Of a stretch of 64,000 nucleotides of DNA, positions 1 through 64,000 are shown one piece after another. The stretch lies in NCBI GenBank assembly GCA_963730935.1, contig CAVSTP010000004.1, positions 800,001 through 864,000 on the forward strand, given 5' to 3'. Numbering within the stretch: the stretch's first letter is position 1; every line of letters begins with the position of its first letter. Origin of the DNA: an uncultured Nitrospiraceae bacterium (GTDB lineage Bacteria; Nitrospirota; Nitrospiria; Nitrospirales; Nitrospiraceae). The position numbers and the translations under genes were made by a program. The notes below the pieces were generated by a model. It worked only from the letters and a program-made list of their open reading frames with translations. It was not told the DNA's origin and made no database searches.

Positions 1-408
1 GCTCAAGTGGCTACAAGACCCCACGCTGATCACGTCATACCTTGGAGCTACATCCTAGAAGACAGGGCATGGAACCTTGTATTGAGCTGCGACAGGTGCA
101 ACCGCAACAAATGGTTTTACCTTCCTCCTGAGAAGCCATTCCTCGACAAGCTTATCCAGCGTAACCAACTCCTAATCCAAGGTAATCTCCAGTCCTTTCC
201 TAATGGGACAAAGATAAAGAGAGACTTCGCCGAATGGGACGCCCCCCGCTTGGACAAGCATATCCGGGAGTCCTGGCATAAGGCACAAGCAGACGGATTC
301 AGAATTTGGCAGCCTTCTTTGGATAATAATGGGGGAAAGAAAACGGGATATTATGAATTTCGCGGCATGTGGCGGAGGTTCTTAGAACAGGAATCATGCT
401 TCCTTTGA
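1..408 (+). CDS. HNH endonuclease domain protein (5' partial)
   Basis: HADHVIPWS...WNLVLSCDRCNRNK HNH motif. Frame is open from base 1. The C-terminal ~25 aa read through a repeat copy. Confidence 0.8.
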   Translation, partial: AQVATRPHADHVIPWSYILEDRAWNLVLSCDRCNRNKWFYLPPEKPFLDKLIQRNQLLIQGNLQSFPNGTKIKRDFAEWDAPRLDKHIRESWHKAQADGFRIWQPSLDNNGGKKTGYYEFRGMWRRFLEQESCFL

Positions 409-890
409 AAAAGAAACGAGCTTCCGCTCTCTTTGAGTCGTTCGGAAAGATTCTGGATGAGCTAAGACGTAGAGATATACTACGCAGTAGTAATAGCCCA
501 ATCTCTGACTTTGCAGAGCTGCTTGTTTGCCGTGCCCTAAAGCTTGAGCGTGAGCCGCCGTCCACCAAGGGATTTGATGCGAAAGATCGCCGAGGCCGGC
601 GGTACGAGATCAAAGGCCGTCGCCTGACTCCCTGGAACAACTCCCGCCAGCTTAGTGCTATTCGTGATATAGAAGGGGAACATTTCCAATTCCTGGCTGT
701 TGTGCTCTTCGAGAATGACTTCTCGATTTGCCGTGCATGTGTTGTACCGGCAACTCTTGTCACGACCTCCGCGCGATATAGGAAAAATGTTAATGCGTGG
801 ATACTCCATGCAAACGATAAGCTTTTCCAACATACAGATGTTAGGGACATCACAAATGAAGTGCGACGGGCCTGGCGCAATACCCGCTAA
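396..890 (+). CDS. Putative PD-(D/E)xK nuclease-like protein (DUF6998-like)
   Basis: SPISDFAE...KGFDA...RYEIKGRR motif. ATG at 396 with an upstream AGGAA. Confidence 0.6.
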   Translation: MLPLKKKRASALFESFGKILDELRRRDILRSSNSPISDFAELLVCRALKLEREPPSTKGFDAKDRRGRRYEIKGRRLTPWNNSRQLSAIRDIEGEHFQFLAVVLFENDFSICRACVVPATLVTTSARYRKNVNAWILHANDKLFQHTDVRDITNEVRRAWRNTR

Positions 891-896
891 CTCAGA

Positions 897-1001
897 CTTC
901 GTGGCGTAGCGGGCCGGCTCGTTCCTCGCCTCCGCCGTCCCCTCACCGCTGATCGCACCTCACACCGCGATGGACCTGCGCATCCGTAAAAAGTAGAATG
1001 C
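897..1001 (+). repeat. Long array repeat copy
   Basis: Core, ATCGCACCTCACACCGCGAT module and GTAGAATG end. Confidence 0.85.
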
Positions 1002-1008
1002 ACCAACA

Positions 1009-1356
1009 ATGGCTAAAGCAAGACCAAGAAGTCCTTCTCTTGCCAATCGCCGACTGATTCGCGGGAAAACGGGTGGACGATGTCATGTGTGTGGTGGACC
1101 ACTCGGTAGAAACTGGCACGCTGATCATGTAAGACCGCATGCAATAGGAGGCACCTCTTTAATTGATAACTACCTCCCATGCTGTGGAATCTGTAATCGG
1201 GCACGATGGATGTCTGGATCGAAAGTGATCCGGCGACTGTTTATGTACGGAGTCGTAGCTCGAAAAGAAATACGAGCAGGGACTACGCTTGGTAAAATGT
1301 TTTTGAAGCAAGTGAAGAAACACGTTCTTGGCAAGAGACTGCGGAATAAGATGTGA
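1009..1356 (+). CDS. HNH endonuclease
   Basis: GRCHVCG...HADHV...NYLPCCGICN zinc-finger HNH signature. Confidence 0.85.
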   Translation: MAKARPRSPSLANRRLIRGKTGGRCHVCGGPLGRNWHADHVRPHAIGGTSLIDNYLPCCGICNRARWMSGSKVIRRLFMYGVVARKEIRAGTTLGKMFLKQVKKHVLGKRLRNKM

Positions 1357-1367
1357 ATCGATCCCGG

Positions 1368-1478
1368 CAGCCGGCGCGTTCCTCGCCTCCCCGTCCGCCC
1401 CTCTCACCGCTCATCGCACCTCATACCGCGATAGACCCCGCCCACGTGAAAACGTAGAATGTCCTGGTTTCTTTGACC
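1368..1478 (+). repeat. Long array repeat copy
   Basis: CTCACCGCTCATCGCACCTCATACCGCGATAGACCCCGCCCACGTGAAAACGTAGAATGTCC. Confidence 0.9.
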
Positions 1479-1774
1479 CCGGTTGGCGCCACCCGAAAGT
1501 GCATGGCTTGAAACCAGAAGTACGGCCTGAGTTGAATTGACCCGCTGACTCTTCATAAGCAGGTCGTATCATCTCAAGAAGTCATATAGCCTTGGTGGGC
1601 GCTTCCACATGAACCTTTCGCTGGCCTCTCCTGACTCACTGGGCAGAGACCGTGAGTTTCAGAGACGCTCAAAGAAGGAGGAATCGCCACGTGGATTCTA
1701 TTCGTCATGCGCTGAAAGAGATGCAGACTAAACATACTAATCCCTGAGTCTGCGCCGTATGAAAGGAGAGAGCC

Positions 1775-2839
1775 ATGAGACCAAGTACTCGCGCAGTCAT
1801 CGTGATCGCGGGCGCACTTCTGCTTGGTGTCGGATTGGCGGGTGCTCAATCCGCGCCAGTTGCACCCCCTGTTAGAAGTCCTGCGCAAGACGACCAGCCC
1901 GCGATCACTGAACAGCCAGCAGAGTCTCGTCCAACGACGACGCCGGAACGGGAAACGGCGGCACCGGACGAGGGCCGGATCGAAGATCGAGGCGTTCCAG
2001 TCAAGCCGCTGCTCGGCGTTCCGCCCACGGCCACCGCACCTCTCAAGCTTGTGGGGCCCACAGAGAATCTGACGAAGGTTATCAATACGCTCACGCACAA
2101 ACACAAGAGTCTTACAACCGTGATCACCACCGCACCGGGCCTGCAACTCACGCAACCGGTCGAGATTAGCATCCTCTTTATTTCGCCGTGGGGGACCAAT
2201 ACGCGCCTCACGCAACCCTATCAAAATAAATTCGGGAATCGTTTTGTCTACAACGATCCCGAAGGTGAAGGCAAACTGCGGCACCTGCGCATGGATATCT
2301 GGCTGACCGAGCCCAAGCCGGATGGCGGGCACTATAGCTACTCCATGACCTGGCAGGCGGATCTTGATCCGTTGTACGACATCACGGTCAGCCCGTTGAT
2401 GTTTACATTGGTGTCCGATTGCGACACTGTTCCTCTTGTGGGAACCCCGCTCGGCAATAGTGAAATCCGATTTCATTGGGCGGATCCAGCCATTTCTGAT
2501 GGCTGGTACAACTTGTCCTTCAACACCGTGAAAGGCAGGCCTGTGTCGATCAACCAGTTCGCCTGGTCGCGCACAGAATTGAGCGCGAGCGCCGTTGCCT
2601 CCATGAACCTCCATTTACCGGCCATTCTCTGGAAGGAACATGATCCCCATCTGGGGGTCGAATATGGAGGCTTACCAACGTTTTCCAAGGTGCCGCTGCC
2701 GGCCACAACCCAGGACTTCCAGTTCGCTTTATTCCCAGGTCAGCTATATCCCGGCCCGGAAGAAATTCGGGGCAATACATGCATCGCCCGACTCCAATAC
2801 AGGATTACGCGCATCCTCCGCACGTACTCCACTCTGTAA
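1775..2839 (+). CDS. Secreted hypothetical protein
   Basis: Signal peptide, Pro/Ala-rich linker, AAGGAG RBS. Confidence 0.75.
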   Translation: MRPSTRAVIVIAGALLLGVGLAGAQSAPVAPPVRSPAQDDQPAITEQPAESRPTTTPERETAAPDEGRIEDRGVPVKPLLGVPPTATAPLKLVGPTENLTKVINTLTHKHKSLTTVITTAPGLQLTQPVEISILFISPWGTNTRLTQPYQNKFGNRFVYNDPEGEGKLRHLRMDIWLTEPKPDGGHYSYSMTWQADLDPLYDITVSPLMFTLVSDCDTVPLVGTPLGNSEIRFHWADPAISDGWYNLSFNTVKGRPVSINQFAWSRTELSASAVASMNLHLPAILWKEHDPHLGVEYGGLPTFSKVPLPATTQDFQFALFPGQLYPGPEEIRGNTCIARLQYRITRILRTYSTL

Positions 2840-2972
2840 GGGGAATCGAAAGGAAGAATCCAGATATGAAAGCCAACTAACAAGAAAAGGGGAGAGGCTA
2901 CTTTGCTAAGTGCTTGAAGATTTGGGAACCGGTGCAGGAACCATTTTGCGGCGCGTGGCGGGCCGTGTGATA

Positions 2973-3305
2973 TTACGCTGCCGCGTCATCAACCCCGGCA
3001 TGGCTGTATTTCGTGTGTTTCAATAGTGCGCCGGTCTTCCAATTGGCGTACGCGCCATAGGCATCCACGAGAATTCCCTTGAGTCCACTCGACTCTTCGA
3101 GCGCATACACAACCGATGAATCGTCCGGGTCAGACATTCCTTCGAAGCGGTGATGCTCGACAATTGTAAGGTCATCGCTTTTGAAAGTCCGGTCACCTGC
3201 AGTAAGCTGCCCGTCCTCTTTGGCAACCGTAAACTCGGTGGTGAATCCGCGCTGCCGCAACCCTTCCACCGCCTCCACCATGCTTTTGTAGACGTGAGTT
3301 GACAT
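2973..3305 (-). CDS. Small conserved protein (HRFEGxSDPDD family, often labelled phosphoribosylpyrophosphate synthetase-like)
   Basis: HHRFEGMSDPDDSSVVYA...GILVDAYGAY motif; GGAGGAG RBS. Confidence 0.75.
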   Translation of the reverse strand: MSTHVYKSMVEAVEGLRQRGFTTEFTVAKEDGQLTAGDRTFKSDDLTIVEHHRFEGMSDPDDSSVVYALEESSGLKGILVDAYGAYANWKTGALLKHTKYSHAGVDDAAA

Positions 3306-3400
3306 TGCCACTCCTCCTTGAACCTTCTTGCTTCTTTAATAGTATGGGCCAGCGACACGAGGCAAGGGACTAGCGAATGCCCGAGAGTTAGAAAGCACAG

Positions 3401-3509
3401 AGGAAGTGGGAACATTCTCAATTTCGCGCAGTGTGGCGGGCCGGCGCGGTCCTCGCTCATCCCCTCACCGCTCATCGCACCTCACACCGCGATAGACCCC
3501 GCCCACGTG
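3401..3509 (+). repeat. Long array repeat copy
   Basis: GGAACATTCT adaptor, core and middle module. Confidence 0.85.
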
Positions 3510-3602
3510 TACCGTATCCAAGCTTGCTCTTCGTGATGCATCCCTCCTCGGCTTTGCGCTAGACTGCCTCCATCAGTCTGCATTCTCAATCTGAGGCCTA
3601 GC

Positions 3603-4628
3603 ATGACAGAACCCCCCGCCGCGTCGGTCCCGCCTCATGCCCAACTGGTGCAGATGGGCACGGCGCATTGGATGTCGCATGTTCTTTACGTCGCTGCGAA
3701 ATTGAGCCTGGTCGATCATATGGCCAAGGGGCGGACACGAGTTGATGACCTGGCCGCTGTAACGAAGACTCACTCCGCTTCGCTCGGACGCTTCCTCCGG
3801 ACGCTCGGGCATCTTGGGCTCGTGACCGAAGACGGAGAAGACCGCTTCACGTTGACGCCGCTTGGTGAGGCGCTGAAGACCGGCGCGCCCGGTTCGGCGC
3901 GGGCAGCAATCCTGACGCTGGCAAGCCCTTGGATCACGAACGGATGGACACACTTACTCGAGTCGGTCCAAACCGGAAAGCCGGGATTGGACCAGACCCT
4001 CGGCATGCCCATTTTCGACTGGCTAGCAAAGCATCCTGAAGAAGCCTCGCTGTTCAGCGAGACCATGGTGAGTTTTCATGGAGCCGAACCGGCGGCAGTG
4101 GCCGCGGCCTACGATTTCTCCACGATGAAGACGGTCATAGACATTGGCGGGGCAACGGGGAATCTCTTGGCTGCGATTCTCGCTCGATATCCTGGCTTGC
4201 GCGGCATCCTGTACGATCTTCCGCACGTTGTTCGTGATGCTCCGGCCCTGCTGGAGGCTCGTGGAGTGACTGATCGTGCAACAATCACGTCCGGCAGTTT
4301 CTTCGACCGTGTGCCAAGGGGTGGCGACGCGTATCTGTTGTCGCACATCATTCACGATTGGTCTGAGGCGCAGTGCCTGACAATACTGGGCCACTGCCGG
4401 AGCGCCATGGCACCGTCCAGCCGCGTCCTGATCATCGAAATGGTCCTGCCGTCCGGCAATGCGCCACATCCCGGCAAGATGCTCGACATGATGATGCTCG
4501 TCGGTCCCGGAGGCCAGGAACGGACCGAGCCAGAGTATCGCACGCTTCTCAGCAAGGCTGGGCTTCGGTTGACCAAGGTCGTGCCCACGAATTCTGCCGT
4601 AAGCGTCGTGGAGGCAATGATCGCCTAA
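3603..4628 (+). CDS. SAM-dependent O-methyltransferase (dimerisation + Methyltransf_2)
   Basis: IDIGGATG, YDLP, GSFF, HIIHDW motifs. Confidence 0.9.
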   Translation: MTEPPAASVPPHAQLVQMGTAHWMSHVLYVAAKLSLVDHMAKGRTRVDDLAAVTKTHSASLGRFLRTLGHLGLVTEDGEDRFTLTPLGEALKTGAPGSARAAILTLASPWITNGWTHLLESVQTGKPGLDQTLGMPIFDWLAKHPEEASLFSETMVSFHGAEPAAVAAAYDFSTMKTVIDIGGATGNLLAAILARYPGLRGILYDLPHVVRDAPALLEARGVTDRATITSGSFFDRVPRGGDAYLLSHIIHDWSEAQCLTILGHCRSAMAPSSRVLIIEMVLPSGNAPHPGKMLDMMMLVGPGGQERTEPEYRTLLSKAGLRLTKVVPTNSAVSVVEAMIA

Positions 4629-4651
4629 TTATTAAGCCGCAGAAGGAGCGA

Positions 4652-4846
4652 CAAGAAGAAGGGGACACGGAGGGAGAGAAGGTGTCATCAACTATTTCGC
4701 GGCGCGTGGCAAGCCGGCGCGTTCCTCGCTTCCCCGCCCCGTTCCATCCGATCGCTCATCGCACCTCACACCGCGATAGACCCCGCCCACGTGAAACCGT
4801 AGAATATCCTCGCTTCTTCCATAGAAGTCAGACTCGAAAGGCGGTT
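4652..4846 (+). repeat. Long array repeat copy with distal GAAGTCAGACTCG module
   Basis: Adaptors, core, middle module and GTAGAAT. Confidence 0.85.
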
Positions 4847-4983
4847 AGGTCTTGCAATCCAACAAAACAGATGACGCTTTGAAAGATCTCGCTGAGAGGC
4901 AGACGATCGCAGGAGACATAGAAGCCGCCAAAGCAACTGCATCCCAAATCACCTACTTCAATTACCGGCGGCAAGTCTGGAGA

Positions 4984-5162
4984 ATAAGAAAGGGGACAGG
5001 CTACTTTACTAAGTGCTTGAATGGTCTTCCACGCTTCCTTAAGGTCGATTCTAACCTCAGTGCCACAGCGGTGATCGATCGCCACGAGTTCGTCCCAAAC
5101 GGCTGTTGTCGATTCACACACGTGCGCACCGCCCTCAATTCATGATCAAACAGGGCTCATCG
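4984..5162 (-). pseudogene. 3'-terminal fragment of RAYT transposase
   Basis: Near-identical (about 4 differences) to 9444-9624. Confidence 0.9.
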
Positions 5163-5506
5163 GGGATAAGAAAAGGGACAGGCTACCTTTCTAAGTGCTT
5201 GAAGAGTTTCGAAGTGGTGCCACCAACCATTTCATGGCGCGTAACGGGCCGGCTTACTCACCGCCCCTCCCAGCAGGACATCTTGCGGACTCCCCTCGTT
5301 GACGTCGTTTCTACCGCGCTCTGCATGCCGGTCTGGATTCGAAGATAAATTTGCCTTATCCTGCACGGCTAAACCTGCTTAGGGAGTATCTTCGTTGAGC
5401 TCCGACCCAGCGTTCCGATCGCTCTGTATCCGGGAGACACTTGCCTATCGAACCTAGGAGGTTGTTGAGACGACCTATGGAATGAACCGGTCAGGGGAGG
5501 TGCACC

Positions 5507-6445
5507 ATGAAGCTGAATAAGCTTGCAGGCGTGACGTTCGGGGCAGCAATCGGCCTTTTCCTTCTCGGATCAGAACGCGCGCTCACTCAGCCTCAGCAAC
5601 CACTCGTCGGTTCCGGATTTGACCTGGATTTTCACAAGAGACAATTCCCGTCAGGAATCCCCGTGGCAGATATCCTGCCTGTACCCGGTCGAAAGACGGA
5701 AAGCGGTCCCAATATTCCTCTCCCACAGGACCATTTCGATGTTACGACTGTCGGACCGGTGGAACCGATTCCGAAGATCGGCTTGCAGGGGTTGGTTCTC
5801 GCTTCTACCCAGCCGGATCTCGTCATCCGGGGGCTCAGTTTCACCCCGGAAGGGAAGGTCCGCTACTTCGTCCTCAACCTGAGTACCCAAGCCGTCGCCC
5901 CTCCCTTTGTCGTCGATCTACTCTACAACGGTCAGCGGCGCGATACAGTCAAACACAACGGTCTGCCTCCGCTCAGTCAACAACGCGTGGAGTCCTCATT
6001 GGCCAATCCGGGTGGCTGCGCAATTGCACAACTCCGTGCAATTGCAGATACACAGCAGACCGTGGCGGAGACGAACGAAGCCAACAACACGGAGGTGAAT
6101 TCACAAGTTCCACCCTGTCCCGACCTGATCGTCCACATCGAGAAGGAGGAGACGGACACGCTTCACTATCGTGCGAAAATCAAGGTGACCAACAAGGGAA
6201 ACCGAGCAGCGGGCAGACCGTTCATCGTGTTTGCCCGTGAATCGAGCGGACCGGCGGGCTATATCACCGTGCCGCCGGCAGAAAAGCGGATCGACGATCT
6301 TGAAGCAGGGGCAACCACGAGCTTTCACTATGGCGGCAATCATCTGAAGACGTCGGCGGTCGGCTATCATGCCATTGTGGACCGTTTTGACGACATCAAG
6401 GAATCCGATGAGACAAACAACAATGTTTCGAAAACGCTGCCGTGA
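5507..6445 (+). CDS. Secreted CARDB-domain protein
   Basis: Signal peptide; two PDL...ETNEANN / ESDETNN CARDB-type repeats. Confidence 0.8.
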   Translation: MKLNKLAGVTFGAAIGLFLLGSERALTQPQQPLVGSGFDLDFHKRQFPSGIPVADILPVPGRKTESGPNIPLPQDHFDVTTVGPVEPIPKIGLQGLVLASTQPDLVIRGLSFTPEGKVRYFVLNLSTQAVAPPFVVDLLYNGQRRDTVKHNGLPPLSQQRVESSLANPGGCAIAQLRAIADTQQTVAETNEANNTEVNSQVPPCPDLIVHIEKEETDTLHYRAKIKVTNKGNRAAGRPFIVFARESSGPAGYITVPPAEKRIDDLEAGATTSFHYGGNHLKTSAVGYHAIVDRFDDIKESDETNNNVSKTLP

Positions 6446-6744
6446 GGGAACCATCCACTAATGAATCACATCTGCGAGACGATCTTCGTCCCAGCTGCAA
6501 TTCGTATCTGCGGATGAATGAACCATTTCGCGGCGCGTGGCGGGACGCACGTTTCCGCGATTCTCCGCCTCGCTCCTCCTACCGGAGCCGCGCACGCTAC
6601 GCCAGCATTTTCACTGCAAAACAAAGTAGCCTGTCCCCTTTTAACCCCACACAGCACACATGGTCACTGGTTTCCACAACTGACTTGGTATATGTTCTGC
6701 GCCTGCGGTTTCAGAACACGACTTCATCTCAGGGGAGACTTACG

Positions 6745-7251
6745 ATGAACATCAGATACCTTATCCTGTGGCTAGCGCTAGGGCTGGTCACCGCCGGAGG
6801 CTGTTCGAAGGTGAAGGAGATGTACGAGGATAGGAGGTACGAGATCAAGGTACGCACGAATTTCGACGAGTCCATCGACTTTTCTTCGTTTCATACCTTT
6901 GCCCATTCGGGGATGACGGACAGAGGACGAAAGATCGCGGCCACTGACAACAAATCGCCCTTGAGGACGAGGATCAAGGAAATCGTCAACAAGCAACTCG
7001 TCGCCAAGGAACTTCGGCAAGTCGGCTTGGAAGACCGCCCAGACCTGCTCGTAGATTTATTGTTCGGCATGATGGATGCCGATAAATATCAGGAAGCCAC
7101 CTTGGTAGTGAATCTGGCTGAATCGTCGAAAAAGAAGCGGGTGTGGCAGGCCGTGATTACCGAAACGGTGGGAGAGAGCTTGGAGAAGAACTTTGAATCG
7201 GTCGACAAGGGAGTCGCTAAGGCATTCAAAGACTATCCCCCGGCCAAATAA
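6745..7251 (+). CDS. DUF4136-like lipoprotein
   Basis: Lipobox AGGC; DFSSFHTF, PDLLV, VWQA and YPP termini; GGAG RBS. Confidence 0.7.
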   Translation: MNIRYLILWLALGLVTAGGCSKVKEMYEDRRYEIKVRTNFDESIDFSSFHTFAHSGMTDRGRKIAATDNKSPLRTRIKEIVNKQLVAKELRQVGLEDRPDLLVDLLFGMMDADKYQEATLVVNLAESSKKKRVWQAVITETVGESLEKNFESVDKGVAKAFKDYPPAK

Positions 7252-7255
7252 AGAG

Positions 7256-7418
7256 AAGAGAAACGGGACATTCTGCTTTTTCTAATCCATAAGGAACCAT
7301 TTCGCGGCGCGGGGCGGGCCGGATCGTTCCTCGCCTCCCTGCCCCTCCCCTCTCCCTCACCGCTCATCGCACCCCTCACACCGCGATAGACCCCGCCCAC
7401 GTGAAAAAGTAGAATGTC
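7256..7418 (+). repeat. Long array repeat copy
   Basis: GGGACATTCT adaptor through GTAGAATGTC. Confidence 0.9.
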
Positions 7419-7521
7419 ATAGTTTCTTTCTCATGCTCGGCACTATGGCATCAGGAATTTTGGACAATCGCGACATAAGTTGATTCACGCGACGCCGGCC
7501 ATCTAGCTCAGAGAGACCACT

Positions 7522-8307
7522 GTGTTGGTGCACATCATCGCCGATTACGGAATGGGAGACCTCGCGTTCGCCGAGGTCGTCCAACGGATCAAGGTGCATT
7601 TGCCCGACATGGAACCAGTATTGACGCCTGTCCCGGCTTTCTCCACAATCGCGGCCGGCTTTTGCATCGCACAGATCGGCCTGCATCCTTCGCCTCCAGG
7701 TACGCTCATCTATCACAACGTGGCCCCGCGGGAAGACGATCCCGCCGCCCGTGCACAGAACGCCGGCGAGCGCCTCGCTTACGCACGTCTGCCAACCGGC
7801 GTCCGCGTGATCGGGGTAAACGCAGGACACGCCCTTTCCTTTATAAAGGATGTGGCCGAGAAGCTCCGCTGGGCAGCCTCTTCGGCCGAAGGAAGCCAGT
7901 TTCGATCACGAGATGTGTTTCCTCAAGCGGCGGCAGCCATTGCGCTGGGCCTGCCCGCCGCTTTGGGTAACGACCTCGATCCCGAAAGCATTCCTTCGCC
8001 TCCCGTCTCGGCGGTGGCATATGTAGACGGCTACGGCAACCTCAAGACGACCATTGCCTACGACCCGAATCGAGTTCGACCCGGCAAGCGGATCACCGTG
8101 CGGATCAACGAGCGTCAGCATGAGGCCACGGTCAGCGATGGGGCGTTCGCCGTGCCTCACGGCGAACTGGCATTCGCACCGGGCAGCAGCGGTTGGACGC
8201 TACGTGATGGAAGCAACGTGCGCTGGGTAGAGCTCTTCCTTCGAGGTGGGAACGCCTGGAATCTGTTCGACCGTCCGGCGCCAGGATCGTTCATCGCCAT
8301 CCACTAA
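7522..8307 (+). CDS. SAM hydrolase / SAM-dependent halogenase family (DUF62)
   Basis: IADYG, QFRSRDVF, YVDGYGNLKT motifs. Confidence 0.8.
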   Translation: MLVHIIADYGMGDLAFAEVVQRIKVHLPDMEPVLTPVPAFSTIAAGFCIAQIGLHPSPPGTLIYHNVAPREDDPAARAQNAGERLAYARLPTGVRVIGVNAGHALSFIKDVAEKLRWAASSAEGSQFRSRDVFPQAAAAIALGLPAALGNDLDPESIPSPPVSAVAYVDGYGNLKTTIAYDPNRVRPGKRITVRINERQHEATVSDGAFAVPHGELAFAPGSSGWTLRDGSNVRWVELFLRGGNAWNLFDRPAPGSFIAIH

Positions 8308-8391
8308 TGCGCCTATAGTCTTCACGTGTAGCCCTTTGATCCCAGATCTCAAAATAATCGGCATTTCACAGTTGCCAAAGAATGGTTGAGA

Positions 8392-8543
8392 GGAATCATT
8401 TCACGCCGCGTGGCGGCCGGCTCGTGCCTCGCCTCCTTGCCCGGACTTCACCCCTCACCGCTCCTCGCACCTCACACCGCGATAGACCCCGCCCACGTGA
8501 AAAACGTAGAATGTCTTGGTTTCTTTGACCGAAGTGAGACTTG
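8392..8543 (+). repeat. Long array repeat copy
   Basis: Core, middle module, GTAGAATGTC and GACCGAAGTGAGACT. Confidence 0.9.
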
Positions 8544-8608
8544 ATCCGGTTAGGTGAGATCACTTCCCGACGCGTCGAGAATTCTTACATGATAGGACTG
8601 ACAAGATC

Positions 8609-9421
8609 ATGAATCTAAGACTTGAAGGCAGAAGAGCATTAATCACGAATGTCACTGGGCCTATCGGAGCGAGCATTGCCCAAGCGTTAGTCCATGAAGG
8701 CGTTGCTGTCGCATTGCATGGGGATAAAGAGGAAGTGAGTCGTATTGTTAGAGAAATTATTGCGAACGGCGGGAGGGCCAGTTGGACTACTGGGGACTTG
8801 GGTACAGACGAGGGAGTTGCGCACGTCATAGATCGAGCCATGGTGGAATGCGGTGGAATCGACATTCTTATTCATAACAGTAAAGTGCTGCCCGAACACG
8901 GATGGTTACATCAGCCTCCTGAATATTGGAACGACTTGTACAATCAGAATGTTGTATCTCTTGTGCGCCTAGTACGCATGTTGGAGCCACATATGCGGCA
9001 ACGGGGATGGGGCCGGGTAATTTTAGTGCCAGGAGGAAGGCAGCGGCAAACCAATGATATAGCAGATCACTCCGTTACCGACGCTGCAAACATCAATGTG
9101 ACAATAAGTCTCGCTCATGAGCTCGCACGAACCGGTATTACGGTGAATACGATAACGCCGGGGGTCATTGTGACGAACGATTCGGAGCAGTTTTGGCGCA
9201 AAGTGGCTGAAAAGCATGGATGGACTGGTGACTGGAAGGAAATCGAAGAACGTCTCTGTGACGAAGTATTATATGGTCCTACCGATCGCCTCGGGCGAGC
9301 CGAAGACGTCGCAACCCTTGTCGCCTTTGTCGCAAGTCCGGTTGCCGACTTCATTAACGGTACAAATCTGGCTGTAGATGGCGGATACACCGCTGCTCTT
9401 CGGCATCTCGCAATGCACTAA
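8609..9421 (+). CDS. SDR family oxidoreductase (degenerate motifs)
   Basis: GRRALIT, GITVNTITPG, NGTNLAVDGG. The YxxxK motif is not evident. Confidence 0.8.
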   Translation: MNLRLEGRRALITNVTGPIGASIAQALVHEGVAVALHGDKEEVSRIVREIIANGGRASWTTGDLGTDEGVAHVIDRAMVECGGIDILIHNSKVLPEHGWLHQPPEYWNDLYNQNVVSLVRLVRMLEPHMRQRGWGRVILVPGGRQRQTNDIADHSVTDAANINVTISLAHELARTGITVNTITPGVIVTNDSEQFWRKVAEKHGWTGDWKEIEERLCDEVLYGPTDRLGRAEDVATLVAFVASPVADFINGTNLAVDGGYTAALRHLAMH

Positions 9422-9461
9422 AAGGAGAAAGAGTCATACCAGGATAAGAAAAGGGGACAGG

Positions 9462-10112
9462 CTACTTTACTAAGTGCTTGAATGGTCTTCCACGCTTCCT
9501 TAAGGTCGATTCTAACCTCAGTGCCACAGCGGTGATCGATCGCCACGAGTCCGTCCCAAACGGCTGTTGTCGATTCACACACGTGCGCATCGCCCTCAAT
9601 TCATGATCAAACAGCGGCTCATCGAGCCAGTGCAACCAGTCGCTGGGCGTCTCGACAGGAATAGGATCACTCACGTGAGAAAAGCGCAGACGTGTCCATG
9701 GCCAGTCCAACACTTGGTTCGCTAGTCCTGCCCGAACCGGATTGCGGAGAATGTATCGGATCACGATCAAGAGATGATCGTCCTGCTGAATGGGAAAACT
9801 CTTGAACCGGCCCTCCCAGAGATGTCCATGGCTCCGGTAATGCTCGTGATATCGTCGGACATGGCTCGTCATCCACCACTGCATGAAGGCACTCACTGCG
9901 CCGTCGACAGCTGGCTGTACAACCAGATGAAAATGATTTGGCATGAGACAGACGGCCAGCACTCTGACCGAGAATTTGGTTCTTGCTTTGGCGAGAAGGT
10001 CCAAGAAGACTGAATAGTCACCGTCTTTGTGGAAGACAGTCATGCCTCCATTGCCGCGATTGAGTACATGGTAGGCATACCCGGCTACTTGTCCGCGCGG
10101 AATCCGAGGCAT
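9462..10112 (-). CDS. rayT: REP-associated tyrosine transposase (RAYT/TnpA-REP, Y1 HUH family)
   Basis: MPRIPR start, YHVLNRGN, CLMPNHFHL (HUH), HLWEGRFKS, RYILRNPVRAG (catalytic Tyr). Confidence 0.9.
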   Translation of the reverse strand: MPRIPRGQVAGYAYHVLNRGNGGMTVFHKDGDYSVFLDLLAKARTKFSVRVLAVCLMPNHFHLVVQPAVDGAVSAFMQWWMTSHVRRYHEHYRSHGHLWEGRFKSFPIQQDDHLLIVIRYILRNPVRAGLANQVLDWPWTRLRFSHVSDPIPVETPSDWLHWLDEPLFDHELRAMRTCVNRQQPFGTDSWRSITAVALRLESTLRKRGRPFKHLVK

Positions 10113-10120
10113 GGGCGCGG

Positions 10121-10150
10121 ACGGTACGCGAACCAGCATTTTCGATGCAA
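10121..10150 (-). promoter_or_regulatory. Putative RAYT promoter (TTGCAT-N18-TACCGT), near-leaderless
   Basis: Lies 8 nt before the ATG with no SD. Conserved as TTGCAC-N18-TACTGT in the 38.4 kb remnant. Confidence 0.4.
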
Positions 10151-10282
10151 AGGAAAAGTAGCCTGTCCTCTTTAAATAGTGTCCCCTTTAAATTAGCTGT
10201 AACAAAGCGCCATAATTTAGCGATGGAATTCGCTTATCCGCCCCGAAGGAGCACGTCAGGAGTCGACTGGACATAAAGCTGT

Positions 10283-10891
10283 ATGGAGAACGTCATGAAT
10301 ACTCATAGCTTTGGGTACGGATTCACACTTGGAGCGGCTTTTGCTCTTTTCCTATCCCCTTTTGTGCTGTCTGCGGCAAATAAAGGCTCATCTTCACCCA
10401 GTCTGATCCCTGCCGAACGGGTAGCTGAGTATGTGCACAGCGTGATCCAAGCGGATCGGAGTGTCTACACGACCGAAGTTGTTGAACGAATGAAGACCCA
10501 AGGGATTGTGACTGCTTCCGAGAATTGGAGAGACACAGGAAAACTTCCTTTGCCGGTTCAGTTCTTGATCGAAGCGAGCCGGCTTATGGCAGACAACCCG
10601 AATGGCATTCGATTCAGGCTGATCAGCAGTTGGGCCATCAACAAAGAAAATATGCCGAGGACTGACTTTGAGAAAACTGGACTGTTGCAAATTGCCGTGT
10701 CTCCTGAGCGTCCGTATAAGGGGACGAAGACGGAACATGGCATTGAGTACTTTGAAGCACTTTATCCTGACATAGCGGTCTCCCAGAGTTGCGTCCGCTG
10801 TCATAATGCGCACCCTCAAAGCCCCAAAAAAGATTTCGGGGTGGGAGACGTCATGGGAGGCCTGTTGTTGAGCATTCCGGTCAGCCGATAG
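10283..10891 (+). CDS. DUF3365/Tll0287-like c-type heme protein
   Basis: Signal peptide; LPLP, CVRCH heme motif, GDVMGG. Confidence 0.8.
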   Translation: MENVMNTHSFGYGFTLGAAFALFLSPFVLSAANKGSSSPSLIPAERVAEYVHSVIQADRSVYTTEVVERMKTQGIVTASENWRDTGKLPLPVQFLIEASRLMADNPNGIRFRLISSWAINKENMPRTDFEKTGLLQIAVSPERPYKGTKTEHGIEYFEALYPDIAVSQSCVRCHNAHPQSPKKDFGVGDVMGGLLLSIPVSR

Positions 10892-10913
10892 CAAAATACA
10901 GCCAAGTGAGCAC

Positions 10914-11050
10914 CGGGTCGGGAGTCTTTTCTGACTGACCCATTTCGTGGCGCGGGGTGGGCCGGCTGTTTCCCCGCCTCCCCGCCCATCCCCACCACTC
11001 ATCGCACCTCACACCGCGATAGACCCCGCCTATATCAAAAACGTAGAATG
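10914..11050 (+). repeat. Long array repeat copy
   Basis: GGGTCGGGAGTCTTT adaptor, core, middle module and GTAGAATG. Confidence 0.85.
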
Positions 11051-11083
11051 GGTCGGCTCCGCATTTCCACTACGAGGCGTTTC

Positions 11084-11494
11084 TTGATTCCTGTTATTGT
11101 GGGCGCTCTCCTTGCTGTTGGGGTCGCAACACTGGCTAAGTTCACACACTTCGATGAAGACCGCAGCTTTTATTCCACTGTTCTCATCATCATCGCGTCA
11201 TATTATGTATTGTTCGCGATTTTAGACGGTTCGGGTCATGCCTTGGTGTGGGAACTGATCCTCGCCGTCGCGTTTTCGACAGCAGCGATCATCGGCGCAC
11301 TCTTTCTTCCCACGCTCGTTGGGGCGGGCATCGTTGCACACGGTCTCTTTGATCTTGTGCATGATGTTTTCATTGAGAATTCTGGTGTCCCGACTTGGTG
11401 GCCAAGCTTTTGTGCCAGCATTGATGTCTTGTTGGGAATCTGGGTGATTATCCTTACCCTTAACCGTTCCCGACCGTCATGCTCAATGCGTTAG
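11084..11494 (+). CDS. Integral membrane hypothetical protein
   Basis: Several hydrophobic helices, HGLFDLVH. TTG start after GAGG; the ATG at 11048 comes from the repeat. Confidence 0.7.
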   Translation: MIPVIVGALLAVGVATLAKFTHFDEDRSFYSTVLIIIASYYVLFAILDGSGHALVWELILAVAFSTAAIIGALFLPTLVGAGIVAHGLFDLVHDVFIENSGVPTWWPSFCASIDVLLGIWVIILTLNRSRPSCSMR

Positions 11495-11940
11495 AACTCA
11501 AAGTCCCCCCAGTTGCGCTCGTATTCCTGTTCGGCGCCCTGATGTGGCTTGCCTCTGCTTATTCTCCGTTCACCATCGCACTGCCTTGGCACTCGACGTT
11601 GGCCATTTGTATTGGCATTGTGGGACTCGCGATCGCGGGGGCCGGCGTCTTGAGCTTTCGCCGGGCGGAGACCACCGTCAATCCGCTCACACCGGAAGCG
11701 ACGACAACCATGGTCACCTCGGGCATCTACCGTTTCACTCGTCACCCGATGTACCTGGGCTTCCTGTTTGTTCTTGCTGGGTGGGCGATTTACCTCTCCA
11801 ACCTAGTGGACTTCATATTTCTTCCTCTGTTCGTGTGGTACATGAATCGATTTCAAATCATACCTGAGGAAAGAGTCTTGGGTGCCAAGTTCTCGCATTC
11901 ATTCACAGCGTACAGATCTTCTGTCCGCCGATGGTTATGA
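11479..11940 (+). CDS. Isoprenylcysteine carboxylmethyltransferase / PEMT family protein
   Basis: GIYRFTRHPMYLG, PEERVL, VRRWL. Confidence 0.9.
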   Translation: MLNALELKVPPVALVFLFGALMWLASAYSPFTIALPWHSTLAICIGIVGLAIAGAGVLSFRRAETTVNPLTPEATTTMVTSGIYRFTRHPMYLGFLFVLAGWAIYLSNLVDFIFLPLFVWYMNRFQIIPEERVLGAKFSHSFTAYRSSVRRWL

Positions 11941-12009
11941 TCGCGGCGCGGGGCGGCCCGGCTCGTTGCTCGCCTCACCGCTCCTCGCACATCACACCGC
12001 GATTGAACC
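11941..12009 (+). repeat. Array repeat copy (internally shortened)
   Basis: Core and middle module. Confidence 0.8.
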
Positions 12010-12103
12010 CATGCTCCGCTTCTCTCCCCTCCAAAGTGTCATGTAACCAGCTCACCTCATCGATCGACTAGAAGATACAGCCATCTCACGATCGGAGGTC
12101 AGT

Positions 12104-12511
12104 ATGATCAGGCACATCGTGTTCCTCGGCGTCATCGCGATTTTCGTCCCCTCGCTCTCGTCTTCATCCGATCAGCTCGATTCCAGCGTGTATCAATGTC
12201 CGGGTCCTGCGGGTACCACCCTGTACACCAACCAGAAGCGACCGGGTTGTGAGGAGATGAGCCTTCCCGAGCTGACGATCGCGCCCCATCGAGGCGCCGC
12301 CATTCAATCTAGCAACGCGACGCTCTACGGATCACGCCCGTTCCCGTCTGACTGGTTCGACTATGCCGGATCAGTCGGTTCCTTCCGGAACCGTCTGACA
12401 GAGGGAGGGCTCTACGGCATGCAGGATTGGCTTGACTACGATGCGCCGATAGGCTCGATGCGTAATTCGCCTGCCTATTGGCCAAATCCTTATGGACTAT
12501 ACAGATGGTAA
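12104..12511 (+). CDS. Secreted hypothetical protein (DUF4124-like N-terminus)
   Basis: Signal peptide, VYQC...GTTLYTN, GGAGG RBS. Confidence 0.65.
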   Translation: MIRHIVFLGVIAIFVPSLSSSSDQLDSSVYQCPGPAGTTLYTNQKRPGCEEMSLPELTIAPHRGAAIQSSNATLYGSRPFPSDWFDYAGSVGSFRNRLTEGGLYGMQDWLDYDAPIGSMRNSPAYWPNPYGLYRW

Positions 12512-12530
12512 AACGGCAAAGGGAGAAGTA

Positions 12531-12645
12531 ACCGGGGAGACATTCTAGATTTCGCGGCGCGGGGCAGGCCGGCTCGTTCCTCGTCTTCCCTCTCCCTCCT
12601 GGCCCCTCACCACTCATCGCACCTCACACCGCGATAGACCCCGCC
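12531..12645 (+). repeat. Long array repeat copy
   Basis: GAGACATTCT adaptor, core and middle module. Confidence 0.85.
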
Positions 12646-13174
12646 ATCCCGCCGTCTTTGTGTAAACCACGCTTTCTTTTTACGAATCGACAGTCCCGCC
12701 GGCACCCGGCTGGGCTTTCTTATCCGCGGCGTGCCGCCTCGATTGCGGCGACAGCCTGCATGCACTCACTCACCCAATCGCTCAAAGACCTAACAGATTG
12801 AGGCGTCGCCCGTCTGACGCTCCCGCGATTGCTCCAACACTGAAACGACCTGTCTTCGGTGTATCTATTTCGATCCTGGGAATCTATTTCGATTCCCAGA
12901 TTCCATGCCTTCTTTAGCAACGATTGTTAAGCTTCGTCTGTCTCTAATCGACCCTTACCATTTTAAGGCGTTGATATCGCTGCTACAGCATTGAAGGCAC
13001 TTCGTGTCCAAGATTGGTCCAGCAGTTGCTCATATGTCCTTCAGCATGGGGCAAGGAAACAACGCCATGAGAAGCCTCCTCGATTACCTGCTCGTCCTCA
13101 TAGTGCGATTTGGTGCAGGGTCTGCGCTCGTGATGGTCAAGAATCTCTGTCCCTAGCGAGAGAACGTGGGAAAA

Positions 13175-13518
13175 CAAGAAAAGGGTCGGGAGTCTTTTCT
13201 TGGGGAATAGGAAACGGTGTCAGGAACCATTTCGCGGCGCGTGGCGGGCCGGCCTGTTCCTCGCCTTCCTGCCCTCCCTCTTCACCTCTTCACAACTCAT
13301 CGCACATCACACCGCGATAGCCCCCGCCCACGTGTAGAACGTCTGGATCTCGACCGAAGTCAGACTAGAAATGCTGTCAGGCCAGTTTCGCGGGGGGGGG
13401 CGGGCCGGCTCGTTCCGGGCCTCCCCGTCCTCTGCCTGATCCCTCATCGCTCACCGCACCTCACACCGCGATAGCCCCCTCTTCGGTGTGCAAGAAAAAG
13501 TAGCCTGTCCCCTTTTAA
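13175..13518 (+). repeat. Two tandem long repeat copies ending in a RAYT 5'-end motif
   Basis: Copies at 13175-13367 and 13368-13480, then TGCAAGAAAAAGTAGCCTGTCCCCTTT. Confidence 0.85.
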
Positions 13519-13625
13519 TCAGCGTGCAGCCTTGGAGCATTTCTCCTTTTCGATTGTTTTATGGCTTGCTCTCGTCTAGCTTAGAGTCTTGAGACTGAAG
13601 AATCGCTTTCGCTTATTAGGTGCTT

Positions 13626-13859
13626 ATGATCAAGCGACGGACAACTAAGACAAAGCGAGTGAAGCGGGCTACGAAACCCGCAGGGTCGAAGGCAAGAGTC
13701 AAACGGCCCACTCGCCGTCCCAACAAACAGCTCAAAGCGAAAAAGTCCACGGGACTACGCTCCCTTAAGTCACGAAAGTCCAAATCCGGCCCGTCAGACA
13801 CAAGCTATCTGGCGTGGATTGAAATGACTGAGTCGCCCGAATGGTCGATTGCCAGCTAG
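13626..13859 (+). CDS. Small Lys/Arg-rich hypothetical protein
   Basis: Very basic ORF filling the space between two repeats. Confidence 0.45.
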   Translation: MIKRRTTKTKRVKRATKPAGSKARVKRPTRRPNKQLKAKKSTGLRSLKSRKSKSGPSDTSYLAWIEMTESPEWSIAS

Positions 13860-13860
13860 T

Positions 13861-13930
13861 GGCCCTCGCCACCCCCCCCTTCCCGCTCCTCACCGCTCAT
13901 CGCACTTCACACCGCGATAGACCCCGCCCA
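13861..13930 (+). repeat. Array repeat copy (middle module)
   Basis: CTCACCGCTCATCGCACTTCACACCGCGATAGACCCCGCCC. Confidence 0.8.
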
Positions 13931-14003
13931 TGATGACGTGCGTTCAATTCCTTGAGGACTAGCGGGTGGTGTCATGGCGCTGGAACGTGCGGCCTGCGAG
14001 GTG

Positions 14004-17000
14004 CTAATTTCCTGCTTCCTGAGTCGAGCTTTCCGCCGAGTCGCCGCTTTTGCAGCCGGTGAATAGATTTGCAATCGCCCCAACAAGTTTCTGGCGTTTG
14101 ACGGTACCAGCGGTTCCCCCTTTCGTTCCGTACTCGGGATTTCCCGCTGTCCCTTTCACTGTGACGGTGACGGGCAACATGGTGAAACCGTCCGAAGCCT
14201 TCGCGAATTGATCGAGGCATGGAATCTTGACGTGGCTGGAGAAGGTAGGCCCGACTTTCGGTGAAAATTGAGCGTCGAGCTGGCCGTCCAGTCCGATCTT
14301 CCCTTCGGCCTCGATCGCATACATAGAGCCAATGGCGCGAGTTTGGTTCAGATGCATCCATCCATCCTTGATGTGAAGCTCGACATGAAACGTCTTGAAT
14401 TCTGCACCCTGGAACTCGTCGATGCGGGTGTGCTTTGCGAGGAGCTCCATCACGGGCGACTTGGCGAACCGGCCGTTTTCGACGTCGAACACTGCTATGC
14501 CATTCAGACTATTACGCAACGCCTCGCCCTGGCCCCGACCCGTTCCAGAGGTTGTGAACCTGCCGAGACCGGTTATTCGACCTCCTGGTTCGGTAAAGAG
14601 CGCTTCCGTGATAAGACCGAGATCTAACGCATTTCCTTTTGCGTCCCAGGTGATGTCTTGCTGCCTGTCCTTCTGCGCAATCGCGAATGTCCCCTGCACC
14701 GATCCTCCCGCCAATCCAGTCGGCTCCAGCGTCGCCTGCATACTGTGCCCGTCTCCTTTCGCGAGCAATCTTCCCGCTCCGATTGGGAGGTTCCGATAAG
14801 TCAGGGTCCCGATCGCAAGATCAACATCGATATCCAGCGGCAATGCGAAATCAGCCTTTGTTTCCTTTTTTAATTGAGGCGGTTCCCCAGGGGTGGTCTG
14901 TTGGATTGGGGTGTCGTTTGTAGGTGGCGCCAGTAACGCGGCGTACCAATCTGTGTCGAGCACCTCCACGCTCCCACGGAGTTGCAGGTGGGACCTGAGA
15001 CCCAAGCGGACCGTCCCTTTCATCATCACCCTGTCCGCCCGTCCCATCGGCCGCTCGGCGTTCATGGAGAGTTTCGCGATCTGAATCTCGTCTTCACTGC
15101 GTGTCACGAGGTGCTCGACATGAATTGTGGCCGGCTCAGAGCCGGCCCGACCTTTCACCGCGACCGTGATCGGTCCAACAGTTTCGCTTCCCTGGAAGAC
15201 GACCATTCCACCGGCTCGCTGTGCGACATTCAGCGCTCCAGCCACCACTAAGGGACCCGGCGCGCGGCCGGGAAGGATATCGAGGAAGTCGACGAAGGGC
15301 TGGCTATCCCACTCCTTCACCGTCACGTTCACGGATGCGACCGACGTCGTGGTGGCTTCGGCAATCAGCGGCCATCGGCCGCTGATCAGCAGGGTACCCG
15401 TATTGGTACCGGCAGATTCCATGCTGACCTCGATGCGCTGGAGGTTGGCCGTTGCCCAGGCGCTGTCTAATTCCATCTCGGCCAGTACACCGAATGTCTT
15501 TGTGATCTTGTGAGTCTTATCCAATCGTATGCGCAGCTTCACGGCTCGCAAGTCAGCCTGGAGGGTCAGCGGCTGGTCCGGGCCTGCCCCAACGACTCGA
15601 ACATCCCCGGTGAGGTTGCCTCCTGAAATCATTCTATGTTGCCGTTCCGTTAATAGACCCAGCCGGGCCACGAAGTCGCTCACGTCGGTGGTGTTGACAT
15701 CGAGCGCGAGGTCCGTCGCACCTCCAACATCGGCCGATCCGGTCAGGCGCACCTGCGCGAGCTGTCGGTTGCGGTCCAGCGCTCTGATCGCCCAGGAGTC
15801 GACGGACATGCGCGAGCCGCCGGCAATGGACGCACGAATTTCGGTTTCCAACGTGACGGGAACGCTTGAATGCTTTGTCCCGCGCTGGAATGTGACTCGG
15901 TCCACATCCACGCGGCCGGCGACGGCGATGTCATCGATGCCTTTGAGGCGGACCTTTACGTCAGTGTCAAGCACTCCACCACGGACCCCAGCCAACACTT
16001 GACTGCCGGTCATGGTGATCCATGGACGGACCTGATGCATTCCCAAACGGTTGACACGAAGGTTCAGGGTGATTTCTTCCGCCGCTACACCCGAGTTGGA
16101 GTCATCATTTTTCTTTCCCCGCACGAGGCTCAGCACGAGTGGCCGATCAAGCGCGACCGTGACGACGGGCCGCTGTCCCTCGACCGCCTGGATGCGCATC
16201 CGATCCAGCCGGAGGAGCCGCTCTGTTCGGGCCAGCTTGCCGGTCTGCTCGATCTCGAGATTCAACGGTGGCGCATCGGACGCCGTCGCCGGCATGTGCA
16301 GCTGAAGACCGCGGTTACGCAGATCGACTTTCCACTGTACCTCGCGTTCGTCTACCGCGAGTTCGGCATGGCCATCGATCTGCCCCCGTGCGATGGTGGT
16401 CTCACTCCACAGTGCAAGCAGCAGATTCAGATTCTCGCCGGGCAAGCCCGTAAGCGTCATGTTGCCGCTCAGCGCGGTGAGCCCCGCCGGATCGCCGAGC
16501 CGCCATTGGCCGGTCGCATGCAGCACCGCGACCTGTTTGTCTTTCAGGCTGACCGTCGTCGTCGCTGGGTCAAGTTTCAGCTGCTGCATATCGGTCAATC
16601 TCGACTTCCATTCAGTGACGAACTGTAATGGTCCTGTGCCGGTCCGTCCGCTCCGCTCACTGCTCATCTGGATTCCGGTGCCCTCGACACGGCCTGCCAC
16701 GTCCACGGTCGCCCCATGGTCGTACGTCGAGATGACGAGCCCGCCTTCCAACCGGCCGGCCGCCACTTCCCGCAACGTGTGGCGGCCCAGCAATGCGAGC
16801 CATGGACGGAGATCCCGGATGTCTGATGGAGCCAGGCGCAGAGACAAGACAGCCGGCTGGGGATCCGTCTCTCCCCGTCCCGTTTCTTTCTCAGGCCGAT
16901 CGAGATCGAGCACAACAGGACGATCGAGCGCTCCCGATAGAAGCGTCCTTCCCCTATCGATAACGTTGATGGTCAGAATCTCCATGGTCACGACCATCGT

Positions 17001-18095
17001 GCTGGAATCAAACGATCCAGCGTGTTCTATCGAGAGCTCGACCGGCGGACTCGCCTCGCTTTCGCCGGATCGGAATCGTACATCAGAGCCGGTCGCGTTC
17101 ACTTTCACGGACGTCCGGCTCCCCTCGTTGTGCACGTGGACTTGGGCATTGAACCGGCCCGACTGCACATGCGGACCGGGGGCCTCGCGCAACCAGAGAT
17201 CGAGGATGTCGCCTCTGACGTCTGTCCATATTAGGGAGGCATCGGTCACGGTCGGGCGAGTTGCCCCGTTCGTCTCACCAGTCAAATCAATCGTTCCTAG
17301 TTTCGTTCCGGCGCCGCTGATCGCGAGGTGGGAAGCAGCCTTCAGACTCTGCGATGCAGGTTGATAATTGCCGGCGAGCGCCTGCTCAACCTGGACGACT
17401 TCAGGATCGGCTGGATCGAGGTTGCCAGCGCTGGTTCTGAGGAGGACGTGGTTCAATCCGTTCCACGTTATTGAGGTGCCGTCGGCCGCGATTTCGACGG
17501 GCAGATTGAGGTCGAGTGTGCCCAACAGGTCTGGTATGCCCTCGCGTTCTCTCAGAAAACCGGTTCGGATCGACACGTTCCCGGACTGTCCCGGTCCGAG
17601 CCGGTTCAACATTGCGGAGACCCGCCCCGTGATCCGATGGTCGGCCTGCTCGACGATCACTGTCAGGTCCTCCAAACGAGCCCTTTCGATGGCCACCAGG
17701 GCCGGGCGCGCCCGCGTCTGCCCATTCTCCGCTTCACGTGTGCCAGACGCCATCAACGTCATGTTGATCCAGATCTGGGCCCGCTGCAGTTCGAAGTCGT
17801 CGATCCGCGGTATAGCTCCTGTCATGAATGACCACCACGCGGCGCGGAGTGTGAGCCGTTCTGCATCGATCGTGACTCCCAACATGGGATCCTCGTATCG
17901 GAAGCCCTCGATGTGGAGCAACCCACCAAGCGTGAGCATGCCGTCGCGGACCTCGAACGTGGCTCCGGTGAATTTTGCAGCAAGAGGGACAATAACGTGA
18001 CGGAAGCTGTGTGGCGTCTGCAAATAGACGAGAAGGCTTCCGAGCACAATGAGCGTGACCAACAGAACGAGACCGAGTTTTTCGACTAGACGCAT
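14004..18095 (-). CDS. AsmA-family protein
   Basis: 1363 aa; N-terminal membrane anchor, beta-rich body, AsmA-like C-terminus (GKIGLDG...VTVKGT..NP). Confidence 0.75.
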   Translation of the reverse strand: MRLVEKLGLVLLVTLIVLGSLLVYLQTPHSFRHVIVPLAAKFTGATFEVRDGMLTLGGLLHIEGFRYEDPMLGVTIDAERLTLRAAWWSFMTGAIPRIDDFELQRAQIWINMTLMASGTREAENGQTRARPALVAIERARLEDLTVIVEQADHRITGRVSAMLNRLGPGQSGNVSIRTGFLREREGIPDLLGTLDLNLPVEIAADGTSITWNGLNHVLLRTSAGNLDPADPEVVQVEQALAGNYQPASQSLKAASHLAISGAGTKLGTIDLTGETNGATRPTVTDASLIWTDVRGDILDLWLREAPGPHVQSGRFNAQVHVHNEGSRTSVKVNATGSDVRFRSGESEASPPVELSIEHAGSFDSSTMVVTMEILTINVIDRGRTLLSGALDRPVVLDLDRPEKETGRGETDPQPAVLSLRLAPSDIRDLRPWLALLGRHTLREVAAGRLEGGLVISTYDHGATVDVAGRVEGTGIQMSSERSGRTGTGPLQFVTEWKSRLTDMQQLKLDPATTTVSLKDKQVAVLHATGQWRLGDPAGLTALSGNMTLTGLPGENLNLLLALWSETTIARGQIDGHAELAVDEREVQWKVDLRNRGLQLHMPATASDAPPLNLEIEQTGKLARTERLLRLDRMRIQAVEGQRPVVTVALDRPLVLSLVRGKKNDDSNSGVAAEEITLNLRVNRLGMHQVRPWITMTGSQVLAGVRGGVLDTDVKVRLKGIDDIAVAGRVDVDRVTFQRGTKHSSVPVTLETEIRASIAGGSRMSVDSWAIRALDRNRQLAQVRLTGSADVGGATDLALDVNTTDVSDFVARLGLLTERQHRMISGGNLTGDVRVVGAGPDQPLTLQADLRAVKLRIRLDKTHKITKTFGVLAEMELDSAWATANLQRIEVSMESAGTNTGTLLISGRWPLIAEATTTSVASVNVTVKEWDSQPFVDFLDILPGRAPGPLVVAGALNVAQRAGGMVVFQGSETVGPITVAVKGRAGSEPATIHVEHLVTRSEDEIQIAKLSMNAERPMGRADRVMMKGTVRLGLRSHLQLRGSVEVLDTDWYAALLAPPTNDTPIQQTTPGEPPQLKKETKADFALPLDIDVDLAIGTLTYRNLPIGAGRLLAKGDGHSMQATLEPTGLAGGSVQGTFAIAQKDRQQDITWDAKGNALDLGLITEALFTEPGGRITGLGRFTTSGTGRGQGEALRNSLNGIAVFDVENGRFAKSPVMELLAKHTRIDEFQGAEFKTFHVELHIKDGWMHLNQTRAIGSMYAIEAEGKIGLDGQLDAQFSPKVGPTFSSHVKIPCLDQFAKASDGFTMLPVTVTVKGTAGNPEYGTKGGTAGTVKRQKLVGAIANLFTGCKSGDSAESSTQEAGN

Positions 18096-18240
18096 GGTGC
18101 GTTGCCCTACGTGAGAGACGGGAGCTTACCAGGGCGGGAACACCGACGGAAGGATGAATCTTCGCGGGTGAGGTCAGTTGAACTGATGAAAGTCGTAAGA
18201 CCCGAAGAAGTTGTTTAGGGCATAGCGCCGAATACGAAAG

Positions 18241-18367
18241 CAAATGGTGCCAGGGACGGCGCGGGCGGGCCGGCCCGTTCCTCGCCTCCGCGTCCCTCCC
18301 CGCTCATCGCGCCTCACACCGAGATAGACCCCGCCCACGCGAAAACAAGGGGGCGGGAGTCTTTTCT
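18241..18367 (+). repeat. Long array repeat copy
   Basis: GGTGCCAGG adaptor, core and middle module; no TAGAAT. Confidence 0.85.
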
Positions 18368-18378
18368 TGACACAACCC

Positions 18379-18900
18379 TCATTGACTACCAATGGGAGTG
18401 AACTTCATATCGTCAAAGGTGTCATTGATGGTCTTCCACACGGCCGCTTCTGATTCATGGATCTGATCTGTAGCGGTTGGTGAATCCTGGGCTCCCCTCA
18501 TTTCTCCCAATTGAGGATCCGCATATTTCCACCGTCGCGCGATGCCGTTCGCGTCGTACAGATACCGCACCATATTTCCATCGATCCGCCACTCACAGAT
18601 CTCGCTCCCTCCGCCCTGCGCGATGCAGCGGTCTGGCGGGCCTCTCTCTATGATCCGAGTGTCTTTATATTGCCCGAGCCATTTGTCAAACTCCTCGGAC
18701 AACGCCCGGCGCTCACGATCTTGCGTAGAGGCGCATCCCATGACGGCTGCGAGAATACCCGCTCCTAGGAGCTGCAAAGCGAAGGCTCGGGAAGAGGATA
18801 GAGAACGTGACTGATGTCTGCTCGATGACACAGGTCGTTCCTCGGCTGAACAAGATCCTTCAATACAGAATCGCGTCACCAGCAACCGACACGGGGGCAA
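18379..18900 (-). CDS. Hypothetical lipoprotein (start uncertain)
   Basis: Hydrophobic stretch and VMGC lipobox; WLG...RGPPD motif. Confidence 0.55.
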   Translation of the reverse strand: MPPCRLLVTRFCIEGSCSAEERPVSSSRHQSRSLSSSRAFALQLLGAGILAAVMGCASTQDRERRALSEEFDKWLGQYKDTRIIERGPPDRCIAQGGGSEICEWRIDGNMVRYLYDANGIARRWKYADPQLGEMRGAQDSPTATDQIHESEAAVWKTINDTFDDMKFTPIGSQ

Positions 18901-18902
18901 GA

Positions 18903-19036
18903 TAAAGGGGACAGGCTACTTTGCTAAGTGCTCAATATGGGCCCGGAGCCATCCTCGGGACGTCGCGGGTCGGCCCGATGCTCGGCTCCCCGCCCCCTCA
19001 CCGCTCATCGCACCTCACACCGCGATAGCCCCCGCC
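18903..19036 (+). repeat. Long array repeat copy with RAYT 3'-end adaptor
   Basis: AAAGGGGACAGGCTACTTTGCTAAGTGCT and middle module. Confidence 0.85.
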
Positions 19037-19148
19037 ATCCCGGCGTCTTTGTGTAAAACGCGCTTTCTTTTTACGAATCGACAGTCCCGCCGGCACCCGG
19101 TGATGCTCCCACCGGGCTTCCTGGGAATGTACGCTTGGAAGATCTACC

Positions 19149-19631
19149 TTATCCGCGGCGTGCCACCTCGATTGCGGCGATGTCGATTTTTGTCATCTCC
19201 ATCATCGCATCGAAGGCGCGTTTGGCGGCGGCGGGATCCGGATCAGTTATCGCTTCCGTCAGCGCCACCGGCGTAATCTGCCAGGACAAGCCCCATTTGT
19301 CCTTGCACCAGCCGCACGCACTCTCTTCGCCGCCGTTGCCGACGATCGCGTTCCAGTAACGATCTGTTTCTTCCTGGTCGGCGGTTGCGACTTGAAACGA
19401 AAACGCTTCATTGTGCTTGAATGCCGGTCCACCATTGAGCCCAAGGCAGGGAATTCCCAATACGATAAACTCGACTGTCAACACATCGCCTTTCTTGCCG
19501 GACGGAAAGTCTCCCGGTGCTGTGTACACCGCGCCAACGGATGAATCGGGAAACGTCTTGGCATAAAACTGTGCCGCCTCCTCGGCCTCGCCATCGTACC
19601 AAAGGCAAATCGTGTTCTTTGCTGGCTTCAT
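19149..19631 (-). CDS. VOC family protein (3-demethylubiquinone-9 3-methyltransferase/PhnB-like)
   Basis: LNGGPAF, CGWCKDKWGLSWQI. Confidence 0.9.
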   Translation of the reverse strand: MKPAKNTICLWYDGEAEEAAQFYAKTFPDSSVGAVYTAPGDFPSGKKGDVLTVEFIVLGIPCLGLNGGPAFKHNEAFSFQVATADQEETDRYWNAIVGNGGEESACGWCKDKWGLSWQITPVALTEAITDPDPAAAKRAFDAMMEMTKIDIAAIEVARRG

Positions 19632-19745
19632 ATCACTTCTCCATGTGATGAGCCGCCCGACGACGGAGTAAATCGCAGTCGGACATCAGCTCCACGAATC
19701 GATTGCGCTAGGATGATTACTGGAGTCTACTCCATGAAACTGGGA

Positions 19746-19905
19746 AAGAAAAAGGGGACAGGCTACTTTTCTAAGTGTTTAAATAATGTTCAGGAAGCAT
19801 CTGTCGGCGCGTGACAGGCCGGCTCGTTCGTCGCCTCCCCGCCCCCTCACCGCTCATCGCACCTCACACCGCGATAGACCCCCGCCCACGTGAAAACGTA
19901 AAATG
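19746..19905 (+). repeat. Long array repeat copy with RAYT 3'-end adaptor
   Basis: Adaptor, core, middle module and GTAAAATG. Confidence 0.9.
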
Positions 19906-20006
19906 ATTGGATTTCTTCAACCGATTTTCAGCGTACCCCTCTGCAAATTGCGCGGTTCAGCCGATCTTGCTACAGCGGATGGAGCCAAGGTGTCTTCTTG
20001 GCCATG

Positions 20007-20552
20007 TCATTGGTGTATGGCATGCCCAACCATCATGCCAATGCTAGTTTTGCCGGTCGGCAATTTGGCGCCCTCGGGCCATAGTGAAAAGATGATTCCG
20101 TCGGTCTTGGCAACCGTGTCCGCAAACTCCTTGGCCTTATCGGGGGACATATCCAGTATCTTGATGTTCCCTATGACGCCCTCCACGGAATGATCATGCC
20201 AAACCTTTTTCCAAACCTTTTTGGGAAGGACCTTCTCGTCGCGAGTCACAGTCTTGGCGACAATGTACTCCACTCCGATGAGTTTCGCGTCGTTGTCATC
20301 CGTCTCGTAGAGAAGACACTCAATGAACGGCTCAGGAGAGACGATCTTGCAATAGTGATGGAATGGCCCTCGTACCTTACCATCGATCAAGTGCGGGGCC
20401 GTGACGTGGATGACATGCCCGTCCGCGGGAGTCGCTTTCGCGGCAGTTTCCGGTGCAGCTGGGGAGGCAGGAGGCGACTCTTGAGCTTGTGAAAGTCCCA
20501 CCGCGATTACAAGGATGAAACAAGAGTTTAGAATGCTCAGTGTCTTTGTCAT
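20007..20552 (-). CDS. DUF1264-like secreted protein
   Basis: HHYC...CLLY...LIGVEY...WHDH. Confidence 0.75.
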   Translation of the reverse strand: MTKTLSILNSCFILVIAVGLSQAQESPPASPAAPETAAKATPADGHVIHVTAPHLIDGKVRGPFHHYCKIVSPEPFIECLLYETDDNDAKLIGVEYIVAKTVTRDEKVLPKKVWKKVWHDHSVEGVIGNIKILDMSPDKAKEFADTVAKTDGIIFSLWPEGAKLPTGKTSIGMMVGHAIHQ

Positions 20553-20698
20553 GGCACCCTCCTTTCCTAAGACAGGTACTCCAGCTTACGAAAACAGCAC
20601 AAGACAGGCAAATGCCTGCAGCGCGGTGGGAGCGCACAGCGGTTTCCTAAGCCTTTCGGATAAGAGATTGTGCTTCTGCGGCTCAACAGCCTGGGAGA

Positions 20699-20830
20699 AG
20701 AGAAACGGAAATTCTACTTTTTCGCGGCGCATAGCGGGCCGGTCCCGTCCTCGCCTTCCCCCCTCGCATGCCCATTCTCACCGCTCAGCTTCTTCACACA
20801 GCGATAGCCAGGGCCCGACCTGGACGTAGC
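20699..20830 (+). repeat. Degenerate long repeat copy
   Basis: TTTCGCGGCGCATAGCGGGCCGG...CTCACCGCTCA...GCGATAG. Confidence 0.75.
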
Positions 20831-20923
20831 ATCTCTCGCTCTCGTGATATATGATTCGCACGTCGCTAGAGCAGACGTGCGGCATGTCATCGTGTTCGTG
20901 CTCGAAGGAAAGGATATGTTCCC

Positions 20924-21736
20924 ATGAATCCAAACAAAGCACTTTGGGAAAAAGGCGACTTTACTCGCATTGCGGAGACTATGAGAGAGAGCGGAGAGGC
21001 ACTCGCCAGGGGACTCGGCATCACACAAGGGATCAAAGTCTTGGACCTCGGATGCGGCGATGGAACAACGGCATTACCTGAGGCGAGACTCGGAGCAGAC
21101 GTGTTGGGTGTTGATATCGCGAGCAACCTGGTTGCGGCTGGGAACAAACGTGCACAGGAGCAGGGCCTCACGAACTGCAAGTTTCAGGAAGGCGATGCGT
21201 CCACTTTGCACGAATTGAAAGATGATACGTTTGATCTTGTCGTGAGCATTTTTGGAGCCATGTTCGCCCCAAGGCCGTTTGATGTGGCCAAGGAGATGGT
21301 ACGCGTGACCCGGCCCGGAGGTCAGATCATTATGGGGAACTGGATTCCCAACGATCCGACATTGGTCGCACAAATCTTGAAAATCAGTTCCTCGTACTCG
21401 CCCCCACCGCCGGAAGGCTTCGTCAGTCCTATGACGTGGGGAATCGAAAACACCGTGATCGAGCGATTTGCAGGCGCGGGGATTCCAAAAGAGAAGATCT
21501 CTTTTGTGAAAGACACGTTTACCTTCAACTATTCCGGCACACCATCCGATCTGCTTGGTGTATTCAGAAGATACTATGGGCCAACCATGAATGCGTTTGA
21601 AGCGGCAGAAAAGAATGGTCGGGCCGGTAATTTACAGAAGGAGCTGGAAGTTCTGTTCAATAGTCAAAACACAAGCCCACGCAAGGATGCCACTTCTATT
21701 CCTGCGTCCTTCTTGCGCGTCACTGTTTGCGTATAG
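20924..21736 (+). CDS. Class I SAM-dependent methyltransferase
   Basis: VLDLGCGDG, FGAMFAP, RPGG. Confidence 0.9.
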   Translation: MNPNKALWEKGDFTRIAETMRESGEALARGLGITQGIKVLDLGCGDGTTALPEARLGADVLGVDIASNLVAAGNKRAQEQGLTNCKFQEGDASTLHELKDDTFDLVVSIFGAMFAPRPFDVAKEMVRVTRPGGQIIMGNWIPNDPTLVAQILKISSSYSPPPPEGFVSPMTWGIENTVIERFAGAGIPKEKISFVKDTFTFNYSGTPSDLLGVFRRYYGPTMNAFEAAEKNGRAGNLQKELEVLFNSQNTSPRKDATSIPASFLRVTVCV

Positions 21737-21929
21737 TGGCCCAGAAAACCTGAGTACAAATCAGGGGCAGTTCTTGACCTTGCACCTCGGACGAAACCGA
21801 TAGACGGGACTGAACAACCATTTCGCTACGCGTGGCGGACTTGTCTCTAAACACTGCCGTCCGCCACCTATGGGGTCTATGCTAGGGAATACAGAACCAG
21901 TCAAGAACCGAGGGACAAAGGGTGATCTG

Positions 21930-22493
21930 ATGAATCAACAATCTCGCAATGGACATACTCACGGCTGGACGAGACTGGGCTTCTGTCTCGCTGTCCTGCT
22001 ATGCGGAGCGGCTATCGGATCTGCAGAGGAAACGCCAGTTCCTCCGCCTCCAAAAGACACACCGCCTCTAGAAGGTGGTGACGTGCAGGAGCGAGGCGTC
22101 ACAAAGGGCGACGTTGGGAATTTGAAGGACAAAATGCTTCAGCAGAAACTTCAGCCTCAGCCAGGAGGAACTCCTCCCCCACAGCTCTGCCACACCGAGA
22201 CTCGGATGATGACGCAGTGCAAGTGTTTCAATCAGGCGGAGTGCCAACCGCTTTCGGCGCTGTTTCCCAATCCCTGCCCGCCGGGCAGCCAGCATTGCGA
22301 ATTCGTGCCGATGGCACGAGGTACCCTGCCTCCGTTGCCACCGAATCTCTGTGGATATCAAGTGCCTTGGACCTTCACCCAGTGCTCGTGCCACAACCAA
22401 ACCGAATGCCAATTACTCTCACCTTTTTGTCCTGGCTCCTGCCCAGCTGGAAGCCAGAGCTGCAATTGCACACCCTTACGTAGAGGAAATTGA
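21930..22493 (+). CDS. Secreted Cys/Pro-rich hypothetical protein
   Basis: Signal peptide; duplicated CxCxNQxECQ module. Confidence 0.65.
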   Translation: MNQQSRNGHTHGWTRLGFCLAVLLCGAAIGSAEETPVPPPPKDTPPLEGGDVQERGVTKGDVGNLKDKMLQQKLQPQPGGTPPPQLCHTETRMMTQCKCFNQAECQPLSALFPNPCPPGSQHCEFVPMARGTLPPLPPNLCGYQVPWTFTQCSCHNQTECQLLSPFCPGSCPAGSQSCNCTPLRRGN

Positions 22494-22549
22494 TCGGATG
22501 GAATGATCGCCTGAAATAGCCGTGGCCTTGCCCATGCTGCCGTATGCGC

Positions 22550-22699
22550 AAGAAAAAGGCGTCAGGACCATTTCGCGGGGCGGGCCGGCGCGTTCCTCAC
22601 CTCGCCCATCCCCACCGCTGATCGCACCTCACACCGCGATAGACCCCGCCCACGTGAAAACGTAGAATGTCCTGCTTCCTTCGACCGAAGTCAGACTCG
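22550..22699 (+). repeat. Long array repeat copy
   Basis: AAAAGGCGTCAGGACC adaptor through GTAGAATGTCC and CTTCGACCGAAGTCAGACTCG. Confidence 0.9.
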
Positions 22700-22731
22700 T
22701 TGAGAATGCAACCCTCAGAGATCATGCAATC

Positions 22732-23568
22732 GTGAGCCGAAAACTCGAACTGATTCGTGAGGAAAAGCTCTTCCGCCTGCTGCCGGGCAGGACGAAGCAC
22801 AGCCGACTGGAGGCCAGCGGGGTCGCGCTGATCGACGACAACACAGCACTGGTGGTATTCGACAATCTCAATCACGTGGCGCGCATCGATCTTTCGCTCA
22901 AACGCCATACAAGCAACGCGCTTCTACCCGCGCCAAGCCTGGGATCGGGATTCGAGGACATCGGCATCGATCACCGGCACCGCCGGGTATTCTGTCTCAT
23001 CGAGTCGGTGGAGGACTGCGACGGACTCCTCCGCGGATTTGTCGCCGAGTACGATCAAGGCGGCCGGTTCATCCGCTGTTCTCGACTTCCTGCCCGCCTG
23101 GCAAAGGCCAACAAGGGCTTCGAAGGTCTCGAGCACGTGTGGCGGGGCAGCCGGGAGTATCTGTACGCCCTCTGTGAGGCAACTCCCAAGCTGGGCAAGG
23201 GGCGCATCGAGGTCTTCGTTCGCGCCCGGAACAGCGAATGGAAGGCCTCGCACCGTATCCAATTGCCCCAAAAGGCCGAGTTCGAGGACTATGCTGCAAT
23301 GTCGTATCGCGCCCGGAAGCTCGCCGTGGTCTCCCAGGCTTCCGCCCGAGTGTGGGTTGCTGAGATCGATGAAAAGGCCCGTGCGGTGGTACCGGGGTCG
23401 CAGGCCGTCTACCGCTTCCCTAGCAAGCGCTACGGCAACGTCGAGGGAATTGCCTGGCTCGCTCCGGACACCCTGGTAGCCGTCTCCGACCGAACGAAGA
23501 AACAACAGCCCGATCGCTGCTCAGACAAGGATCAAAGCATCCATCTATTTCGGATCCCAGCGGGTTAA
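22732..23568 (+). CDS. Hypothetical beta-propeller-like protein (SdiA-regulated/esterase-like)
   Basis: LEASGV, GFEDI, GFEGL, NVEGIAW repeats. Confidence 0.65.
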   Translation: MSRKLELIREEKLFRLLPGRTKHSRLEASGVALIDDNTALVVFDNLNHVARIDLSLKRHTSNALLPAPSLGSGFEDIGIDHRHRRVFCLIESVEDCDGLLRGFVAEYDQGGRFIRCSRLPARLAKANKGFEGLEHVWRGSREYLYALCEATPKLGKGRIEVFVRARNSEWKASHRIQLPQKAEFEDYAAMSYRARKLAVVSQASARVWVAEIDEKARAVVPGSQAVYRFPSKRYGNVEGIAWLAPDTLVAVSDRTKKQQPDRCSDKDQSIHLFRIPAG

Positions 23569-23692
23569 GGAGCAAGAAAAGGGGACAGTCTACTTTTCTG
23601 CATGAGAAAAGGTGTCAGGACCCATTTCTCGGCGCCTGGCGGGCGGCTTGTTCCCGCGAGACAAACGCATGGATTGAAGGAACGGAACGACG

Positions 23693-24658
23693 ATGCCTCC
23701 ATTTCCAAAGCCATCATTTAGTTTTTCTTACCAAGTACAGACTGAGATCACAGCGCTTCGCCGTCACAAGGCAAAACCAGACCGGTTGATTCCCACCAAG
23801 ACCACAAATCGTCTGCTCCTTGCGACCTGGAATATTGCCAATCTTGGGGTGCAGGAGCGGCGCAGCCAGGATTATCAACTGATCGCCGAAATGATCAGTT
23901 GGTTTGATATCGTGGCTATTCAAGAAGTGAATGACAATCTCATCGGCCTTAGAGGAATTCAACAACATCTGCCTACGATGATGCGCACGCTATTTTCCGA
24001 CGAGGCGGGTAACAACGAGCGAATGGCATTTATCTATGACTCCACAAAAGTCACCCTGCGAGAAAAGGTTGGAGAGATCGCCATTCCTCCCAGTGAGAGT
24101 CGGTACATCACACTGCCGGGCATTAACCAGAAGTTTGATGGGTTTGATCGCAATCCTTACATGGCTGCGTTTCAGGCAGGGAATTTCCAATTCCTGCTCA
24201 TCAATGTCCATCTTTACTATGGGAGCGATTCAGCAGTATCGATGAACCGTCGAAGTTTAGAAACTTTTGCCGTGGCTCGGTGGGCGGACAATCGCAGAAA
24301 GAGTCCCAACTGCTACTGCCAAGACATCATCGCGCTGGGGGATTTCAATCTTCCAAAAACCAAGCCAAACGATCCGATCTTCGATGCTCTCACAAGTCGC
24401 GGCCTTCACCTCCCTGAGCATACGTCAGAAGTTGGATCGAGCATCGCCTCTGACAATCATTATGACCAAATTGCCTTTTTCCCTGGTCAGACAAGCCAGG
24501 AGTACACCGGCAATACCGGCATCTTCGACTTTGATACTGCAGTGTTTTCGACATTATATGGCACAAATCCCAACCCGAATCAGAAGCAACAATTTTTCGC
24601 TTATGTCCGATACTATCTTTCGGATCATCGCATTATGTGGGCGGAATTCAGGACCTAA
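23693..24658 (+). CDS. Endonuclease/exonuclease/phosphatase family protein
   Basis: ATWNI, AIQEV, GDFN, YDQI, SDH. Confidence 0.9.
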   Translation: MPPFPKPSFSFSYQVQTEITALRRHKAKPDRLIPTKTTNRLLLATWNIANLGVQERRSQDYQLIAEMISWFDIVAIQEVNDNLIGLRGIQQHLPTMMRTLFSDEAGNNERMAFIYDSTKVTLREKVGEIAIPPSESRYITLPGINQKFDGFDRNPYMAAFQAGNFQFLLINVHLYYGSDSAVSMNRRSLETFAVARWADNRRKSPNCYCQDIIALGDFNLPKTKPNDPIFDALTSRGLHLPEHTSEVGSSIASDNHYDQIAFFPGQTSQEYTGNTGIFDFDTAVFSTLYGTNPNPNQKQQFFAYVRYYLSDHRIMWAEFRT

Positions 24659-24880
24659 CGATTGTCCGCGGTCGTTTTGCTCCTTGAAAAGAGAAAAGGG
24701 ACATTCTACTTTTCCAGAAAGACCCATTAACAACCATTTCCCGGCGCATGACGGACCGGCTTTGAATCACTACCCTCTCCTGACCGATCTTTCCATCGCG
24801 TCAGCAATAATCAACGATGGCTACATCAGTTTCATGACTCGCCATCATCCAGATCCTCTAATACTTTCCACTCGCCATCC

Positions 24881-26041
24881 CTAGAATGGCATAAACTCGA
24901 AGTTCTGCGGAACAACGGGAGGCACCTCTATTTTGGGACGTTGAGGAGGACCAGGCGGCGATGGCCGTTCCCCGAGCGTGACATCAAGTGTGTGTGCCTC
25001 ACCATCTCGATGGACCTTGAGCGTAACGGACTGCTCCGCTTTCAGTTGCTTGAAGACCTTGGCATACTGCCCGCTAGTCTTAACGTCCTGCCCATTGATG
25101 CTCACGATAATATCCCCGCCCAAGACCCATGGTTCTCCCTCAATGGTCACATCCAATTCACCGGCGCGGAGTCCGACCCTTCGGGCGGGACTTCCTTCTT
25201 CTACATCGATGATGAGCAAGCCCCCTACAAGAGGCAACGCAATGAGATTGCGCAATTCGTCGGTCACAAATTTTCCTTTAATGCCTAGCCAAGGTCGGAT
25301 CACGCGGCCATGGGCCCGCAGTTCTGGCAGAACAGCTTTCACGGTATTGATCGGAATGGCAAACCCGATGTTCTGCGCTCCCAGCAAAATGGCGGAGTTG
25401 ATGCCGACCACGCGGTCCTCCGAATCGACGAGCGGACCGCCGCTGTTCCCGGGATTAAAAGGGGCCGTCGTTTGAATGACCCGGTCTTGGAACACTTCCT
25501 GTTTGGTCTCAAAGAGTTTGCCGAATCCACTTACAATGCCTGTTGAAAAGGCATAGCCAAGCCCAAACGGATGTCCAATAGCGAGGACTTTTTGGCCGAT
25601 TTCGAGTTTGTCGGAATCCCCAAGATGAGCAGGAGCATATTGCCCTTTCGGGAGGGTGACCTGGAGCAAGGCGACATCGGTTTGCGGATCGCTTCCGATC
25701 AGCTCTGCCGGCAGACGAGTCCCATCATGTAATGTCACGGTGATTCCAGCTGCTCCTTCCACGACGTGTGCATTGGTGACAATTGCGCCTCTTTCATCGA
25801 TCAGAATCCCGGAACCGAGACCTTTGTCCGATGCGTGAGCGATGTGATGGGAGCTGACGTAGGCTGAGGCCACCAAGACGGTGGATTTCGCCATCTGCTT
25901 ATAGACCCTCACGCTGTTCACTTCCTCCGGCGTGACCAAGGCGGCACCGAGCAAGCTTGGTATTCCCGTGCAGACGGTCAGCACTAGACAAGCGACAAAC
26001 CAGCTAAGGAGCGAGCTCATAGAATTGCAGCACTGTCTCAT
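24881..26041 (-). CDS. HtrA/DegP-like serine protease with PDZ domain
   Basis: TNAHVV, DVALL, NPGNSGGPL triad and a PDZ domain. Confidence 0.9.
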   Translation of the reverse strand: MRQCCNSMSSLLSWFVACLVLTVCTGIPSLLGAALVTPEEVNSVRVYKQMAKSTVLVASAYVSSHHIAHASDKGLGSGILIDERGAIVTNAHVVEGAAGITVTLHDGTRLPAELIGSDPQTDVALLQVTLPKGQYAPAHLGDSDKLEIGQKVLAIGHPFGLGYAFSTGIVSGFGKLFETKQEVFQDRVIQTTAPFNPGNSGGPLVDSEDRVVGINSAILLGAQNIGFAIPINTVKAVLPELRAHGRVIRPWLGIKGKFVTDELRNLIALPLVGGLLIIDVEEGSPARRVGLRAGELDVTIEGEPWVLGGDIIVSINGQDVKTSGQYAKVFKQLKAEQSVTLKVHRDGEAHTLDVTLGERPSPPGPPQRPKIEVPPVVPQNFEFMPF

Positions 26042-26305
26042 CGAGGTCTCCTTCCTTGGAGAACAAGGCGGGTGGCATCTTAGTACACAGTCGCGCCAAG
26101 ACTCGAAAAGGTTACACGGCATGAGCTACATTTTTGGTTTCTGGAGGTCTTTGGAGTTGGGAACCTATGGCAGTTCCCTGTCAAATCCTGCAGATATACA
26201 TGTGATGCGTGGCGGGCTGGGTTAAATTTGTGGGACCGATGAGGTTTTACGTCCGAACCAGAGAGGTCGCTCTTTATTCACCGTGCTCAATCGCGTGTGT
26301 AGTCC

Positions 26306-26725
26306 CTACGGGCCATTCACCCACCACTGAAGTTTCAATCGGGGCCGGATGTACGGGATGCCCCATGACCGAATAGAGAGCCGCCAACAATGATCGCTGC
26401 CGCCAATGACTGCAATGAATGTGCGTTCGTCAATCCATTTGATGTCCTGAAGCAAGAATGTTTCGTACATCCAGCCGAGCCACCGACACGATATCAGCCG
26501 CAAGGGCTCTTTGCTGATGAAGGCGAAATTCGTGATCTCTTCGAACGGGCAATCGTAATCGGTGATGAGAATGTAGCCGTCCGATGTCTCGAACTGGCTT
26601 AACAATACGTACCCGGGCAACGAAAGCTTGGTACGCTTGCCATCCAAAAACAGGCGGGAACGGAGTGGCCAAGTCTCATATTCGCCGTCGTGCTTCTCCA
26701 GCGTAAATCGGTTGATCGGCTTCAT
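26306..26725 (-). CDS. Hypothetical protein
   Basis: 139-aa ORF filling the cassette; TDYDCPFEE motif. Confidence 0.6.
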   Translation of the reverse strand: MKPINRFTLEKHDGEYETWPLRSRLFLDGKRTKLSLPGYVLLSQFETSDGYILITDYDCPFEEITNFAFISKEPLRLISCRWLGWMYETFLLQDIKWIDERTFIAVIGGSDHCWRLSIRSWGIPYIRPRLKLQWWVNGP

Positions 26726-26744
26726 ATATCAATTATAGCGAGAG

Positions 26745-26850
26745 CATGGCGGACCGGCTCGTTGCTCGCCTCTCCGCCACCTTCACCGCCCATCGCACCT
26801 CACACCGCGATAGACCCCGCCCCCATGAAAACGTAACATGTTCTGGTTTC
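26745..26850 (+). repeat. Long array repeat copy
   Basis: Core, middle module and ACGTAACATG. Confidence 0.85.
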
Positions 26851-26971
26851 TGACGCGTGCCGGACCGGTCTTATTGCCTGCTCTCCGTTGAACCTGTCCT
26901 TTTCACTCGCTGACATACAATCATCATGCCGGTTTTATCTTTCCTTATGCATTGACAGGGGAAACGTACTT

Positions 26972-26989
26972 ACTGTCAATTCTGACAGT
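26972..26989. promoter_or_regulatory. Palindromic putative operator ACTGTCA-ATTC-TGACAGT
   Basis: An identical 17-mer occurs at 63632-63648. Confidence 0.5.
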
Positions 26990-27097
26990 TTCCTTCGACC
27001 CACTCAGTCCTTACACTTCGTACGCATCAGTTTATATGTTGCTCTGAGATGTTCGTGTCCGAGTTGAGCGACACACATTAAGAGAGGAGACACTCTC

Positions 27098-27520
27098 ATG
27101 AGACGACTTGTTGTATTGCTGTTTTCAGTTGCGATGGTATCAGGCGCTGTCGCTGCCAGCGCCGAAACGTCTACACCGACCGACACGCCTCCCGCCAAAC
27201 TGATCGTGGACCCTCCAGTTCCTGACCTTCTGGCTCAGGGCATCGTCTGGATCACGTGGCGAGCGGAGAACGTAAACATCGGACCGGAGTCCGGCAAAGA
27301 CGCCCTCAACGCATCTCCACGGGTTGGACATCTGCACATACACGTTGACGACCTGCCATGGTTGTGGGCGCACATGAGTACTGCCCCGATCGACGTGGCC
27401 TTGTTGCCGCCCGGCCCGCACAAGATCAGAATCGAATTGGTGAATGCCATCCATCAAGGCGTCCCCGAGCAGTCAAAGACAGTGACGTTCACCATTCCTG
27501 AGGGAGCGCATCCTCACTGA
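27098..27520 (+). CDS. DUF6130-like secreted protein
   Basis: SPRVGHLHIHVDDLPW, LPPGPH. Confidence 0.75.
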   Translation: MRRLVVLLFSVAMVSGAVAASAETSTPTDTPPAKLIVDPPVPDLLAQGIVWITWRAENVNIGPESGKDALNASPRVGHLHIHVDDLPWLWAHMSTAPIDVALLPPGPHKIRIELVNAIHQGVPEQSKTVTFTIPEGAHPH

Positions 27521-27569
27521 AGGTCGTGGAAACTCTAGCGCAACGTCTGGCGCAAAGGCGGGATGTTGG

Positions 27570-28484
27570 ATGGTTGATATCGGCCCGATACTTGTAACCG
27601 GCGCAGCGGGTCAACTCGGGGCGGTTGGCAGAACCGTGACTAGCCTTCTCCTCGATAGAGGTATTCCGGTTCGCGCCATGGTCCGCCGCGAGGACGAGCG
27701 GGCCGCTGCTTTGCGAGCCGCAGGCGCCGAGGTGGTGGTTGGAAACCTGCTCGAACCGGCCGACGTCTATCGAGTCGTGAAAGGCTGCCAGCGCGTCTAT
27801 TTCAGTATGTCTGTGTCTCCAGGGTATTTAGAGGCGGCACTCATCATGGCGGCAGTCGCCCGGGAAGTCCGGGTCAACACCCTGGTCAACATGTCTCAGA
27901 TGACTGTCTCGCAGATGAGCATCCAGAACACAACCCCGAGTCATCAGCAGCGCCAGCACTGGCTTAGCGAACAGGCGTTCATGTGGTCCGGCGTGCCAAT
28001 CGTCACCATCCGGCCAACCATGTTCCTGGAGAGCTTTCTCCCCCTCGCAGGTCCCACGATTCGCGACCGTAGCCGCATCGAGCTGCCATTCGGACGGGGC
28101 AAGACTTCTCCGGTTGCTGCGGCTGATGTGGCCCGCGTCGTCGCTGCCGTCCTCTCTCACCCTGGGCCGCACATCGGCCAGATATACGAACTCACGGGGC
28201 CTCGGTCGCAGGACATGCACGGGGTCGCTCGGGAATTCTCAGATGCACTGAACCGAGACGTCACATACAGTGACATCCCACCAGAGGATTGGGATCGGCA
28301 TCTACAAAACCAGCAAGTGCCGGAGCATCTCGCCCTGCACCTGATGACGATGGCCGAGTTGCACCGAGCCGGTCGGTATGACCGGATGGCTGACGGCGTG
28401 CAGCTGGTGACTGGCCTGCCAGCAATGAGCATCCGGGAATTCGTGTCGCTTCACGCGGATAAGTTCGGCGGTCGTCGATCTTAA
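27570..28484 (+). CDS. NmrA-like NAD(P)H-binding protein
   Basis: ILVTGAAG, IRPTMF, YELTGP. Confidence 0.85.
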   Translation: MVDIGPILVTGAAGQLGAVGRTVTSLLLDRGIPVRAMVRREDERAAALRAAGAEVVVGNLLEPADVYRVVKGCQRVYFSMSVSPGYLEAALIMAAVAREVRVNTLVNMSQMTVSQMSIQNTTPSHQQRQHWLSEQAFMWSGVPIVTIRPTMFLESFLPLAGPTIRDRSRIELPFGRGKTSPVAAADVARVVAAVLSHPGPHIGQIYELTGPRSQDMHGVAREFSDALNRDVTYSDIPPEDWDRHLQNQQVPEHLALHLMTMAELHRAGRYDRMADGVQLVTGLPAMSIREFVSLHADKFGGRRS

Positions 28485-28668
28485 CGATCACTAATAAGAA
28501 GTCATCAGGAACCATTAGGAGGCGCGTGGCGGCCAATCTCACGGTCTTCCCCTCTGCGATGGACTGAGGCGATCCAGCGAAGTAGAATATCCTCCGCTGC
28601 CGCACCTTTCTTGTTCTCATCGCACCGAACTCTGATGTGCATGGAGGCTGTCATGAGGAGGACGTTCG

Positions 28669-28787
28669 TCATTTCGCGGCGCGTGGGGGACGGCTCGTTC
28701 CTCGCCTCCCCGCCCTGCTCGCTCATCGCACCTCACACCGTAATAGACCCCGCCCCACGAAACATGTCCTAGATTCTTCGACCGAAG
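28669..28787 (+). repeat. Long array repeat copy lacking GTAGA
   Basis: Core, middle module, CATGTCC and CTTCGACCGAAG. Confidence 0.85.
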
Positions 28788-28796
28788 GCATGACAT

Positions 28797-29090
28797 TTAC
28801 GTCAGCTCACCGACAATCCCACGAAACTCGTCCTCGGTAAAAGCCTTCACCGTCTGCGTTCGGAGATTGCCTTGCGAGCCAAGCCAAAGTAGATGTTTTG
28901 CAAGAGTTGCATCATTGGGCACGTCGACAATGGCCAACATGTCATATGATCCCGTAGTGAGATAAAATGCTTTGATTTCTCCGCCCATTTCCTTCAGCTT
29001 CTTCCTTCCAAGGTCGAGGCGTTTTGCTGATTCTTTCACGCTACGAATACCCTGATCTGTCCACTGTGACTGGATTATATAAGTAGGCAT
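28797..29090 (-). CDS. GYD domain protein
   Basis: WTDQG...GSYD...GNLRTQT; GGAGG RBS. Confidence 0.85.
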   Translation of the reverse strand: MPTYIIQSQWTDQGIRSVKESAKRLDLGRKKLKEMGGEIKAFYLTTGSYDMLAIVDVPNDATLAKHLLWLGSQGNLRTQTVKAFTEDEFRGIVGELT

Positions 29091-29151
29091 GTGTGACCTC
29101 CTTTGAGTCAGGTTGAAGATGAGGATCGATTGTAGCAGGGTGCCTAGCAAG

Positions 29152-29243
29152 AAAAGAAATCGTGGCAGAAACCATTTCGCGGGCCGGATCGTTGCTCGCC
29201 TTCCCGCTCCCTCCTCTCACGGTTCATCGCACGTTACACCGCG
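29152..29243 (+). repeat. Degenerate long repeat copy
   Basis: AACCATTTCGCGGGCCGG...ATCGCACGTTACACCGCG. Confidence 0.75.
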
Positions 29244-29406
29244 AGGGGTGGAATCAGTGGAACCAATAGAAATCGGGCAACTAAACCAGCTGCAGATCAA
29301 GCCGTTATAACAATTACCCTGGCACGCTCTTTCTCAACAGAAATTGCTTCAGACAATTAACTCTGTTACTACATTCCCCAATTGTAGTGAGTCTCTTCGG
29401 CAATAC

Positions 29407-29757
29407 ATGAAAAGAGCTATCATTCTGACGAGTATTGTTCTCACAGCGTGTTCTGCAACAGTTCCTGCGACTATGAAGATCGAAAGAAATCAAATCCTGC
29501 GAGGATCTGCGAGCGGGAAGGTAGGGAGGGATGCGGTTATTTCCGTGAACAATATCGAAGGTCTGTCCTGCGCCGGGAAGATGTTTGTTCCGGTCACCGA
29601 AACCACTACTGAAGGCACAATCCAATGTAGCGACAAGCGGAAAGGGAATTTTACCGCGAATGGTAAGGGCGACTCGTGGGCGGGAGAAGGAAAACTGAAC
29701 GATGGATCGAAATTCTTAATTTTGCTTGGAACGAAGAGGACACCGCTAGAGTACTAA
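29407..29757 (+). CDS. Hypothetical lipoprotein
   Basis: LTAC lipobox. Confidence 0.65.
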   Translation: MKRAIILTSIVLTACSATVPATMKIERNQILRGSASGKVGRDAVISVNNIEGLSCAGKMFVPVTETTTEGTIQCSDKRKGNFTANGKGDSWAGEGKLNDGSKFLILLGTKRTPLEY

Positions 29758-29787
29758 AGCGCGACGCCCTATCGGTTCTCCCGGAAC

Positions 29788-29923
29788 AAGAAAAGGGGAC
29801 AGGCTACTTTTCTAACATATTAAACAGCCATTGCTCGGCGCGTGGCGGAGCCGGCTCGTTCCTCACCCCGCCTCCTCAGCGCTCATCGCACCTCACACTG
29901 CAATAGATCCCGCCCGAATGAAA
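29788..29923 (+). repeat. Long array repeat copy with RAYT 3'-end adaptor
   Basis: AAGAAAAGGGGACAGGCTACTTTTCTAA, core and middle module. Confidence 0.85.
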
Positions 29924-30056
29924 CTAGGGCGTAGAGCCATTGACTCTCTCCTCTAACTTCATCAGAATTTGCCTTTCGCTTCATCATTCATTTAACAAGG
30001 TTTTCACAGCAGTTATCGGAGATTGGCAGGTCCTGGCTCAACAAGGAGGAACTACC

Positions 30057-30239
30057 ATGGGGAAAATCGTTGAGTGCGCCAAGGTTGATCCATCGTCCGG
30101 ATGCACACATGTAATCAGGGGCACCACCGAAGAGGAAGTACTCAAGAAAGCCGCGGAACACGCAAAGCAGCATGGAATTCGAGAGGTCACCCCGGAGCTC
30201 AAGGCTAAAGTAAAGGCAGCAATCCGAGACGAGAAGTAA
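30057..30239 (+). CDS. DUF1059 domain protein
   Basis: C...C.HVIRG..EEEVL....EHA...HG; AGGAGG RBS. Confidence 0.85.
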   Translation: MGKIVECAKVDPSSGCTHVIRGTTEEEVLKKAAEHAKQHGIREVTPELKAKVKAAIRDEK

Positions 30240-30299
30240 CCTTTCCCTCAAGCTCTCTATCAAAGCTTGATCCGGCCCGCCTCGCTAATGGAGGAGTGG

Positions 30300-30430
30300 G
30301 GGGGCCGGCTTGTCGCTCGCCCCCCTCACCGCCCATCACACCTCACACCGCGATAGACCCCGCTTACGTGGAAACAAGAAAAAGGGACAGGCTACTTTTC
30401 TGATAGAGGAGAGAAAGGTGGCAGGACCCA
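30300..30430 (+). repeat. Repeat copy followed by two adaptors
   Basis: Middle module, then AAAAGGGACAGGCTACTTT and AAAGGTGGCAGGACCC. Confidence 0.8.
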
Positions 30431-30534
30431 TTGCGGGGCTCATCCCTGACGTAATGGATACGCTTTTCCATTTCCGCTACACTGCGTCAACATTGCCTAA
30501 TGGTTACACCAAATACAGCTGCACGTGAGAAATC

Positions 30535-31068
30535 ATGATTAATCGACGCTTAAAAGTGCTCGCTTCGATCGGTCTGGCTGTGGGAGGCGTCCTCGGCATG
30601 GCGGGGACGTTCGCCCCGTCTGCGGCTCTCCGCGGTCTCGCGTGGGGAATCGACGGTGCTGCTCTCGTGATGGCCGGCGCGATTCTGACCGTCGTGTTCT
30701 ACAGAACGGGACAGGACCTCGTGGCAGCAGGTTTTCTGGTCTTCGCCATTGGAGAAGGCATCATTCTGTCGGGCGCCGCGATGGATCTCGAGACCAGCAT
30801 TCCGTCATTTGGAGCCGGAAGCGTTCTCTGGGCGATGGCCCTTGCGCTCATCAGTCTTCCGCCTGTCTTTCCTTTTCTCGTACGAACACTGGGGCTGATC
30901 GCGGCGAGCATGTTCGCATCGACAGCGCTACAAATCTTCTCCGGCGAGCATCTCACACCCGTCTCGTCCCCCTTGCCCTTTTTCGCGTATCCCTTCTTCA
31001 TTGCCACATTCGTCGGCTGGATCTGGACGCTCTTCAACATTCCTGGCCCGCTGCCCCCAGAGGGATGA
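30535..31068 (+). CDS. Integral membrane hypothetical protein
   Basis: About 6 hydrophobic segments. Confidence 0.75.
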   Translation: MINRRLKVLASIGLAVGGVLGMAGTFAPSAALRGLAWGIDGAALVMAGAILTVVFYRTGQDLVAAGFLVFAIGEGIILSGAAMDLETSIPSFGAGSVLWAMALALISLPPVFPFLVRTLGLIAASMFASTALQIFSGEHLTPVSSPLPFFAYPFFIATFVGWIWTLFNIPGPLPPEG

Positions 31069-31070
31069 TG

Positions 31071-31183
31071 TTGCGAGGCGTGACGGACAGGCTCGTTTCG
31101 TGCTTCCCCGCTCTCTCACCTTCGTCACACCTCACACCGCGATAGACCCCGCCCACGTGAAAAACGTAGAATGCCCTGGTTTC
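31071..31183 (+). repeat. Long array repeat copy
   Basis: Core, middle module and GTAGAATGCC. Confidence 0.85.
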
Positions 31184-31397
31184 CGAAGGCAGGACTCGTA
31201 CAGGTGTGAAAAGTTACTGGAGCGCTTAGCTTTTGTGGTTAAAACAATTCGTCTTGATTATGAGAAAGGTACCGAATCCTTTCCCGTAACCCTATCTCTC
31301 AGATTAGGGATTACCTATTGCCATGGATCAGAACCATCCATGATGATTGGTATGCGATTGAACGTTCTTGAACCAGATGCCTTCCGCCGAGGTCGCC

Positions 31398-32801
31398 ATG
31401 TATGGAGACGAGGCTCTTCTGTCGATCAAGACTCGAAATCACAACTGGTCGATCGCGGGTGTTCTTGGCCTACTCATCATCGCCGCTCTCGCCAGTATTC
31501 CTCTCACACTAACTGTCCTCCATAATCGAGAATCTGATGCGCTGGTCATCGATATGGCCGGGCGTCAGCGCATGTTGCTGGAACGGTACATGAAGGAGTT
31601 GCTGTTGGCCGGCCAAGGTGTCGCGACGCACCATCAGGACACGCGGGCTCTGCTCGAGCAACGTCTTCGTGTCCTGGTGGACGGAGGTTCTACCAGTACT
31701 CAGTTTGGACCGCCCGGCATCGTGTCACTTCCCGCAGCTCCGACGGCAGAAATCCGTTCGAAACTGCTTGACCAAGAACGCCTCTTGGCGAAATTCACGA
31801 ACCTTGCCGAAGCCTTTCTCGCGCAACCGATCGCGACGCGCGAGAGCATCCGCAACGAACTCCTCGAGGACAATATCGCCTTGCTCACCACGGCCAATGA
31901 CGCCGTGGCGCTTTTGACGCAGCAGTCTGAAGCGCGCCTTCAACAGCTGATCCGGTGGGAGGTCGTGGTGGTCCTCCTGGTCGTGACTCTCGCCAGTTTA
32001 GGGACTTGGCGCTTCCTCAAAACCGAACAGGCGCTGAAGGTCAGCCAAGCGAAAACACTGGAGGCCCTGCGGCAAAGCGATGCGGTCAAATCATCATTGT
32101 TGTCCTCGGTCTCCCATGAGCTCCGGACGCCGCTGACGTCGATCAAATCGATGCTGTTTAGCTTGCACCATGATGGGCCGCTGAGTCGAGTGAGTGCAGA
32201 TATCGTAGCCAGCATCGAGGAGCAAGTCGATTATTTAAACCGACTTGTGGGCAACCTGTTGGACATGTCTCGTCTGGACTCCGGCACGTTACAACCGCAT
32301 CGTGAATGGAACATCTTGGAGGACTTGGTCGAAGGAGCGATCCGTCGCCTCGGCGTCTTTATCAAAGACCGGCCCATCGACGTACAGCTTGCGCCGGATC
32401 TTCCACCCATTTCAGTGGACGCGGTGCAAGTCCAGCAGGTGCTGGTCAACCTGCTGGAGAATGCTGTGAAATTTTCCCCTCCCGGCTCATCTATCCGGCT
32501 GGCCGCATCAGTCAGGGACCGAGAGCTGGAAGTGTCGGTGACAAATACCGGCGAGGGGATTCCTCCCGATGAACTCGAGAAAATCTTTGAGCGCTTCTAT
32601 CGATTAGTGCCGAGACAGTCTTCGAGGCCGCCAGGAACCGGCCTTGGACTGGCTATTTGCAAAGGCATTATCGAAGCTCATGGCGGTCGGATCAGCGCTC
32701 GATCAATCGGTGGCGAGACGATCTTTCTGTTCCGGCTACCTTTCACGAGTCCGATGAGCCAACACAGCATTTCCCTGCTACCGCTGGAGGGGGCGTCATG
32801 A
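31398..32801 (+). CDS. Sensor histidine kinase with NarX/PilJ-type periplasmic domain and KdpD-like kinase core
   Basis: IDMAGRQRML (P-box-like), VSHELRTPL, NLLENAVK, GTGLGLAIC. Confidence 0.85.
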   Translation: MYGDEALLSIKTRNHNWSIAGVLGLLIIAALASIPLTLTVLHNRESDALVIDMAGRQRMLLERYMKELLLAGQGVATHHQDTRALLEQRLRVLVDGGSTSTQFGPPGIVSLPAAPTAEIRSKLLDQERLLAKFTNLAEAFLAQPIATRESIRNELLEDNIALLTTANDAVALLTQQSEARLQQLIRWEVVVVLLVVTLASLGTWRFLKTEQALKVSQAKTLEALRQSDAVKSSLLSSVSHELRTPLTSIKSMLFSLHHDGPLSRVSADIVASIEEQVDYLNRLVGNLLDMSRLDSGTLQPHREWNILEDLVEGAIRRLGVFIKDRPIDVQLAPDLPPISVDAVQVQQVLVNLLENAVKFSPPGSSIRLAASVRDRELEVSVTNTGEGIPPDELEKIFERFYRLVPRQSSRPPGTGLGLAICKGIIEAHGGRISARSIGGETIFLFRLPFTSPMSQHSISLLPLEGAS

Positions 32802-33496
32802 CCACCGGCGCGCGCATTCTCGTCATCGATGACGAAGCACCAATTCGCAGGTGGCTCAAAGTGAATCTTGAAACTCGAGGATATACGGTCGATACGGCAG
32901 AGACAGGTGAACAGGGGATCAAGGCATTAGAAAACCGGCGGCCAGACCTTCTCATCCTCGATCTGCTGATGCCAGGCATGGGTGGCATCGACGTGGTACG
33001 AAAGCTCCGTAGCGTTTCAACCATCCCTATCATCGTGTTATCAGCCATTGGAGAAGAAGCACAGAAGGTTCAGGCGCTTGAGCTCGGCGCCGACGATTAC
33101 ATGACGAAGCCCTTCGGGATGGAGGAGCTTTTCGCGCGCATACGATCGTTGTTGCGGCGGGCCGCTGGCGCCACGAGCGCCGCTCCGGTCTTCGTCGCAG
33201 GCGACCTGTCGGTGGACTTCGACCGACGGGAAGTGAGGCTCGATGGCCAACCGATCAAATTGACGCCCACCGAATATGACTTATTGAAATACATGATTGA
33301 ACATGCCGGGAAAGTGCTCACGCACCGAATGCTGCTTCAGGAAGTCTGGGGCCAAGCCTACATCGATCAGGCTCAATACCTGCGTGTGTTCGTCGGCCAG
33401 CTTAGAAAAAAAATCGAAAAACATCCTGGCCGACCGCGGTTCATCCTCACCGACCCCGGCGTCGGATACCGCTTCTGCTCAGACACGGACGATTGA
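32798..33496 (+). CDS. KdpE-like OmpR-family response regulator
   Basis: GADDYMTKPF, GKVLTHR.LLQEVWG, YLRVFVGQLRKK, TDPGVGY; ATGA-coupled to the kinase. Confidence 0.9.
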   Translation: MTTGARILVIDDEAPIRRWLKVNLETRGYTVDTAETGEQGIKALENRRPDLLILDLLMPGMGGIDVVRKLRSVSTIPIIVLSAIGEEAQKVQALELGADDYMTKPFGMEELFARIRSLLRRAAGATSAAPVFVAGDLSVDFDRREVRLDGQPIKLTPTEYDLLKYMIEHAGKVLTHRMLLQEVWGQAYIDQAQYLRVFVGQLRKKIEKHPGRPRFILTDPGVGYRFCSDTDD

Positions 33497-33521
33497 GTCC
33501 AAGCATCCTGTCCTTCCGAAT

Positions 33522-33572
33522 CTTTACGCCTTCTTTATGAGCGCCCCTCCATCTCCGTATCGAGTCCTTATG
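33522..33572 (+). promoter_or_regulatory. Phased direct repeats, putative KdpE/OmpR-type binding site
   Basis: CTTTACG (33522), CTTTATG (33533), CCGTATC (33555), CCTTATG (33566), in 11-bp phase. Confidence 0.55.
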
Positions 33573-33644
33573 TCACGAGAGTGTAGCGTGTAGTCTCGTC
33601 AAGAGCGACGCAAGCTCTGTAAGGAGACCACTGGGGTCCGACCT

Positions 33645-34049
33645 GTGACAAATCTAATCCCGCGCATGCTCTCCATTTGGGCCATCTTTCTCGTATCCGG
33701 AACAGCGCCGTCACCAGGGGCCGTGGCCTTGGACCCTGTCATCGACATCGCGTTTCAATCGAGCGCGCCGTACTACGAGCCACCTGTGGCTGTCGTGCCA
33801 ATGGACACGCCGATTCGCTGGGTCAATGCCACGGCATCTCCCCATAGTGTTCGACACGACGCATGTATCGACGAGGAGCCATGCCCGTTTCAATCTATCG
33901 CCATCCCTCCCGATAGTAACTTCGTCGTCGCCCCCTTGCCTCCCGGTCGCTATGCCTATCACTGCGAGCTGCACCCCATCATGCGAGGCTCTCTGCTAGT
34001 CATCGACCCCTCCTCGACGCATAAGAACGATGAGAAGGGCACCCCATGA
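33645..34049 (+). CDS. Cupredoxin (plastocyanin/azurin-like) protein
   Basis: PHSV...YHCELHPIM type-1 copper ligands. Confidence 0.8.
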   Translation: MTNLIPRMLSIWAIFLVSGTAPSPGAVALDPVIDIAFQSSAPYYEPPVAVVPMDTPIRWVNATASPHSVRHDACIDEEPCPFQSIAIPPDSNFVVAPLPPGRYAYHCELHPIMRGSLLVIDPSSTHKNDEKGTP

Positions 34050-34107
34050 CCCGCCCAGGACCGGCTGGGCTATTGGCTGAAAACGACGGTGCCTTGGGGC
34101 GCGGCTA

Positions 34108-34509
34108 ATGTCTCGGATCCTCATTGTTGATGACGAACCGCATATCTGCGAAGCCTTACAGGACTCCCTGCAGGCCGACGGGTATGACGTGCTTGTCGCC
34201 CACGATGGTCAAGCAGCTATTGGGCTCATTGCTTTGGAAGCCCAGCGAGGCCCCATCACGGGTGCGATTTTGGACATGGAAATGCCGATCGTTCACGGCA
34301 TCGAGGTGCTTCGGCGGCTCCGAAAGCAGTATCCGGATCTTCCCATCTTGATGGTCTCGGCCAATCACGACAGGAAGATGTACGACGAGGCTATGCGCAG
34401 CGGCGCCAATGGATACTTACCCAAGCCGTTTAGTCGAAAGCATTTGGTCCATCTATGCAGCAAACTCTTTCGAGGTGGACCTCCTATTGATCCCAAGCCG
34501 GACTCATGA
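34108..34509 (+). CDS. Single-domain response regulator
   Basis: IVDDE, LDMEMP, YLPKPF. Confidence 0.85.
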   Translation: MSRILIVDDEPHICEALQDSLQADGYDVLVAHDGQAAIGLIALEAQRGPITGAILDMEMPIVHGIEVLRRLRKQYPDLPILMVSANHDRKMYDEAMRSGANGYLPKPFSRKHLVHLCSKLFRGGPPIDPKPDS

Positions 34510-34555
34510 CGCCGTTGCTGGGCTTCGTTTGACTAGTGGGGAGAGAGCGAGAGCG

Positions 34556-34780
34556 ATGCACAAACAGAGCTCTCGGGTTGCTACTGACGATCAGATCCTT
34601 TCTGTTTGCTGTGTCTGTGGTCTCATCAGAGATGAGATGGATTCGCTCCCCGATGAGCGCTGGGTGACAATGCAAATCTTTCGACAAACTCATGGTCTAG
34701 ATTCAGCCGCTTACCGCCTCACTCACACGTACTGCCCTGCGTGTTATACCTTGTTCATGAATCGAATTGCTGCCACTTAG
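34556..34780 (+). CDS. Small Cys-motif hypothetical protein
   Basis: CCVC...THTYCPAC. Confidence 0.65.
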   Translation: MHKQSSRVATDDQILSVCCVCGLIRDEMDSLPDERWVTMQIFRQTHGLDSAAYRLTHTYCPACYTLFMNRIAAT

Positions 34781-35510
34781 CAGGACTGTCTCGTTTTGTT
34801 CTCGCCAGTATGGGATTCGCCGATTTGGCTTTGCCGCTCTTCCAGACACTTCGACGAGACTCTGAGGTTTCCGTTCTGTGGCCGTGATCATCTGGGGTCT
34901 CGCCACATTCATGCTGAATTGAATTAGTATGAGAGTATTCTGTCCGATCTGGTATCTGGAAGTTATTGAAAGTATGTCATTAACCTTCTGAGTTTTATAC
35001 GGCGGTCGAAAGACAACGCTCCTGATGACTTCTCAGCGGCGGCGTAAGGGAGCTGTGAATAGTGCATTTGGCCTCCCCCATTTTAGGCAGCTCCTTGAAT
35101 TCCTTACTTCACGCGTCCTCGTCTGCTACCACGCTGCTACCAGGACAGGACAAATCAGCCCCATCTGCACCCACTTTGGAAGCATCTTCGTTGTGGTTTC
35201 TGATGGGTAGGTTGTCTGAGGCTGGACTTGCGGAAATTCGTAAACCGCAGATCCCTCATACTGTCTTGGTGCCAAGCCGGTGCCAAAACAGGAAGACACA
35301 CCATGACCCAGGATGATCTGTACTATCACGAATCTTCCACTTTCGCTGACGATTCCTCTTCCTGAATACCCGATCCTCCACGGGGTCTCCCCCTCTGCTG
35401 CGATGTCGATTTTGGTCATTGCGGACGACTATAAGTAAGGAGCAGCGTTTCATAAGCGTTCATCCTTCTGAAGAGTCCTGATTCTACTTTATAGAAAGGA
35501 GAAATTGGTC

Positions 35511-36185
35511 ATGAGAAAAGTGATTGTCAGCGCGATGGTTTCAATGGACGGCGTGATGCAGGCCCCCGGCGGACCGGAAGAAGATCCCACCGACGGTTTC
35601 AAGTTCGGCGGCTGGACCGCTTCACTGGGGGACGACCCGGTTTTCGGTGAAGAACTCGACAAGTTGTTCGGCGGGCCGTTCGACCTGCTGCTCGGGCGGC
35701 GCACCTACGATATCTTCGCCGCGTACTGGCCCTATGCCGAAGGCGGGCCGTCCGACGACATCGCCAAGACCTTCAACCGGATCACCAAGTACGTTGCAAC
35801 GCGCAAAGGCGTGGACCTGACCTGGAAAGGCTCAGTGGCGCTGCGCGACGCAACCAAGGATGTCGCGAAGCTGAAACAGGAAGACGGCCCCATCCTCCTC
35901 ACGCAAGGCAGCACGAAGCTGGTGCATGCTTTGCACGCCGCCGGCCTCGTTGACGAAATCCGCATGTTCACCTTCCCCCTGTTGCTAGGCAAGGGCAAAC
36001 GGCTGTTCAGCGGTGATAGCCAGCCGCGCGCGTTCAAACTGACGCACAGCGCCGTCTCGCCGAACGGGCTCATCGCCGCAACTTACGTGCGCGATAGCGA
36101 GGTGAAGACAGCCACCGTCGGCGGCGCGTTCGAGCCCTCCACCGCCGAGCTGGCGCGCCGCGAGAAGCTGAAGCGTGAAGATTAG
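35511..36185 (+). CDS. Dihydrofolate reductase-like (RibD C-terminal) protein
   Basis: SMDGVMQAPGG, LLGRRTY, LGKGKRLF. Confidence 0.9.
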   Translation: MRKVIVSAMVSMDGVMQAPGGPEEDPTDGFKFGGWTASLGDDPVFGEELDKLFGGPFDLLLGRRTYDIFAAYWPYAEGGPSDDIAKTFNRITKYVATRKGVDLTWKGSVALRDATKDVAKLKQEDGPILLTQGSTKLVHALHAAGLVDEIRMFTFPLLLGKGKRLFSGDSQPRAFKLTHSAVSPNGLIAATYVRDSEVKTATVGGAFEPSTAELARREKLKRED

Positions 36186-36312
36186 GGCGTGAGGCTCGAA
36201 ATGCGGTAGCGCATGTCCGTAGTAGAAAAGTGGACATTCTAATTTTTAGAAACATACTCATCAAACAACCATCTCGCGGCAGCGGGCCGGCTCCTTGCCT
36301 TCCGCAATGCAG

Positions 36313-36945
36313 TCAAAGTGCTTGCCGAGAGGCTTCCTGAGTTTCGATCACAACGCCGATCAAGCGAGCATCTCCGGGCATGTCATCAAGCACTACGCTG
36401 CTATTCGCGTCACGACTGACTCTGATATGCCATACGTCATTGTTCGCTGCAGGCGCTGGCTCGGTCACGTTGATGACGAGCGCAGTATTGAGGTGCTTGG
36501 TCGATTTCTTCGCCTGATCTGAGGCGCAGTGATGGGCAGTTCGCCTGAGAGAAGCGCCACCCTCACGCTTGAGATCAGTCGCAGTAACGAGTTCTACACA
36601 CCATCCTACTGAACCGATCGTGGACGCCGCTTGCCACATGATCGTGACATTGAGCTTCCCCCTAAATTGTCCAGGCAATGTGAACGGAACAATCGCGCTT
36701 TGAACCTCGTCGGCATCGAAGCTAAGTACCCCTTTCCTCACATCATTGCGTACCACGCAAGCAGGGGTTGGGGAGTTACCATCAGCAAGCGTCCATTCCG
36801 TCTTGGCGGTGGAACCGTGGCAATGCGCAGCAGAGAATGAGCTTTCCTCTTTACGAGGGCTCTTCACTTCAGCTCCCGAATCTAAGACGCTGAGCAGTGT
36901 GACTGACAGCACTATCAATCCAACGACGGACGCTAGGGGCTTCAT
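36313..36945 (-). CDS. Secreted hypothetical protein
   Basis: Signal peptide; 210-aa ORF. Confidence 0.6.
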   Translation of the reverse strand: MKPLASVVGLIVLSVTLLSVLDSGAEVKSPRKEESSFSAAHCHGSTAKTEWTLADGNSPTPACVVRNDVRKGVLSFDADEVQSAIVPFTLPGQFRGKLNVTIMWQAASTIGSVGWCVELVTATDLKREGGASLRRTAHHCASDQAKKSTKHLNTALVINVTEPAPAANNDVWHIRVSRDANSSVVLDDMPGDARLIGVVIETQEASRQAL

Positions 36946-37051
36946 GACAAGCTTCCCTCTTCGTCGAGGCAACGACCGGAAGTCTACGCTCAACGCAATC
37001 CCAGAGCAACCATTGCAGTCTTGAGGAAAGGAAAGAGGACATTCTCCTCCC

Positions 37052-37410
37052 TCAGCTTGTCGTTAGCTCCTTGAAGATCCGCTCCGCTTCCGGTTTATAT
37101 TTTCGCTCCCACGTATATCGGTAATGGGGATACTCGGCATGAACCACAGCTTCCACTTGCTTTCTTGCATCCTCGATTCTCCCCTGCTTCCTGTAGAGCT
37201 TGGCAAGAAGGATCCTTGCGTTAGCGTAATTCCCGTCGGCCGCAATAGCCCGTTCGAAATACTCTTGAGCTTTCTTTTCACTGCCGCCCAGGAACCGAGG
37301 GAGCTCCAGCAACATCCCACCCATCATCTGTAGGGATTGCGCATGCTTGGGGTTGATTTCGATCGCGCGCGTTACACAGCTCTCAGCTCATTGATCACGA
37401 GCGAAAGATA
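37052..37410 (-). pseudogene. 5'-truncated TPR protein fragment
   Basis: The frame extends upstream as RAIEINPKHAQSLQMMGG, then breaks next to the repeat at 37421; TPR-like helices. Confidence 0.6.
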
Positions 37411-37420
37411 CACCGCTTAA

Positions 37421-37535
37421 CAACCATCTTGCGGCGCGTGCGGACCGGCTTGTTCCTCGCCTCCCTGCCCTCACCGCTCATCGCACCTCACACCGCGGTA
37501 GACCCCGCCGACGTGAAAATGTAGAATGGCCTGGC
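37421..37535 (+). repeat. Last full-length repeat copy
   Basis: Core, middle module and GTAGAATGGCC. Confidence 0.9.
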
Positions 37536-37559
37536 GTTTTTTTGCAGGGCCATCCCCTC

Positions 37560-37883
37560 ATGAACGAACTATTCGAACGCTATCCGTTTCTTCGCGTGCT
37601 TTCAAAGTGCACGCACCTTGACTATTCCTCCTTGATGGTGCCACAAGGTCCACTGTCCGCATCACTGGGACAATTCGACAGCATTCATCGCTGTCATTCC
37701 ATTGTGTATCAGACCTGTAAGGATGCTCGCATCCCGCTTCGCGCGCAGTTGTGCCGCTACCTTCAACCTGCGTTCCTGAAGGCGGAGGCTGTACAGGCGC
37801 TCCAAGACCTCGAATCGTCGTTGCCCGACGACACAGCCATTGTCGCGTACGCAGCACCACTGCAAATCAGAGTAAAGACCTAG
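37560..37883 (+). CDS. Hypothetical protein
   Basis: ORF filling the cassette between two repeats. Confidence 0.45.
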   Translation: MNELFERYPFLRVLSKCTHLDYSSLMVPQGPLSASLGQFDSIHRCHSIVYQTCKDARIPLRAQLCRYLQPAFLKAEAVQALQDLESSLPDDTAIVAYAAPLQIRVKT

Positions 37884-38026
37884 AGGGTGGGGATGTCGAC
37901 TAGGCGGCGCGTGGCGGGCTCCTTTCCTCTCCTCTTCATTCCTCTCACCTGCATAGATCAAACCTCTGAGAAGAAGTAGAATACACTCCCTTTCTGCCTC
38001 GCAACGGATCATTCACGGAGGGCACC

Positions 38027-38281
38027 ATGCTGGACTGCGTGACGTGCAAGTGGATTAAATGGAGTGCGAGCATCCCCGTTGTCTTGCTCTTCGGTGCCGC
38101 TGGCTTCCTAGTCCTCGCGCAGGTCGCTGTGGCTCAGGATAATGCGCCCGCTGTTCTCCTCGACCTCTACCTGGCGACCTGGTCGTATATTTTGGCCGTC
38201 GCCGGCGTAGCACTTCTCACAGGCTGGTGGCTGTGGAAATCGATCCACATGCGGACTGCACATGCGCTTCGGCCATGTTGA
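38027..38281 (+). CDS. Small membrane hypothetical protein
   Basis: Two TM segments; GGAGG RBS. Confidence 0.6.
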   Translation: MLDCVTCKWIKWSASIPVVLLFGAAGFLVLAQVAVAQDNAPAVLLDLYLATWSYILAVAGVALLTGWWLWKSIHMRTAHALRPC

Positions 38282-38326
38282 AGGAATAAGAAAAGGTGTC
38301 AGGAACCGTTCCGGCGCGTGCCGGGC

Positions 38327-38452
38327 CCCGTTTCCTCGATTTAGAACGTGGTAGGCGTGTCCACCGACATGTCCTCGCGGGATCCGGGGCATGGCCGCGC
38401 ACAGTACGCGAACCAGCATTTTCGGTGCAAGAAAAAGTAGCCTGTCCCCTTT
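38327..38452 (-). pseudogene. 5' fragment of a RAYT paralogue with leader and end motif
   Basis: MPRIPRGHVGGHAYHVLNRGNG, 19/22 identical to the intact RAYT; leader matches 10113-10173. Confidence 0.9.
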
Positions 38453-38457
38453 AAAAA

Positions 38458-38703
38458 CTATTGCTCATAATTCTCGACGACCTGCGGCGGGCGAACTTGT
38501 GCGTCGTCAGGGTCGAGCCCGACATCGCGAAGGGCACGTCGCTGGCGCAAGAGGTCCCAGCACTGATCCAGTTCGACTTGGACTTGCGCGAGCCGCTTAA
38601 GATCGGCTTTGGGAAGTTTCCCTTGCTGGTACAATCGCTGTTCCTCTGCGACAAGGCGCTGAATATAATTGAGGACCGGCTGATCCCTGACTCGATTCTC
38701 CAC
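38458..38703 (-). CDS. DUF2630 family protein
   Basis: LDQCWDLLRQRRA...VVENYEQ. Confidence 0.85.
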   Translation of the reverse strand: MENRVRDQPVLNYIQRLVAEEQRLYQQGKLPKADLKRLAQVQVELDQCWDLLRQRRALRDVGLDPDDAQVRPPQVVENYEQ

Positions 38704-38927
38704 GAGAGCCTCCTCTCACGCGGATATGATCGAAACGGCACGATTTTATGTTACGCCCCACCGAAATTGGGGTCAACCGAAGCTGACCAACATGATGTTC
38801 CCAGTGAACAGAAAGACGGGGCCATCTGCATTTCGCGGCGCGTGGTACTCAGATGCACTCGGCCTATCCCAGCCGGGGTTTGCGGGATTTCAAAACTTTG
38901 GCTAGAGTAGCTAGGATGAGTAGGAGT

Positions 38928-39218
38928 ATGGCGTCTTTTTCACTCGTGAAAACTATCGCAGTGCTTTTTGCCCTGTTCACCCTGACGTCATGCATCGATG
39001 CCCCCCGGACAGAATTCATGGGACCGAACGGCAAAATGGTCTATGCCATCTCATGTCAGACAATGGATGATTGCGCGACAGAGGCGCGGGAATTTTGCCC
39101 AAGTGGACACAACATCGTTCCCGCTGCGTCTGGAGCAGGTGACACGACGGCGAGAGGTGGAATTGGCGGCACGCCTGAAAGAAGGCTACTAATCGAGTGT
39201 AAAGCACCATCGCCCTAA
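38928..39218 (+). CDS. Hypothetical lipoprotein
   Basis: LTSC lipobox; GPNGK...C...C...CP.G. Confidence 0.7.
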   Translation: MASFSLVKTIAVLFALFTLTSCIDAPRTEFMGPNGKMVYAISCQTMDDCATEAREFCPSGHNIVPAASGAGDTTARGGIGGTPERRLLIECKAPSP

Positions 39219-39487
39219 GTCGCTCTCTTCTTTTTTGGACTTGTGGGGATAAGAAAAGGAGACAGGCAGCATTCTGAATCTCGCGGCGCGTGGCGGGCTA
39301 GCGACTCCTCGCCTCCCCCACTCCGCTCACGCCAACCCGATGGATACAACACCTAATATGCACCACATCCCAACGAGACAACTGCTGACTGTTGCATTGA
39401 CAGGGTCGAGTAAACTCAGTAGCCTTCCCTAGCCTGGATCCACAGACGCGCTTCATCGGCATTCTACCTCTTCCAAAGGAGGCTTCG

Positions 39488-39871
39488 ATGGCCACGTTCA
39501 TGCGTCCCTATGCCGCTCAGTCGTACGCGCTCCTGCGAATCGTGACCGGCTTTCTTTTTCTCTGGCACGGGACCCAAAAACTATTGAGTATCCCCACACC
39601 TCCGCCGCCTCAAATCCCATCGTTCGTCATTGCGATTGCAGGTCCGATTGAACTCATCGGCGGCACGTTGGTAATGCTCGGGCTGTTTACAGGATGGGCG
39701 GCGTTTCTCTGCAGCGGGCTCATGGCGTTCGCGTATTGGATGGCCCACGGCACAAACGCCCCTCTACCCATTCAGAATATGGGCGAGTTAGCTGCACTGT
39801 ACTGCTTCGTATTCTTGTATATCTCTACTCAAGGCTCAGGCATCTGGAGTGTGGACGCTGTACGAAAGTAG
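39488..39871 (+). CDS. DoxX family membrane protein
   Basis: HGTQKL, AAFLCSGLMAFAY, GELA. Confidence 0.9.
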   Translation: MATFMRPYAAQSYALLRIVTGFLFLWHGTQKLLSIPTPPPPQIPSFVIAIAGPIELIGGTLVMLGLFTGWAAFLCSGLMAFAYWMAHGTNAPLPIQNMGELAALYCFVFLYISTQGSGIWSVDAVRK

Positions 39872-40137
39872 ACCTGACAGCACCAAAATGCCTGGCTCGT
39901 GAGAGACACGCCTGCGAAATCTAGTGATAAATCATCGTGCGGATGATGGCCGGAGTTGTGTCAGGAACCGTCCTGCGGCGCGTGCCTGACCGGCTTGGTC
40001 GCGCGTACCCTCGCCTCCTCGCGTAATCCCTCCCCCGTTCAATTCTCTCAAAAAGTAGCAAGTTCCAATTCTTTTGCTATGCTTTTCTGAAGCATACGCC
40101 TGAACTGATCCGGCACGTCCAGCAGAGGTGAAAACCA

Positions 40138-40989
40138 ATGATGAATGATCGACGATGGAGAATGGTTTCCTGGCTCAACCTCGCGATCGTGGGACTCCTG
40201 ACGTTCACATCGGGAATCGTCCATGCCAATGAGATATCAGATCAAGTGTTGATGGCCGCTGCACAAATTGGAAAGGTGGATGCCGTGAAACGTTTGTTAG
40301 CCGAAGGGGCAAATATAGAGACGACCGACCAACACGGCAGGACCGCCCTTGATGTGGCTATCGCATTCGATCAAACAGACGTGGTGAAGTTGTTGCTGAC
40401 GGCTGGGGCCAATGTAAATGCGGGAACCGGCAATCGAAAGACTGCTTTGCACATAGCCGCCGCATCCGGGAAGACCGACATCGTGAAAGCGGTACTCGAT
40501 GCCGGGGCACGAGTCGATGTTGCCGATCAGGACGGCAATGAACCCCTTCACATCGCTGTGGCCAACCCAACAAACGGACAAATTGTGAAGGATCTGCTTC
40601 ACGCAGGAGCAAGAGTGGATGTGGCAAACAACGATGGCATGCAACCTATACACCTGGCTGCTCGGTCTGCAGGCGCGGGCACCGTCCAGACGCTCCTCGA
40701 CTCCGGTGCAAAGTCAGATGCAGTCGATCTTCACGGCCTGCGGCCCCTGCATCTAGTCGCACAAGGAGGCGCACAGAAAATCAAAGCATCTCGCACGTCC
40801 GCTAACAGTCTCACGAAGTTGCTCTACGGATGGGAATATACGATGGTCGTGAAGGTGCTGCTCTCCGGCGGTGCAAGCCTCGACGTGGAGGATAAAACGG
40901 GCAGACGCCCTATAGATTATGCTTCCGAAGGCGGCTTTTCCGAAATGGTTGACCTCTTGCTAGCCGCAGGCGCCAAACCACCGCGTTAG
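40138..40989 (+). CDS. Secreted ankyrin repeat protein
   Basis: Repeated G.TALH.A / PLH motifs. Confidence 0.9.
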   Translation: MMNDRRWRMVSWLNLAIVGLLTFTSGIVHANEISDQVLMAAAQIGKVDAVKRLLAEGANIETTDQHGRTALDVAIAFDQTDVVKLLLTAGANVNAGTGNRKTALHIAAASGKTDIVKAVLDAGARVDVADQDGNEPLHIAVANPTNGQIVKDLLHAGARVDVANNDGMQPIHLAARSAGAGTVQTLLDSGAKSDAVDLHGLRPLHLVAQGGAQKIKASRTSANSLTKLLYGWEYTMVVKVLLSGGASLDVEDKTGRRPIDYASEGGFSEMVDLLLAAGAKPPR

Positions 40990-41056
40990 ACTGTGTCCTC
41001 CTGCGAAAAGCAACGATGCCAGAAACCGTTTCGCGGCGCGTGGCGGGCCGGCCGTC

Positions 41057-41599
41057 CTAAGGCGTAATATTTGTGTATTCCTCATACGGGTCTGGAGTTC
41101 TCTCCCCCCGTCCCACCCATACAATCGCCCTTTTGTCCCTGAGTGCGCTTGCAAGGTTTTGGCTCAGGCGCACTTGATAGTTGTATTTTCCCTGATTCGC
41201 GAAACAGAGGCTGGCAGAAGAGTTCGGTTCGATAAGAGCAGAAAGGGCAATGTGCTCTTCTGTCTTGAACCCTGTGTTACATGAAATTCGGTTCGCAACT
41301 GATGATGGGAAACTGATGACAATCGGCTCAGTCAATGTGTTACGCCATTGCACCTCATCTCCCAGCCCAACAAGGACTTGGCGAGGTTCCACCTCATGTG
41401 CCACATCAACGTTGCGTATTGTGCTTTTGCCCGTTGAAGGAGAGACAGAACTGCATCCCACCAAGAGCAGTCCGAGCGCGATATGAAGGAGGCCATTAGG
41501 TGTGAGAAGCCGTTCATACAATACGTGCGTCGCGTGGAGGGCCAGCTTGGCTAAAGTCTTTCCCCTCACAATGTCCCCTCTTTTATCGCCTCCTGGCAA
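41057..41599 (-). CDS. Cupredoxin-fold-like lipoprotein (start uncertain)
   Basis: LVGC lipobox, GDEVQWRN, SLCF..GKYNY. Confidence 0.6.
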   Translation of the reverse strand: MPGGDKRGDIVRGKTLAKLALHATHVLYERLLTPNGLLHIALGLLLVGCSSVSPSTGKSTIRNVDVAHEVEPRQVLVGLGDEVQWRNTLTEPIVISFPSSVANRISCNTGFKTEEHIALSALIEPNSSASLCFANQGKYNYQVRLSQNLASALRDKRAIVWVGRGERTPDPYEEYTNITP

Positions 41600-41842
41600 G
41601 ACAGGGCGGCAAAATACAGCTTAATCCCTACCGGTGTCAGAAATCGAGACAGCTCTCTCACAAACTGTGAATCATTTCGATACCAGGAAGAGTACGCTTT
41701 CTGATTCAGCACGTATTTCCTCATTGCGACTCCCTCATCAGATTTCTTGCGTTTATCTTCCAATTCCCGCTCCGCATGAGCGGCATTCTGCTTGCTCATA
41801 GTACTCCGACAGAAGGCTCACATCATGAAGTCCTGAGGCACA

Positions 41843-42388
41843 ATGATCCAGACTGTTGTCGCTATCACGGCCTTATGCATCTTCTTACATGGAAGGAATC
41901 TGCTTGCAGCCGAGTTCAAGGCCACCGTGACTCGCGTGATCGATGGCGACAGCCTTGAGGTCTCACATGATAATCGTGCATTGACCATTCGACTGCATGG
42001 CGTTGACGCGCCGGAGATCAGCCAACCTTACGGACGCATTGCCATGGTTGCGGTCTTCCGCCAAGTATTTGGGAAGGTCGTCAGAATAGAGACGCATGGG
42101 TTGGATGCGCATGGCCGAACGATTGGAGACGTCTATTTGCCGGATGACACGCTGCTCAATCAGGAAATGGTGAGACTAGGACTCGCTTGGTGGTACTGTA
42201 AGCACTCTCACGATGAAGGTCTCCGCCAACTCGAACTTGAGGCCCGGGAGGCGAAGCTCGGTCTATGGAAAGACTCTGAAGCCAGTCCGCCTTGGATCTT
42301 CCGCCAACGTTATGGTATCGGCCTGGATTATTTTGATGGACGTTGCTTTCCCACAATACGTCTCACAGAAATAAACGCTGCAGAATAG
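41843..42388 (+). CDS. Thermonuclease (SNase) family protein
   Basis: VIDGDS, IRLHGVDAPE, GRT, A..AKLGLW. Confidence 0.9.
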   Translation: MIQTVVAITALCIFLHGRNLLAAEFKATVTRVIDGDSLEVSHDNRALTIRLHGVDAPEISQPYGRIAMVAVFRQVFGKVVRIETHGLDAHGRTIGDVYLPDDTLLNQEMVRLGLAWWYCKHSHDEGLRQLELEAREAKLGLWKDSEASPPWIFRQRYGIGLDYFDGRCFPTIRLTEINAAE

Positions 42389-42673
42389 CAACGAAACAAA
42401 GACGGCAGTTTTAAGAATTAGAAAAGGTGTCAGGAACCATTTCGCGGCGCGTAACGGACCAACGAACTGTGCACTGTTTGCGTTGCCGGGGTATGGACGC
42501 GGAGAACGTGACGGCGTAGAGTATCGACGGTCGAATATCCCGCCTACCGCCTGTGGGGGGACCCTCTTTGTGGAAATCACTCGCAGCAACGGCCACGTTC
42601 ACTATCGCAATGATCTCCCCTGCTTCTCTTCTTACCAACAGGCCCGATTGAAAGGCATTTGAAAGGCATTCCC

Positions 42674-43465
42674 ATGGAGCTAGATCTTAAAGATAAAGTG
42701 ATCGTTGTGACGGGTGCCAGCAAAGGCATCGGCCTGGCTGTGGTCAAAGTGTTGGCCCGAGAGGGTGCTCGCATCGTCGCGGGCAGCCGGACCACGACTT
42801 CAGAACTCACCAGTCTACGTGATATGCACGATCTCACAGTGATTACGGTGGACCTCGCGACGGCCAACGGTCCCACCTCACTGATTGACGCGGCAGCGAA
42901 ACGGCACGGGAAGATCGACGTGTTAATAAACAATGTCGGCATCGCGAGTCCACGCTCAGGTTTTCTTGACATCAGTGATGATGAATGGCAGCGAGTGTTT
43001 AACCTCACTTTCTTCAGCGCAGTGCGTGCGACTCGTGCGGCACTGCCCCATCTTGTCGCCAGTCGAGGCGCGATCATCAACGTCGGTTCGATCAACGCTC
43101 GATTGCCGTTTCCGATGGTGGTGGACTACTCGGCGGCAAAAGCTGCTCTCTCCAACCTGAGCAAGGCACTTTCTGAGGAATTCGCGCCGCGCGGCGTACG
43201 GGTGAATGTGGTCGCCCCCGGCCCAGTACGCACCCCCTTCTGGACGGATCCAGGCGGGTTTGCCGATGTCGTCGCCTCTGGCTCTGGCGTCAGCGCCAAA
43301 ACCGCTCTCGACGAAACCGTACCGCGCAATATGGGAATCTCTACAGGCCGCGTCACTGAGGCGGATGAGGTTGCCGGCCTTGTGGCCTACCTTGCTTCGT
43401 CGCGTGCTGCCAACATTACCGGAGCCGAATTCGTCATCGACGGCGGTCAGGTTAAGACCACCTGA
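42674..43465 (+). CDS. SDR family oxidoreductase
   Basis: TGASKGIG, NNVG, YSAAK. Confidence 0.9.
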   Translation: MELDLKDKVIVVTGASKGIGLAVVKVLAREGARIVAGSRTTTSELTSLRDMHDLTVITVDLATANGPTSLIDAAAKRHGKIDVLINNVGIASPRSGFLDISDDEWQRVFNLTFFSAVRATRAALPHLVASRGAIINVGSINARLPFPMVVDYSAAKAALSNLSKALSEEFAPRGVRVNVVAPGPVRTPFWTDPGGFADVVASGSGVSAKTALDETVPRNMGISTGRVTEADEVAGLVAYLASSRAANITGAEFVIDGGQVKTT

Positions 43466-43547
43466 TAACCGTTTCGCGGCGTGTGACGTCACCCCCTCCC
43501 CCTACTTCTCGATGGAACAAGGCTGCGTGGAGACGTAGAATGCGGCG

Positions 43548-43874
43548 ATGGCGCTGAACCTGCCCAAACCGATCGCCGAATATCTCGCTGCGGTTGAGGA
43601 TAAGAATTCGAACATACTAGCAGGGTGTTTCGCAGAAAACGCCGTCGTGCACGACGAAGGCGGGACCTATCGCGGGCGAGATGCGATCAAGGCCTGGAGT
43701 GAAGAGACACAGGGCAAGTACAACTATACGATGGATGCCCTGGATGCCTCAGTTGCCGGAGACACCGTCCGCCTCCGGGCCAAAATAACCGGCAGCTTCC
43801 TAGGCAGTCCGATAGAACTCGACTACCTCTTTATGCTCGCGAACGATAAGATCGCCTCACTCAAGATTGAATAA
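43548..43874 (+). CDS. SnoaL-like / NTF2 family protein
   Basis: F..NAVVHDEG..RGRDAI..W, GSP. Confidence 0.85.
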   Translation: MALNLPKPIAEYLAAVEDKNSNILAGCFAENAVVHDEGGTYRGRDAIKAWSEETQGKYNYTMDALDASVAGDTVRLRAKITGSFLGSPIELDYLFMLANDKIASLKIE

Positions 43875-43904
43875 GCCATTTCGCGGCGCATGGCGGGCCG
43901 ACTC

Positions 43905-44360
43905 TTAGCTTAAAAGACGCGGATCAAAAGAGAATCCTATACCGGCGTCCCACGAGATCTTTGAAAAGTCCGGATGAAGAGGGTTAAGAACATAGTTCCA
44001 TTCATGCTCGATTACTACTGATGGAACCCTTAAGACGGGACTTTTAGCGTGGTTGGCCCAATCAGAACCCAGTTGCTGTAAACCTACGGGTATAATTTTA
44101 TCTTTCCAATCGACTGGCAAGTTAGCGGTATGGATGGTTTCCATCTTAAGACTATCTGGAATTGTCGCTCTTACACTGACCAATGCATCGGGGAGTAGGT
44201 CAGAATCAACATGAACGAGATATTCTAGAGCAGCAAGAGATAGCGTACCCGAGGTGTAAACTACTGGCGTTCCAGGTTTATTCCACCGTCCTCCATAACG
44301 TCGCGCCCCCTCTCCGTCCGGGGCAGTATGCTGCTTGAGCGTAAGTCGCCAAACAATCAC
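43905..44360 (-). CDS. RES domain toxin (NAD+ phosphorylase family)
   Basis: GGRWN..G..VVYTS, LEYLVH, VPS, NYVLNP.H. Confidence 0.9.
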   Translation of the reverse strand: MIVWRLTLKQHTAPDGEGARRYGGRWNKPGTPVVYTSGTLSLAALEYLVHVDSDLLPDALVSVRATIPDSLKMETIHTANLPVDWKDKIIPVGLQQLGSDWANHAKSPVLRVPSVVIEHEWNYVLNPLHPDFSKISWDAGIGFSFDPRLLS

Positions 44361-44794
44361 TAGCCAATGACGCCGTGCTCGATCCTTCCCAGCATCGTCT
44401 CAACTACTTGAGTGCCAAGGTCAGTATCGAGGAGTTCTATTGGAGCAGTCCCCTGTAGGACCCTATGAGGTCTGGTGAGCCAGGTGGAAGCCTTTTCTTC
44501 AGTACCAAAAACATTACTGGCGTATGTCAAGATTCTGGCTAAGCGTGCTAAGCGATCGGATTCCTGTGCGGTCAGCCGTTGCTCTGCCTTCCGCCGGGCC
44601 ATTGTACGTTGTGGCACGCTAAGAATCTTGCTCATTCGAGGTAAATCTAGATGAAATTTGGAGAGAACAAATTCGAGCGATCGATATGGGAAGCCTTTAT
44701 GAATGATCGCACGAACATCTTCAGTCGATTGAACCTGTCGCTTAAAAACGCTGGCTCCGCCCAACGTTTTGAATAGCTCTTCAGCTTGAGGCAT
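44360..44794 (-). CDS. Xre/MbcA/ParS antitoxin
   Basis: RT.ARRK...ESDRL.R, W...P...L....P..LL.T..G...V. Confidence 0.9.
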   Translation of the reverse strand: MPQAEELFKTLGGASVFKRQVQSTEDVRAIIHKGFPYRSLEFVLSKFHLDLPRMSKILSVPQRTMARRKAEQRLTAQESDRLARLARILTYASNVFGTEEKASTWLTRPHRVLQGTAPIELLDTDLGTQVVETMLGRIEHGVIG

Positions 44795-44807
44795 GGCTCC
44801 CCTTCAT

Positions 44808-44850
44808 TGTCATATGGCCTAATAATAATGCCAAATGGCACCTTTGTCAA
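44808..44850 (-). promoter_or_regulatory. Sigma70 promoter of the TA operon with two palindromic operators
   Basis: TTGACA-N17-TATTAT; TGCCAAATGGCA (44829-44840) and TGTCATATGGCC (44808-44819). Confidence 0.75.
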
Positions 44851-44877
44851 TATGAGAGAAGAAGGGGAGCCTACGAG

Positions 44878-45234
44878 CTATATAGTTGGTTGCCAAACAC
44901 TTTCTACCCGTGCAATGCGGTTCAGTACTCCTCCGTCTTCGAGTCCCATGACATAACGCTGTAATACAACGGACGGACTACACTGATACAGGAACGTTCT
45001 ATCTCTACGGAATAGAGCGTCCCTAAGACCATCCTCTTCTGCACACCATTCTTCCAGTTCAAGCTCCGTACGCGCTGTCACTTGTTGCTTTTGACACCAG
45101 TGAATGCGCGCCACAATCGAGTTGCTGGTCCGTGTCGCGTGATCCACGTTGATGGGATTACGAGAGTCATTAAAAGCATGAACCGGAGCTGGCACCAGCT
45201 CTTCGGCATTCATCGGAGCGAGTAAACGGCTCAT
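44878..45234 (-). CDS. Hypothetical protein (paralogue of 55638-55979)
   Basis: ARI.WC...ART..E.E.W..E..GL.DAL...RY..GL.DG; GGAGG RBS. Confidence 0.7.
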   Translation of the reverse strand: MSRLLAPMNAEELVPAPVHAFNDSRNPINVDHATRTSNSIVARIHWCQKQQVTARTELELEEWCAEEDGLRDALFRRDRTFLYQCSPSVVLQRYVMGLEDGGVLNRIARVESVWQPTI

Positions 45235-45716
45235 GATGAACCTCCATGTAGTCAGCAGATTGGAAGCCGCTCGTCTTGCTTGCTAAGCACGTGATGACAA
45301 GATAGACGGCAGCGGGGAAACTTCACTACAAGGAGTCAGTTGGAGGATCGGTCTGAGAAGGGCTCGACATATAGCGATGATGTTCCTTGGCAGGCATGCT
45401 GAGGCCTAATAGGTCTGATTTTACATCAGGACTCGCAAAACTTAAGCCAGCCGCTACATAGGGTAAATGAACCAGTTTCTCGCGCGTTAAACCATTGTCT
45501 GTCGTGGATATGCTGCAGACCGTGTGCACAACTGTTGGTTTTTTGCTTGAGGCACGCCAAGCCTAGTCAGCTTTTCTCTGACTTCAGCACAGACCACACT
45601 TGTGGAGCCAGACCGAATAGAAGGGGTCGTTGGTTTGTAGAACCATTCGCGACGCGTGGCGGGCATTTCTAAGTTACTTCCTTGGATGGAATCTGTGACT
45701 GGCCTGAACGGCCGCT

Positions 45717-46169
45717 TTACATTCTACGCAGTGAATCTACAAAAAAATCAATCTGAGCGTCAGCCCTTTTAAGAAAAAAGCTCCTGTTGACATATAACTC
45801 TTCTTTCAAACGAGCGGCATGTTGCTCCGATATACCGCCTATATTCATCTTGTGCAGGTCCTCACACCGTTCGTTAGACACATACGCCTTCACTTGGTCC
45901 TTCAACTCCCCGGCTAAGGTGTCACTGAAAGGAATCTGAAGCTCCGAAATCAATTCGGTCTGTAACACCACCGCAGCCGTTATGATTTTCTTCACAAGGT
46001 GAATGTCGACTTGACTCCGAAGCCCTGCTGTAGAAGAGGTGGATACTTCCCCGCGTCGAACAGCGTCAGCATCGGCTTTTGAGAATTCAATGGACGACTC
46101 TTTCCTCAGTTCGACAAGCTTTGATCTCATCATTTGCTGAAATCGATTATTAAACATCTTCGGAAGCAC
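45717..46169 (-). CDS. Hypothetical protein
   Basis: 150-aa ORF with GGAGG upstream of a GTG start. Confidence 0.55.
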   Translation of the reverse strand: MLPKMFNNRFQQMMRSKLVELRKESSIEFSKADADAVRRGEVSTSSTAGLRSQVDIHLVKKIITAAVVLQTELISELQIPFSDTLAGELKDQVKAYVSNERCEDLHKMNIGGISEQHAARLKEELYVNRSFFLKRADAQIDFFVDSLRRM

Positions 46170-46425
46170 TTTCGGTTACCTCCTGGAACCAGCTTACAAC
46201 AGCGATAGGATCCTTGCCACACCGACCAGTCTCATGTTGTTCAAGAGGACAGGCGGGGACAGCCTACTTTACTAAGTGCATTCCGCGGCGCGTAACGCTT
46301 TCCTGCTCAACTTTTCCCCACAATCGCATTGGGATGAAGAATATTGCTCTGACTTTGCGGTAGATTGGACCACGCAGGCGCAAGCCGGGCCATTGCCTGT
46401 TCCTCATACCCAAAGGGATCAATCC

Positions 46426-46920
46426 ATGCGCTGCATGTCTATGCTCGTGTTGACTGTTGCAAACCTCATCGCGGCCTCCCCTGTCTACGCACTCGATGTC
46501 TGCTCGCTGGTTTCTCGATCAGAGATGGCCGCTGCCATTGGCGAGGCAATTTCCTCCGCAAAGCTCGACGGCCCAGATGAGGATCAAGCCAGCGGTTCAC
46601 AGGCGTGGACGTGTACCTACGGTTTGGCCAAGGGTGTCCTGGTTGTGAGCGTGGCAGAGTTTGCCTCTACTAGTGCGGCGAGAAACTTTGTGACCTTGGA
46701 AAACCTTCAAAAGGAATTGAAGGATGTACAAATCCAAGTCACGGAAGAGAGTGGTATCGGGGATCGTGCATTTCTGCTTACCGATGAAGAAGGCATCACC
46801 TTAACTGTCCTTAAAGGGGCCAGGTACTACGCCGTGACAGCAGGAGGGCACAAGTTTCCGCCGGATCGCCTGAAAGCCTCGCTACGAAAGATCGCCAACA
46901 TACTGCTACCAAGGCTCTAG
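46426..46920 (+). CDS. Secreted DUF3558-like protein
   Basis: DVCSLVS...CTY...GIGDRAF. Confidence 0.65.
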   Translation: MRCMSMLVLTVANLIAASPVYALDVCSLVSRSEMAAAIGEAISSAKLDGPDEDQASGSQAWTCTYGLAKGVLVVSVAEFASTSAARNFVTLENLQKELKDVQIQVTEESGIGDRAFLLTDEEGITLTVLKGARYYAVTAGGHKFPPDRLKASLRKIANILLPRL

Positions 46921-47161
46921 CCGTAACCCCGGAGTGTTGCGATCAGATGTTGACACTCTAGGTCCGAAAATTTCCCGGTGCGAGGCGGGCCGGCACATTC
47001 TTCGCTTGCCCTCCCCGTTCATTCCATAGCCTTTAGAGAGGTGCCTCTCTACCTCAGCGCAATGGAATCTCGCATTGCTTCCGATCATCTCAAGATACTA
47101 TGATGCTTCCCAAGGCTGCTCATTGATGAGGGCCATCCATTCGATAGCTAGGAGGATGCAC

Positions 47162-47692
47162 ATGCGAAGCATGCAGAAAGTCGCTGGGTTCGTGGTCGCG
47201 GCCGTAGTCAGCGGAGCCGTCTTGCTGGGAACGGCCAGCTTAGCTGTAGCGGATGAAAAAGGGAAGGGACAGGAAGCGCACAAACACTTCAAGGGCGAAG
47301 TCATCGAAAAGGGCGGCGCACTGGCCATTAAAACACAAGAAGGGACCACTTACCAGCTCAGTGAAAATGAGGCACGTCGCCAAGGTCGCGCGTTCAAAGT
47401 CGGCGACAAGGTCGAGGTGTCGGTCAACGAGAACAACGCCATCGTGGACGTGCACCTGGAAGGAGAAAAGGCCGAGCATAAGTTTGTGACGGGAAAGCTC
47501 GTACACGTTGGCAAAATGAAGAAAGAGATCAAGCTGCAAACGGCGGAGGGCGACCAAACCTTTCCGCTCCTCCTGCAGGAGACGAAAACCGGAGGCCTTG
47601 CCGAAGGAACAGAAGTCACTGTTGAGTTGAACGAGGCAGGAACGGTCATCGATTTGCACAAAGGCAAGCACGTTAGTCAAAAGAAACAGTGA
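47162..47692 (+). CDS. Secreted hypothetical protein with duplicated OB-fold-like repeats
   Basis: GDKVEVSVNE..AIVDVH / GTEVTVELNEAGTVIDLH. Confidence 0.75.
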   Translation: MRSMQKVAGFVVAAVVSGAVLLGTASLAVADEKGKGQEAHKHFKGEVIEKGGALAIKTQEGTTYQLSENEARRQGRAFKVGDKVEVSVNENNAIVDVHLEGEKAEHKFVTGKLVHVGKMKKEIKLQTAEGDQTFPLLLQETKTGGLAEGTEVTVELNEAGTVIDLHKGKHVSQKKQ

Positions 47693-47727
47693 CCCACGCC
47701 AAAGCACTTACCTGCTTCTGAGTTTAG

Positions 47728-47777
47728 AAAACACACGCCCCGTCACGTGTCATAAGGCGTGACGGGGCCCTGTTTTT
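47728..47777. terminator. Bidirectional intrinsic terminator
   Basis: 11-bp stem GCCCCGTCACG/CGTGACGGGGC with A and T tracts, between convergent genes. Confidence 0.7.
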
Positions 47778-47810
47778 CGAGGGTCAATGGGATGAAAAAT
47801 GGATCGAGGA

Positions 47811-48161
47811 TTACAGCCGGCACTGATCCTTCGAAGGAATGCAGCAGATCATCTGGACCGGGGCGCTGGGATCCGCCATAAAGCAGTGCTGCTCGTTCGG
47901 AGCGATGTAGACTGAATCCCCAGGCTTGAACAGTGTTTCTTTTCCTTCTGCTCGCACCCGTCCCGTTCCTGAAATAATATAGACTTCGTGCTCCCAGGCA
48001 TGCGTGTGGTAGGGCGTGGCGGCGCCTGCCGTCACGTCGAAGACTCGCATGGCGAAGGTTGGGGCACCGTCCTGCGCCGTGATCATCTCGCGAACCTGTA
48101 CACCGTCAGACAATCCCTGATACCTGCTTGGCGAGACATCGTTATAGGATTTGATTACCAT
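47811..48161 (-). CDS. Cupin domain protein
   Basis: HTHAWEHEVY, PNEQHCF. Confidence 0.85.
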   Translation of the reverse strand: MVIKSYNDVSPSRYQGLSDGVQVREMITAQDGAPTFAMRVFDVTAGAATPYHTHAWEHEVYIISGTGRVRAEGKETLFKPGDSVYIAPNEQHCFMADPSAPVQMICCIPSKDQCRL

Positions 48162-48231
48162 CCGTCCTCCCTCCACACGACTCAGTCATGAGATATCTTT
48201 GCCGTTCCGTCCGCGCGAACGAGGTATCCTT

Positions 48232-48543
48232 TCACGAAGAGCGGTTCTCCCTTGTTTCTCGGATAGCTTCTTTGCCCGCCGTCATGGCAGCTTCGACATC
48301 GGCCTGCCTGTTCGTCACGAAGGTCTTGCTGCGTTCAATGACGTCGTCGAGTGCAACACGCACTTCTTTACCTGCCTTGATCAAGTCTTGCAGCTTCTTC
48401 TTCGCGTAGTCTTCCAATTCCCATCGGGTTTCTTGCCCTGACTTATCGGTCAAAAGAATTCCGGCAATGGCACCGACCACGACTCCTCCGAGAAAGGTGA
48501 TGAATAGGACTGGTCCTGAATGCCTGACGTTCTGATTGTCCAT
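48232..48543 (-). CDS. YtxH domain protein
   Basis: FLGGVVVGAIAGILL..KSGQETR. Confidence 0.8.
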   Translation of the reverse strand: MDNQNVRHSGPVLFITFLGGVVVGAIAGILLTDKSGQETRWELEDYAKKKLQDLIKAGKEVRVALDDVIERSKTFVTNRQADVEAAMTAGKEAIRETRENRSS

Positions 48544-48734
48544 GTTTATTCCTCCATCAGCTTCATTTTCGCCGGCCGGCTTGAGGTGTATAGCTATTCT
48601 ATGACTTATTGACAATAAATAGTAACGGGGCAGAACAAAGCCTCTGACTCTTAATCGGCGGGGAGGAGGGGTTTGTTTTTCAGAGGGTACTGACTAGTTA
48701 CCAGAGTTAGTTTGGTGATTTGAACCGTTAACGC

Positions 48735-49427
48735 CTAGCCATTGTCTTTCGGCATGGCGGCAATGAAGGAATCGGCTTCTTGAATGGACGCGTTTAGATC
48801 CTTAATGAGTGAATTGATGTTCCCTTCCACCGAGACCAGTTCGCCTTTTAATGACGCGATTGCTTGAGCGTTCAGGTTATGCTTGAGAAAAAGAACCTGG
48901 TCTTTGAACTTTGCCAATACCGGATCCATTTTAGACTCCGCCCGCTTCATGGCTTTGATCAATTGCGCATAGTGAGAGCGCGTCTGTGTCAGTTGCTCTT
49001 GGCTCTTCTTGCGCAACGCGGAACTAGAATACTGCTTGAGTTCGGCATTCCATTCCGTAAATAAAGCTTCAGACACCTCTTCCACAGACGCAATTCGATT
49101 TCGAACCGCTTTCGCTTTGGCTTCGCTCCGCTCGTATTCGGTATTCAGGGCCTCGTATTTCTCCTGTAACTCCCCGCCTTGGATATCCAAGGTTTTGGAG
49201 AAGCGGTCGAGAGCCGATTTGAATTGCTCTTTGGCTTCCTGCTGAGCGTCACGGGCTTTTTCTACATCGCGGACCATTAGGTCGCGCTTGTGATAGCCAA
49301 ACTTTTCCATCGTTTCATAGTAGGCTGTCTGGCAACTCAATCCGGTAAGACTGAAGAACACAATCGCATATGTCAGGAGAAAGGGCCGTCTGCGAACATG
49401 TGATGGAGAATATTGAAGATGCGTCAT
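48735..49427 (-). CDS. DUF2959 family lipoprotein
   Basis: YY..MEKFG.HKRD, VLFLKHNLNAQAI. Confidence 0.85.
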   Translation of the reverse strand: MTHLQYSPSHVRRRPFLLTYAIVFFSLTGLSCQTAYYETMEKFGYHKRDLMVRDVEKARDAQQEAKEQFKSALDRFSKTLDIQGGELQEKYEALNTEYERSEAKAKAVRNRIASVEEVSEALFTEWNAELKQYSSSALRKKSQEQLTQTRSHYAQLIKAMKRAESKMDPVLAKFKDQVLFLKHNLNAQAIASLKGELVSVEGNINSLIKDLNASIQEADSFIAAMPKDNG

Positions 49428-49740
49428 GTCATCCTGTGCTAACGGTTCACGGTCAACGAGGGTACTCTATCACAACGCGCGCAGCAGCTTGTAGGTAGCC
49501 CCTTCGCTCAGACACCAATCAGGCGCCGGGAATCCTTGTTACGGAAGCATTTCGCGGCGCGTGGCGGGCCGGGTTCTCCATCTTTCTCATCACGTCCACT
49601 TCTCGCCGTAGAACTTTCTGCTTCGAAACCGTAGAATGCCACGTCTCTTGGACTTAGAAGAACCCAATGGCTCGTTTCACTCCCGTTTGTAGCAGGGCCT
49701 CATCTCACCGCGCGCTGCTCGCAGACAACAAGGAGGCAAT

Positions 49741-50301
49741 ATGAGTCTATACAAGAAATTCCGGATGAGGCCTCTCGTGGTTGGGTTGGCTATTGCCGTC
49801 CTTCGATTTGCTGGTCCCGCAAACAACGACGTGATCGCAGCAACGCTGCCTAAGGATCCCTGCGCGCTGCTCAAGCCCGCCGCGATTCAGACAGCCCTGG
49901 ATCCGAACAACAACATTGGCAGTGGAGTTCCGGATACCGGCATGCTTCCTATTGGTGTCGGCTGTACATACACGTGGGGACCCAGAACTAACGAATGGGG
50001 GCAATCCGCTCTCACAATCACCGTTATCGACGCATTGAAAGCCTGGCAGGGTCGTAGCCCCGATGTGATCCAGGATGGACTCCTTGCCAAGGCAAAAGCT
50101 GGTGGGCCGAACGCATCGCAGATTTCGGGCGTTGGCGACGCAGCGCTGTTCACCTTCGAAGCTCGTTCGTCAAATGCTACGGTAAAGGCATACTTCAAAG
50201 CAAAAGCCATCCATCTGTCGCTGATATTCCATCGAGGCGACTCTCTTCAAACCAAGGATAAAGTCATCGCGCTTCTGAAAGAAGCAGCAGCGAGGCTGTA
50301 G
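49741..50301 (+). CDS. Secreted DUF3558-like protein
   Basis: DPCALL...CTY...GVGDAA; GGAGG RBS. Confidence 0.65.
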   Translation: MSLYKKFRMRPLVVGLAIAVLRFAGPANNDVIAATLPKDPCALLKPAAIQTALDPNNNIGSGVPDTGMLPIGVGCTYTWGPRTNEWGQSALTITVIDALKAWQGRSPDVIQDGLLAKAKAGGPNASQISGVGDAALFTFEARSSNATVKAYFKAKAIHLSLIFHRGDSLQTKDKVIALLKEAAARL

Positions 50302-50424
50302 CATACGAAGGCGGAGAAATAGAGGGGGTCGACAATCTTTTCCCGATCAGAGGGGAAGAAGAAATGGTGCCAGAAACCATTTCGCAGCGCATGGCGGGCA
50401 GATTTTCTTCGTTTCTCTCATCCC

Positions 50425-50874
50425 GTGCAATGCTTTAGCAGTTACGAAATGATGAATACGTCGCAGGCCAGACTTTATGGTGTTTTTCTCGCACTTCTGG
50501 TCATGCTGAATTCAGAAACGATCTGGGCGCAGACGAATGATACATCGCCTTCCGAAAATTTCGTGGCCAGCGATATGATCGCATCCCGTAGTCAAATATC
50601 TGCCTGGTGCGGCACATTCGCGAAACCCTGGGATCATGATAGCCAACCGGAGGTAAAGTACGGGAAGGTGCGGAATGACGTCACCGAAAAACCGGATATC
50701 AACGGCATGATGGTGGCTGAGGATATGCGGTGCCGTCAGTGCCACGGGAAATGCGAGGCCGACAGCCTGAGGTGCCGGAGTCAGTGTTTGAGCGATAGCG
50801 CCTGCTTAGTCCATTGTGAAGAGCGGTCAAGCAAGTGCACCGCCAGGTGCAAGGAACTATTTCAGTGCCAGTGA
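50425..50874 (+). CDS. Secreted Cys-rich hypothetical protein
   Basis: CxxxC repeats at the C-terminus. Confidence 0.6.
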   Translation: MQCFSSYEMMNTSQARLYGVFLALLVMLNSETIWAQTNDTSPSENFVASDMIASRSQISAWCGTFAKPWDHDSQPEVKYGKVRNDVTEKPDINGMMVAEDMRCRQCHGKCEADSLRCRSQCLSDSACLVHCEERSSKCTARCKELFQCQ

Positions 50875-51023
50875 CAACCATCTCGCGGCGCGTGGCGGGC
50901 CGGTGTCATAGCGCGCCTCTCACTTGATAACCCATCAGCCAGCCTAATAACGCGTGGTTGACCGCCACTTTCAGCTCGGTGCGCTGCGCATTCGGCACGC
51001 ATCAACAGGTATCGCTGCGCAGG

Positions 51024-51401
51024 CTACCCAGCCTTACGTTGCACCCGAGCCGCATTGTATATACCGGTCAGATACTTCATGAGTTTCCGGGACGTATGTC
51101 TATCCAGCTTGAGAAACTCAACACCCAATTGATGGCGTCGTACTACCCACCGAATGGCGACGGCGGGTATCTCCAACAGCTCAGCCTGATTGGGGATCGT
51201 CAAAAATAATGTCAGGTGGTCATCCGTCTTCACGAGAGCAACGGTCTCAATTAGTGCACCGCGCATCGACAAATTCCTGACGACTCCCATGCCTTCGATT
51301 TCTATTCCTTCAGGAGTCAGCCCTAAGAACTGCACATCCATCTGAACCTCGAAGCGGGCTGAGCCTATCCTTGTTCTCTTGGACTTCACTGGTTGCTTCA
51401 T
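51024..51401 (-). CDS. PilZ domain protein
   Basis: R...RF, NLSMRG, GVEF. Confidence 0.8.
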   Translation of the reverse strand: MKQPVKSKRTRIGSARFEVQMDVQFLGLTPEGIEIEGMGVVRNLSMRGALIETVALVKTDDHLTLFLTIPNQAELLEIPAVAIRWVVRRHQLGVEFLKLDRHTSRKLMKYLTGIYNAARVQRKAG

Positions 51402-51714
51402 CACATCTCCTCTGATACCCACAGCTTTCTCCGCGGGATGGGGCATCGGTCAGGCGTCACCACTAATAAGCGTACCACCGTGCGGCCAGAAGGATAGATA
51501 AAACAGCTAATCTTTACAGCGATGCCAAAGGAATAGGTTAGTTTCAAGGCTCGCCTCAAGCGGAGCAAGGTATGCGCGAGCCATTTCGGAGCGCGTGACG
51601 GGCTCCCTTTTACCTCTCCACTTCATTCCCTCTCACCTGCATAGATCAAACCTATCAGAAGAAGTAGAATACACACGCTTTCTGCCTCTCAACGGATTAT
51701 TCAAGGAGGGCGCC

Positions 51715-52008
51715 ATGGCTACATATCTGATGCTCCTCAATTGGACGGATCAGGGGATGAGAAATATTAAGGAGTCGCCGAAGAGGATGGATGCAGCGAA
51801 GAAGCTGGCCAAAGACTTCGGAGGGGAGATCAAGACTGTCTTTATGACGCAAGGGAGTTTCGATCTTGTCTTCGTCGCTGAGATGCCCAATGATGAGAAA
51901 GTGGCCGCCTTCGTGTTGAAGCTTGGCTCATTGGGAAATGTCCGGACCACGACGCTCAAAGCCTATTCGGAAGACGACTATCGGAACATTATTGGCGGTC
52001 TGAACTGA
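51715..52008 (+). CDS. GYD domain protein
   Basis: WTDQG...GSFD...GNVRTTTL. Confidence 0.85.
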   Translation: MATYLMLLNWTDQGMRNIKESPKRMDAAKKLAKDFGGEIKTVFMTQGSFDLVFVAEMPNDEKVAAFVLKLGSLGNVRTTTLKAYSEDDYRNIIGGLN

Positions 52009-52144
52009 ACGTCGGTGAGCAGGAACAGCTTTCAGGAACCATTTCGAGGCGCGTGGCGGCCCGGCTCGTTTTCTCGAGATCTAGCTCCCATACCATTCCT
52101 GATCGATAGAAACCTACCGGACCTTCAGTACATTGTCCGCCGTC

Positions 52145-52273
52145 ATGTCAGACAATATTCTCTCTAAGAGCAGCAAATCACTGAATTTGTCTCAGCCAAA
52201 CCATGTGCGGACGCTTATTCTTGTTGGATGGATCCTCCTCATAATCGTCTTTGCAGCTTTCCTTGGTGGATAG
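52145..52273 (+). CDS. Possible 42-aa single-TM protein
   Basis: Manual translation: MSDNILSK...LILVGWILLIIVFAAFLGG. Confidence 0.3.
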   Translation: MSDNILSKSSKSLNLSQPNHVRTLILVGWILLIIVFAAFLGG

Positions 52274-52407
52274 AATCTCCTCAATGGAGGCGTGTGAGAT
52301 GGATCCCACTCCTTGATGTGCTCCTATTCACCATATCGGCCTTCGATCGCGGTCAAGTCTTTGGCTAGGCTGAGAGCACGAAAAGGGGACAGGCTACTTT
52401 GCTGAGC

Positions 52408-52851
52408 CTAGCGATCAAGTCCGCTCTTTCGAATGTCGTCTGCATCCGGCTTGTTGGGAGGAGTGAGTTCAAGCCAGTTGAAAGCCTCTTCTGGAGTCTC
52501 AAAGGTCTTGATAGTCATCCCAAGATTCACTGCTACGGTTTCCCCGTACCTTCGCGGGTCACGAAGAGGTTCATTGATAAGATATGCAAACCGTGGAGCA
52601 CGGTACATTGGGTATCTCGCCATAAGCTTCATAGTTTCTGTGGCCGCGAAATAGCCATAGTAGAATCGCTCGATATGTTCGGGTTGTCCCTTCAGGTTCC
52701 GACCATCGAAGAGTACTTTCTCGGCCTGGTATTGGGCAACCGCAGCAAGCATTTCTAGGAAGGCCCGTTTTGCCTCTTCCAGCGAGAACTCCCCCCTTGC
52801 ATCGATAGTGAGAAGACCTGATTCAAAATGGATCTCCTGCTGCAAACCCAT
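52408..52851 (-). CDS. Hypothetical protein (STAS/SEC14-like)
   Basis: VLFDGR, ETVAVN.G, F...EEA..WL. Confidence 0.7.
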   Translation of the reverse strand: MGLQQEIHFESGLLTIDARGEFSLEEAKRAFLEMLAAVAQYQAEKVLFDGRNLKGQPEHIERFYYGYFAATETMKLMARYPMYRAPRFAYLINEPLRDPRRYGETVAVNLGMTIKTFETPEEAFNWLELTPPNKPDADDIRKSGLDR

Positions 52852-53051
52852 TTTTTCAATATCCTTGCTATCAATTGTTATGGGCTTTGATTTGAAAGTA
52901 AAGAACGGATACTCGCTTGATACCGCTTTTAAGGGTCTAATCTTAAAAAACTAGGGGAAACGTTAGAGGGGTTTGTACGAAAAAGAGAATGGGGACATTC
53001 TATATTTCGGTATGTCTTCCTTGCCCCTTCCCCTTCGCGTACGATCTCCTT

Positions 53052-53939
53052 ATGGCAGATCAGAACTCACAGCTGACACCCGGCACGTTGCAAGCCTCCC
53101 TATTGGAACGTACGGCCAGCGCGCGCCGGTGCGGAGCGCTAGCATTCCTGCCGACCACTACAGAAGTGATCGAGCAGGACGGCATCCCCTTCCAGGTGCG
53201 TGTTCTAGAATCTTCGGCCGTAGAAGAGATCGACAAAGCCGCTCGATCGAATGTCAATCCGTTTCCGCACGATCCCGATCTCTTCGTCACACCAATTTCG
53301 GCAACCCACATCGCCTTGATCAACAAATTCAGTGCGGTGGAACACCATCTGTTGATCGCTACGAGATCGTTCGAGGATCAGCGATGCCAACTCACACAAA
53401 AAGACTGCGAGGCCCTCCTCATAGGCCTCACGGAGATCGACGCGCTCGGCTTCTACAACGCGGGACACGAGGCCGGAGCCAGCCAAACGCACAAACATCT
53501 GCAATTGATGCCGCTCGACGCGGCAATCGCTCCACTGCCCATCGAGCCACTCCTGCGCTTCGCTCAGACGGACCGCATGATCGTACCTCGCCTGCCGTTC
53601 CACCACGCCTATGCCGCAATGGATCACGACTGGACCAATCCGGGAAAGGACAGTGGGGCTTCCTTGCATGCTTGCTACCGCAAGGTCCTGCACGCGGCCG
53701 GTCTATCTGTTGACGCCACCTCGGGCAGTCATGGACTGACCGCTCCGTACAACCTTCTCATGACTCGAAGATGGATGTTGGCCGTGCCACGGTTGCACGA
53801 ATGCTTCCAGGGCATCTCGGTCGATGCCTTGGGGTTTGCAGGAATGTTCCTCGTGAAGGATAGACAGCAACTCGCCACGCTGCGGAGATTCGGTCCGATG
53901 GCCGCCCTTCAGCATGTAACAGGTAAAGATAGGCAGTGA
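53052..53939 (+). CDS. ATP adenylyltransferase / Ap4A phosphorylase II family
   Basis: NPF, NKF, FYN.G..AGASQ.HKHLQ, YNLL. Confidence 0.85.
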   Translation: MADQNSQLTPGTLQASLLERTASARRCGALAFLPTTTEVIEQDGIPFQVRVLESSAVEEIDKAARSNVNPFPHDPDLFVTPISATHIALINKFSAVEHHLLIATRSFEDQRCQLTQKDCEALLIGLTEIDALGFYNAGHEAGASQTHKHLQLMPLDAAIAPLPIEPLLRFAQTDRMIVPRLPFHHAYAAMDHDWTNPGKDSGASLHACYRKVLHAAGLSVDATSGSHGLTAPYNLLMTRRWMLAVPRLHECFQGISVDALGFAGMFLVKDRQQLATLRRFGPMAALQHVTGKDRQ

Positions 53940-54096
53940 GAATGAGACGCCAGCAGGAAAAAGAAACGGAGACATTCTGCATTTCGTGGCGCGTGGCGGC
54001 CCGGCATCTTACCCCCTGCCACTCTCCCCTCGGCATAGACCCGACCCCCCAACAAACGTAAAATGTTCCCCTATTCCAGTCCCCGACAGGACCAGC

Positions 54097-55485
54097 ATGA
54101 TGATCAGAGCGTGTGTGTATCTTTCTGCAATAGTGTGCCTCTGCCTCGCGTTGAGCAGTTGCGAATACGTCCGACCCACTCTCAATGTTCCATTGAAACG
54201 CTGGGAACCAGCCGGAGGGTATCGCCTCGTCAATCTCGCGCCATCCGACGGTGACAATTCTGACAGTCTTTTTCTGGTCGCCGCATTTTCCGGCGGAGGA
54301 GTTCGTGCCTCGACGCTTGCCTATGGCGTATTACGAGAATTGGCGCGCCATGAGATCAGCTGGCAAGGGAAACAGAAGCGGCTAGTGGATGAACTCGATG
54401 TCATCTTTGCTTTATCGGGTGGCTCGTTTCCTGCTGCGTATTATGCCCTGTATGGCGACCGCCTGTTTCAGGACTTCGAAGATCGCTTTTTACGAAAAGA
54501 TTGGGACAGCGAACTTCGCGCCCGTATCTTCTGGTCTCCCAGCAATTGGTTTCGGCTCTGGTCGCCCTACTTTGGGCGTGCCCATATTTTGGCTGAACTG
54601 TTGGATGAGGCCCTGTTCGACAAGAAGACGTATAGCGACCTGACGGCCCGCCGCCAACGCCCGCTCCTTGCGCTTCATGCAACCGATATGACCACCTTAT
54701 CCCGCTTCGAATTTACGCAAGGCACATTCGATCTGCTCTGCTCAGACCTTGGCCAATTGCCCATCGCATGGGCCTCTGCGTCCTCTGCTGCGGTACCACT
54801 GGTTCTCAGTCCGATTACGCTCAAGAACTATGCGGGACAGTGTGACCACCAGCATGTCGAATTGCTCGAACGCGCCAAGAGGGAGGGTGGAATCGGAGCT
54901 CAGGTCGCCAACGAAGCGCTGTCCTATTTGGATGTGGAGAAACGGCCGTACGTCCATCTCGTCGATGGCGGGCTGGCAGATAATATGGCGCTCCGTGGGA
55001 TTATCGAAGCGGTTGGCCTCGTTGGAGGGTACGAGCAGTTATTGAAATTGTCCGGGGTGAAGAACATCCGCAAATTAGTGGTCCTGGCGGTAAATGCCGA
55101 GACCACTCCCGACGTCCTTGAATATCGGAGCGACCAGGTTCCGATCATGTCCCAAGCCATGAAGTCGATGATCGACGCTCCGATTAATCGCTACTCATTT
55201 GATACCGTAATGCTGATGCGGCTTGCTCTCAAGGAGTGGCAGAAGGAGCTACGTGACAGGCCCAGGGATGCGGAGAGTCCGTTTGCACCGGATGCCAAAA
55301 TCTATTTCATTAATGCCAGCCTCGGTGAAGTCCTCGATCCGGACGAACGTCTCGCGCTCATGAAGATTCCGACATCGCTCTATCTGACGGATGACCAGAT
55401 CGACCGACTGGTCCGTAACGCGTCCGACCTCATTCTCCGCGATACGGAGTTTCAGCGGCTCATGGAGGATCTGCACAAACAATGA
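54097..55485 (+). CDS. Patatin-like phospholipase lipoprotein
   Basis: SGGGVRA, SGGS, DGGLADN. Confidence 0.85.
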   Translation: MMIRACVYLSAIVCLCLALSSCEYVRPTLNVPLKRWEPAGGYRLVNLAPSDGDNSDSLFLVAAFSGGGVRASTLAYGVLRELARHEISWQGKQKRLVDELDVIFALSGGSFPAAYYALYGDRLFQDFEDRFLRKDWDSELRARIFWSPSNWFRLWSPYFGRAHILAELLDEALFDKKTYSDLTARRQRPLLALHATDMTTLSRFEFTQGTFDLLCSDLGQLPIAWASASSAAVPLVLSPITLKNYAGQCDHQHVELLERAKREGGIGAQVANEALSYLDVEKRPYVHLVDGGLADNMALRGIIEAVGLVGGYEQLLKLSGVKNIRKLVVLAVNAETTPDVLEYRSDQVPIMSQAMKSMIDAPINRYSFDTVMLMRLALKEWQKELRDRPRDAESPFAPDAKIYFINASLGEVLDPDERLALMKIPTSLYLTDDQIDRLVRNASDLILRDTEFQRLMEDLHKQ

Positions 55486-55637
55486 CGCGGGGGCACTCAA
55501 TCGATTTCGCGGCGCGGGGCGGGTTGGCGCACGCCTCGTCTTCCCTCCCCTCACCGCGAACCTTACCAGGGATGGATACAGCCGCTGTCACTGTCAATCG
55601 CGTACTTCGTAGGTATTCGCACCGGTCAGCAGCGTTG

Positions 55638-55979
55638 CTAATTATGGGTGTAGGTATGATGACAAGAGGGTCTTATCTTTGCCACCTGAATTAGCACTCT
55701 TCCATCTTGCAGCCCCCTCCTGTATCGCTCCCGAAGAGCGGGCGTACCTTCGTACTCAGGCGTGCAATCTCGTTCAAGAAGGGCGTCTATAAGACCCTTT
55801 TGCTCCGAATACCACGCTTCGACTTCAAGAGTTGTGCGCGCGTCCATTGCCTGTCGGTGACACCATCCAATGCGAGCGATGAGGCAGGCGTTGACCTCCG
55901 CCATAGGCGTGGAGCCGATGCTCGGACAAGATGGACAGCTGGTAGCCGCATCTTCCTGATCTAGCAAATTTGGCAGCAT
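55638..55979 (-). CDS. Hypothetical protein (paralogue of 44878-45234)
   Basis: Shared motifs; GGAGG RBS. Confidence 0.7.
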   Translation of the reverse strand: MLPNLLDQEDAATSCPSCPSIGSTPMAEVNACLIARIGWCHRQAMDARTTLEVEAWYSEQKGLIDALLERDCTPEYEGTPALRERYRRGLQDGRVLIQVAKIRPSCHHTYTHN

Positions 55980-56271
55980 GGGATCCTCCATAGATACACA
56001 AGGCTGATGTACAGCGGTGATGTCTGTGTGATGCATTTGAATAGCAAGTGTTAAACCAATCTGCTCTGTCCAAGAGACGACCGCAATTTTGCGCGTTTTC
56101 AGCATCACCCATCGAGGAAGCATCAATCGGCGCACATTTGAGTTGTATTCATGAGAAGCGCAGCGAAGGCGTCCGGCACTAGGGGGGACCCTAGTTGAGC
56201 TGGTTATCCCCCGGTTCGAAGATTTTCCTTACCGGTATTCCCTAGGAGATCTGGCCGCTTGTGTGCGCGTA

Positions 56272-57160
56272 TCAGAACGGAAAGCCAAATTGCGCCCTCA
56301 CTCCTGTCAGGCCGTCCCCGAAGCGGTAGCTGACGCCGATCCGCGGGTTGTCGAAGATCCACAGCTTGGTTGGCTTGGCGGAGCCGATGTTGATCCCGAA
56401 CTCGAACTGATTGGAGACCTCGAGCGGACTCTCACCGGGCAGCGAGAACTTGGCCGACGGGAAGAAGTAATAGTAAATAAAGGAGACGCCGACGTCGGGC
56501 TCAAAGCCCTTCACCTCCAAACCGAGCGGGTGCCGGACTTCCAGGCCGTTCTGGAGCGTCCCATAGTTCGTGCTCTTGGACTGCTGTCCGGCATCCCCCG
56601 CCGCCGCCAGCTTGGAGCCGACACTCAGCAAGAAGTCCTGCAGCCGGAATTCGAACAGATTACTGATCCCAGCCGCGTAGAGGAAGACCCAACCTTCTTC
56701 TACGTGAACTTCCCCTGCCGAGCCTTCGATGGCCGCAGACCCGTTGAAAGTCCTACCGAGACCCGCTGCTACATAGGGTTTGACCGTCCACCAGCGCCGT
56801 ATGGGAATCTGGAGCTCTGCCTGGGGCAGCACAAACACAAAGTCCTCCGACGCGGTGACCTTGGGCCCGAACACACTGGTCTCGAAGGAGAAGTGCCCGT
56901 AGCCCAGGTAGCCGGTGAGCACCAGTCGCCACGCATCCTCCTCTGGCCCTAGCGCAAAGGTATGCTGCACCGGGACACGGAAGACATCGACCGAAAGCCC
57001 CCCGACATCGTAGGACCCGAACCCGAACTGCACTGCGTAGGGGAGGTTGACCTGGACATCGAGCTGGGCCGCCGCGTCCTGGGCGGGTCCAGCGACGGCG
57101 CCCAGCAGGAGGAAACCAAAGCCAAGCCATCCACCGCGCACCAGCCACCAATCCCGCGCG
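56272..57160 (-). CDS. Outer-membrane beta-barrel-like protein (start uncertain)
   Basis: Alternating aromatic strands, C-terminal FGFPF. The ORF-track N-terminus is repeat-derived. Confidence 0.65.
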
Positions 57161-57263
57161 GGAAGTAAAAGTGCCAGAAACCATTTCGCGGCGCGTGGCG
57201 GGATGTGATCCTTCCTTTGTACATCGTTCATCACGATCAGCCATACACGTCGGGAAGCCGAAA

Positions 57264-57557
57264 CTAGGTTGGCACGCGGGTATGCGGAGAGCGGGGATCC
57301 TCCTTCATCACCAACTGCACTCTACATCCGGACTCCGAATTGGCACGGAGCTCGCCCAGCGCGCGGAACAGGTGTTCAAGTGCCGTTGTTCGAGGGCTCC
57401 TGGCAGCAAACCACTCTCCGCGGCAGTAAAAGCACCGCTCGGGTGGATCGCCTTGCAGACGCGCTACAGGAAATTCCGCGGACGCATGGCACTCCGGACA
57501 AGTGATCTTGATCGCTGTAAGATCGGACAAACTGATATTCAGCATCGTGTCGCTCAT
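57264..57557 (-). CDS. Small zinc-ribbon-like protein
   Basis: CPEC...CFYC. Confidence 0.6.
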   Translation of the reverse strand: MSDTMLNISLSDLTAIKITCPECHASAEFPVARLQGDPPERCFYCRGEWFAARSPRTTALEHLFRALGELRANSESGCRVQLVMKEDPRSPHTRVPT

Positions 57558-57816
57558 TCAGATCCTTTCATTAGACCTCGTGGAAAGAGGACCGCCGTCG
57601 TCCGTATTGCGCACAAAACATGTCGGCGACTAATCATGACGTAAGTACTATTCAAAAAGCGAATGCCGCCATAATCTTACTCATGAAATGCCGCACTCTT
57701 ATCTTAGAAAAGAAAACGGGGACATTCTGCATTGCGCGGCGCGTGGCTGGCTGGTTCCAAAACGGCTTGTAGGATATCCTGGTTTGAGATAGCCTCCGAC
57801 TCTGAGTACACGGCAC

Positions 57817-58212
57817 ATGAAAGAGAAGAAACACATTCCCACGAGCGATGAGCCGTTCGCATGGAAGAGTCCGTTCGCTCCGCTGAAAGATGTCACACTG
57901 CCATCGACACCAGCTCAGTCACATGCTGTCGATTTAGCTGATAGGACACCACCCAAACCAAACAGCAATCGTGGGCGGGTGGATATCATTCGTTCAACCG
58001 CGCACCGGGGTGGGAAGACAGTGACAGTTGTCACAGGATTTGTCGGCATCGGTCAGCCAGAGAAAGAGCGGCTGGCGAAAGAAATGCAAAAGGCTTGTGG
58101 TGCGGGAGGCACCGTGAAGGAAGGACGAATCGAGATTCAAGGTGATCACCGTGATACTGTCGCACGTATCTTGACCAACGCAGGCTTCCGTCCCGTCTTC
58201 GCCGGTGGCTGA
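57817..58212 (+). CDS. yciH: Translation initiation factor SUI1/YciH-like
   Basis: RGGKTVT, CGAGGTVKEG.IEIQGDHRD. Confidence 0.85.
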   Translation: MKEKKHIPTSDEPFAWKSPFAPLKDVTLPSTPAQSHAVDLADRTPPKPNSNRGRVDIIRSTAHRGGKTVTVVTGFVGIGQPEKERLAKEMQKACGAGGTVKEGRIEIQGDHRDTVARILTNAGFRPVFAGG

Positions 58213-58361
58213 TCCACTCTCCCCTACCCCTCTCCAGCTGTTCCCATACGAACCGTTTCGTGGCGCGTAGCGTGCCCGCAACTTCTCGATGATGTAGATG
58301 GCGCTGCCATCCCTACTGCACCGCCAGATATGATATCCATGAGGTGAAGAAGGATTTTCTC

Positions 58362-58691
58362 ATGGCGTCGCGCTTTGAAATCGCAAATGCTCTGCTCAGC
58401 GTGACCCTCCTAGCGCTGATCTCGTTGCCAAGGTGTTTGACGTTGGAACAGCGGTGGGAGCGGTTCGATATGGAGCGACGACAGGAGATTGGCGTGAAGA
58501 CGAAAGACTACTATCTCAGCGAATGGGGAAAACCGGCGAAACGCGTGAAATCAGATGATGGTTGAGAGGTGTGGACGTGGGAATTCTCCGGGTATGGAGG
58601 AGCGCAGGGTTGGAAAAAGACGCTGAGCTTCACGCAAGATGGAGTCCTAAAGGACTTTCGTCGAGACTACTGGCCTAAGGAATCATGGTGA
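58362..58691 (+). pseudogene. Lipoprotein-like gene interrupted by in-frame TGA
   Basis: After TGA at 58563-58565 the frame continues EVWTWEFSGYGGAQGWKKTLSF... Confidence 0.6.
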
Positions 58692-58744
58692 TCCGCGACG
58701 GTTCGCCATCTGTCTCCTTTTGAGCAGAAAAGAAAGCAGCGAAA

Positions 58745-59209
58745 TTGGAAAATACACACTTTCCCACCTCCCGCCTCGTTGCGCTGGAGCGACACATGAT
58801 GATTCCTCCGATGCAGCTACTTATCAAGTCACTGGTTCTTGCGGCTTGGCGGAAACTCCGACCTGTGAAGCTCTCATGCAAGGAGACACTCCAGCATACA
58901 CAGAAGGAGCAGCGCCAGTTTCATCGCTGTCCCGTCGAATATCCTGTGAGGGTGTCCACTGACCACGGTCCCTCTGGTTTTGCAATGATCGCAGATTTAT
59001 CGGTGAAAGGGTGCAGAGTCAAGAGCAAGAAGATCGTCACACCAGGTGAACTCGGCAAGCTCCTTATCTATGTGCCTTTCGGGATTACTCCATTGACAAT
59101 ATCGCTCACGTCGGTTCGATGGGTGAGCGGGCATGAGTGCGGCCTCGAGTTCATTCTCATGGACCTTGATGAACAGGGTTGCCTTAATCGCTGTCTTATT
59201 CACGCCTAG
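58745..59209 (+). CDS. PilZ domain protein (start uncertain)
   Basis: EQRQFHR, DLSVKGC, VRW, GLEF. Confidence 0.75.
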   Translation: MENTHFPTSRLVALERHMMIPPMQLLIKSLVLAAWRKLRPVKLSCKETLQHTQKEQRQFHRCPVEYPVRVSTDHGPSGFAMIADLSVKGCRVKSKKIVTPGELGKLLIYVPFGITPLTISLTSVRWVSGHECGLEFILMDLDEQGCLNRCLIHA

Positions 59210-59388
59210 AGTCAAACGACACCCAGAGTGTTCACTAGCCTCTACCGCCTACACTTTGGATGTGAAATACCACACCAATAGTGCGATGTTCTAATCACAC
59301 CTGAATCCTTTTTCTATTAAGACCACCTACATAGTACCTGGCATTCAAGCTGCACTGAGCAGGGGGATAGGTAGCCTCAAGTCGGGAG

Positions 59389-59745
59389 GTGACTATGACG
59401 GTTGTTAAATCTACCGGTGCCGTAATGACAGTGATCAGTCTGAGTCTTGTGACTACACTGTTCGCTGCAGAGACCCAATCTCAATTAGGAGCGACGGCTT
59501 CGAAAACTGTCATGGGAGAAGTCTCTGCGGTGGAGGGAGAATTCCATATGGCGAAGAATGCACGAGGTGAAGACATTCTCAAAATGGTCGACAAATCCTA
59601 TGTCATCACCACTCCAACGGGCCGAAAGATCGAGTTGAAGCTCTCTCGTGACACAAAGGTCCCAACGAGAGCCAATCCTGGGGACCGAATTGAGGCTAAG
59701 ATTTCTGACCGAGGCCAAACCCTGTCGGTCATGCTGGTCGAGTAA
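59389..59745 (+). CDS. Secreted hypothetical protein
   Basis: Signal peptide; GDRIEA OB-like tail. Confidence 0.65.
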   Translation: MTMTVVKSTGAVMTVISLSLVTTLFAAETQSQLGATASKTVMGEVSAVEGEFHMAKNARGEDILKMVDKSYVITTPTGRKIELKLSRDTKVPTRANPGDRIEAKISDRGQTLSVMLVE

Positions 59746-59777
59746 AGTGGTCTGGCTGGTGCAATACGAGGCCTCAG

Positions 59778-60191
59778 ATGCAGACCTTCGCACCCATCCT
59801 CTTCATCGATAACCATGACGACGAGCGCCAGTATTGGGCACAGCGGTTGAGAATTTCCTTGCCCGATTATGTGGTCCTCGAAGCTTCCACTGGAAAGGCA
59901 GGGCTCGTGATTTGCCGGTCGCAGCGGGTTGAGTGCGTTATCTCGGAATTGACGCTCCCTGACATCTCAGGTTTTGAAGTACTCTTGCAGTTGGTATCCA
60001 CACCCCGCCATCCAGAGATAGCGTTTATCTTCCTTACCCGACTCACTCTTTCATCCATGAGGCACCTTGCATTAAACAATGGCGCACAAGCGTACTTGGT
60101 TAAATCTCATAGCTCTTGTGATGACCTAGACCGTACAATTCACAAGGCGCTTGCGAGTGTTGCCCCGACTCGAAAGGAGCTTCGCTCCTAA
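59778..60191 (+). CDS. Atypical response regulator receiver
   Basis: ILFID, ELTLPDISGFEVL, GAQAYLVK. Confidence 0.8.
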   Translation: MQTFAPILFIDNHDDERQYWAQRLRISLPDYVVLEASTGKAGLVICRSQRVECVISELTLPDISGFEVLLQLVSTPRHPEIAFIFLTRLTLSSMRHLALNNGAQAYLVKSHSSCDDLDRTIHKALASVAPTRKELRS

Positions 60192-60452
60192 ACCCGAAGC
60201 CATCCTGGTTTGTGGTTTCTTGCGGCGTTAGGTTGTCTTGGAAAGGGATGCCTCACCTGGCCAGCCAGATTGTATCGAACCGCCCTGAGTAGCTCATTCA
60301 TAGGGGTCCGGAGTCTTTTCTTGACGAGAAAAAACCACGGGGACATTCTGAATTTCGGGCCCGTGGCGGGAACCTAAGTCGGCTGGTCGCGTGTCGAATC
60401 GTATCTCAGACTTGCATTTTAGACAACCGATATGACTAGGATCACAATAGCG

Positions 60453-62637
60453 ATGACGAATTTGCCACCAGATCGCCAGCCTCAGACTCCCGACACATCC
60501 GTCGACCTCGGCAGTCCAAGCTTGTTTTTCAACCGAGAACTCAGCTGGCTCCAATTCAACCTGCGAGTCTTAGAGGAAGCCGAAAATACGAGACATCCAT
60601 TGCTGGAACGGGTCAAGTTTCTGGCAATCTTCGCGACGAATCTCGACGAGTTCTTCATGGTGAGAGTATCGGGTCTCCGCCGTCAAATTGCGGGAGGAGC
60701 CGGCGAGATCCCGCCCGACGCCATGACGCCTTCTGATCAAATGTTGGCCATATGCCGTGAGCTGACAGTACATCTTGAGCGGCATCAAGACTGCTGGAAG
60801 AAAGATCTCTTGCCCAGGCTCCGTGAAGCAGGCATTCATGTCCTCCACATGAATGAATTGAATCAGCGCGAGCGGGACAGCCTGCGCCAATACTTTTCAC
60901 GAGAAATCTTTCCGACGCTCACTCCTCTGGCCATTGACCCGACCCACCCCTTTCCACATATCTCGAATCTCAGTTTCAATCTCGCAGTCGTCGTCAAAGA
61001 TCCTGATCGCGGTGAATGCTTCGCCCGCGTCAAGTTACCGGACGTGTTTCGGCGCCTCGTGTCCGTTCCCGGGCACGATGCGGACGCTCCGAAGAAAACA
61101 GAACTGGAGACAAGTCAGAAGAGCCAACGATTCGTCTGGCTGGAAGAGATTGTGGCAGACAATCTGGATCTGCTGTTTCCCGGTCTCGAAATCGTCGCCT
61201 CTTATCCCTTCCGCGTGACACGGGACGTCGAAGTGACGATCAAAGATGACGAAGCTCCCGACCTGATCACGGCGGTCGAGGAACAGCTCGAGTTACAGGA
61301 GTTTGGTTCCACGGTGCGGTTGGAGCTGGATGCCACCACTCCGAAGCATATTGCCGAAATCCTCACCAAGAACCTCCAGTTACCATCGTATTTGGTCTAC
61401 ACCGGAGAGGATCCGATCGGCATGGCCGGAGATCATGGAACTGACCTCGCTCGAACGTCCCGACCTGAAAGATGCTCCTTTCCAGCCATCCATTCCTGCG
61501 CTCTTAAGCAAGCCTGGCGGCATCCTGAACGCCATTCGGCACCAGGACTTGCTGCTCTATCATCCCTATGACAGTTTCATGCCAGTTGTGGACTTCGTCC
61601 GCGAGGCGGCCAATGATCCCAATGTCCTCGCGATCAAACAGACACTCTATCGTGTCAACCCACGATCGCCCATTGTTGACGCGTTGATGGAGGCCCGCGT
61701 CAACGGGAAGCAGGTGGCCGTCCTTGTCGAGCTGAAGGCCCGATTTGATGAAGAAAACAATATCGAATGGGCTCGGAAGCTTGAAGACGAAGGCGTGCAC
61801 GTCGTCTATGGAGTGCGCGGGCTCAAGACCCATACGAAGGTCTGTTTGGTCATCAGACGGGATGCCGATGGAATCCGGCGCTATGTCCATCTCGGCACTG
61901 GAAACTATAACGTCGTGTCGAGTCGCATCTACACCGACCTGAGCTATTTCACTTGTGATCCCGTCATCGGCACTGATGTGTCAGACCTCTTCAATGCTCT
62001 GACCGGATACTCCCGCAAGATAGCCTACGCGAGATTGCTGGTCGCCCCAACGACATTGAGGCGGGAAATGATCGAACGAATTGATCGTGAGATCCACCAT
62101 CACCGCGAACATGGCGGAGGGCACCTTTCTTTCAAGATGAATGCGCTCGTCGACAAGCCATGCATCCAAGCGCTCTATCGTGCGTCGCAAGCCGGCGTGA
62201 AAATCGATTTACAGGTACGAGGCATCTGCTGCTTGCGGCCCGGCGTGCCAAGAGTGAGTGAAACCATCACGGTGCGCTCGGTCGTCGGTCGGTTTCTGGA
62301 ACATGCCAGGATCTACTACTTTCACAATGCGGGACAACACGAAGTGCTCTTAGGCAGCGCGGATCTTATGCCGCGAAATCTCGATCGCAGGGTGGAAATT
62401 CTCTTTCCCGTGCTTCATCCGCAATGGCGAGACACGATCATCAATGACATTCTCGCGGTGGGAATTCGGGATAATGTTCAGGCAAGACGATTGCTGCCTG
62501 ATGGCAGGTACGAACGTCTTCATCCGCTGGATGGCGATCAGGCGATCGATTCTCAAGAATGGCTGCTCACTCGATGGAAGTCCGAGTCGAAAAAAGATAC
62601 CGCCTCAGATCGTTTACGTGTAACCTCGATTGAGTGA
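60453..62637 (+). pseudogene. ppk1: Polyphosphate kinase 1, frameshifted
   Basis: FNRELSWL, NLDEFFMVRV in the first frame; HPYDSF, ELKARFDEENN, GRFLEH in the second. Extra G at about 61428. Confidence 0.85.
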
Positions 62638-63245
62638 AAAAAGCCAGGCGCTCATCACACGACTGCTACCGAGCACAATTCGCCATTCACGCCTGCTTTT
62701 TCACATTTGCTTTTCTGGGTCTATCGATCCTCGTCTCAGAACACAGCATCGCAGGTGATATCACTCTTTTGGACATCGGCCCACGCTACGGGTTCAGCCG
62801 GAATGAACCTCTTTTAGGGAAGCGACAAACAGAATCTTTTAACCTTGTCGACCTAGCTGCCACCTTCAGACTGCCTTGGTCATGGCCACTGGGGCAGAGT
62901 CCGTGGAGTATCGAGACAAGACTGATCACCAGCGCGGGAGCTCTCTCCGCTGCTGGGAAAACCGGGTTCATTGCAGCTGTCCACCCGGATGTGGCCTTGA
63001 CCGGCTGGAACAATTTTGTTTCGATTGATGTGGGAGTAGGTCTAGCATTCTTGGGGCGAGAACAATACGGCTCGCAGGACTTCGGAGGGCCTGTCCAATT
63101 TGGACTCACGATGGCGCTTCAAATCCACCCGATCTCTCATGCGTTTGCGGGCTTTCGATTTCAGCACTTTTCAGACGCAGGCATGTATGGTTCGGATTCC
63201 CTCGGCATTGACTTATACCTCATCGAGGTCGGCTACCGATTCTGA
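62634..63245 (+). CDS. Acyloxyacyl hydrolase / PagL-like outer-membrane protein
   Basis: FGGPVQF, FQHFSDAG, terminal GYRF. Confidence 0.75.
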   Translation: MKKARRSSHDCYRAQFAIHACFFTFAFLGLSILVSEHSIAGDITLLDIGPRYGFSRNEPLLGKRQTESFNLVDLAATFRLPWSWPLGQSPWSIETRLITSAGALSAAGKTGFIAAVHPDVALTGWNNFVSIDVGVGLAFLGREQYGSQDFGGPVQFGLTMALQIHPISHAFAGFRFQHFSDAGMYGSDSLGIDLYLIEVGYRF

Positions 63246-63747
63246 TGTCAACCCTAGCCGACCCCGAATTAGTCTGGGAATGTCTGCTTCGACGAACTTC
63301 CCGAGAAGGATGAGCGATTCTTGCCATGATGACGCCGAAACATTCCATCGGTGAGTGGGGTGTTATGGCTGACTTTGCCGCTCCCTAGGGGCACGTCCTC
63401 TCGCTATGGGAAAAGCCGAAAACATAAGCCTACGGGCCGGGAAGACACAAGGTGGGGCAAAACGACCGTGCCATCCGAACGGCAAGGCGGGACGAAGGAG
63501 AGAAAACGGGGGTCTCCTGAATCGCGGCGCATGGCGGTCCAGTCTTGTCGCCTACATCTCGGTTGAACGTCTCCATGCGCAACGGTGGGAGAAATTCGCT
63601 GACCCATAGTCAGCACATCTAATAGGTTCGCCTGTCAATTCTGACAGTATTCCTCTCTCCATCCCGGACATATACTTTCCCTTAAGACTCAACGCGGAGG
63701 AACACAACGTAACCGCCACGGGTTTGTCGGCCTGGAACAAGGCACAC

Positions 63748-64000
63748 ATGGAAATGAAGGGGAAAGTCGTCCTGATTACCGGCGGAGCTGGCGCACTAGG
63801 ACAGAGTGTCGTTCCGGCGTTCGTTTCCGCGGGTGCCTCCGTCATCTTAGGAGATCTCAATCCAGTGCAAGTGCCTGGAGTCACTGCGCTCAAGGCCGAC
63901 TTCACCGACCAGACACAAGTCCGAACCCTCGTGGATGAAGTGATCCGAACGTCAGGCCAGCTCGATGCGCTGATCAATCTGGTCGGTGGCTTCGCCACGG
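63748..64000 (+). CDS. SDR family oxidoreductase (3' partial)
   Basis: Manual translation: MEMKGKVVLITGGAGALG...LDALINLVGGF. Confidence 0.8.
   Translation, partial: MEMKGKVVLITGGAGALGQSVVPAFVSAGASVILGDLNPVQVPGVTALKADFTDQTQVRTLVDEVIRTSGQLDALINLVGGFAT

What the first reader, a model, noticed from the sequence alone, without database searches (positions are those of the whole stretch)
336..63537. Integron-like gene-cassette array organised by RAYT-associated directional repeats
Seen: about 55-60 copies of one modular repeat, all on the + strand, fall between unrelated 1-5 gene units across the whole window. An intact RAYT and RAYT fragments are embedded, and the RAYT ends are part of the repeat. 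No intI, attC or cas is present. Known: RAYTs (Y1 HUH) cleave ssDNA at REPs and are associated with REP/REPIN spread; I know of no established role in building cargo-gene arrays. The cargo (TA pair, nucleases, small enzymes, lipoproteins) resembles superintegron content. Inference: this is a RAYT-driven gene capture or shuffling platform, functionally analogous to a superintegron.
Basis: partly seen in the sequence, partly recalled or inferred. Interest (0 to 1): 0.93.

Follow-up and report, generated by a model that had tools for sequence, protein, structure and literature searches.

The report
Repeat-punctuated swappable gene array in Nitrospira
A stretch of a Nitrospira chromosome is a long run of unrelated accessory genes separated by same-facing copies of one composite repeat with an invariant 20-base core, at a spot whose gene content differs between related bacteria, so it looks like a gene-swapping platform that is not a classical integron.

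Summary
The 18-nt core TTTCGCGGCGCGTGGCGG occurs 40 times in the window, all on the + strand, against 0.12 expected. Genome-wide, 36 of 40 profile hits lie in one region.

The window is part of a roughly 148-kb hypervariable locus. The same flanking genes bound it in three genera, and the right flank adjoins it in a fourth. Locus size ranges from about 12 to 148 kb, and repeat polarity is the same in all.

Shared gene blocks are reordered between species, yet 10 of 10 keep their orientation (rho 0.07). Sequences left and right of the core assort independently.

It is not an integron. The genome has no intI, the repeats do not fold like attC, and real Nitrospira attC sites differ.

The single RAYT is intact. 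It is a TIRYT-type element whose ends carry the published GGGGWSAS motif.

RAYT as the driver is unproven. Arrays exist without this RAYT, and its orthologues exist without arrays.

Earlier notes of this scan describe similar RAYT-punctuated arrays in other phyla.

Verdict: a new variant of known repeat/transposase systems that may work like an integron. The enzyme is unresolved.

The parts
333..63537 (+). Part of the polar repeat-punctuated gene array. The whole array runs from window -1161 to about +94,000, inside a variable locus from about -4,600 to +143,000.
   Evidence: There are 40 core matches in the window, all on +. With up to 4 mismatches there are 53 between -1106 and +93,924.
13228..13247 (+). 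Example of the invariant 20-nt core CA-TTTCGCGGCGCGTGGCGG. Exact 18-mers also lie at 6526, 41029, 49550 and 57184.
   Evidence: One search lists all 40. One search shows that conservation across six genomes falls off sharply outside positions -2 to +17.
7252..7427 (+). Complete composite unit. In order: A-rich lead, left end repeat GGGACATTCTGC, core, C-rich spacer, TAGACC-17-TAGAAT box, and an inverted end repeat GTAGAATGTC.
   Evidence: 7266 T1>, 7300 core, 7377 B, 7409 T1<. One search gives the promoter-like match at 7387-7415.
13205..13512 (+). Two complete units in tandem with no gene between them (13205-13365 and 13375-13512). The second ends in an inverted RAYT-type end repeat.
   Evidence: T2< at 13497.
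936..37551 (+). Range of the A2-B right-hand module: a C-rich spacer plus ATAGAC-N17/18-TAGAAT. It has 22 copies, all on +. Junctions further right carry other right-hand sequences.
   Evidence: B: 22 hits in C4:800,936-837,551; families D1 and D3.
9462..10112 (-). Intact RAYT of the TIRYT type (216 aa from the second ATG; open frame to 10139). It is the only Y1 transposase gene in the genome.
   Evidence: Y1_Tnp, E 8e-14; NCBIfam REP_Tyr_transpos, 73 bits, cut-off 80; 4ER8 alignment with HFH and YILRNP.
9453..9468 (+). Left terminal inverted repeat of the RAYT element (GGGGACAGGCTACTTT). The RAYT stop codon lies inside it.
   Evidence: The motif fits GGGGWSAS of Di Nocera 2013. Homology between G001 and G040 starts at this repeat.
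10155..10170 (-). Right terminal inverted repeat of the RAYT element.
   Evidence: G001/G040 homology (95% nt) ends just past this repeat.
4989..5153 (+). Duplicate of the RAYT 3' end with its end repeat (165 nt, 99% identical to 9450-9614).
   Evidence: D17; G000:C4:805004-805156, 94% over aa 166-216.
43905..44794 (-). RES toxin / Xre antitoxin pair carried as cargo, antisense to the repeats. The same pair, in the same relative orientation, sits in the G007 array.
   Evidence: RES, Xre_MbcA_ParS_C; 70-75% aa to G007 C15, about 143.4-144.3 kb.
369..1356 (+). The first two cargo genes of the window: a homologue of a methyl-directed type II restriction enzyme (369-890) and an HNH endonuclease (1009-1356).
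   Evidence: mREase_II, E 3e-46; HNH.

Best explanation
The window is the left part of a hypervariable accessory-gene locus of about 148 kb. This locus occupies the same chromosomal position, between the same flanking genes, in several genera of Nitrospiraceae.

Almost every gap between gene units holds one copy of a polar composite repeat. Its one invariant part is a 20-nt core, CA-TTTCGCGGCGCGTGGCGG. To the left of the core sits an end repeat of the kind that flanks TIRYT/RAYT genes (motif GGGGWSAS). To the right sits a variable module. In the first 38 kb of the window that module is a C-rich spacer followed by a sigma-70-like box that is also an inverted end repeat.

I propose that the core, with its adjoining end repeat, is a recombination joint. 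Gene units would be cut out, inserted and reordered by strand-specific breakage and joining at these directly oriented joints, in the manner of integron cassettes. This would happen without IntI or attC hairpins.

The most likely enzyme class is a Y1 HUH transposase of the TIRYT/RAYT kind, working on single-stranded DNA as IS200/IS605 transposases do (peel and paste of cassettes into existing joints).

Shown here: the array, its polarity and confinement; conservation of the core across genera; independent assortment of the two flanks; reordering between species with orientation kept; and conservation of the locus.

Inferred: that the exchange is site-specific at the core, and which enzyme does it.
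For: - Chance and confinement. There are 40 core matches, all on +, against 0.12 expected. Of the A-module profile hits in the genome, 36 of 40 fall in one region, all on +.
- Conserved core. The core motif is found, clustered and on one strand, in 29 of 120 other family genomes, and in 15 of 39 genera counting this genome's own; the reversed control gives 0-1 hits. The exact 20-mer gives 114 stretches among species representatives, and 70 of the 80 listed are Nitrospir* records. Conservation drops sharply outside positions -2 to +17.
- Same locus and same polarity. Synteny with G001 stops at window -4,625 and resumes at about +143,000. G040 has the same right flank. Both flank genes bracket the arrays of G118 and G007, the right flank adjoins that of G093, and the core faces the same way relative to the flanks in all.
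- Reordering with orientation kept. The 10 blocks shared with G001 inside the array give Spearman rho 0.07, yet 10 of 10 keep their orientation (p 0.002). Across the whole variable region 21 of 24 do.
- The core as a joint. Similarity of the left flanks does not predict similarity of the right flanks (Mantel r -0.07 to 0.015, p 0.34-0.89). Two halves of the right flank correlate at r 0.59-0.62 (p < 0.0005). All six combinations of left and right type occur.
- Link to Y1 enzymes. The only recombinase-type family among the 228 ORFs scanned in the locus and its left flank is the RAYT. Its end repeats fit the published TIRYT motif. End repeats of at least two kinds abut the core in fixed phase (...CA|TTTCG), and the GGGGTCAGG-type repeat resembles the sequence just upstream of the 328-aa TIRYT in G118. 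In G001, G040 and G118 a Y1 gene lies inside the locus.
Against: - Arrays without this RAYT. G093 has 29 cores in 42 kb but only a RAYT pseudogene, on another contig. G117 has only an IS200-type Y1. G054 has no Y1 hit, though it is only 87% complete.
- RAYT orthologues in G101, G083 and G002 have no array in the 20-40 kb fetched around them.
- The RAYT-specific end repeat is absent from six other arrays.
- Cassettes shared with G001 are mostly not flanked by a recognisable core there. Cross-species homology ends at the gene ends, not at the cores.
- Core variants track neither flank clearly (r 0.135 with the left flank, 0 with the right), so the crossover point is not located.
- Genes lie on both strands (49 + and 37 - by a rough codon-score call).
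- No excision product or empty site was seen. The metagenome joints all fall in repeats and cannot be trusted.
- Family genomes with the core motif more often have an intI hit (11 of 29 against 13 of 91; my tally). IntI acting in trans in other genomes is therefore not excluded.
Confidence: 0.5

Rival explanations
1. Bystander repeats. The locus is an ordinary flexible genomic island. Its content turns over by horizontal transfer and RecA-dependent recombination. The composite repeat is a MITE/BIME-like selfish element that hops locally, strand-specifically, into a permissive region. It marks gene gaps without moving genes.
For: - About a dozen units are complete, with inverted end repeats around a short non-coding interior, like MITEs.
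- Tandem units without genes exist: window 13205-13512, and G093 units of 203-338 nt.
- Copy number and right-hand module are lineage-specific. Core hits at up to 4 mismatches, chance-like ones included, number 53 in this genome, 13 in G001 and 6 in G040. G093 has its own palindromic module.
- Cassettes shared with G001 mostly lack cores there.
- Di Nocera 2013 reports clustered TIR families.
Against: - A unit-transposing MITE should show linked left and right halves, and these are unlinked.
- Only 4 of 40 A-module hits lie outside this one locus in a 4-Mb genome.
- The core, its locus and its polarity are conserved across genera while everything around the core varies.
- The exact core is only 18-20 nt long, which is short for RecA-driven exchange (established knowledge, not tested here).
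Confidence: 0.3
2. Regulatory insulator. The unit is kept by selection as a terminator-plus-promoter module. A C-rich, G-poor, unstructured stretch acts as a Rho loading site. It is followed by an outward sigma-70 promoter that gives each acquired gene its own transcription. The repeated look comes from spread of a useful module.
For: - Eight of the 18 promoter-like sites in window 1-20,000 are the B module: seven TAGACC-17/18-TAGAAT or TAAAAT and one TGGACC variant. All eight are on + (18 sites found against 9.3 +/- 2.9 expected).
- An isolated B module sits about 100 nt upstream of a SnoaL gene outside the array.
- The spacer is C-rich and does not fold: 16 of 16 fold z-scores lie between -1.8 and +1.5.
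- By my reading, the next gene downstream of a B module is more often on + (about 12 against 5).
Against: - The -10-like hexamer is simply part of the inverted end repeat.
- Five B modules face the 3' ends of minus-strand genes.
- The conserved core lies roughly 100 nt or more upstream of the box and has no known regulatory match.
- The right-hand module is replaced by quite different sequences in the second half of the window and in G093.
- No RNA data were available.
Confidence: 0.15
3. A classical integron array without its integrase (CALIN). The repeats are unusual attC sites used by an IntI.
For: - The layout resembles a polar cassette array with superintegron-like cargo.
- Integron integrases exist in the family: 15 of 121 genomes score over the cut-off.
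- Genomes positive for the core motif more often have an intI hit (11 of 29 against 13 of 91).
- IntegronFinder 2.0 reported 2 CALINs in one Nitrospira genome (passage read).
Against: - There is no intI in this genome (best 86 bits, cut-off 265).
- In no genome examined was an intI seen next to a core hit; the two lie on different contigs or far apart.
- The G001 intI, at 2.6 Mb, has no such repeats nearby.
- The units do not fold as hairpins: 16 of 16 z-scores lie between -1.8 and +1.5.
- Real attC-like repeats beside a Nitrospira intI (L049 2652-2708 and 4743-4799) are unrelated to the core.
Confidence: 0.03

Closest known systems
TIRtron / TIRYT: a Y1 HUH transposase gene flanked by terminal inverted repeats. 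Sources: Di Nocera et al. 2013, PMC3733652, section 16 read; Quentin et al. 2018, PMC6006769, passages read, where most TIRYTs (20 of the 26 described) fall in subclass 2.1.
   Same: There is a single intact Y1 gene with HUH and Y---NP motifs. Inverted repeats carrying GGGGACAG (which fits GGGGWSAS) flank it. The repeat family is moderately abundant (24 copies) and occurs singly or clustered. Homology between two species ends exactly at the repeats.
   Different: The published elements are not described as punctuating a cargo-gene array of about 100 kb at a fixed locus. Here the most conserved element is a separate 20-nt core that outlives the RAYT in other genomes. This protein has 216 aa and no detected HTH tail, whereas subclass 2.1 members are described as long.
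Sedentary chromosomal integron / CALIN (IntegronFinder 2.0, PMC9024848, passage read)
   Same: It is a polar array of unrelated small gene units, including a toxin-antitoxin pair and nucleases, at a fixed chromosomal site. Content differs between relatives and orientation is kept. The junction sites have independently assorting halves.
   Different: There is no IntI, no attI and no hairpin-forming attC. Genes lie on both strands, and many units have a promoter-like box. True Nitrospira attC sites differ.
REP/BIME mosaics and REPtrons of Enterobacteria and Pseudomonas (Ton-Hoang 2012, PMC3333891, listing and abstract only; Corneloup 2021, PMC8266576, abstract and outline)
   Same: These are modular intergenic repeats built from a transposase-recognised motif plus linker motifs, with a single domesticated Y1 gene flanked by its own repeats.
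   Different: REP/BIME elements are hairpins spread over the whole chromosome in hundreds of copies. Here the folds are not significant, and 36 of 40 copies sit in one locus on one strand.
IS200/IS605 peel-and-paste transposition (recalled; touched on in the abstract of PMC6006769)
   Same: Strand-specific and orientation-specific insertion next to a short target, without target duplication, would give head-to-tail arrays of one polarity.
   Different: There is no TnpB and no subterminal hairpins. Cleavage sites are unknown, and no activity has been shown for any TIRYT in the texts I read.
TnpA_REP association with prochlorosin gene arrays in picocyanobacteria (Laurenceau et al., bioRxiv 10.1101/2020.03.09.984088, abstract read)
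   Same: A RAYT co-localises with an expanded, diversifying gene array, and its causal role was proposed from genome structure alone.
   Different: That cargo is a single gene family. The authors' own later note finds no strong evidence for or against causality.

Membership tests
Integron (complete or CALIN) | Integron integrase (IntI) gene at the array, or at least in the genome | tested here: not met
   The best TIGR02249 score in the genome is 86 bits against a cut-off of 265. No integrase family appeared among 228 ORFs of the locus and its left flank.
Integron (complete or CALIN) | attC sites: imperfect palindromes that fold as single strands (R''-L''...L'-R') | tested here: not met
   All 16 single-strand DNA folds of cores and full units have z-scores between -1.8 and +1.5. 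attC-like repeats beside a real Nitrospira intI are unrelated to the core. IntegronFinder's own model could not be run.
Integron (complete or CALIN) | Polar array of cassettes whose content varies between relatives | tested here: met
TIRtron / TIRYT (RAYT group) | Y1 HUH transposase with HUH and catalytic Y motifs, at low copy number | tested here: met
   One Y1_Tnp gene in the genome. HFH and YILRNP align to 4ER8. The NCBIfam REP_Tyr_transpos score is 73 bits, just under its cut-off of 80.
TIRtron / TIRYT (RAYT group) | Gene flanked by terminal inverted repeats with the GGGGWSAS motif, repeated elsewhere in the genome | tested here: met
   The repeats lie at 9453-9468 (+) and 10155-10170 (-). 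There are 24 copies genome-wide, 17 of them in the locus. The motif is as printed in PMC3733652 section 16.
TIRtron / TIRYT (RAYT group) | Subclass 2.1 features (long protein, C-terminal HTH-like extension) | tested here: inconclusive
   This protein has 216 aa and Pfam finds no C-terminal domain. The 328-aa Y1 in the G118 locus looks like the long form. No phylogeny was made.
REP / REPIN / BIME | Hairpin-forming palindromic units dispersed over the chromosome | tested here: not met
   The folds are not significant. Of the A-module hits, 36 of 40 lie in one region on one strand.
MITE | Short non-coding unit bounded by inverted end repeats, moving as a unit | tested here: inconclusive
   About a dozen complete units have inverted ends. 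However, the left and right halves are unlinked, and no target duplication or empty site was found.
IS200/IS605 | TnpA with subterminal hairpins, often with TnpB, in multiple identical copies | tested here: not met
   There is a single copy and no TnpB family among the ORFs scanned. The ends are inverted repeats, not hairpins.

The most novel reading that the evidence does not exclude
Nitrospiraceae carry an ancient, vertically inherited gene-cassette platform that works like an integron but is built on different chemistry. A 20-nt polar core, next to a TIRYT-type end repeat, would be cut and rejoined on single-stranded DNA by Y1 HUH transposases or by a still unknown enzyme. Cassettes with their own promoter modules would then be captured, excised and reordered at one chromosomal hot spot.
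Probability: 0.25. Interest if true: 0.9.

Novelty: new variant of a known kind. Interest (0 to 1): 0.7.

Why it matters
Integrons are the only well-understood bacterial system that stores and shuffles single-gene cassettes at a fixed site. A second system with no IntI or attC, tied to the poorly understood RAYT/TIRYT enzymes, would give those "domesticated" transposases a function. It would also explain how slow-growing nitrifiers keep a large, fluid accessory gene pool.

The 20-nt core is a simple handle. It can be used to find the arrays in metagenomes, to design junction PCR and long-read searches for excised circles, and to build substrates for enzyme assays.

This scan has noted similar RAYT-punctuated arrays in a myxobacterium, a Firmicute and a Bacteroidota genome (AI notes, unchecked). 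The pattern may therefore be general.

Tried and rejected
- attC reading: rejected by the folds and by comparison with real Nitrospira attC repeats.
- Known RNA families and tRNA-derived attachment sites: 0 Rfam matches and 0 tRNAs in the window.
- Replichore explanation: dnaA is on contig C2. The cumulative GC skew of C4 peaks near 0.38 Mb, so the array lies in one replichore. A mini-array at 533-536 kb in the same replichore faces the other way, so the strand is not set by replichore alone.
- Metagenome contigs (4 DNA runs from 4 studies laid on window 1-20,000): many joints, all between repeat copies and with short sides. These were treated as repeat or assembly effects and not used as evidence.
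- RNA: no RNA holder listed.
- Empty-site test for the orphan cassette at C4:535.7-536.4 kb: its surroundings are not syntenic in G001, G040, G077 or G061, so there was no result.
- The 26-nt repeat flanking that cassette is a separate small family (8 copies), not a target duplication.
- A recombinase at the locus border: the left flank holds B12/radical-SAM genes only. The integrase fragments at C4:736 kb are stumps beside one isolated B module.
- Ideas from memory that found no support in the sequence: a dif/pdif-like Xer site (no dyad arms), a sigma-54 promoter or an ECF GGAAC promoter in the core, and a coding reading of the core.
- Core variants as a marker of the crossover point: uninformative.
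- Literature: nothing on this motif or array in Nitrospira was found by the searches. Subscription journals and supplements were not searched.

Full report
**Observation.** The 18-nt core TTTCGCGGCGCGTGGCGG, with up to 3 mismatches, matches 40 times in the window. All 40 are on the + strand, running from 358 to 63520-63537. Shuffles give 0.12 +/- 0.33 matches. About ten more junctions carry only right-hand modules, which makes roughly 50-55 units.

Profiles of three modules were run over the whole 4.05-Mb, 6-contig genome, and they show confinement rather than spread:
- Module A: 36 of 40 hits lie in C4:798,885-880,842, all on +.
- Module B: 22 of 26 hits lie in window 936-37,551, all on +.
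- Module X: 18 of 22 hits are in the region (14 on +, 4 on -).

With 4 mismatches allowed, there are 53 cores from window -1106 to +93,924.

**Anatomy.** A full unit is 150-190 nt long and reads, left to right:
- an A-rich lead;
- a left end repeat, in variants GGGGACATTCTGC, GGTGTCAGGAACC and GGGGACAGGCTAC;
- the core, CA-TTTCGCGGCGCGTGGCGG;
- a C-rich spacer;
- then ATAGAC, 17-18 nt, GTAGAATGTCC.

That last element is an inverted copy of the left end repeat and also a 9-of-12 match to a sigma-70 promoter. About a dozen units are complete in this sense. Examples are 7252-7427 and the tandem pair at 13205-13512.

The C-rich/box module is limited to the first 38 kb of the window. Further right the core is followed by other sequences. 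Neither the core regions nor whole units fold better than shuffles: all 16 z-scores lie between -1.8 and +1.5.

**Not an integron.**
- The genome has no integron integrase (best 86 bits, cut-off 265).
- No integrase, cas or other recombinase family apart from the RAYT appears among the 109 ORFs scanned in the window (chosen from ORFs of 60 aa or more), the 106 of 110 ORFs of at least 90 aa between +64 and +150 kb, or the 13 ORFs of the left flank.
- Integron integrases do occur in the family (15 of 121 genomes over the cut-off), but in no genome examined was one seen beside a core hit.
- The G001 intI, at 2.6 Mb, has none of these repeats around it.
- attC-like repeats next to an intI in G116 are unrelated to the core.
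- One point runs against me. Genomes with the core motif more often have an intI hit (11 of 29 against 13 of 91; my tally).

**The RAYT.** The genome has one Y1 transposase gene, at window 9462-10112 on the - strand. Its HFH and YILRNP motifs align to E. coli TnpA_REP (4ER8, E 2e-4). Inverted repeats GGGGACAGGCTACTTT flank it at 9453 and 10155.

The repeat fits the GGGGWSAS motif that Di Nocera et al. give for repeats flanking TIRYT genes (section read). Quentin et al. place most TIRYTs in their subclass 2.1 (passages read). Between G001 and G040 the RAYT block is 95% identical, and the homology ends at or just past these repeats.

This end repeat has 24 copies in the genome, 17 of them in the locus. 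Of the 13 forward copies, 8 are followed by a core 26-56 nt downstream, some with about 15 nt of the RAYT 3' end between. A 165-nt copy of the RAYT 3' end lies at 4989-5153.

**A conserved hot spot with fluid content.** Against G001, a complete genome of the same genus, collinearity holds up to window -4,625 and returns at about +143,000. Between those points, homologous blocks are scattered. G040 shares the right flank and again shows a different order.

The 10 blocks shared with G001 inside the core array have no order conservation (Spearman rho 0.07), yet 10 of 10 keep their orientation. Across the whole variable region 21 of 24 do.

In other genera the same flank genes bracket or adjoin the arrays. 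These are the left radical-SAM region and the right flank genes at about +143-145 kb. G118 and G007 have both flanks, and G093 has the right flank. In each case the core faces the same way relative to the flanks.

The variable stretch measures about 148 kb here, about 90 kb in G001, at least 71 kb in G040, about 19 kb in G118 and about 12 kb in G007. Ten of the 11 gene blocks shared across genera keep their orientation relative to the locus (my reading).

The core motif is clustered on one strand in 29 of 120 other family genomes (15 of 39 genera counting this genome's own), and the reversed control gives 0-1 hits. The exact 20-mer gives 114 stretches among species representatives of all prokaryotes, and 70 of the 80 listed are Nitrospir* records.

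**The core as a joint.** Across 53 copies (48 at the stricter threshold), similarity of the 22-45 nt to the left of the core does not predict similarity to the right (Mantel r -0.07 to 0.015, p 0.34-0.89). Two parts of the right side correlate at r 0.59-0.62 (p < 0.0005). Two non-overlapping parts of the left side correlate at r 0.11 (p 0.006). All six combinations of left and right type occur.

Conservation across six genomes is limited to positions -2 to +17. The core itself was the search key, so only the sharp edges of this window are informative. Core variants track the left flank weakly (r 0.135, p 0.04) and the right flank not at all, so the crossover point is not placed.

In G093 the right-hand module is a different sequence, a long imperfect palindrome (z -0.1 to -5.2). 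Outside the main array, the core is paired with yet another module.

**Is the RAYT the driver?**

For:
- It is the only recombinase-type gene in the locus.
- End repeats of at least two kinds abut the core in the same phase, and the GGGGTCAGG type resembles the sequence just upstream of the G118 TIRYT.
- A Y1 gene lies inside the locus in this genome, G001, G040 and G118.
- Any Y1 homologue of this protein is found in 21 of 29 core-positive genomes against 43 of 91 core-negative ones (my tally; related genomes are not independent).

Against:
- G093 has 29 cores in 42 kb but only a RAYT pseudogene elsewhere.
- G117 has only an IS200-type Y1.
- G054 has no Y1 hit, though it is 87% complete.
- Orthologues in G101, G083 and G002 keep their end repeats (seen in G101 and G002) but have no array within the 20-40 kb fetched.
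- The RAYT-specific end repeat is absent from six other arrays.

The simplest reading is two layers. The older layer is the core-based array shared by the family. The RAYT element is a resident of that array in this genus.

**Mechanism.** I commit to recombination at the directly oriented joints as the way gene units are gained, lost and reordered. This explains four things:
- one polarity;
- confinement to one locus, since each new unit brings a new joint;
- reordering that preserves orientation;
- unlinked flanks.

A single-strand, HUH-type peel-and-paste into existing joints is the most economical chemistry, but it is inferred. The main rival is a bystander, locally hopping MITE in an ordinary flexible island. 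That reading is supported by gene-free tandem units, by lineage-specific bursts, and by the lack of cores around most cassettes shared with G001. A regulatory reading (Rho site plus promoter) may hold in addition.

**Literature.** I found no description of this motif or array. The nearest texts are the TIRYT papers and a preprint linking TnpA_REP to prochlorosin arrays, whose authors later withdrew the causal claim (abstract). Earlier AI notes of this scan report similar RAYT-punctuated arrays in three other phyla. They gave me the TIRYT lead, which I then checked against the paper and the sequence.

**Limits.**
- Only one genome per species was available, so no recent event could be caught.
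- Gene calls are rough.
- Metagenome joints were unusable, and no RNA data were listed.
- The tallies include unpublished genomes (G006, G053, G076).

Noticed in passing
G000:C4:533,300-536,500 (- strand); C4:273,500-273,700 (-); C3:20,680-22,170 (+): Small satellite arrays lie outside the main locus. In them the core is paired with a different module, about 60 nt long and ending in GACACCCCTTCCCAAGGGTGGC (8 copies in the genome). One single small secreted-protein gene is bracketed by two cores.
   Followed up: partly
L034-L036 (G093:C54, about 42-84 kb, - strand): A genome of another genus has 29 cores in 42 kb. Most are followed by a TGGTT-rich imperfect palindrome of about 110 nt (fold z -0.1 to -5.2). 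Several units hold no gene at all.
   Followed up: partly
window 60432-62637: The polyphosphate kinase gene appears split into two overlapping frames (60432-61571 and 61303-62637). This may be a frameshift inside the array.
   Followed up: no
L028:9816-11152 (window -4184 to -2845): A TIR-domain (ThsB-like) gene is followed directly by a caspase-family gene. This defence-like pair sits between the conserved left flank and the first repeat.
   Followed up: no
L028:7362-9496 (window -6638 to -4501): The B12/radical-SAM gene at the left border seems broken into two ORFs. The upstream ORF carries the typical N-terminus (MKVLLIFPPDW...) well inside it.
   Followed up: no
L049:847-4800 (G116:C1, about 362.8-366.8 kb): This is a real Nitrospira integron. 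An intI is followed by attC-like repeats, and a 324-aa Y1 transposase gene lies between the first two repeats.
   Followed up: no
G001:C1:15,852-16,586 against G040:C1:3,487,377-3,488,111: The RAYT block and two nearby cassettes are 93-95% identical between two species whose flanks are 77-86% identical. This hints at recent exchange or at stronger constraint.
   Followed up: no
G000:C4:1,464,306-1,506,539 and 1,663,656: Seven further copies of the RAYT-type end repeat lie in a second region of the chromosome, without cores.
   Followed up: no
L053:4980-5110 (G000:C4, about 737,980-738,110): An isolated hybrid of the satellite module and the B (promoter-like) module sits about 100 nt upstream of a SnoaL gene, next to two tyrosine-recombinase stumps.
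   Followed up: partly

Follow-up and report, generated by a model that had tools for sequence, protein, structure and literature searches.

A putative weak promoter, built from a transposon terminal repeat, in a subset of cassettes of a shuffled Nitrospiraceae gene array lacking an integron integrase

The window analysed here, a stretch of 64,000 nucleotides from an uncultured Nitrospiraceae bacterium, is part of a polarised gene-cassette array (1..64000, + strand) in which a -35-like hexamer, TRGACY, is followed after 17–18 nt by a -10-like hexamer, mostly TAGAAT. Judging from sequence comparisons, this motif is rather likely to be a weak, cassette-borne promoter of the sigma70 family that was exapted from a terminal inverted repeat (TIR) and is present in a subset of the cassettes of an integrase-free, shuffled array. 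About one third of the cassettes probably begin with such a weak, TIR-built promoter. The broader claim of the preliminary description, that each repeat supplies a promoter to the gene behind it, is largely refuted by the counts, the pair being present in 18 of 61 junctions and before 15 of 38 co-oriented genes.

The cassette array is family-wide, occupies a conserved locus and is reshuffled at a fixed core. In the window, 57 core copies scoring 15 bits or more are found on the + strand and none on the - strand (71 genome-wide), and core copies delimit an array of about 100 kb (approximately 798.9–902 kb of contig C4 of the host genome), with defence genes at its leading end. In the genome comparison, no shared block crossed a junction (0/73, with 31 expected), and 16 of 68 ended within a core, against 1.9 expected; as in integrons, whole cassettes are swapped at a recurring site. 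These data indicate that exchange between genomes happens at the core and that the exchanged unit extends from core to core, so that it includes the promoter motif. The integron integrase profile TIGR02249 had no match over its cut-off in the one genome searched (best matches XerD and XerC), and PF00589 revealed no neighbouring tyrosine recombinase between 737 kb and 983 kb of C4. Folding of 17 window junctions on both strands yielded no attC-like structure, and z < -2 was reached solely in the junction bearing both TIRs. Rfam gave 0 matches, and no single platform promoter Pc was found, the promoters being cassette-linked. An att site at a tRNA end was rejected, the nearest tRNAs lying at 767 kb and 968 kb of C4; neither core nor module fitted a CRP-like, sigma54-like, dif-like or Chi-like reading when compared by eye with the consensus sequences, and ten core matches outside Nitrospirota are devoid of TIR context and look like chance.

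Junctions comprise a TIRYT terminal repeat, the fixed core and, to the right, a module that varies, and both TIRs are present in some of them (7265-7420). In this example, the left TIR (7265..7282, +) is of TIRYT terminal repeat type and belongs to the GGGACATTCT class, a TIR that also flanks a Y1 gene in L191, the core TTTCGCGGCGCGTGGCGGG (7300..7318, +) is the cassette exchange point, and the right end (7403..7420, +) is an inverted TIR that holds the -10 and pairs with 7265-7282 when folded. TAGAAT is located within an inverted copy of the terminal repeat, and the -35 lies in the linker, 17–18 nt from the -10. The one fixed core is combined with TIRs from at least four subfamilies. Right ends differ from left TIRs in T-12 (50/56 vs 10/53), intact tag (12/56 vs 29/53) and a -35-like hexamer (44/56 vs 1/53), a contrast that may reflect TIR subfamilies instead of selection. 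G-13, conserved in 68 of 73 right ends vs 5 of 32 host promoters, and the conserved A-tract, found in 0 of 32 host promoters, are TIR heritage; T-12 is lost in 7 of the 73.

The pattern T[AG]GA[ACT][CT]-N17/18-TA[GA]AAT occurs 16 times on the + strand of the window and never on the - strand (60 shuffles: mean 0.08, maximum 1), and 22 of the 26 genome-wide matches to T[AG]GA[CT]N-N17/18-TA[GAC]AAT lie within the array, to which the copies are almost confined, all on the + strand. The 15 pairs reported previously agree in coordinates, hexamers and spacers. TAGACC-N17-TAGAAT is found at 1432..1460 (a + gene 314 nt behind, with a second candidate promoter in between), 4777..4805 (gene remnant behind), 7387..7415 (the only candidate promoter of a SAM_HAT-like gene), 22640..22668 (the same gene having a different, near-leaderless version in relatives) and 37499..37527 (retained in two orthologues with unlike spacers). 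Variants are TGGACC-N17-TAGAAT at 971..999, with the ATG (1009) of an HNH gene 9 nt behind, no Shine–Dalgarno sequence and TAGACC-N17-TAAAAT in the orthologue; TGGACT-N17-TAGAAT at 28560..28588 (truncated + start behind); TAGATC-N17-TAGAAT at 37954..37982 and 51642..51670, of one leader family, the latter before a GYD gene; TGGAAC-N17-TAGAAT at 43513..43541, with a SnoaL-like ATG (43548) 6 nt behind in leaderless position; TAGAAC-N17-TAGAAT at 49609..49637; and TAGACC-N17-TAAAAT at 54036..54064 (patatin-like gene). TAGACC-N18-TAGAAT precedes an SDR gene (8483..8512), a DUF6010 gene (11020..11049; N17 in homologues, with TAAAAT three times and TACCAT once) and a two-component cassette (31143..31172), the longer spacers having one additional A or C in a homopolymer. 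Since this assembly has frameshifts in housekeeping genes and N17 is seen in each of the four homologues of 11020, some N18 spacers may be assembly errors. The list also has to be extended by TAGACC-N17-TAACAT at 26811..26839, a degenerate TAGCCA-N16-TAGCAT at 20805..20832 before a methyltransferase, and a pair situated shortly before the window begins (-1041). Pairs of a second class, TRGATA-N17-TA[CG]ACT, lie outside any TIR context; one is TGGATA-N17-TACACT at 30455..30483. At 3493..3565, a module with a -35 and no -10 precedes a class-II promoter belonging to the cassette itself (-10 TAGACT, 3560-3565), behind which lies an O-methyltransferase whose orthologue in genome G040 has TAGATA-N17-TACACT. 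All these features are on the + strand.

As regards likeness to host promoters, a model derived from 1283 upstream regions that lie elsewhere in the genome than the array gave TTGACA-N17/18 and, as its top -10, TAGAAT (25 of 450 called sites). An unseeded check found TTG at N17/N18 in 66/45 of about 370 sites, with 1–14 at spacers outside 16–18; the host tRNA-Gly gene has TTGACA-N17-TAGAAT and tRNA-Met TAGACA-N18-TAAAAT. The motif has the host-type -10 bases T-12, A-11 and T-7. When 56 right ends were anchored solely by their -35 and A-tract, TANNNT lay at N17 in 36, N18 in 7, N16 in 1 and elsewhere in 2, that is, 44 of 56 within 17 ± 1 nt, while the distance from core to -35 ranged from 30 to 219 nt. 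Candidate start codons lie 6–10 nt behind the -10, without Shine–Dalgarno sequences; the ATG within TAGAATG at 11048 (HIT gene) was rejected as a start, a GAGG-TTG start fitting the Pfam match better. No other candidate promoter of at least 5 bits lies between -10 and start in 11 of 14 genes (two of the 11 being too short to scan), and a generic scan of 1-20000 returned 18 sites against 9.3 expected, seven of them TIR-derived motifs. The -35 matches TTGACA at four of six positions, with four host cases at N17. Host-type -10, spacing and start distances, together with the substitutions in orthologues and the orientation bias presented below, argue indirectly for the promoter likeness of the previously proposed portable sigma70 promoter.

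An unlikely alternative is that the motif is no promoter, GATAGACY and the GTAG-bearing TIR being two transposase- or recombinase-binding sites kept 23 bp apart and the promoter likeness a by-product. The preliminary description had raised a related GTAG geometry, which is genuinely grounded in the sequence, TAGAAT being part of an inverted TIR and of a true TIR type (L191). The conserved G-13 and A-tract fit this alternative, as do the rarity of T at -34 (3% of 56 right ends) and the spacing statistics, with TRGA-N17 showing no peak outside the array (14 vs 12–27 at other spacings), TTGA-N17 a clear one (39 vs 6–23), and the array itself holding TRGA 24+4 vs TTGA 0+1. Moreover, hairpin modules of relatives carry ATAGACY with a -10 behind in only 3 of 39 copies. 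On the other side, five orthologous sets of 19 copies, defined by blastn, retain T-A---T and the spacing in 19/19, whereas none has an intact TIR tag GTCCC and GTAG is broken in 8/19, where position 3 of the -10 is not G (TACAAT, TAAAAT or TACCAT replacing TAGAAT). T-12 is not needed by the TIR, since a real TIRtron carries CAGAAT at one of its ends; two TIR types contain GTAG, while others at the same junction place have none; and a binding site would be indifferent to the direction of the cargo gene.

The resident transposase also speaks against this alternative. The genome's only PF01797 match, a TIRYT-like Y1/HUH tyrosine transposase (9462..10112, - strand; gene fragments at 5004-5153 and 38327-38389), has HUH and Y---NP motifs and lies between a TIR at its 3' end (9453..9468, +), which fits GGGGWSAS, and an inverted TIR at its 5' end (10154..10173, +). 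In Pfam, it matches Y1_Tnp only, with no match for the C-terminal HTH of subclass 2.1, and its NF047646 score (73 bits) is under the cut-off of 80. It is a distant homologue of E. coli TnpA-REP (PDB 4ER8, E 2e-4), and in this alignment four of the five GTAG-reading residues differ (Q95E, E100S, H101F, R104Q), only W94 being kept; no GTAG-footed hairpins occur in the window junctions folded. Genome G135 (95% complete), with 27 core matches, has no PF01797 match. Y1 as the necessary array recombinase was not supported: a core within about 1.5 kb is missing from 25 of the 28 TIRYT loci inspected, and close homologues are absent from several array-rich genomes. The idea that the module is an inward promoter of the transposase itself was rejected, because in TIRYT promoters TTGAC or TTGCA adjoins the TIR on its inner side and on the opposite strand.

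Slightly less probable again is neutral common descent, namely the amplification of a TIR-derived repeat with chance promoter likeness, its orientation bias arising from capture and deletion and not from selection. Many window copies are near-identical, and the statistics rest on related copies. However, in the orthologous sets identity is 62% in the first ten spacer bases and 54% in the upstream bases, but 99% at four -35 positions, the -10 values of this comparison being affected in part by how copies were selected; indels are common upstream of the -35 and not within the spacer; and in distal cassettes the pairs persist although the remaining module is lost.

The orientation bias bears on the same question. 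In a Fisher test on the 61 hand-curated junctions, six ambiguous ones left out, pairs precede 15 + and 1 - genes, and junctions without a pair 23 and 16 (p=0.012); module-bearing junctions alone give 15/1 vs 4/5 (p=0.012). Other genomes give 44/9 vs 21/16 (p=0.009), with nine copies before minus-strand calls, from automatic gene calls that are noisy (locus L041 was miscalled), and 32/3 vs 10/9 after filtering (p=0.002), while the filtered tests on the own genome give p=0.05–0.12; since the copies are related, all these p-values overstate. Pairs generally precede + strand genes, as proposed earlier, except that 4777 and 28560 have no intact gene behind them. Before minus-strand genes, loss takes the form of truncation and not of point change, as neutral descent would have it: the module is cut within the spacer at 12635..12660 (a remnant behind, junction type as at 19026), 13918..13945 (AsmA-like gene) and 19026..19050, cut ahead of the -10 and fused with the TIR that follows at 18325..18350, and internally deleted in its -10 at 28744..28770 (GYD gene), all on the + strand. 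TAGAAT was not lost at 2965 and 43900, as the earlier reading implied, since these copies are core only and never had a module. The exception at 19875..19904 (+), formerly given as TAGAAT, reads TAGACC-N18-TAAAAT, and homology with relatives begins only past the pair. Among co-oriented genes without a pair, 8 of 26 possess a different candidate promoter scoring 9 bits or more.

That every repeat is a platform element supplying a promoter to any cassette behind it, a distributed Pc, is highly improbable: one homogeneous module does precede at least eight unrelated cargoes in the host genome, and at 22640 it replaces the version of the relatives, but pairs are too few, shared blocks start at the cassette's own -35 in four sets (92.3k, 11020, 70099 and 37499), and no integron platform turned up, so that, with neither integron integrase nor attC-like fold found, the term holds as an analogy only. 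The shared blocks starting at the -35 imply that the promoter belongs to the cassette; "portable" is apt in that the pair moves with its own gene in five orthologous sets, and needs qualifying for the homogeneous version spread over unrelated cassettes.

For the preferred reading, a cassette-borne promoter, a TIR end would have been exapted as a -10 and would now be retained for the transcription of co-oriented cargo, while a module facing opposite cargo, or cargo with its own promoter, would be cut or decay. The promoter would mostly move with its own gene, a homogeneous version also having spread over unrelated cassettes in the host lineage, presumably via recombination between junctions. 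RpoD would be the likeliest reader, although the host might instead use an RpoS-like factor or its second RpoD-like one. The non-consensus base at -34 would weaken the promoter, as in the integron promoters PcW and PcH1, where TGGACA-N17 functions as a -35, though a weak one (PMC2791841).

Among known systems, TIRtrons or TIRYT (Di Nocera 2013, PMC3733652; subclass 2.1 in Quentin 2018, PMC6006769) share a Y1/HUH gene between GGGGWSAS inverted repeats and TIR families as repeated DNA; unlike in the available text of these accounts, TIRs with a fixed core punctuate a gene array here, and a TIR end serves as a putative -10. REP/RAYT systems share the distant Y1 homologue and GTAG, and differ in their GTAG-hairpin REPs and GTAG-reading residues.

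Correia-type MITEs, which are scattered, count among the DDE elements, whereas the copies here lie in one array, in one orientation, and are co-inherited with cargo. They resemble the predicted promoters in being short TIR-bounded repeats in which, as described in the available text for Neisseria Correia elements and others, a sigma70-like promoter can drive the neighbouring gene (PMC10969869). Promoters borne by repeats and cassettes being already known, the promoter would by itself be of modest interest, and what carries weight is the setting, a polarised array reshuffled at a fixed core without integron integrase. It is conceivable, though this is a tentative proposal, that Nitrospirota possess an undescribed integrase-independent cassette system, in which cassettes leave and enter at a fixed core of about 19 nt, always on one defined replication strand, their ends being marked by TIRYT (HUH) repeats, and in which a TIR was turned into a deliberately weak built-in promoter that expresses captured genes wherever they land. 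If the core is a recombination site, the array would represent a second route to integron-like gene capture, give TIRYT transposases a testable role and show how silent cassettes are avoided without Pc.

Like integron arrays, for which promoter cassettes are described in the available text on Vibrionaceae superintegrons (10.1101/2023.11.21.568050), the array consists of polarised, shuffled cassettes of one or two genes with predicted internal promoters along its length. Unlike integrons, it has no IntI, attC-like fold or single platform promoter, and 17 of its 55 cargo genes are inverted; and, unlike those promoter cassettes as far as that text describes them, the putative promoter is located at the junction-proximal end of cassettes that themselves bear genes.

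The window covers positions 800001-864000 of contig C4 in genome G000. The junctions of the array are built around the core TTTCGCGGCGCGTGGCGGG, which occurs 57 times on the forward strand and never on the reverse strand of contig C4 between 790 and 910 kb (15 bits), and 71 times in the entire G000 genome by the same scan. One or two genes lie between successive cores, and the direction of this cargo opposes the local gene-strand bias. The core is present in 57 of the 151 genomes of the family, where genome tallies include the unpublished G006, G053 or G076, which enter into nothing else stated here; exact matches in GTDB number 114, and among the 80 listed 70 are titled Nitrospira, Nitrospiraceae or Nitrospirota, which suggests Nitrospiraceae as the family of the host. 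The array occupies the same locus in relatives G001, G077, G129, G040 and G118 and other loci in G055 and G116. In all seven genomes checked for strand, the core lies on the C-rich one. Upstream are genes for a TIR-domain protein, a caspase-like protein, a HIT protein, HNH proteins and a methyl-directed nuclease-like protein, and then two housekeeping genes, which we take from a cysteine motif to encode radical SAM proteins. The TIR-domain (ThsB-like) and caspase-like genes stand at the leading end (L001:13816-15155; C4 795.8-797.2 kb) and the HIT, HNH and nuclease-like cassettes follow, defence genes being the first in the array. Frameshifts in ppk and housekeeping genes (window 60432-62637; L001:10600-13300) indicate that the assembly contains homopolymer errors. 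Core/module copies, single or in pairs, also occur outside the array (C4 535.8-536.4, 273.6, 4.6 and 738 kb; C3 20.7 and 54.5 kb), some of them near tRNA genes.

Comparison with relatives indicates that cassettes are swapped between genomes at the core. The window and the relatives have 73 distinct blastn blocks of 300 nt or more in common. None of them spans a junction, against 31 expected from random placement; 16 of the 68 away from locus edges end inside a core (1.9 expected), a further 32 end within 100 nt before one, and one block is inverted. Gene-centred conservation accounts for part of these figures, but nowhere is a pair of neighbours retained across a junction. No integron integrase was found in the G000 genome, no tyrosine recombinase within or beside the array, and no attC-like fold among the window junctions. 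The array itself may be a new cassette system, although this is less likely than not. Duplicated junction and gene-end fragments (window 12635-12760 and 19026-19160; 4981-5160 and 9442-9625) and 5' fragments of the Y1 transposase gene (6590-6640, 13490-13510, 38327-38450) are probably traces of recombination within the array.

The preliminary description regarded the right end of every repeat as a portable sigma70 promoter, a distributed equivalent of the integron Pc. All the -35/-10 pairs that it listed are present as written, and the pattern far exceeds chance expectation, with 16 matches on the forward strand of the window and none on the reverse (shuffles average 0.08); 22 of the 26 genome-wide matches fall in the array region, all on the forward strand. 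However, most of the 61 junctions lack the pair, which stands at 18, and it is part of the cassette, not of a platform. We judge promoter function of the pair to be likely. From regions outside the array, a host promoter model with TTGAC/TA---T as its seed returns N17/18 spacing, borne out by an unseeded count, and TAGAAT as the top -10. In 56 modules anchored on the -35 and A-tract alone, TANNNT lies at N16-18 in 44 and elsewhere in 2, though the distance of the -35 from the core ranges from 30 to 219 nt. Start codons follow the -10 by 6 nt (43548), 9 nt (1009) and, in two orthologues of 22732, 10 nt. The genome also encodes a second RpoD-like factor and an RpoS-like factor, classes that we presume from their sequences. 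A second promoter class, TRGATA-N17-TA[CG]ACT, has a conserved spacer of its own and no TIR (window 30455-30483; C4 878.9 kb; loci in G040, G055 and G116), and a 77-aa lysine/arginine-rich ORF (13626-13859) carries its own candidate promoter.

Gene orientation agrees with the association anticipated in the preliminary description. In the hand-curated window, junctions with the pair precede 15 forward and 1 reverse genes, against 23 and 16 without it (Fisher test, p=0.012; 6 of 61 ambiguous junctions excluded), and at module-bearing junctions only the counts are 15/1 against 4/5 (p=0.012). Automatic gene calls give 15/1 against 4/10 in the own array and 44/9 against 21/16 in others, with p=0.0003-0.004 in other genomes and 0.05-0.12 in the own genome across four filter settings, values to be read with the relatedness of copies and the noise of automatic calls in mind. 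Before minus-strand genes the -10 is lost by truncation in the spacer, and three of four co-oriented genes behind a module lacking it have another candidate promoter close by (3560 and 29831, each at least 9 bits; 13500, 6.9 bits).

The alternative that the spacing reflects GTAG/TIR binding geometry rather than a promoter has a factual basis. The genome's sole Y1_Tnp match (window 9462-10112, reverse strand) lies in the array, flanked by inverted repeats matching GGGGWSAS, the tag of TIRYT elements (PMC3733652, PMC6006769). Repeats flanking Y1 homologues at 28 loci (2 unpublished of 30 left out) include GGGGACAGGCTAC, GGGGACATTCT, GGTGTCAGGAACC and GGGGTCGGGAGTC, the same elements that stand before the cores, and the right end AAAAGTAGAATGTCC is an inverted GGACATTCT type TIR, from which the -10 is thus derived. 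Moreover, the -35 is of the TRGACY class, almost never TTGAC, and shows no N17 peak outside the array, canonical -35 boxes being nearly absent at these array sites; on the other side, TGGACA serves as the -35 in PcW and PcH1, two weak integron promoters (PMC2791841). G-13 and the A-tract are conserved in array modules though foreign to host promoters, and ATAGACY also ends hairpin modules of relatives that have no -10. Nevertheless, in 19 copies from five orthologous sets defined by blastn (four further sets, chosen for a visible -10, were excluded) the -10 varies among TAGAAT, TACAAT, TAAAAT and TACCAT, and 8 of the 19 therefore have no intact GTAG; the TIR tag GTCCC is intact in none, and the resident Y1 lacks four of the five GTAG-reading residues. 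Right ends keep T-12 and have lost the tag, the opposite of left TIRs, a contrast that TIR subfamily history could also produce.

Returning to the pair as a probable promoter, a near-identical module version, matched in 9 of 151 genomes, appears to have spread across unrelated cargoes in the genus, and for four other cassettes (22732, 51715, 54097 and C4 872 kb) a relative carries another promoter or lacks one. Another right module, absent from G000's array, is an imperfect hairpin of 60-100 nt that immediately follows the core (arrays on G093 C54 and G135 C5, L014-L019; L056-L058), with a mean z of -2.9 on the top and -2.5 on the bottom strand over 33 copies, and is a candidate single-strand recognition site. 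The outer TIR end is partly duplicated in tandem from the GGGGWSA tag (window 10159-10200; L180, L181, L183, L197, L199, L200, L202), which suggests a nick there. A second TIR cluster, in both orientations and without cores, lies at C4 1464-1507 kb.

The full-text literature searched, which subscription papers mostly fell outside, holds no account of the array or promoter, and supplements of the TIRYT papers may list Nitrospira loci; Rfam has no match for either. A RES-Xre/MbcA toxin-antitoxin pair, shared with G133 and G121, forms an inverted cassette (window 43905-44794), and superintegrons likewise have toxin-antitoxin cassettes. The -35/-10 pair would work like the internal promoters of superintegrons (10.1101/2023.11.21.568050) and like MITE-borne promoters (PMC10969869), yet it is a member of neither group.
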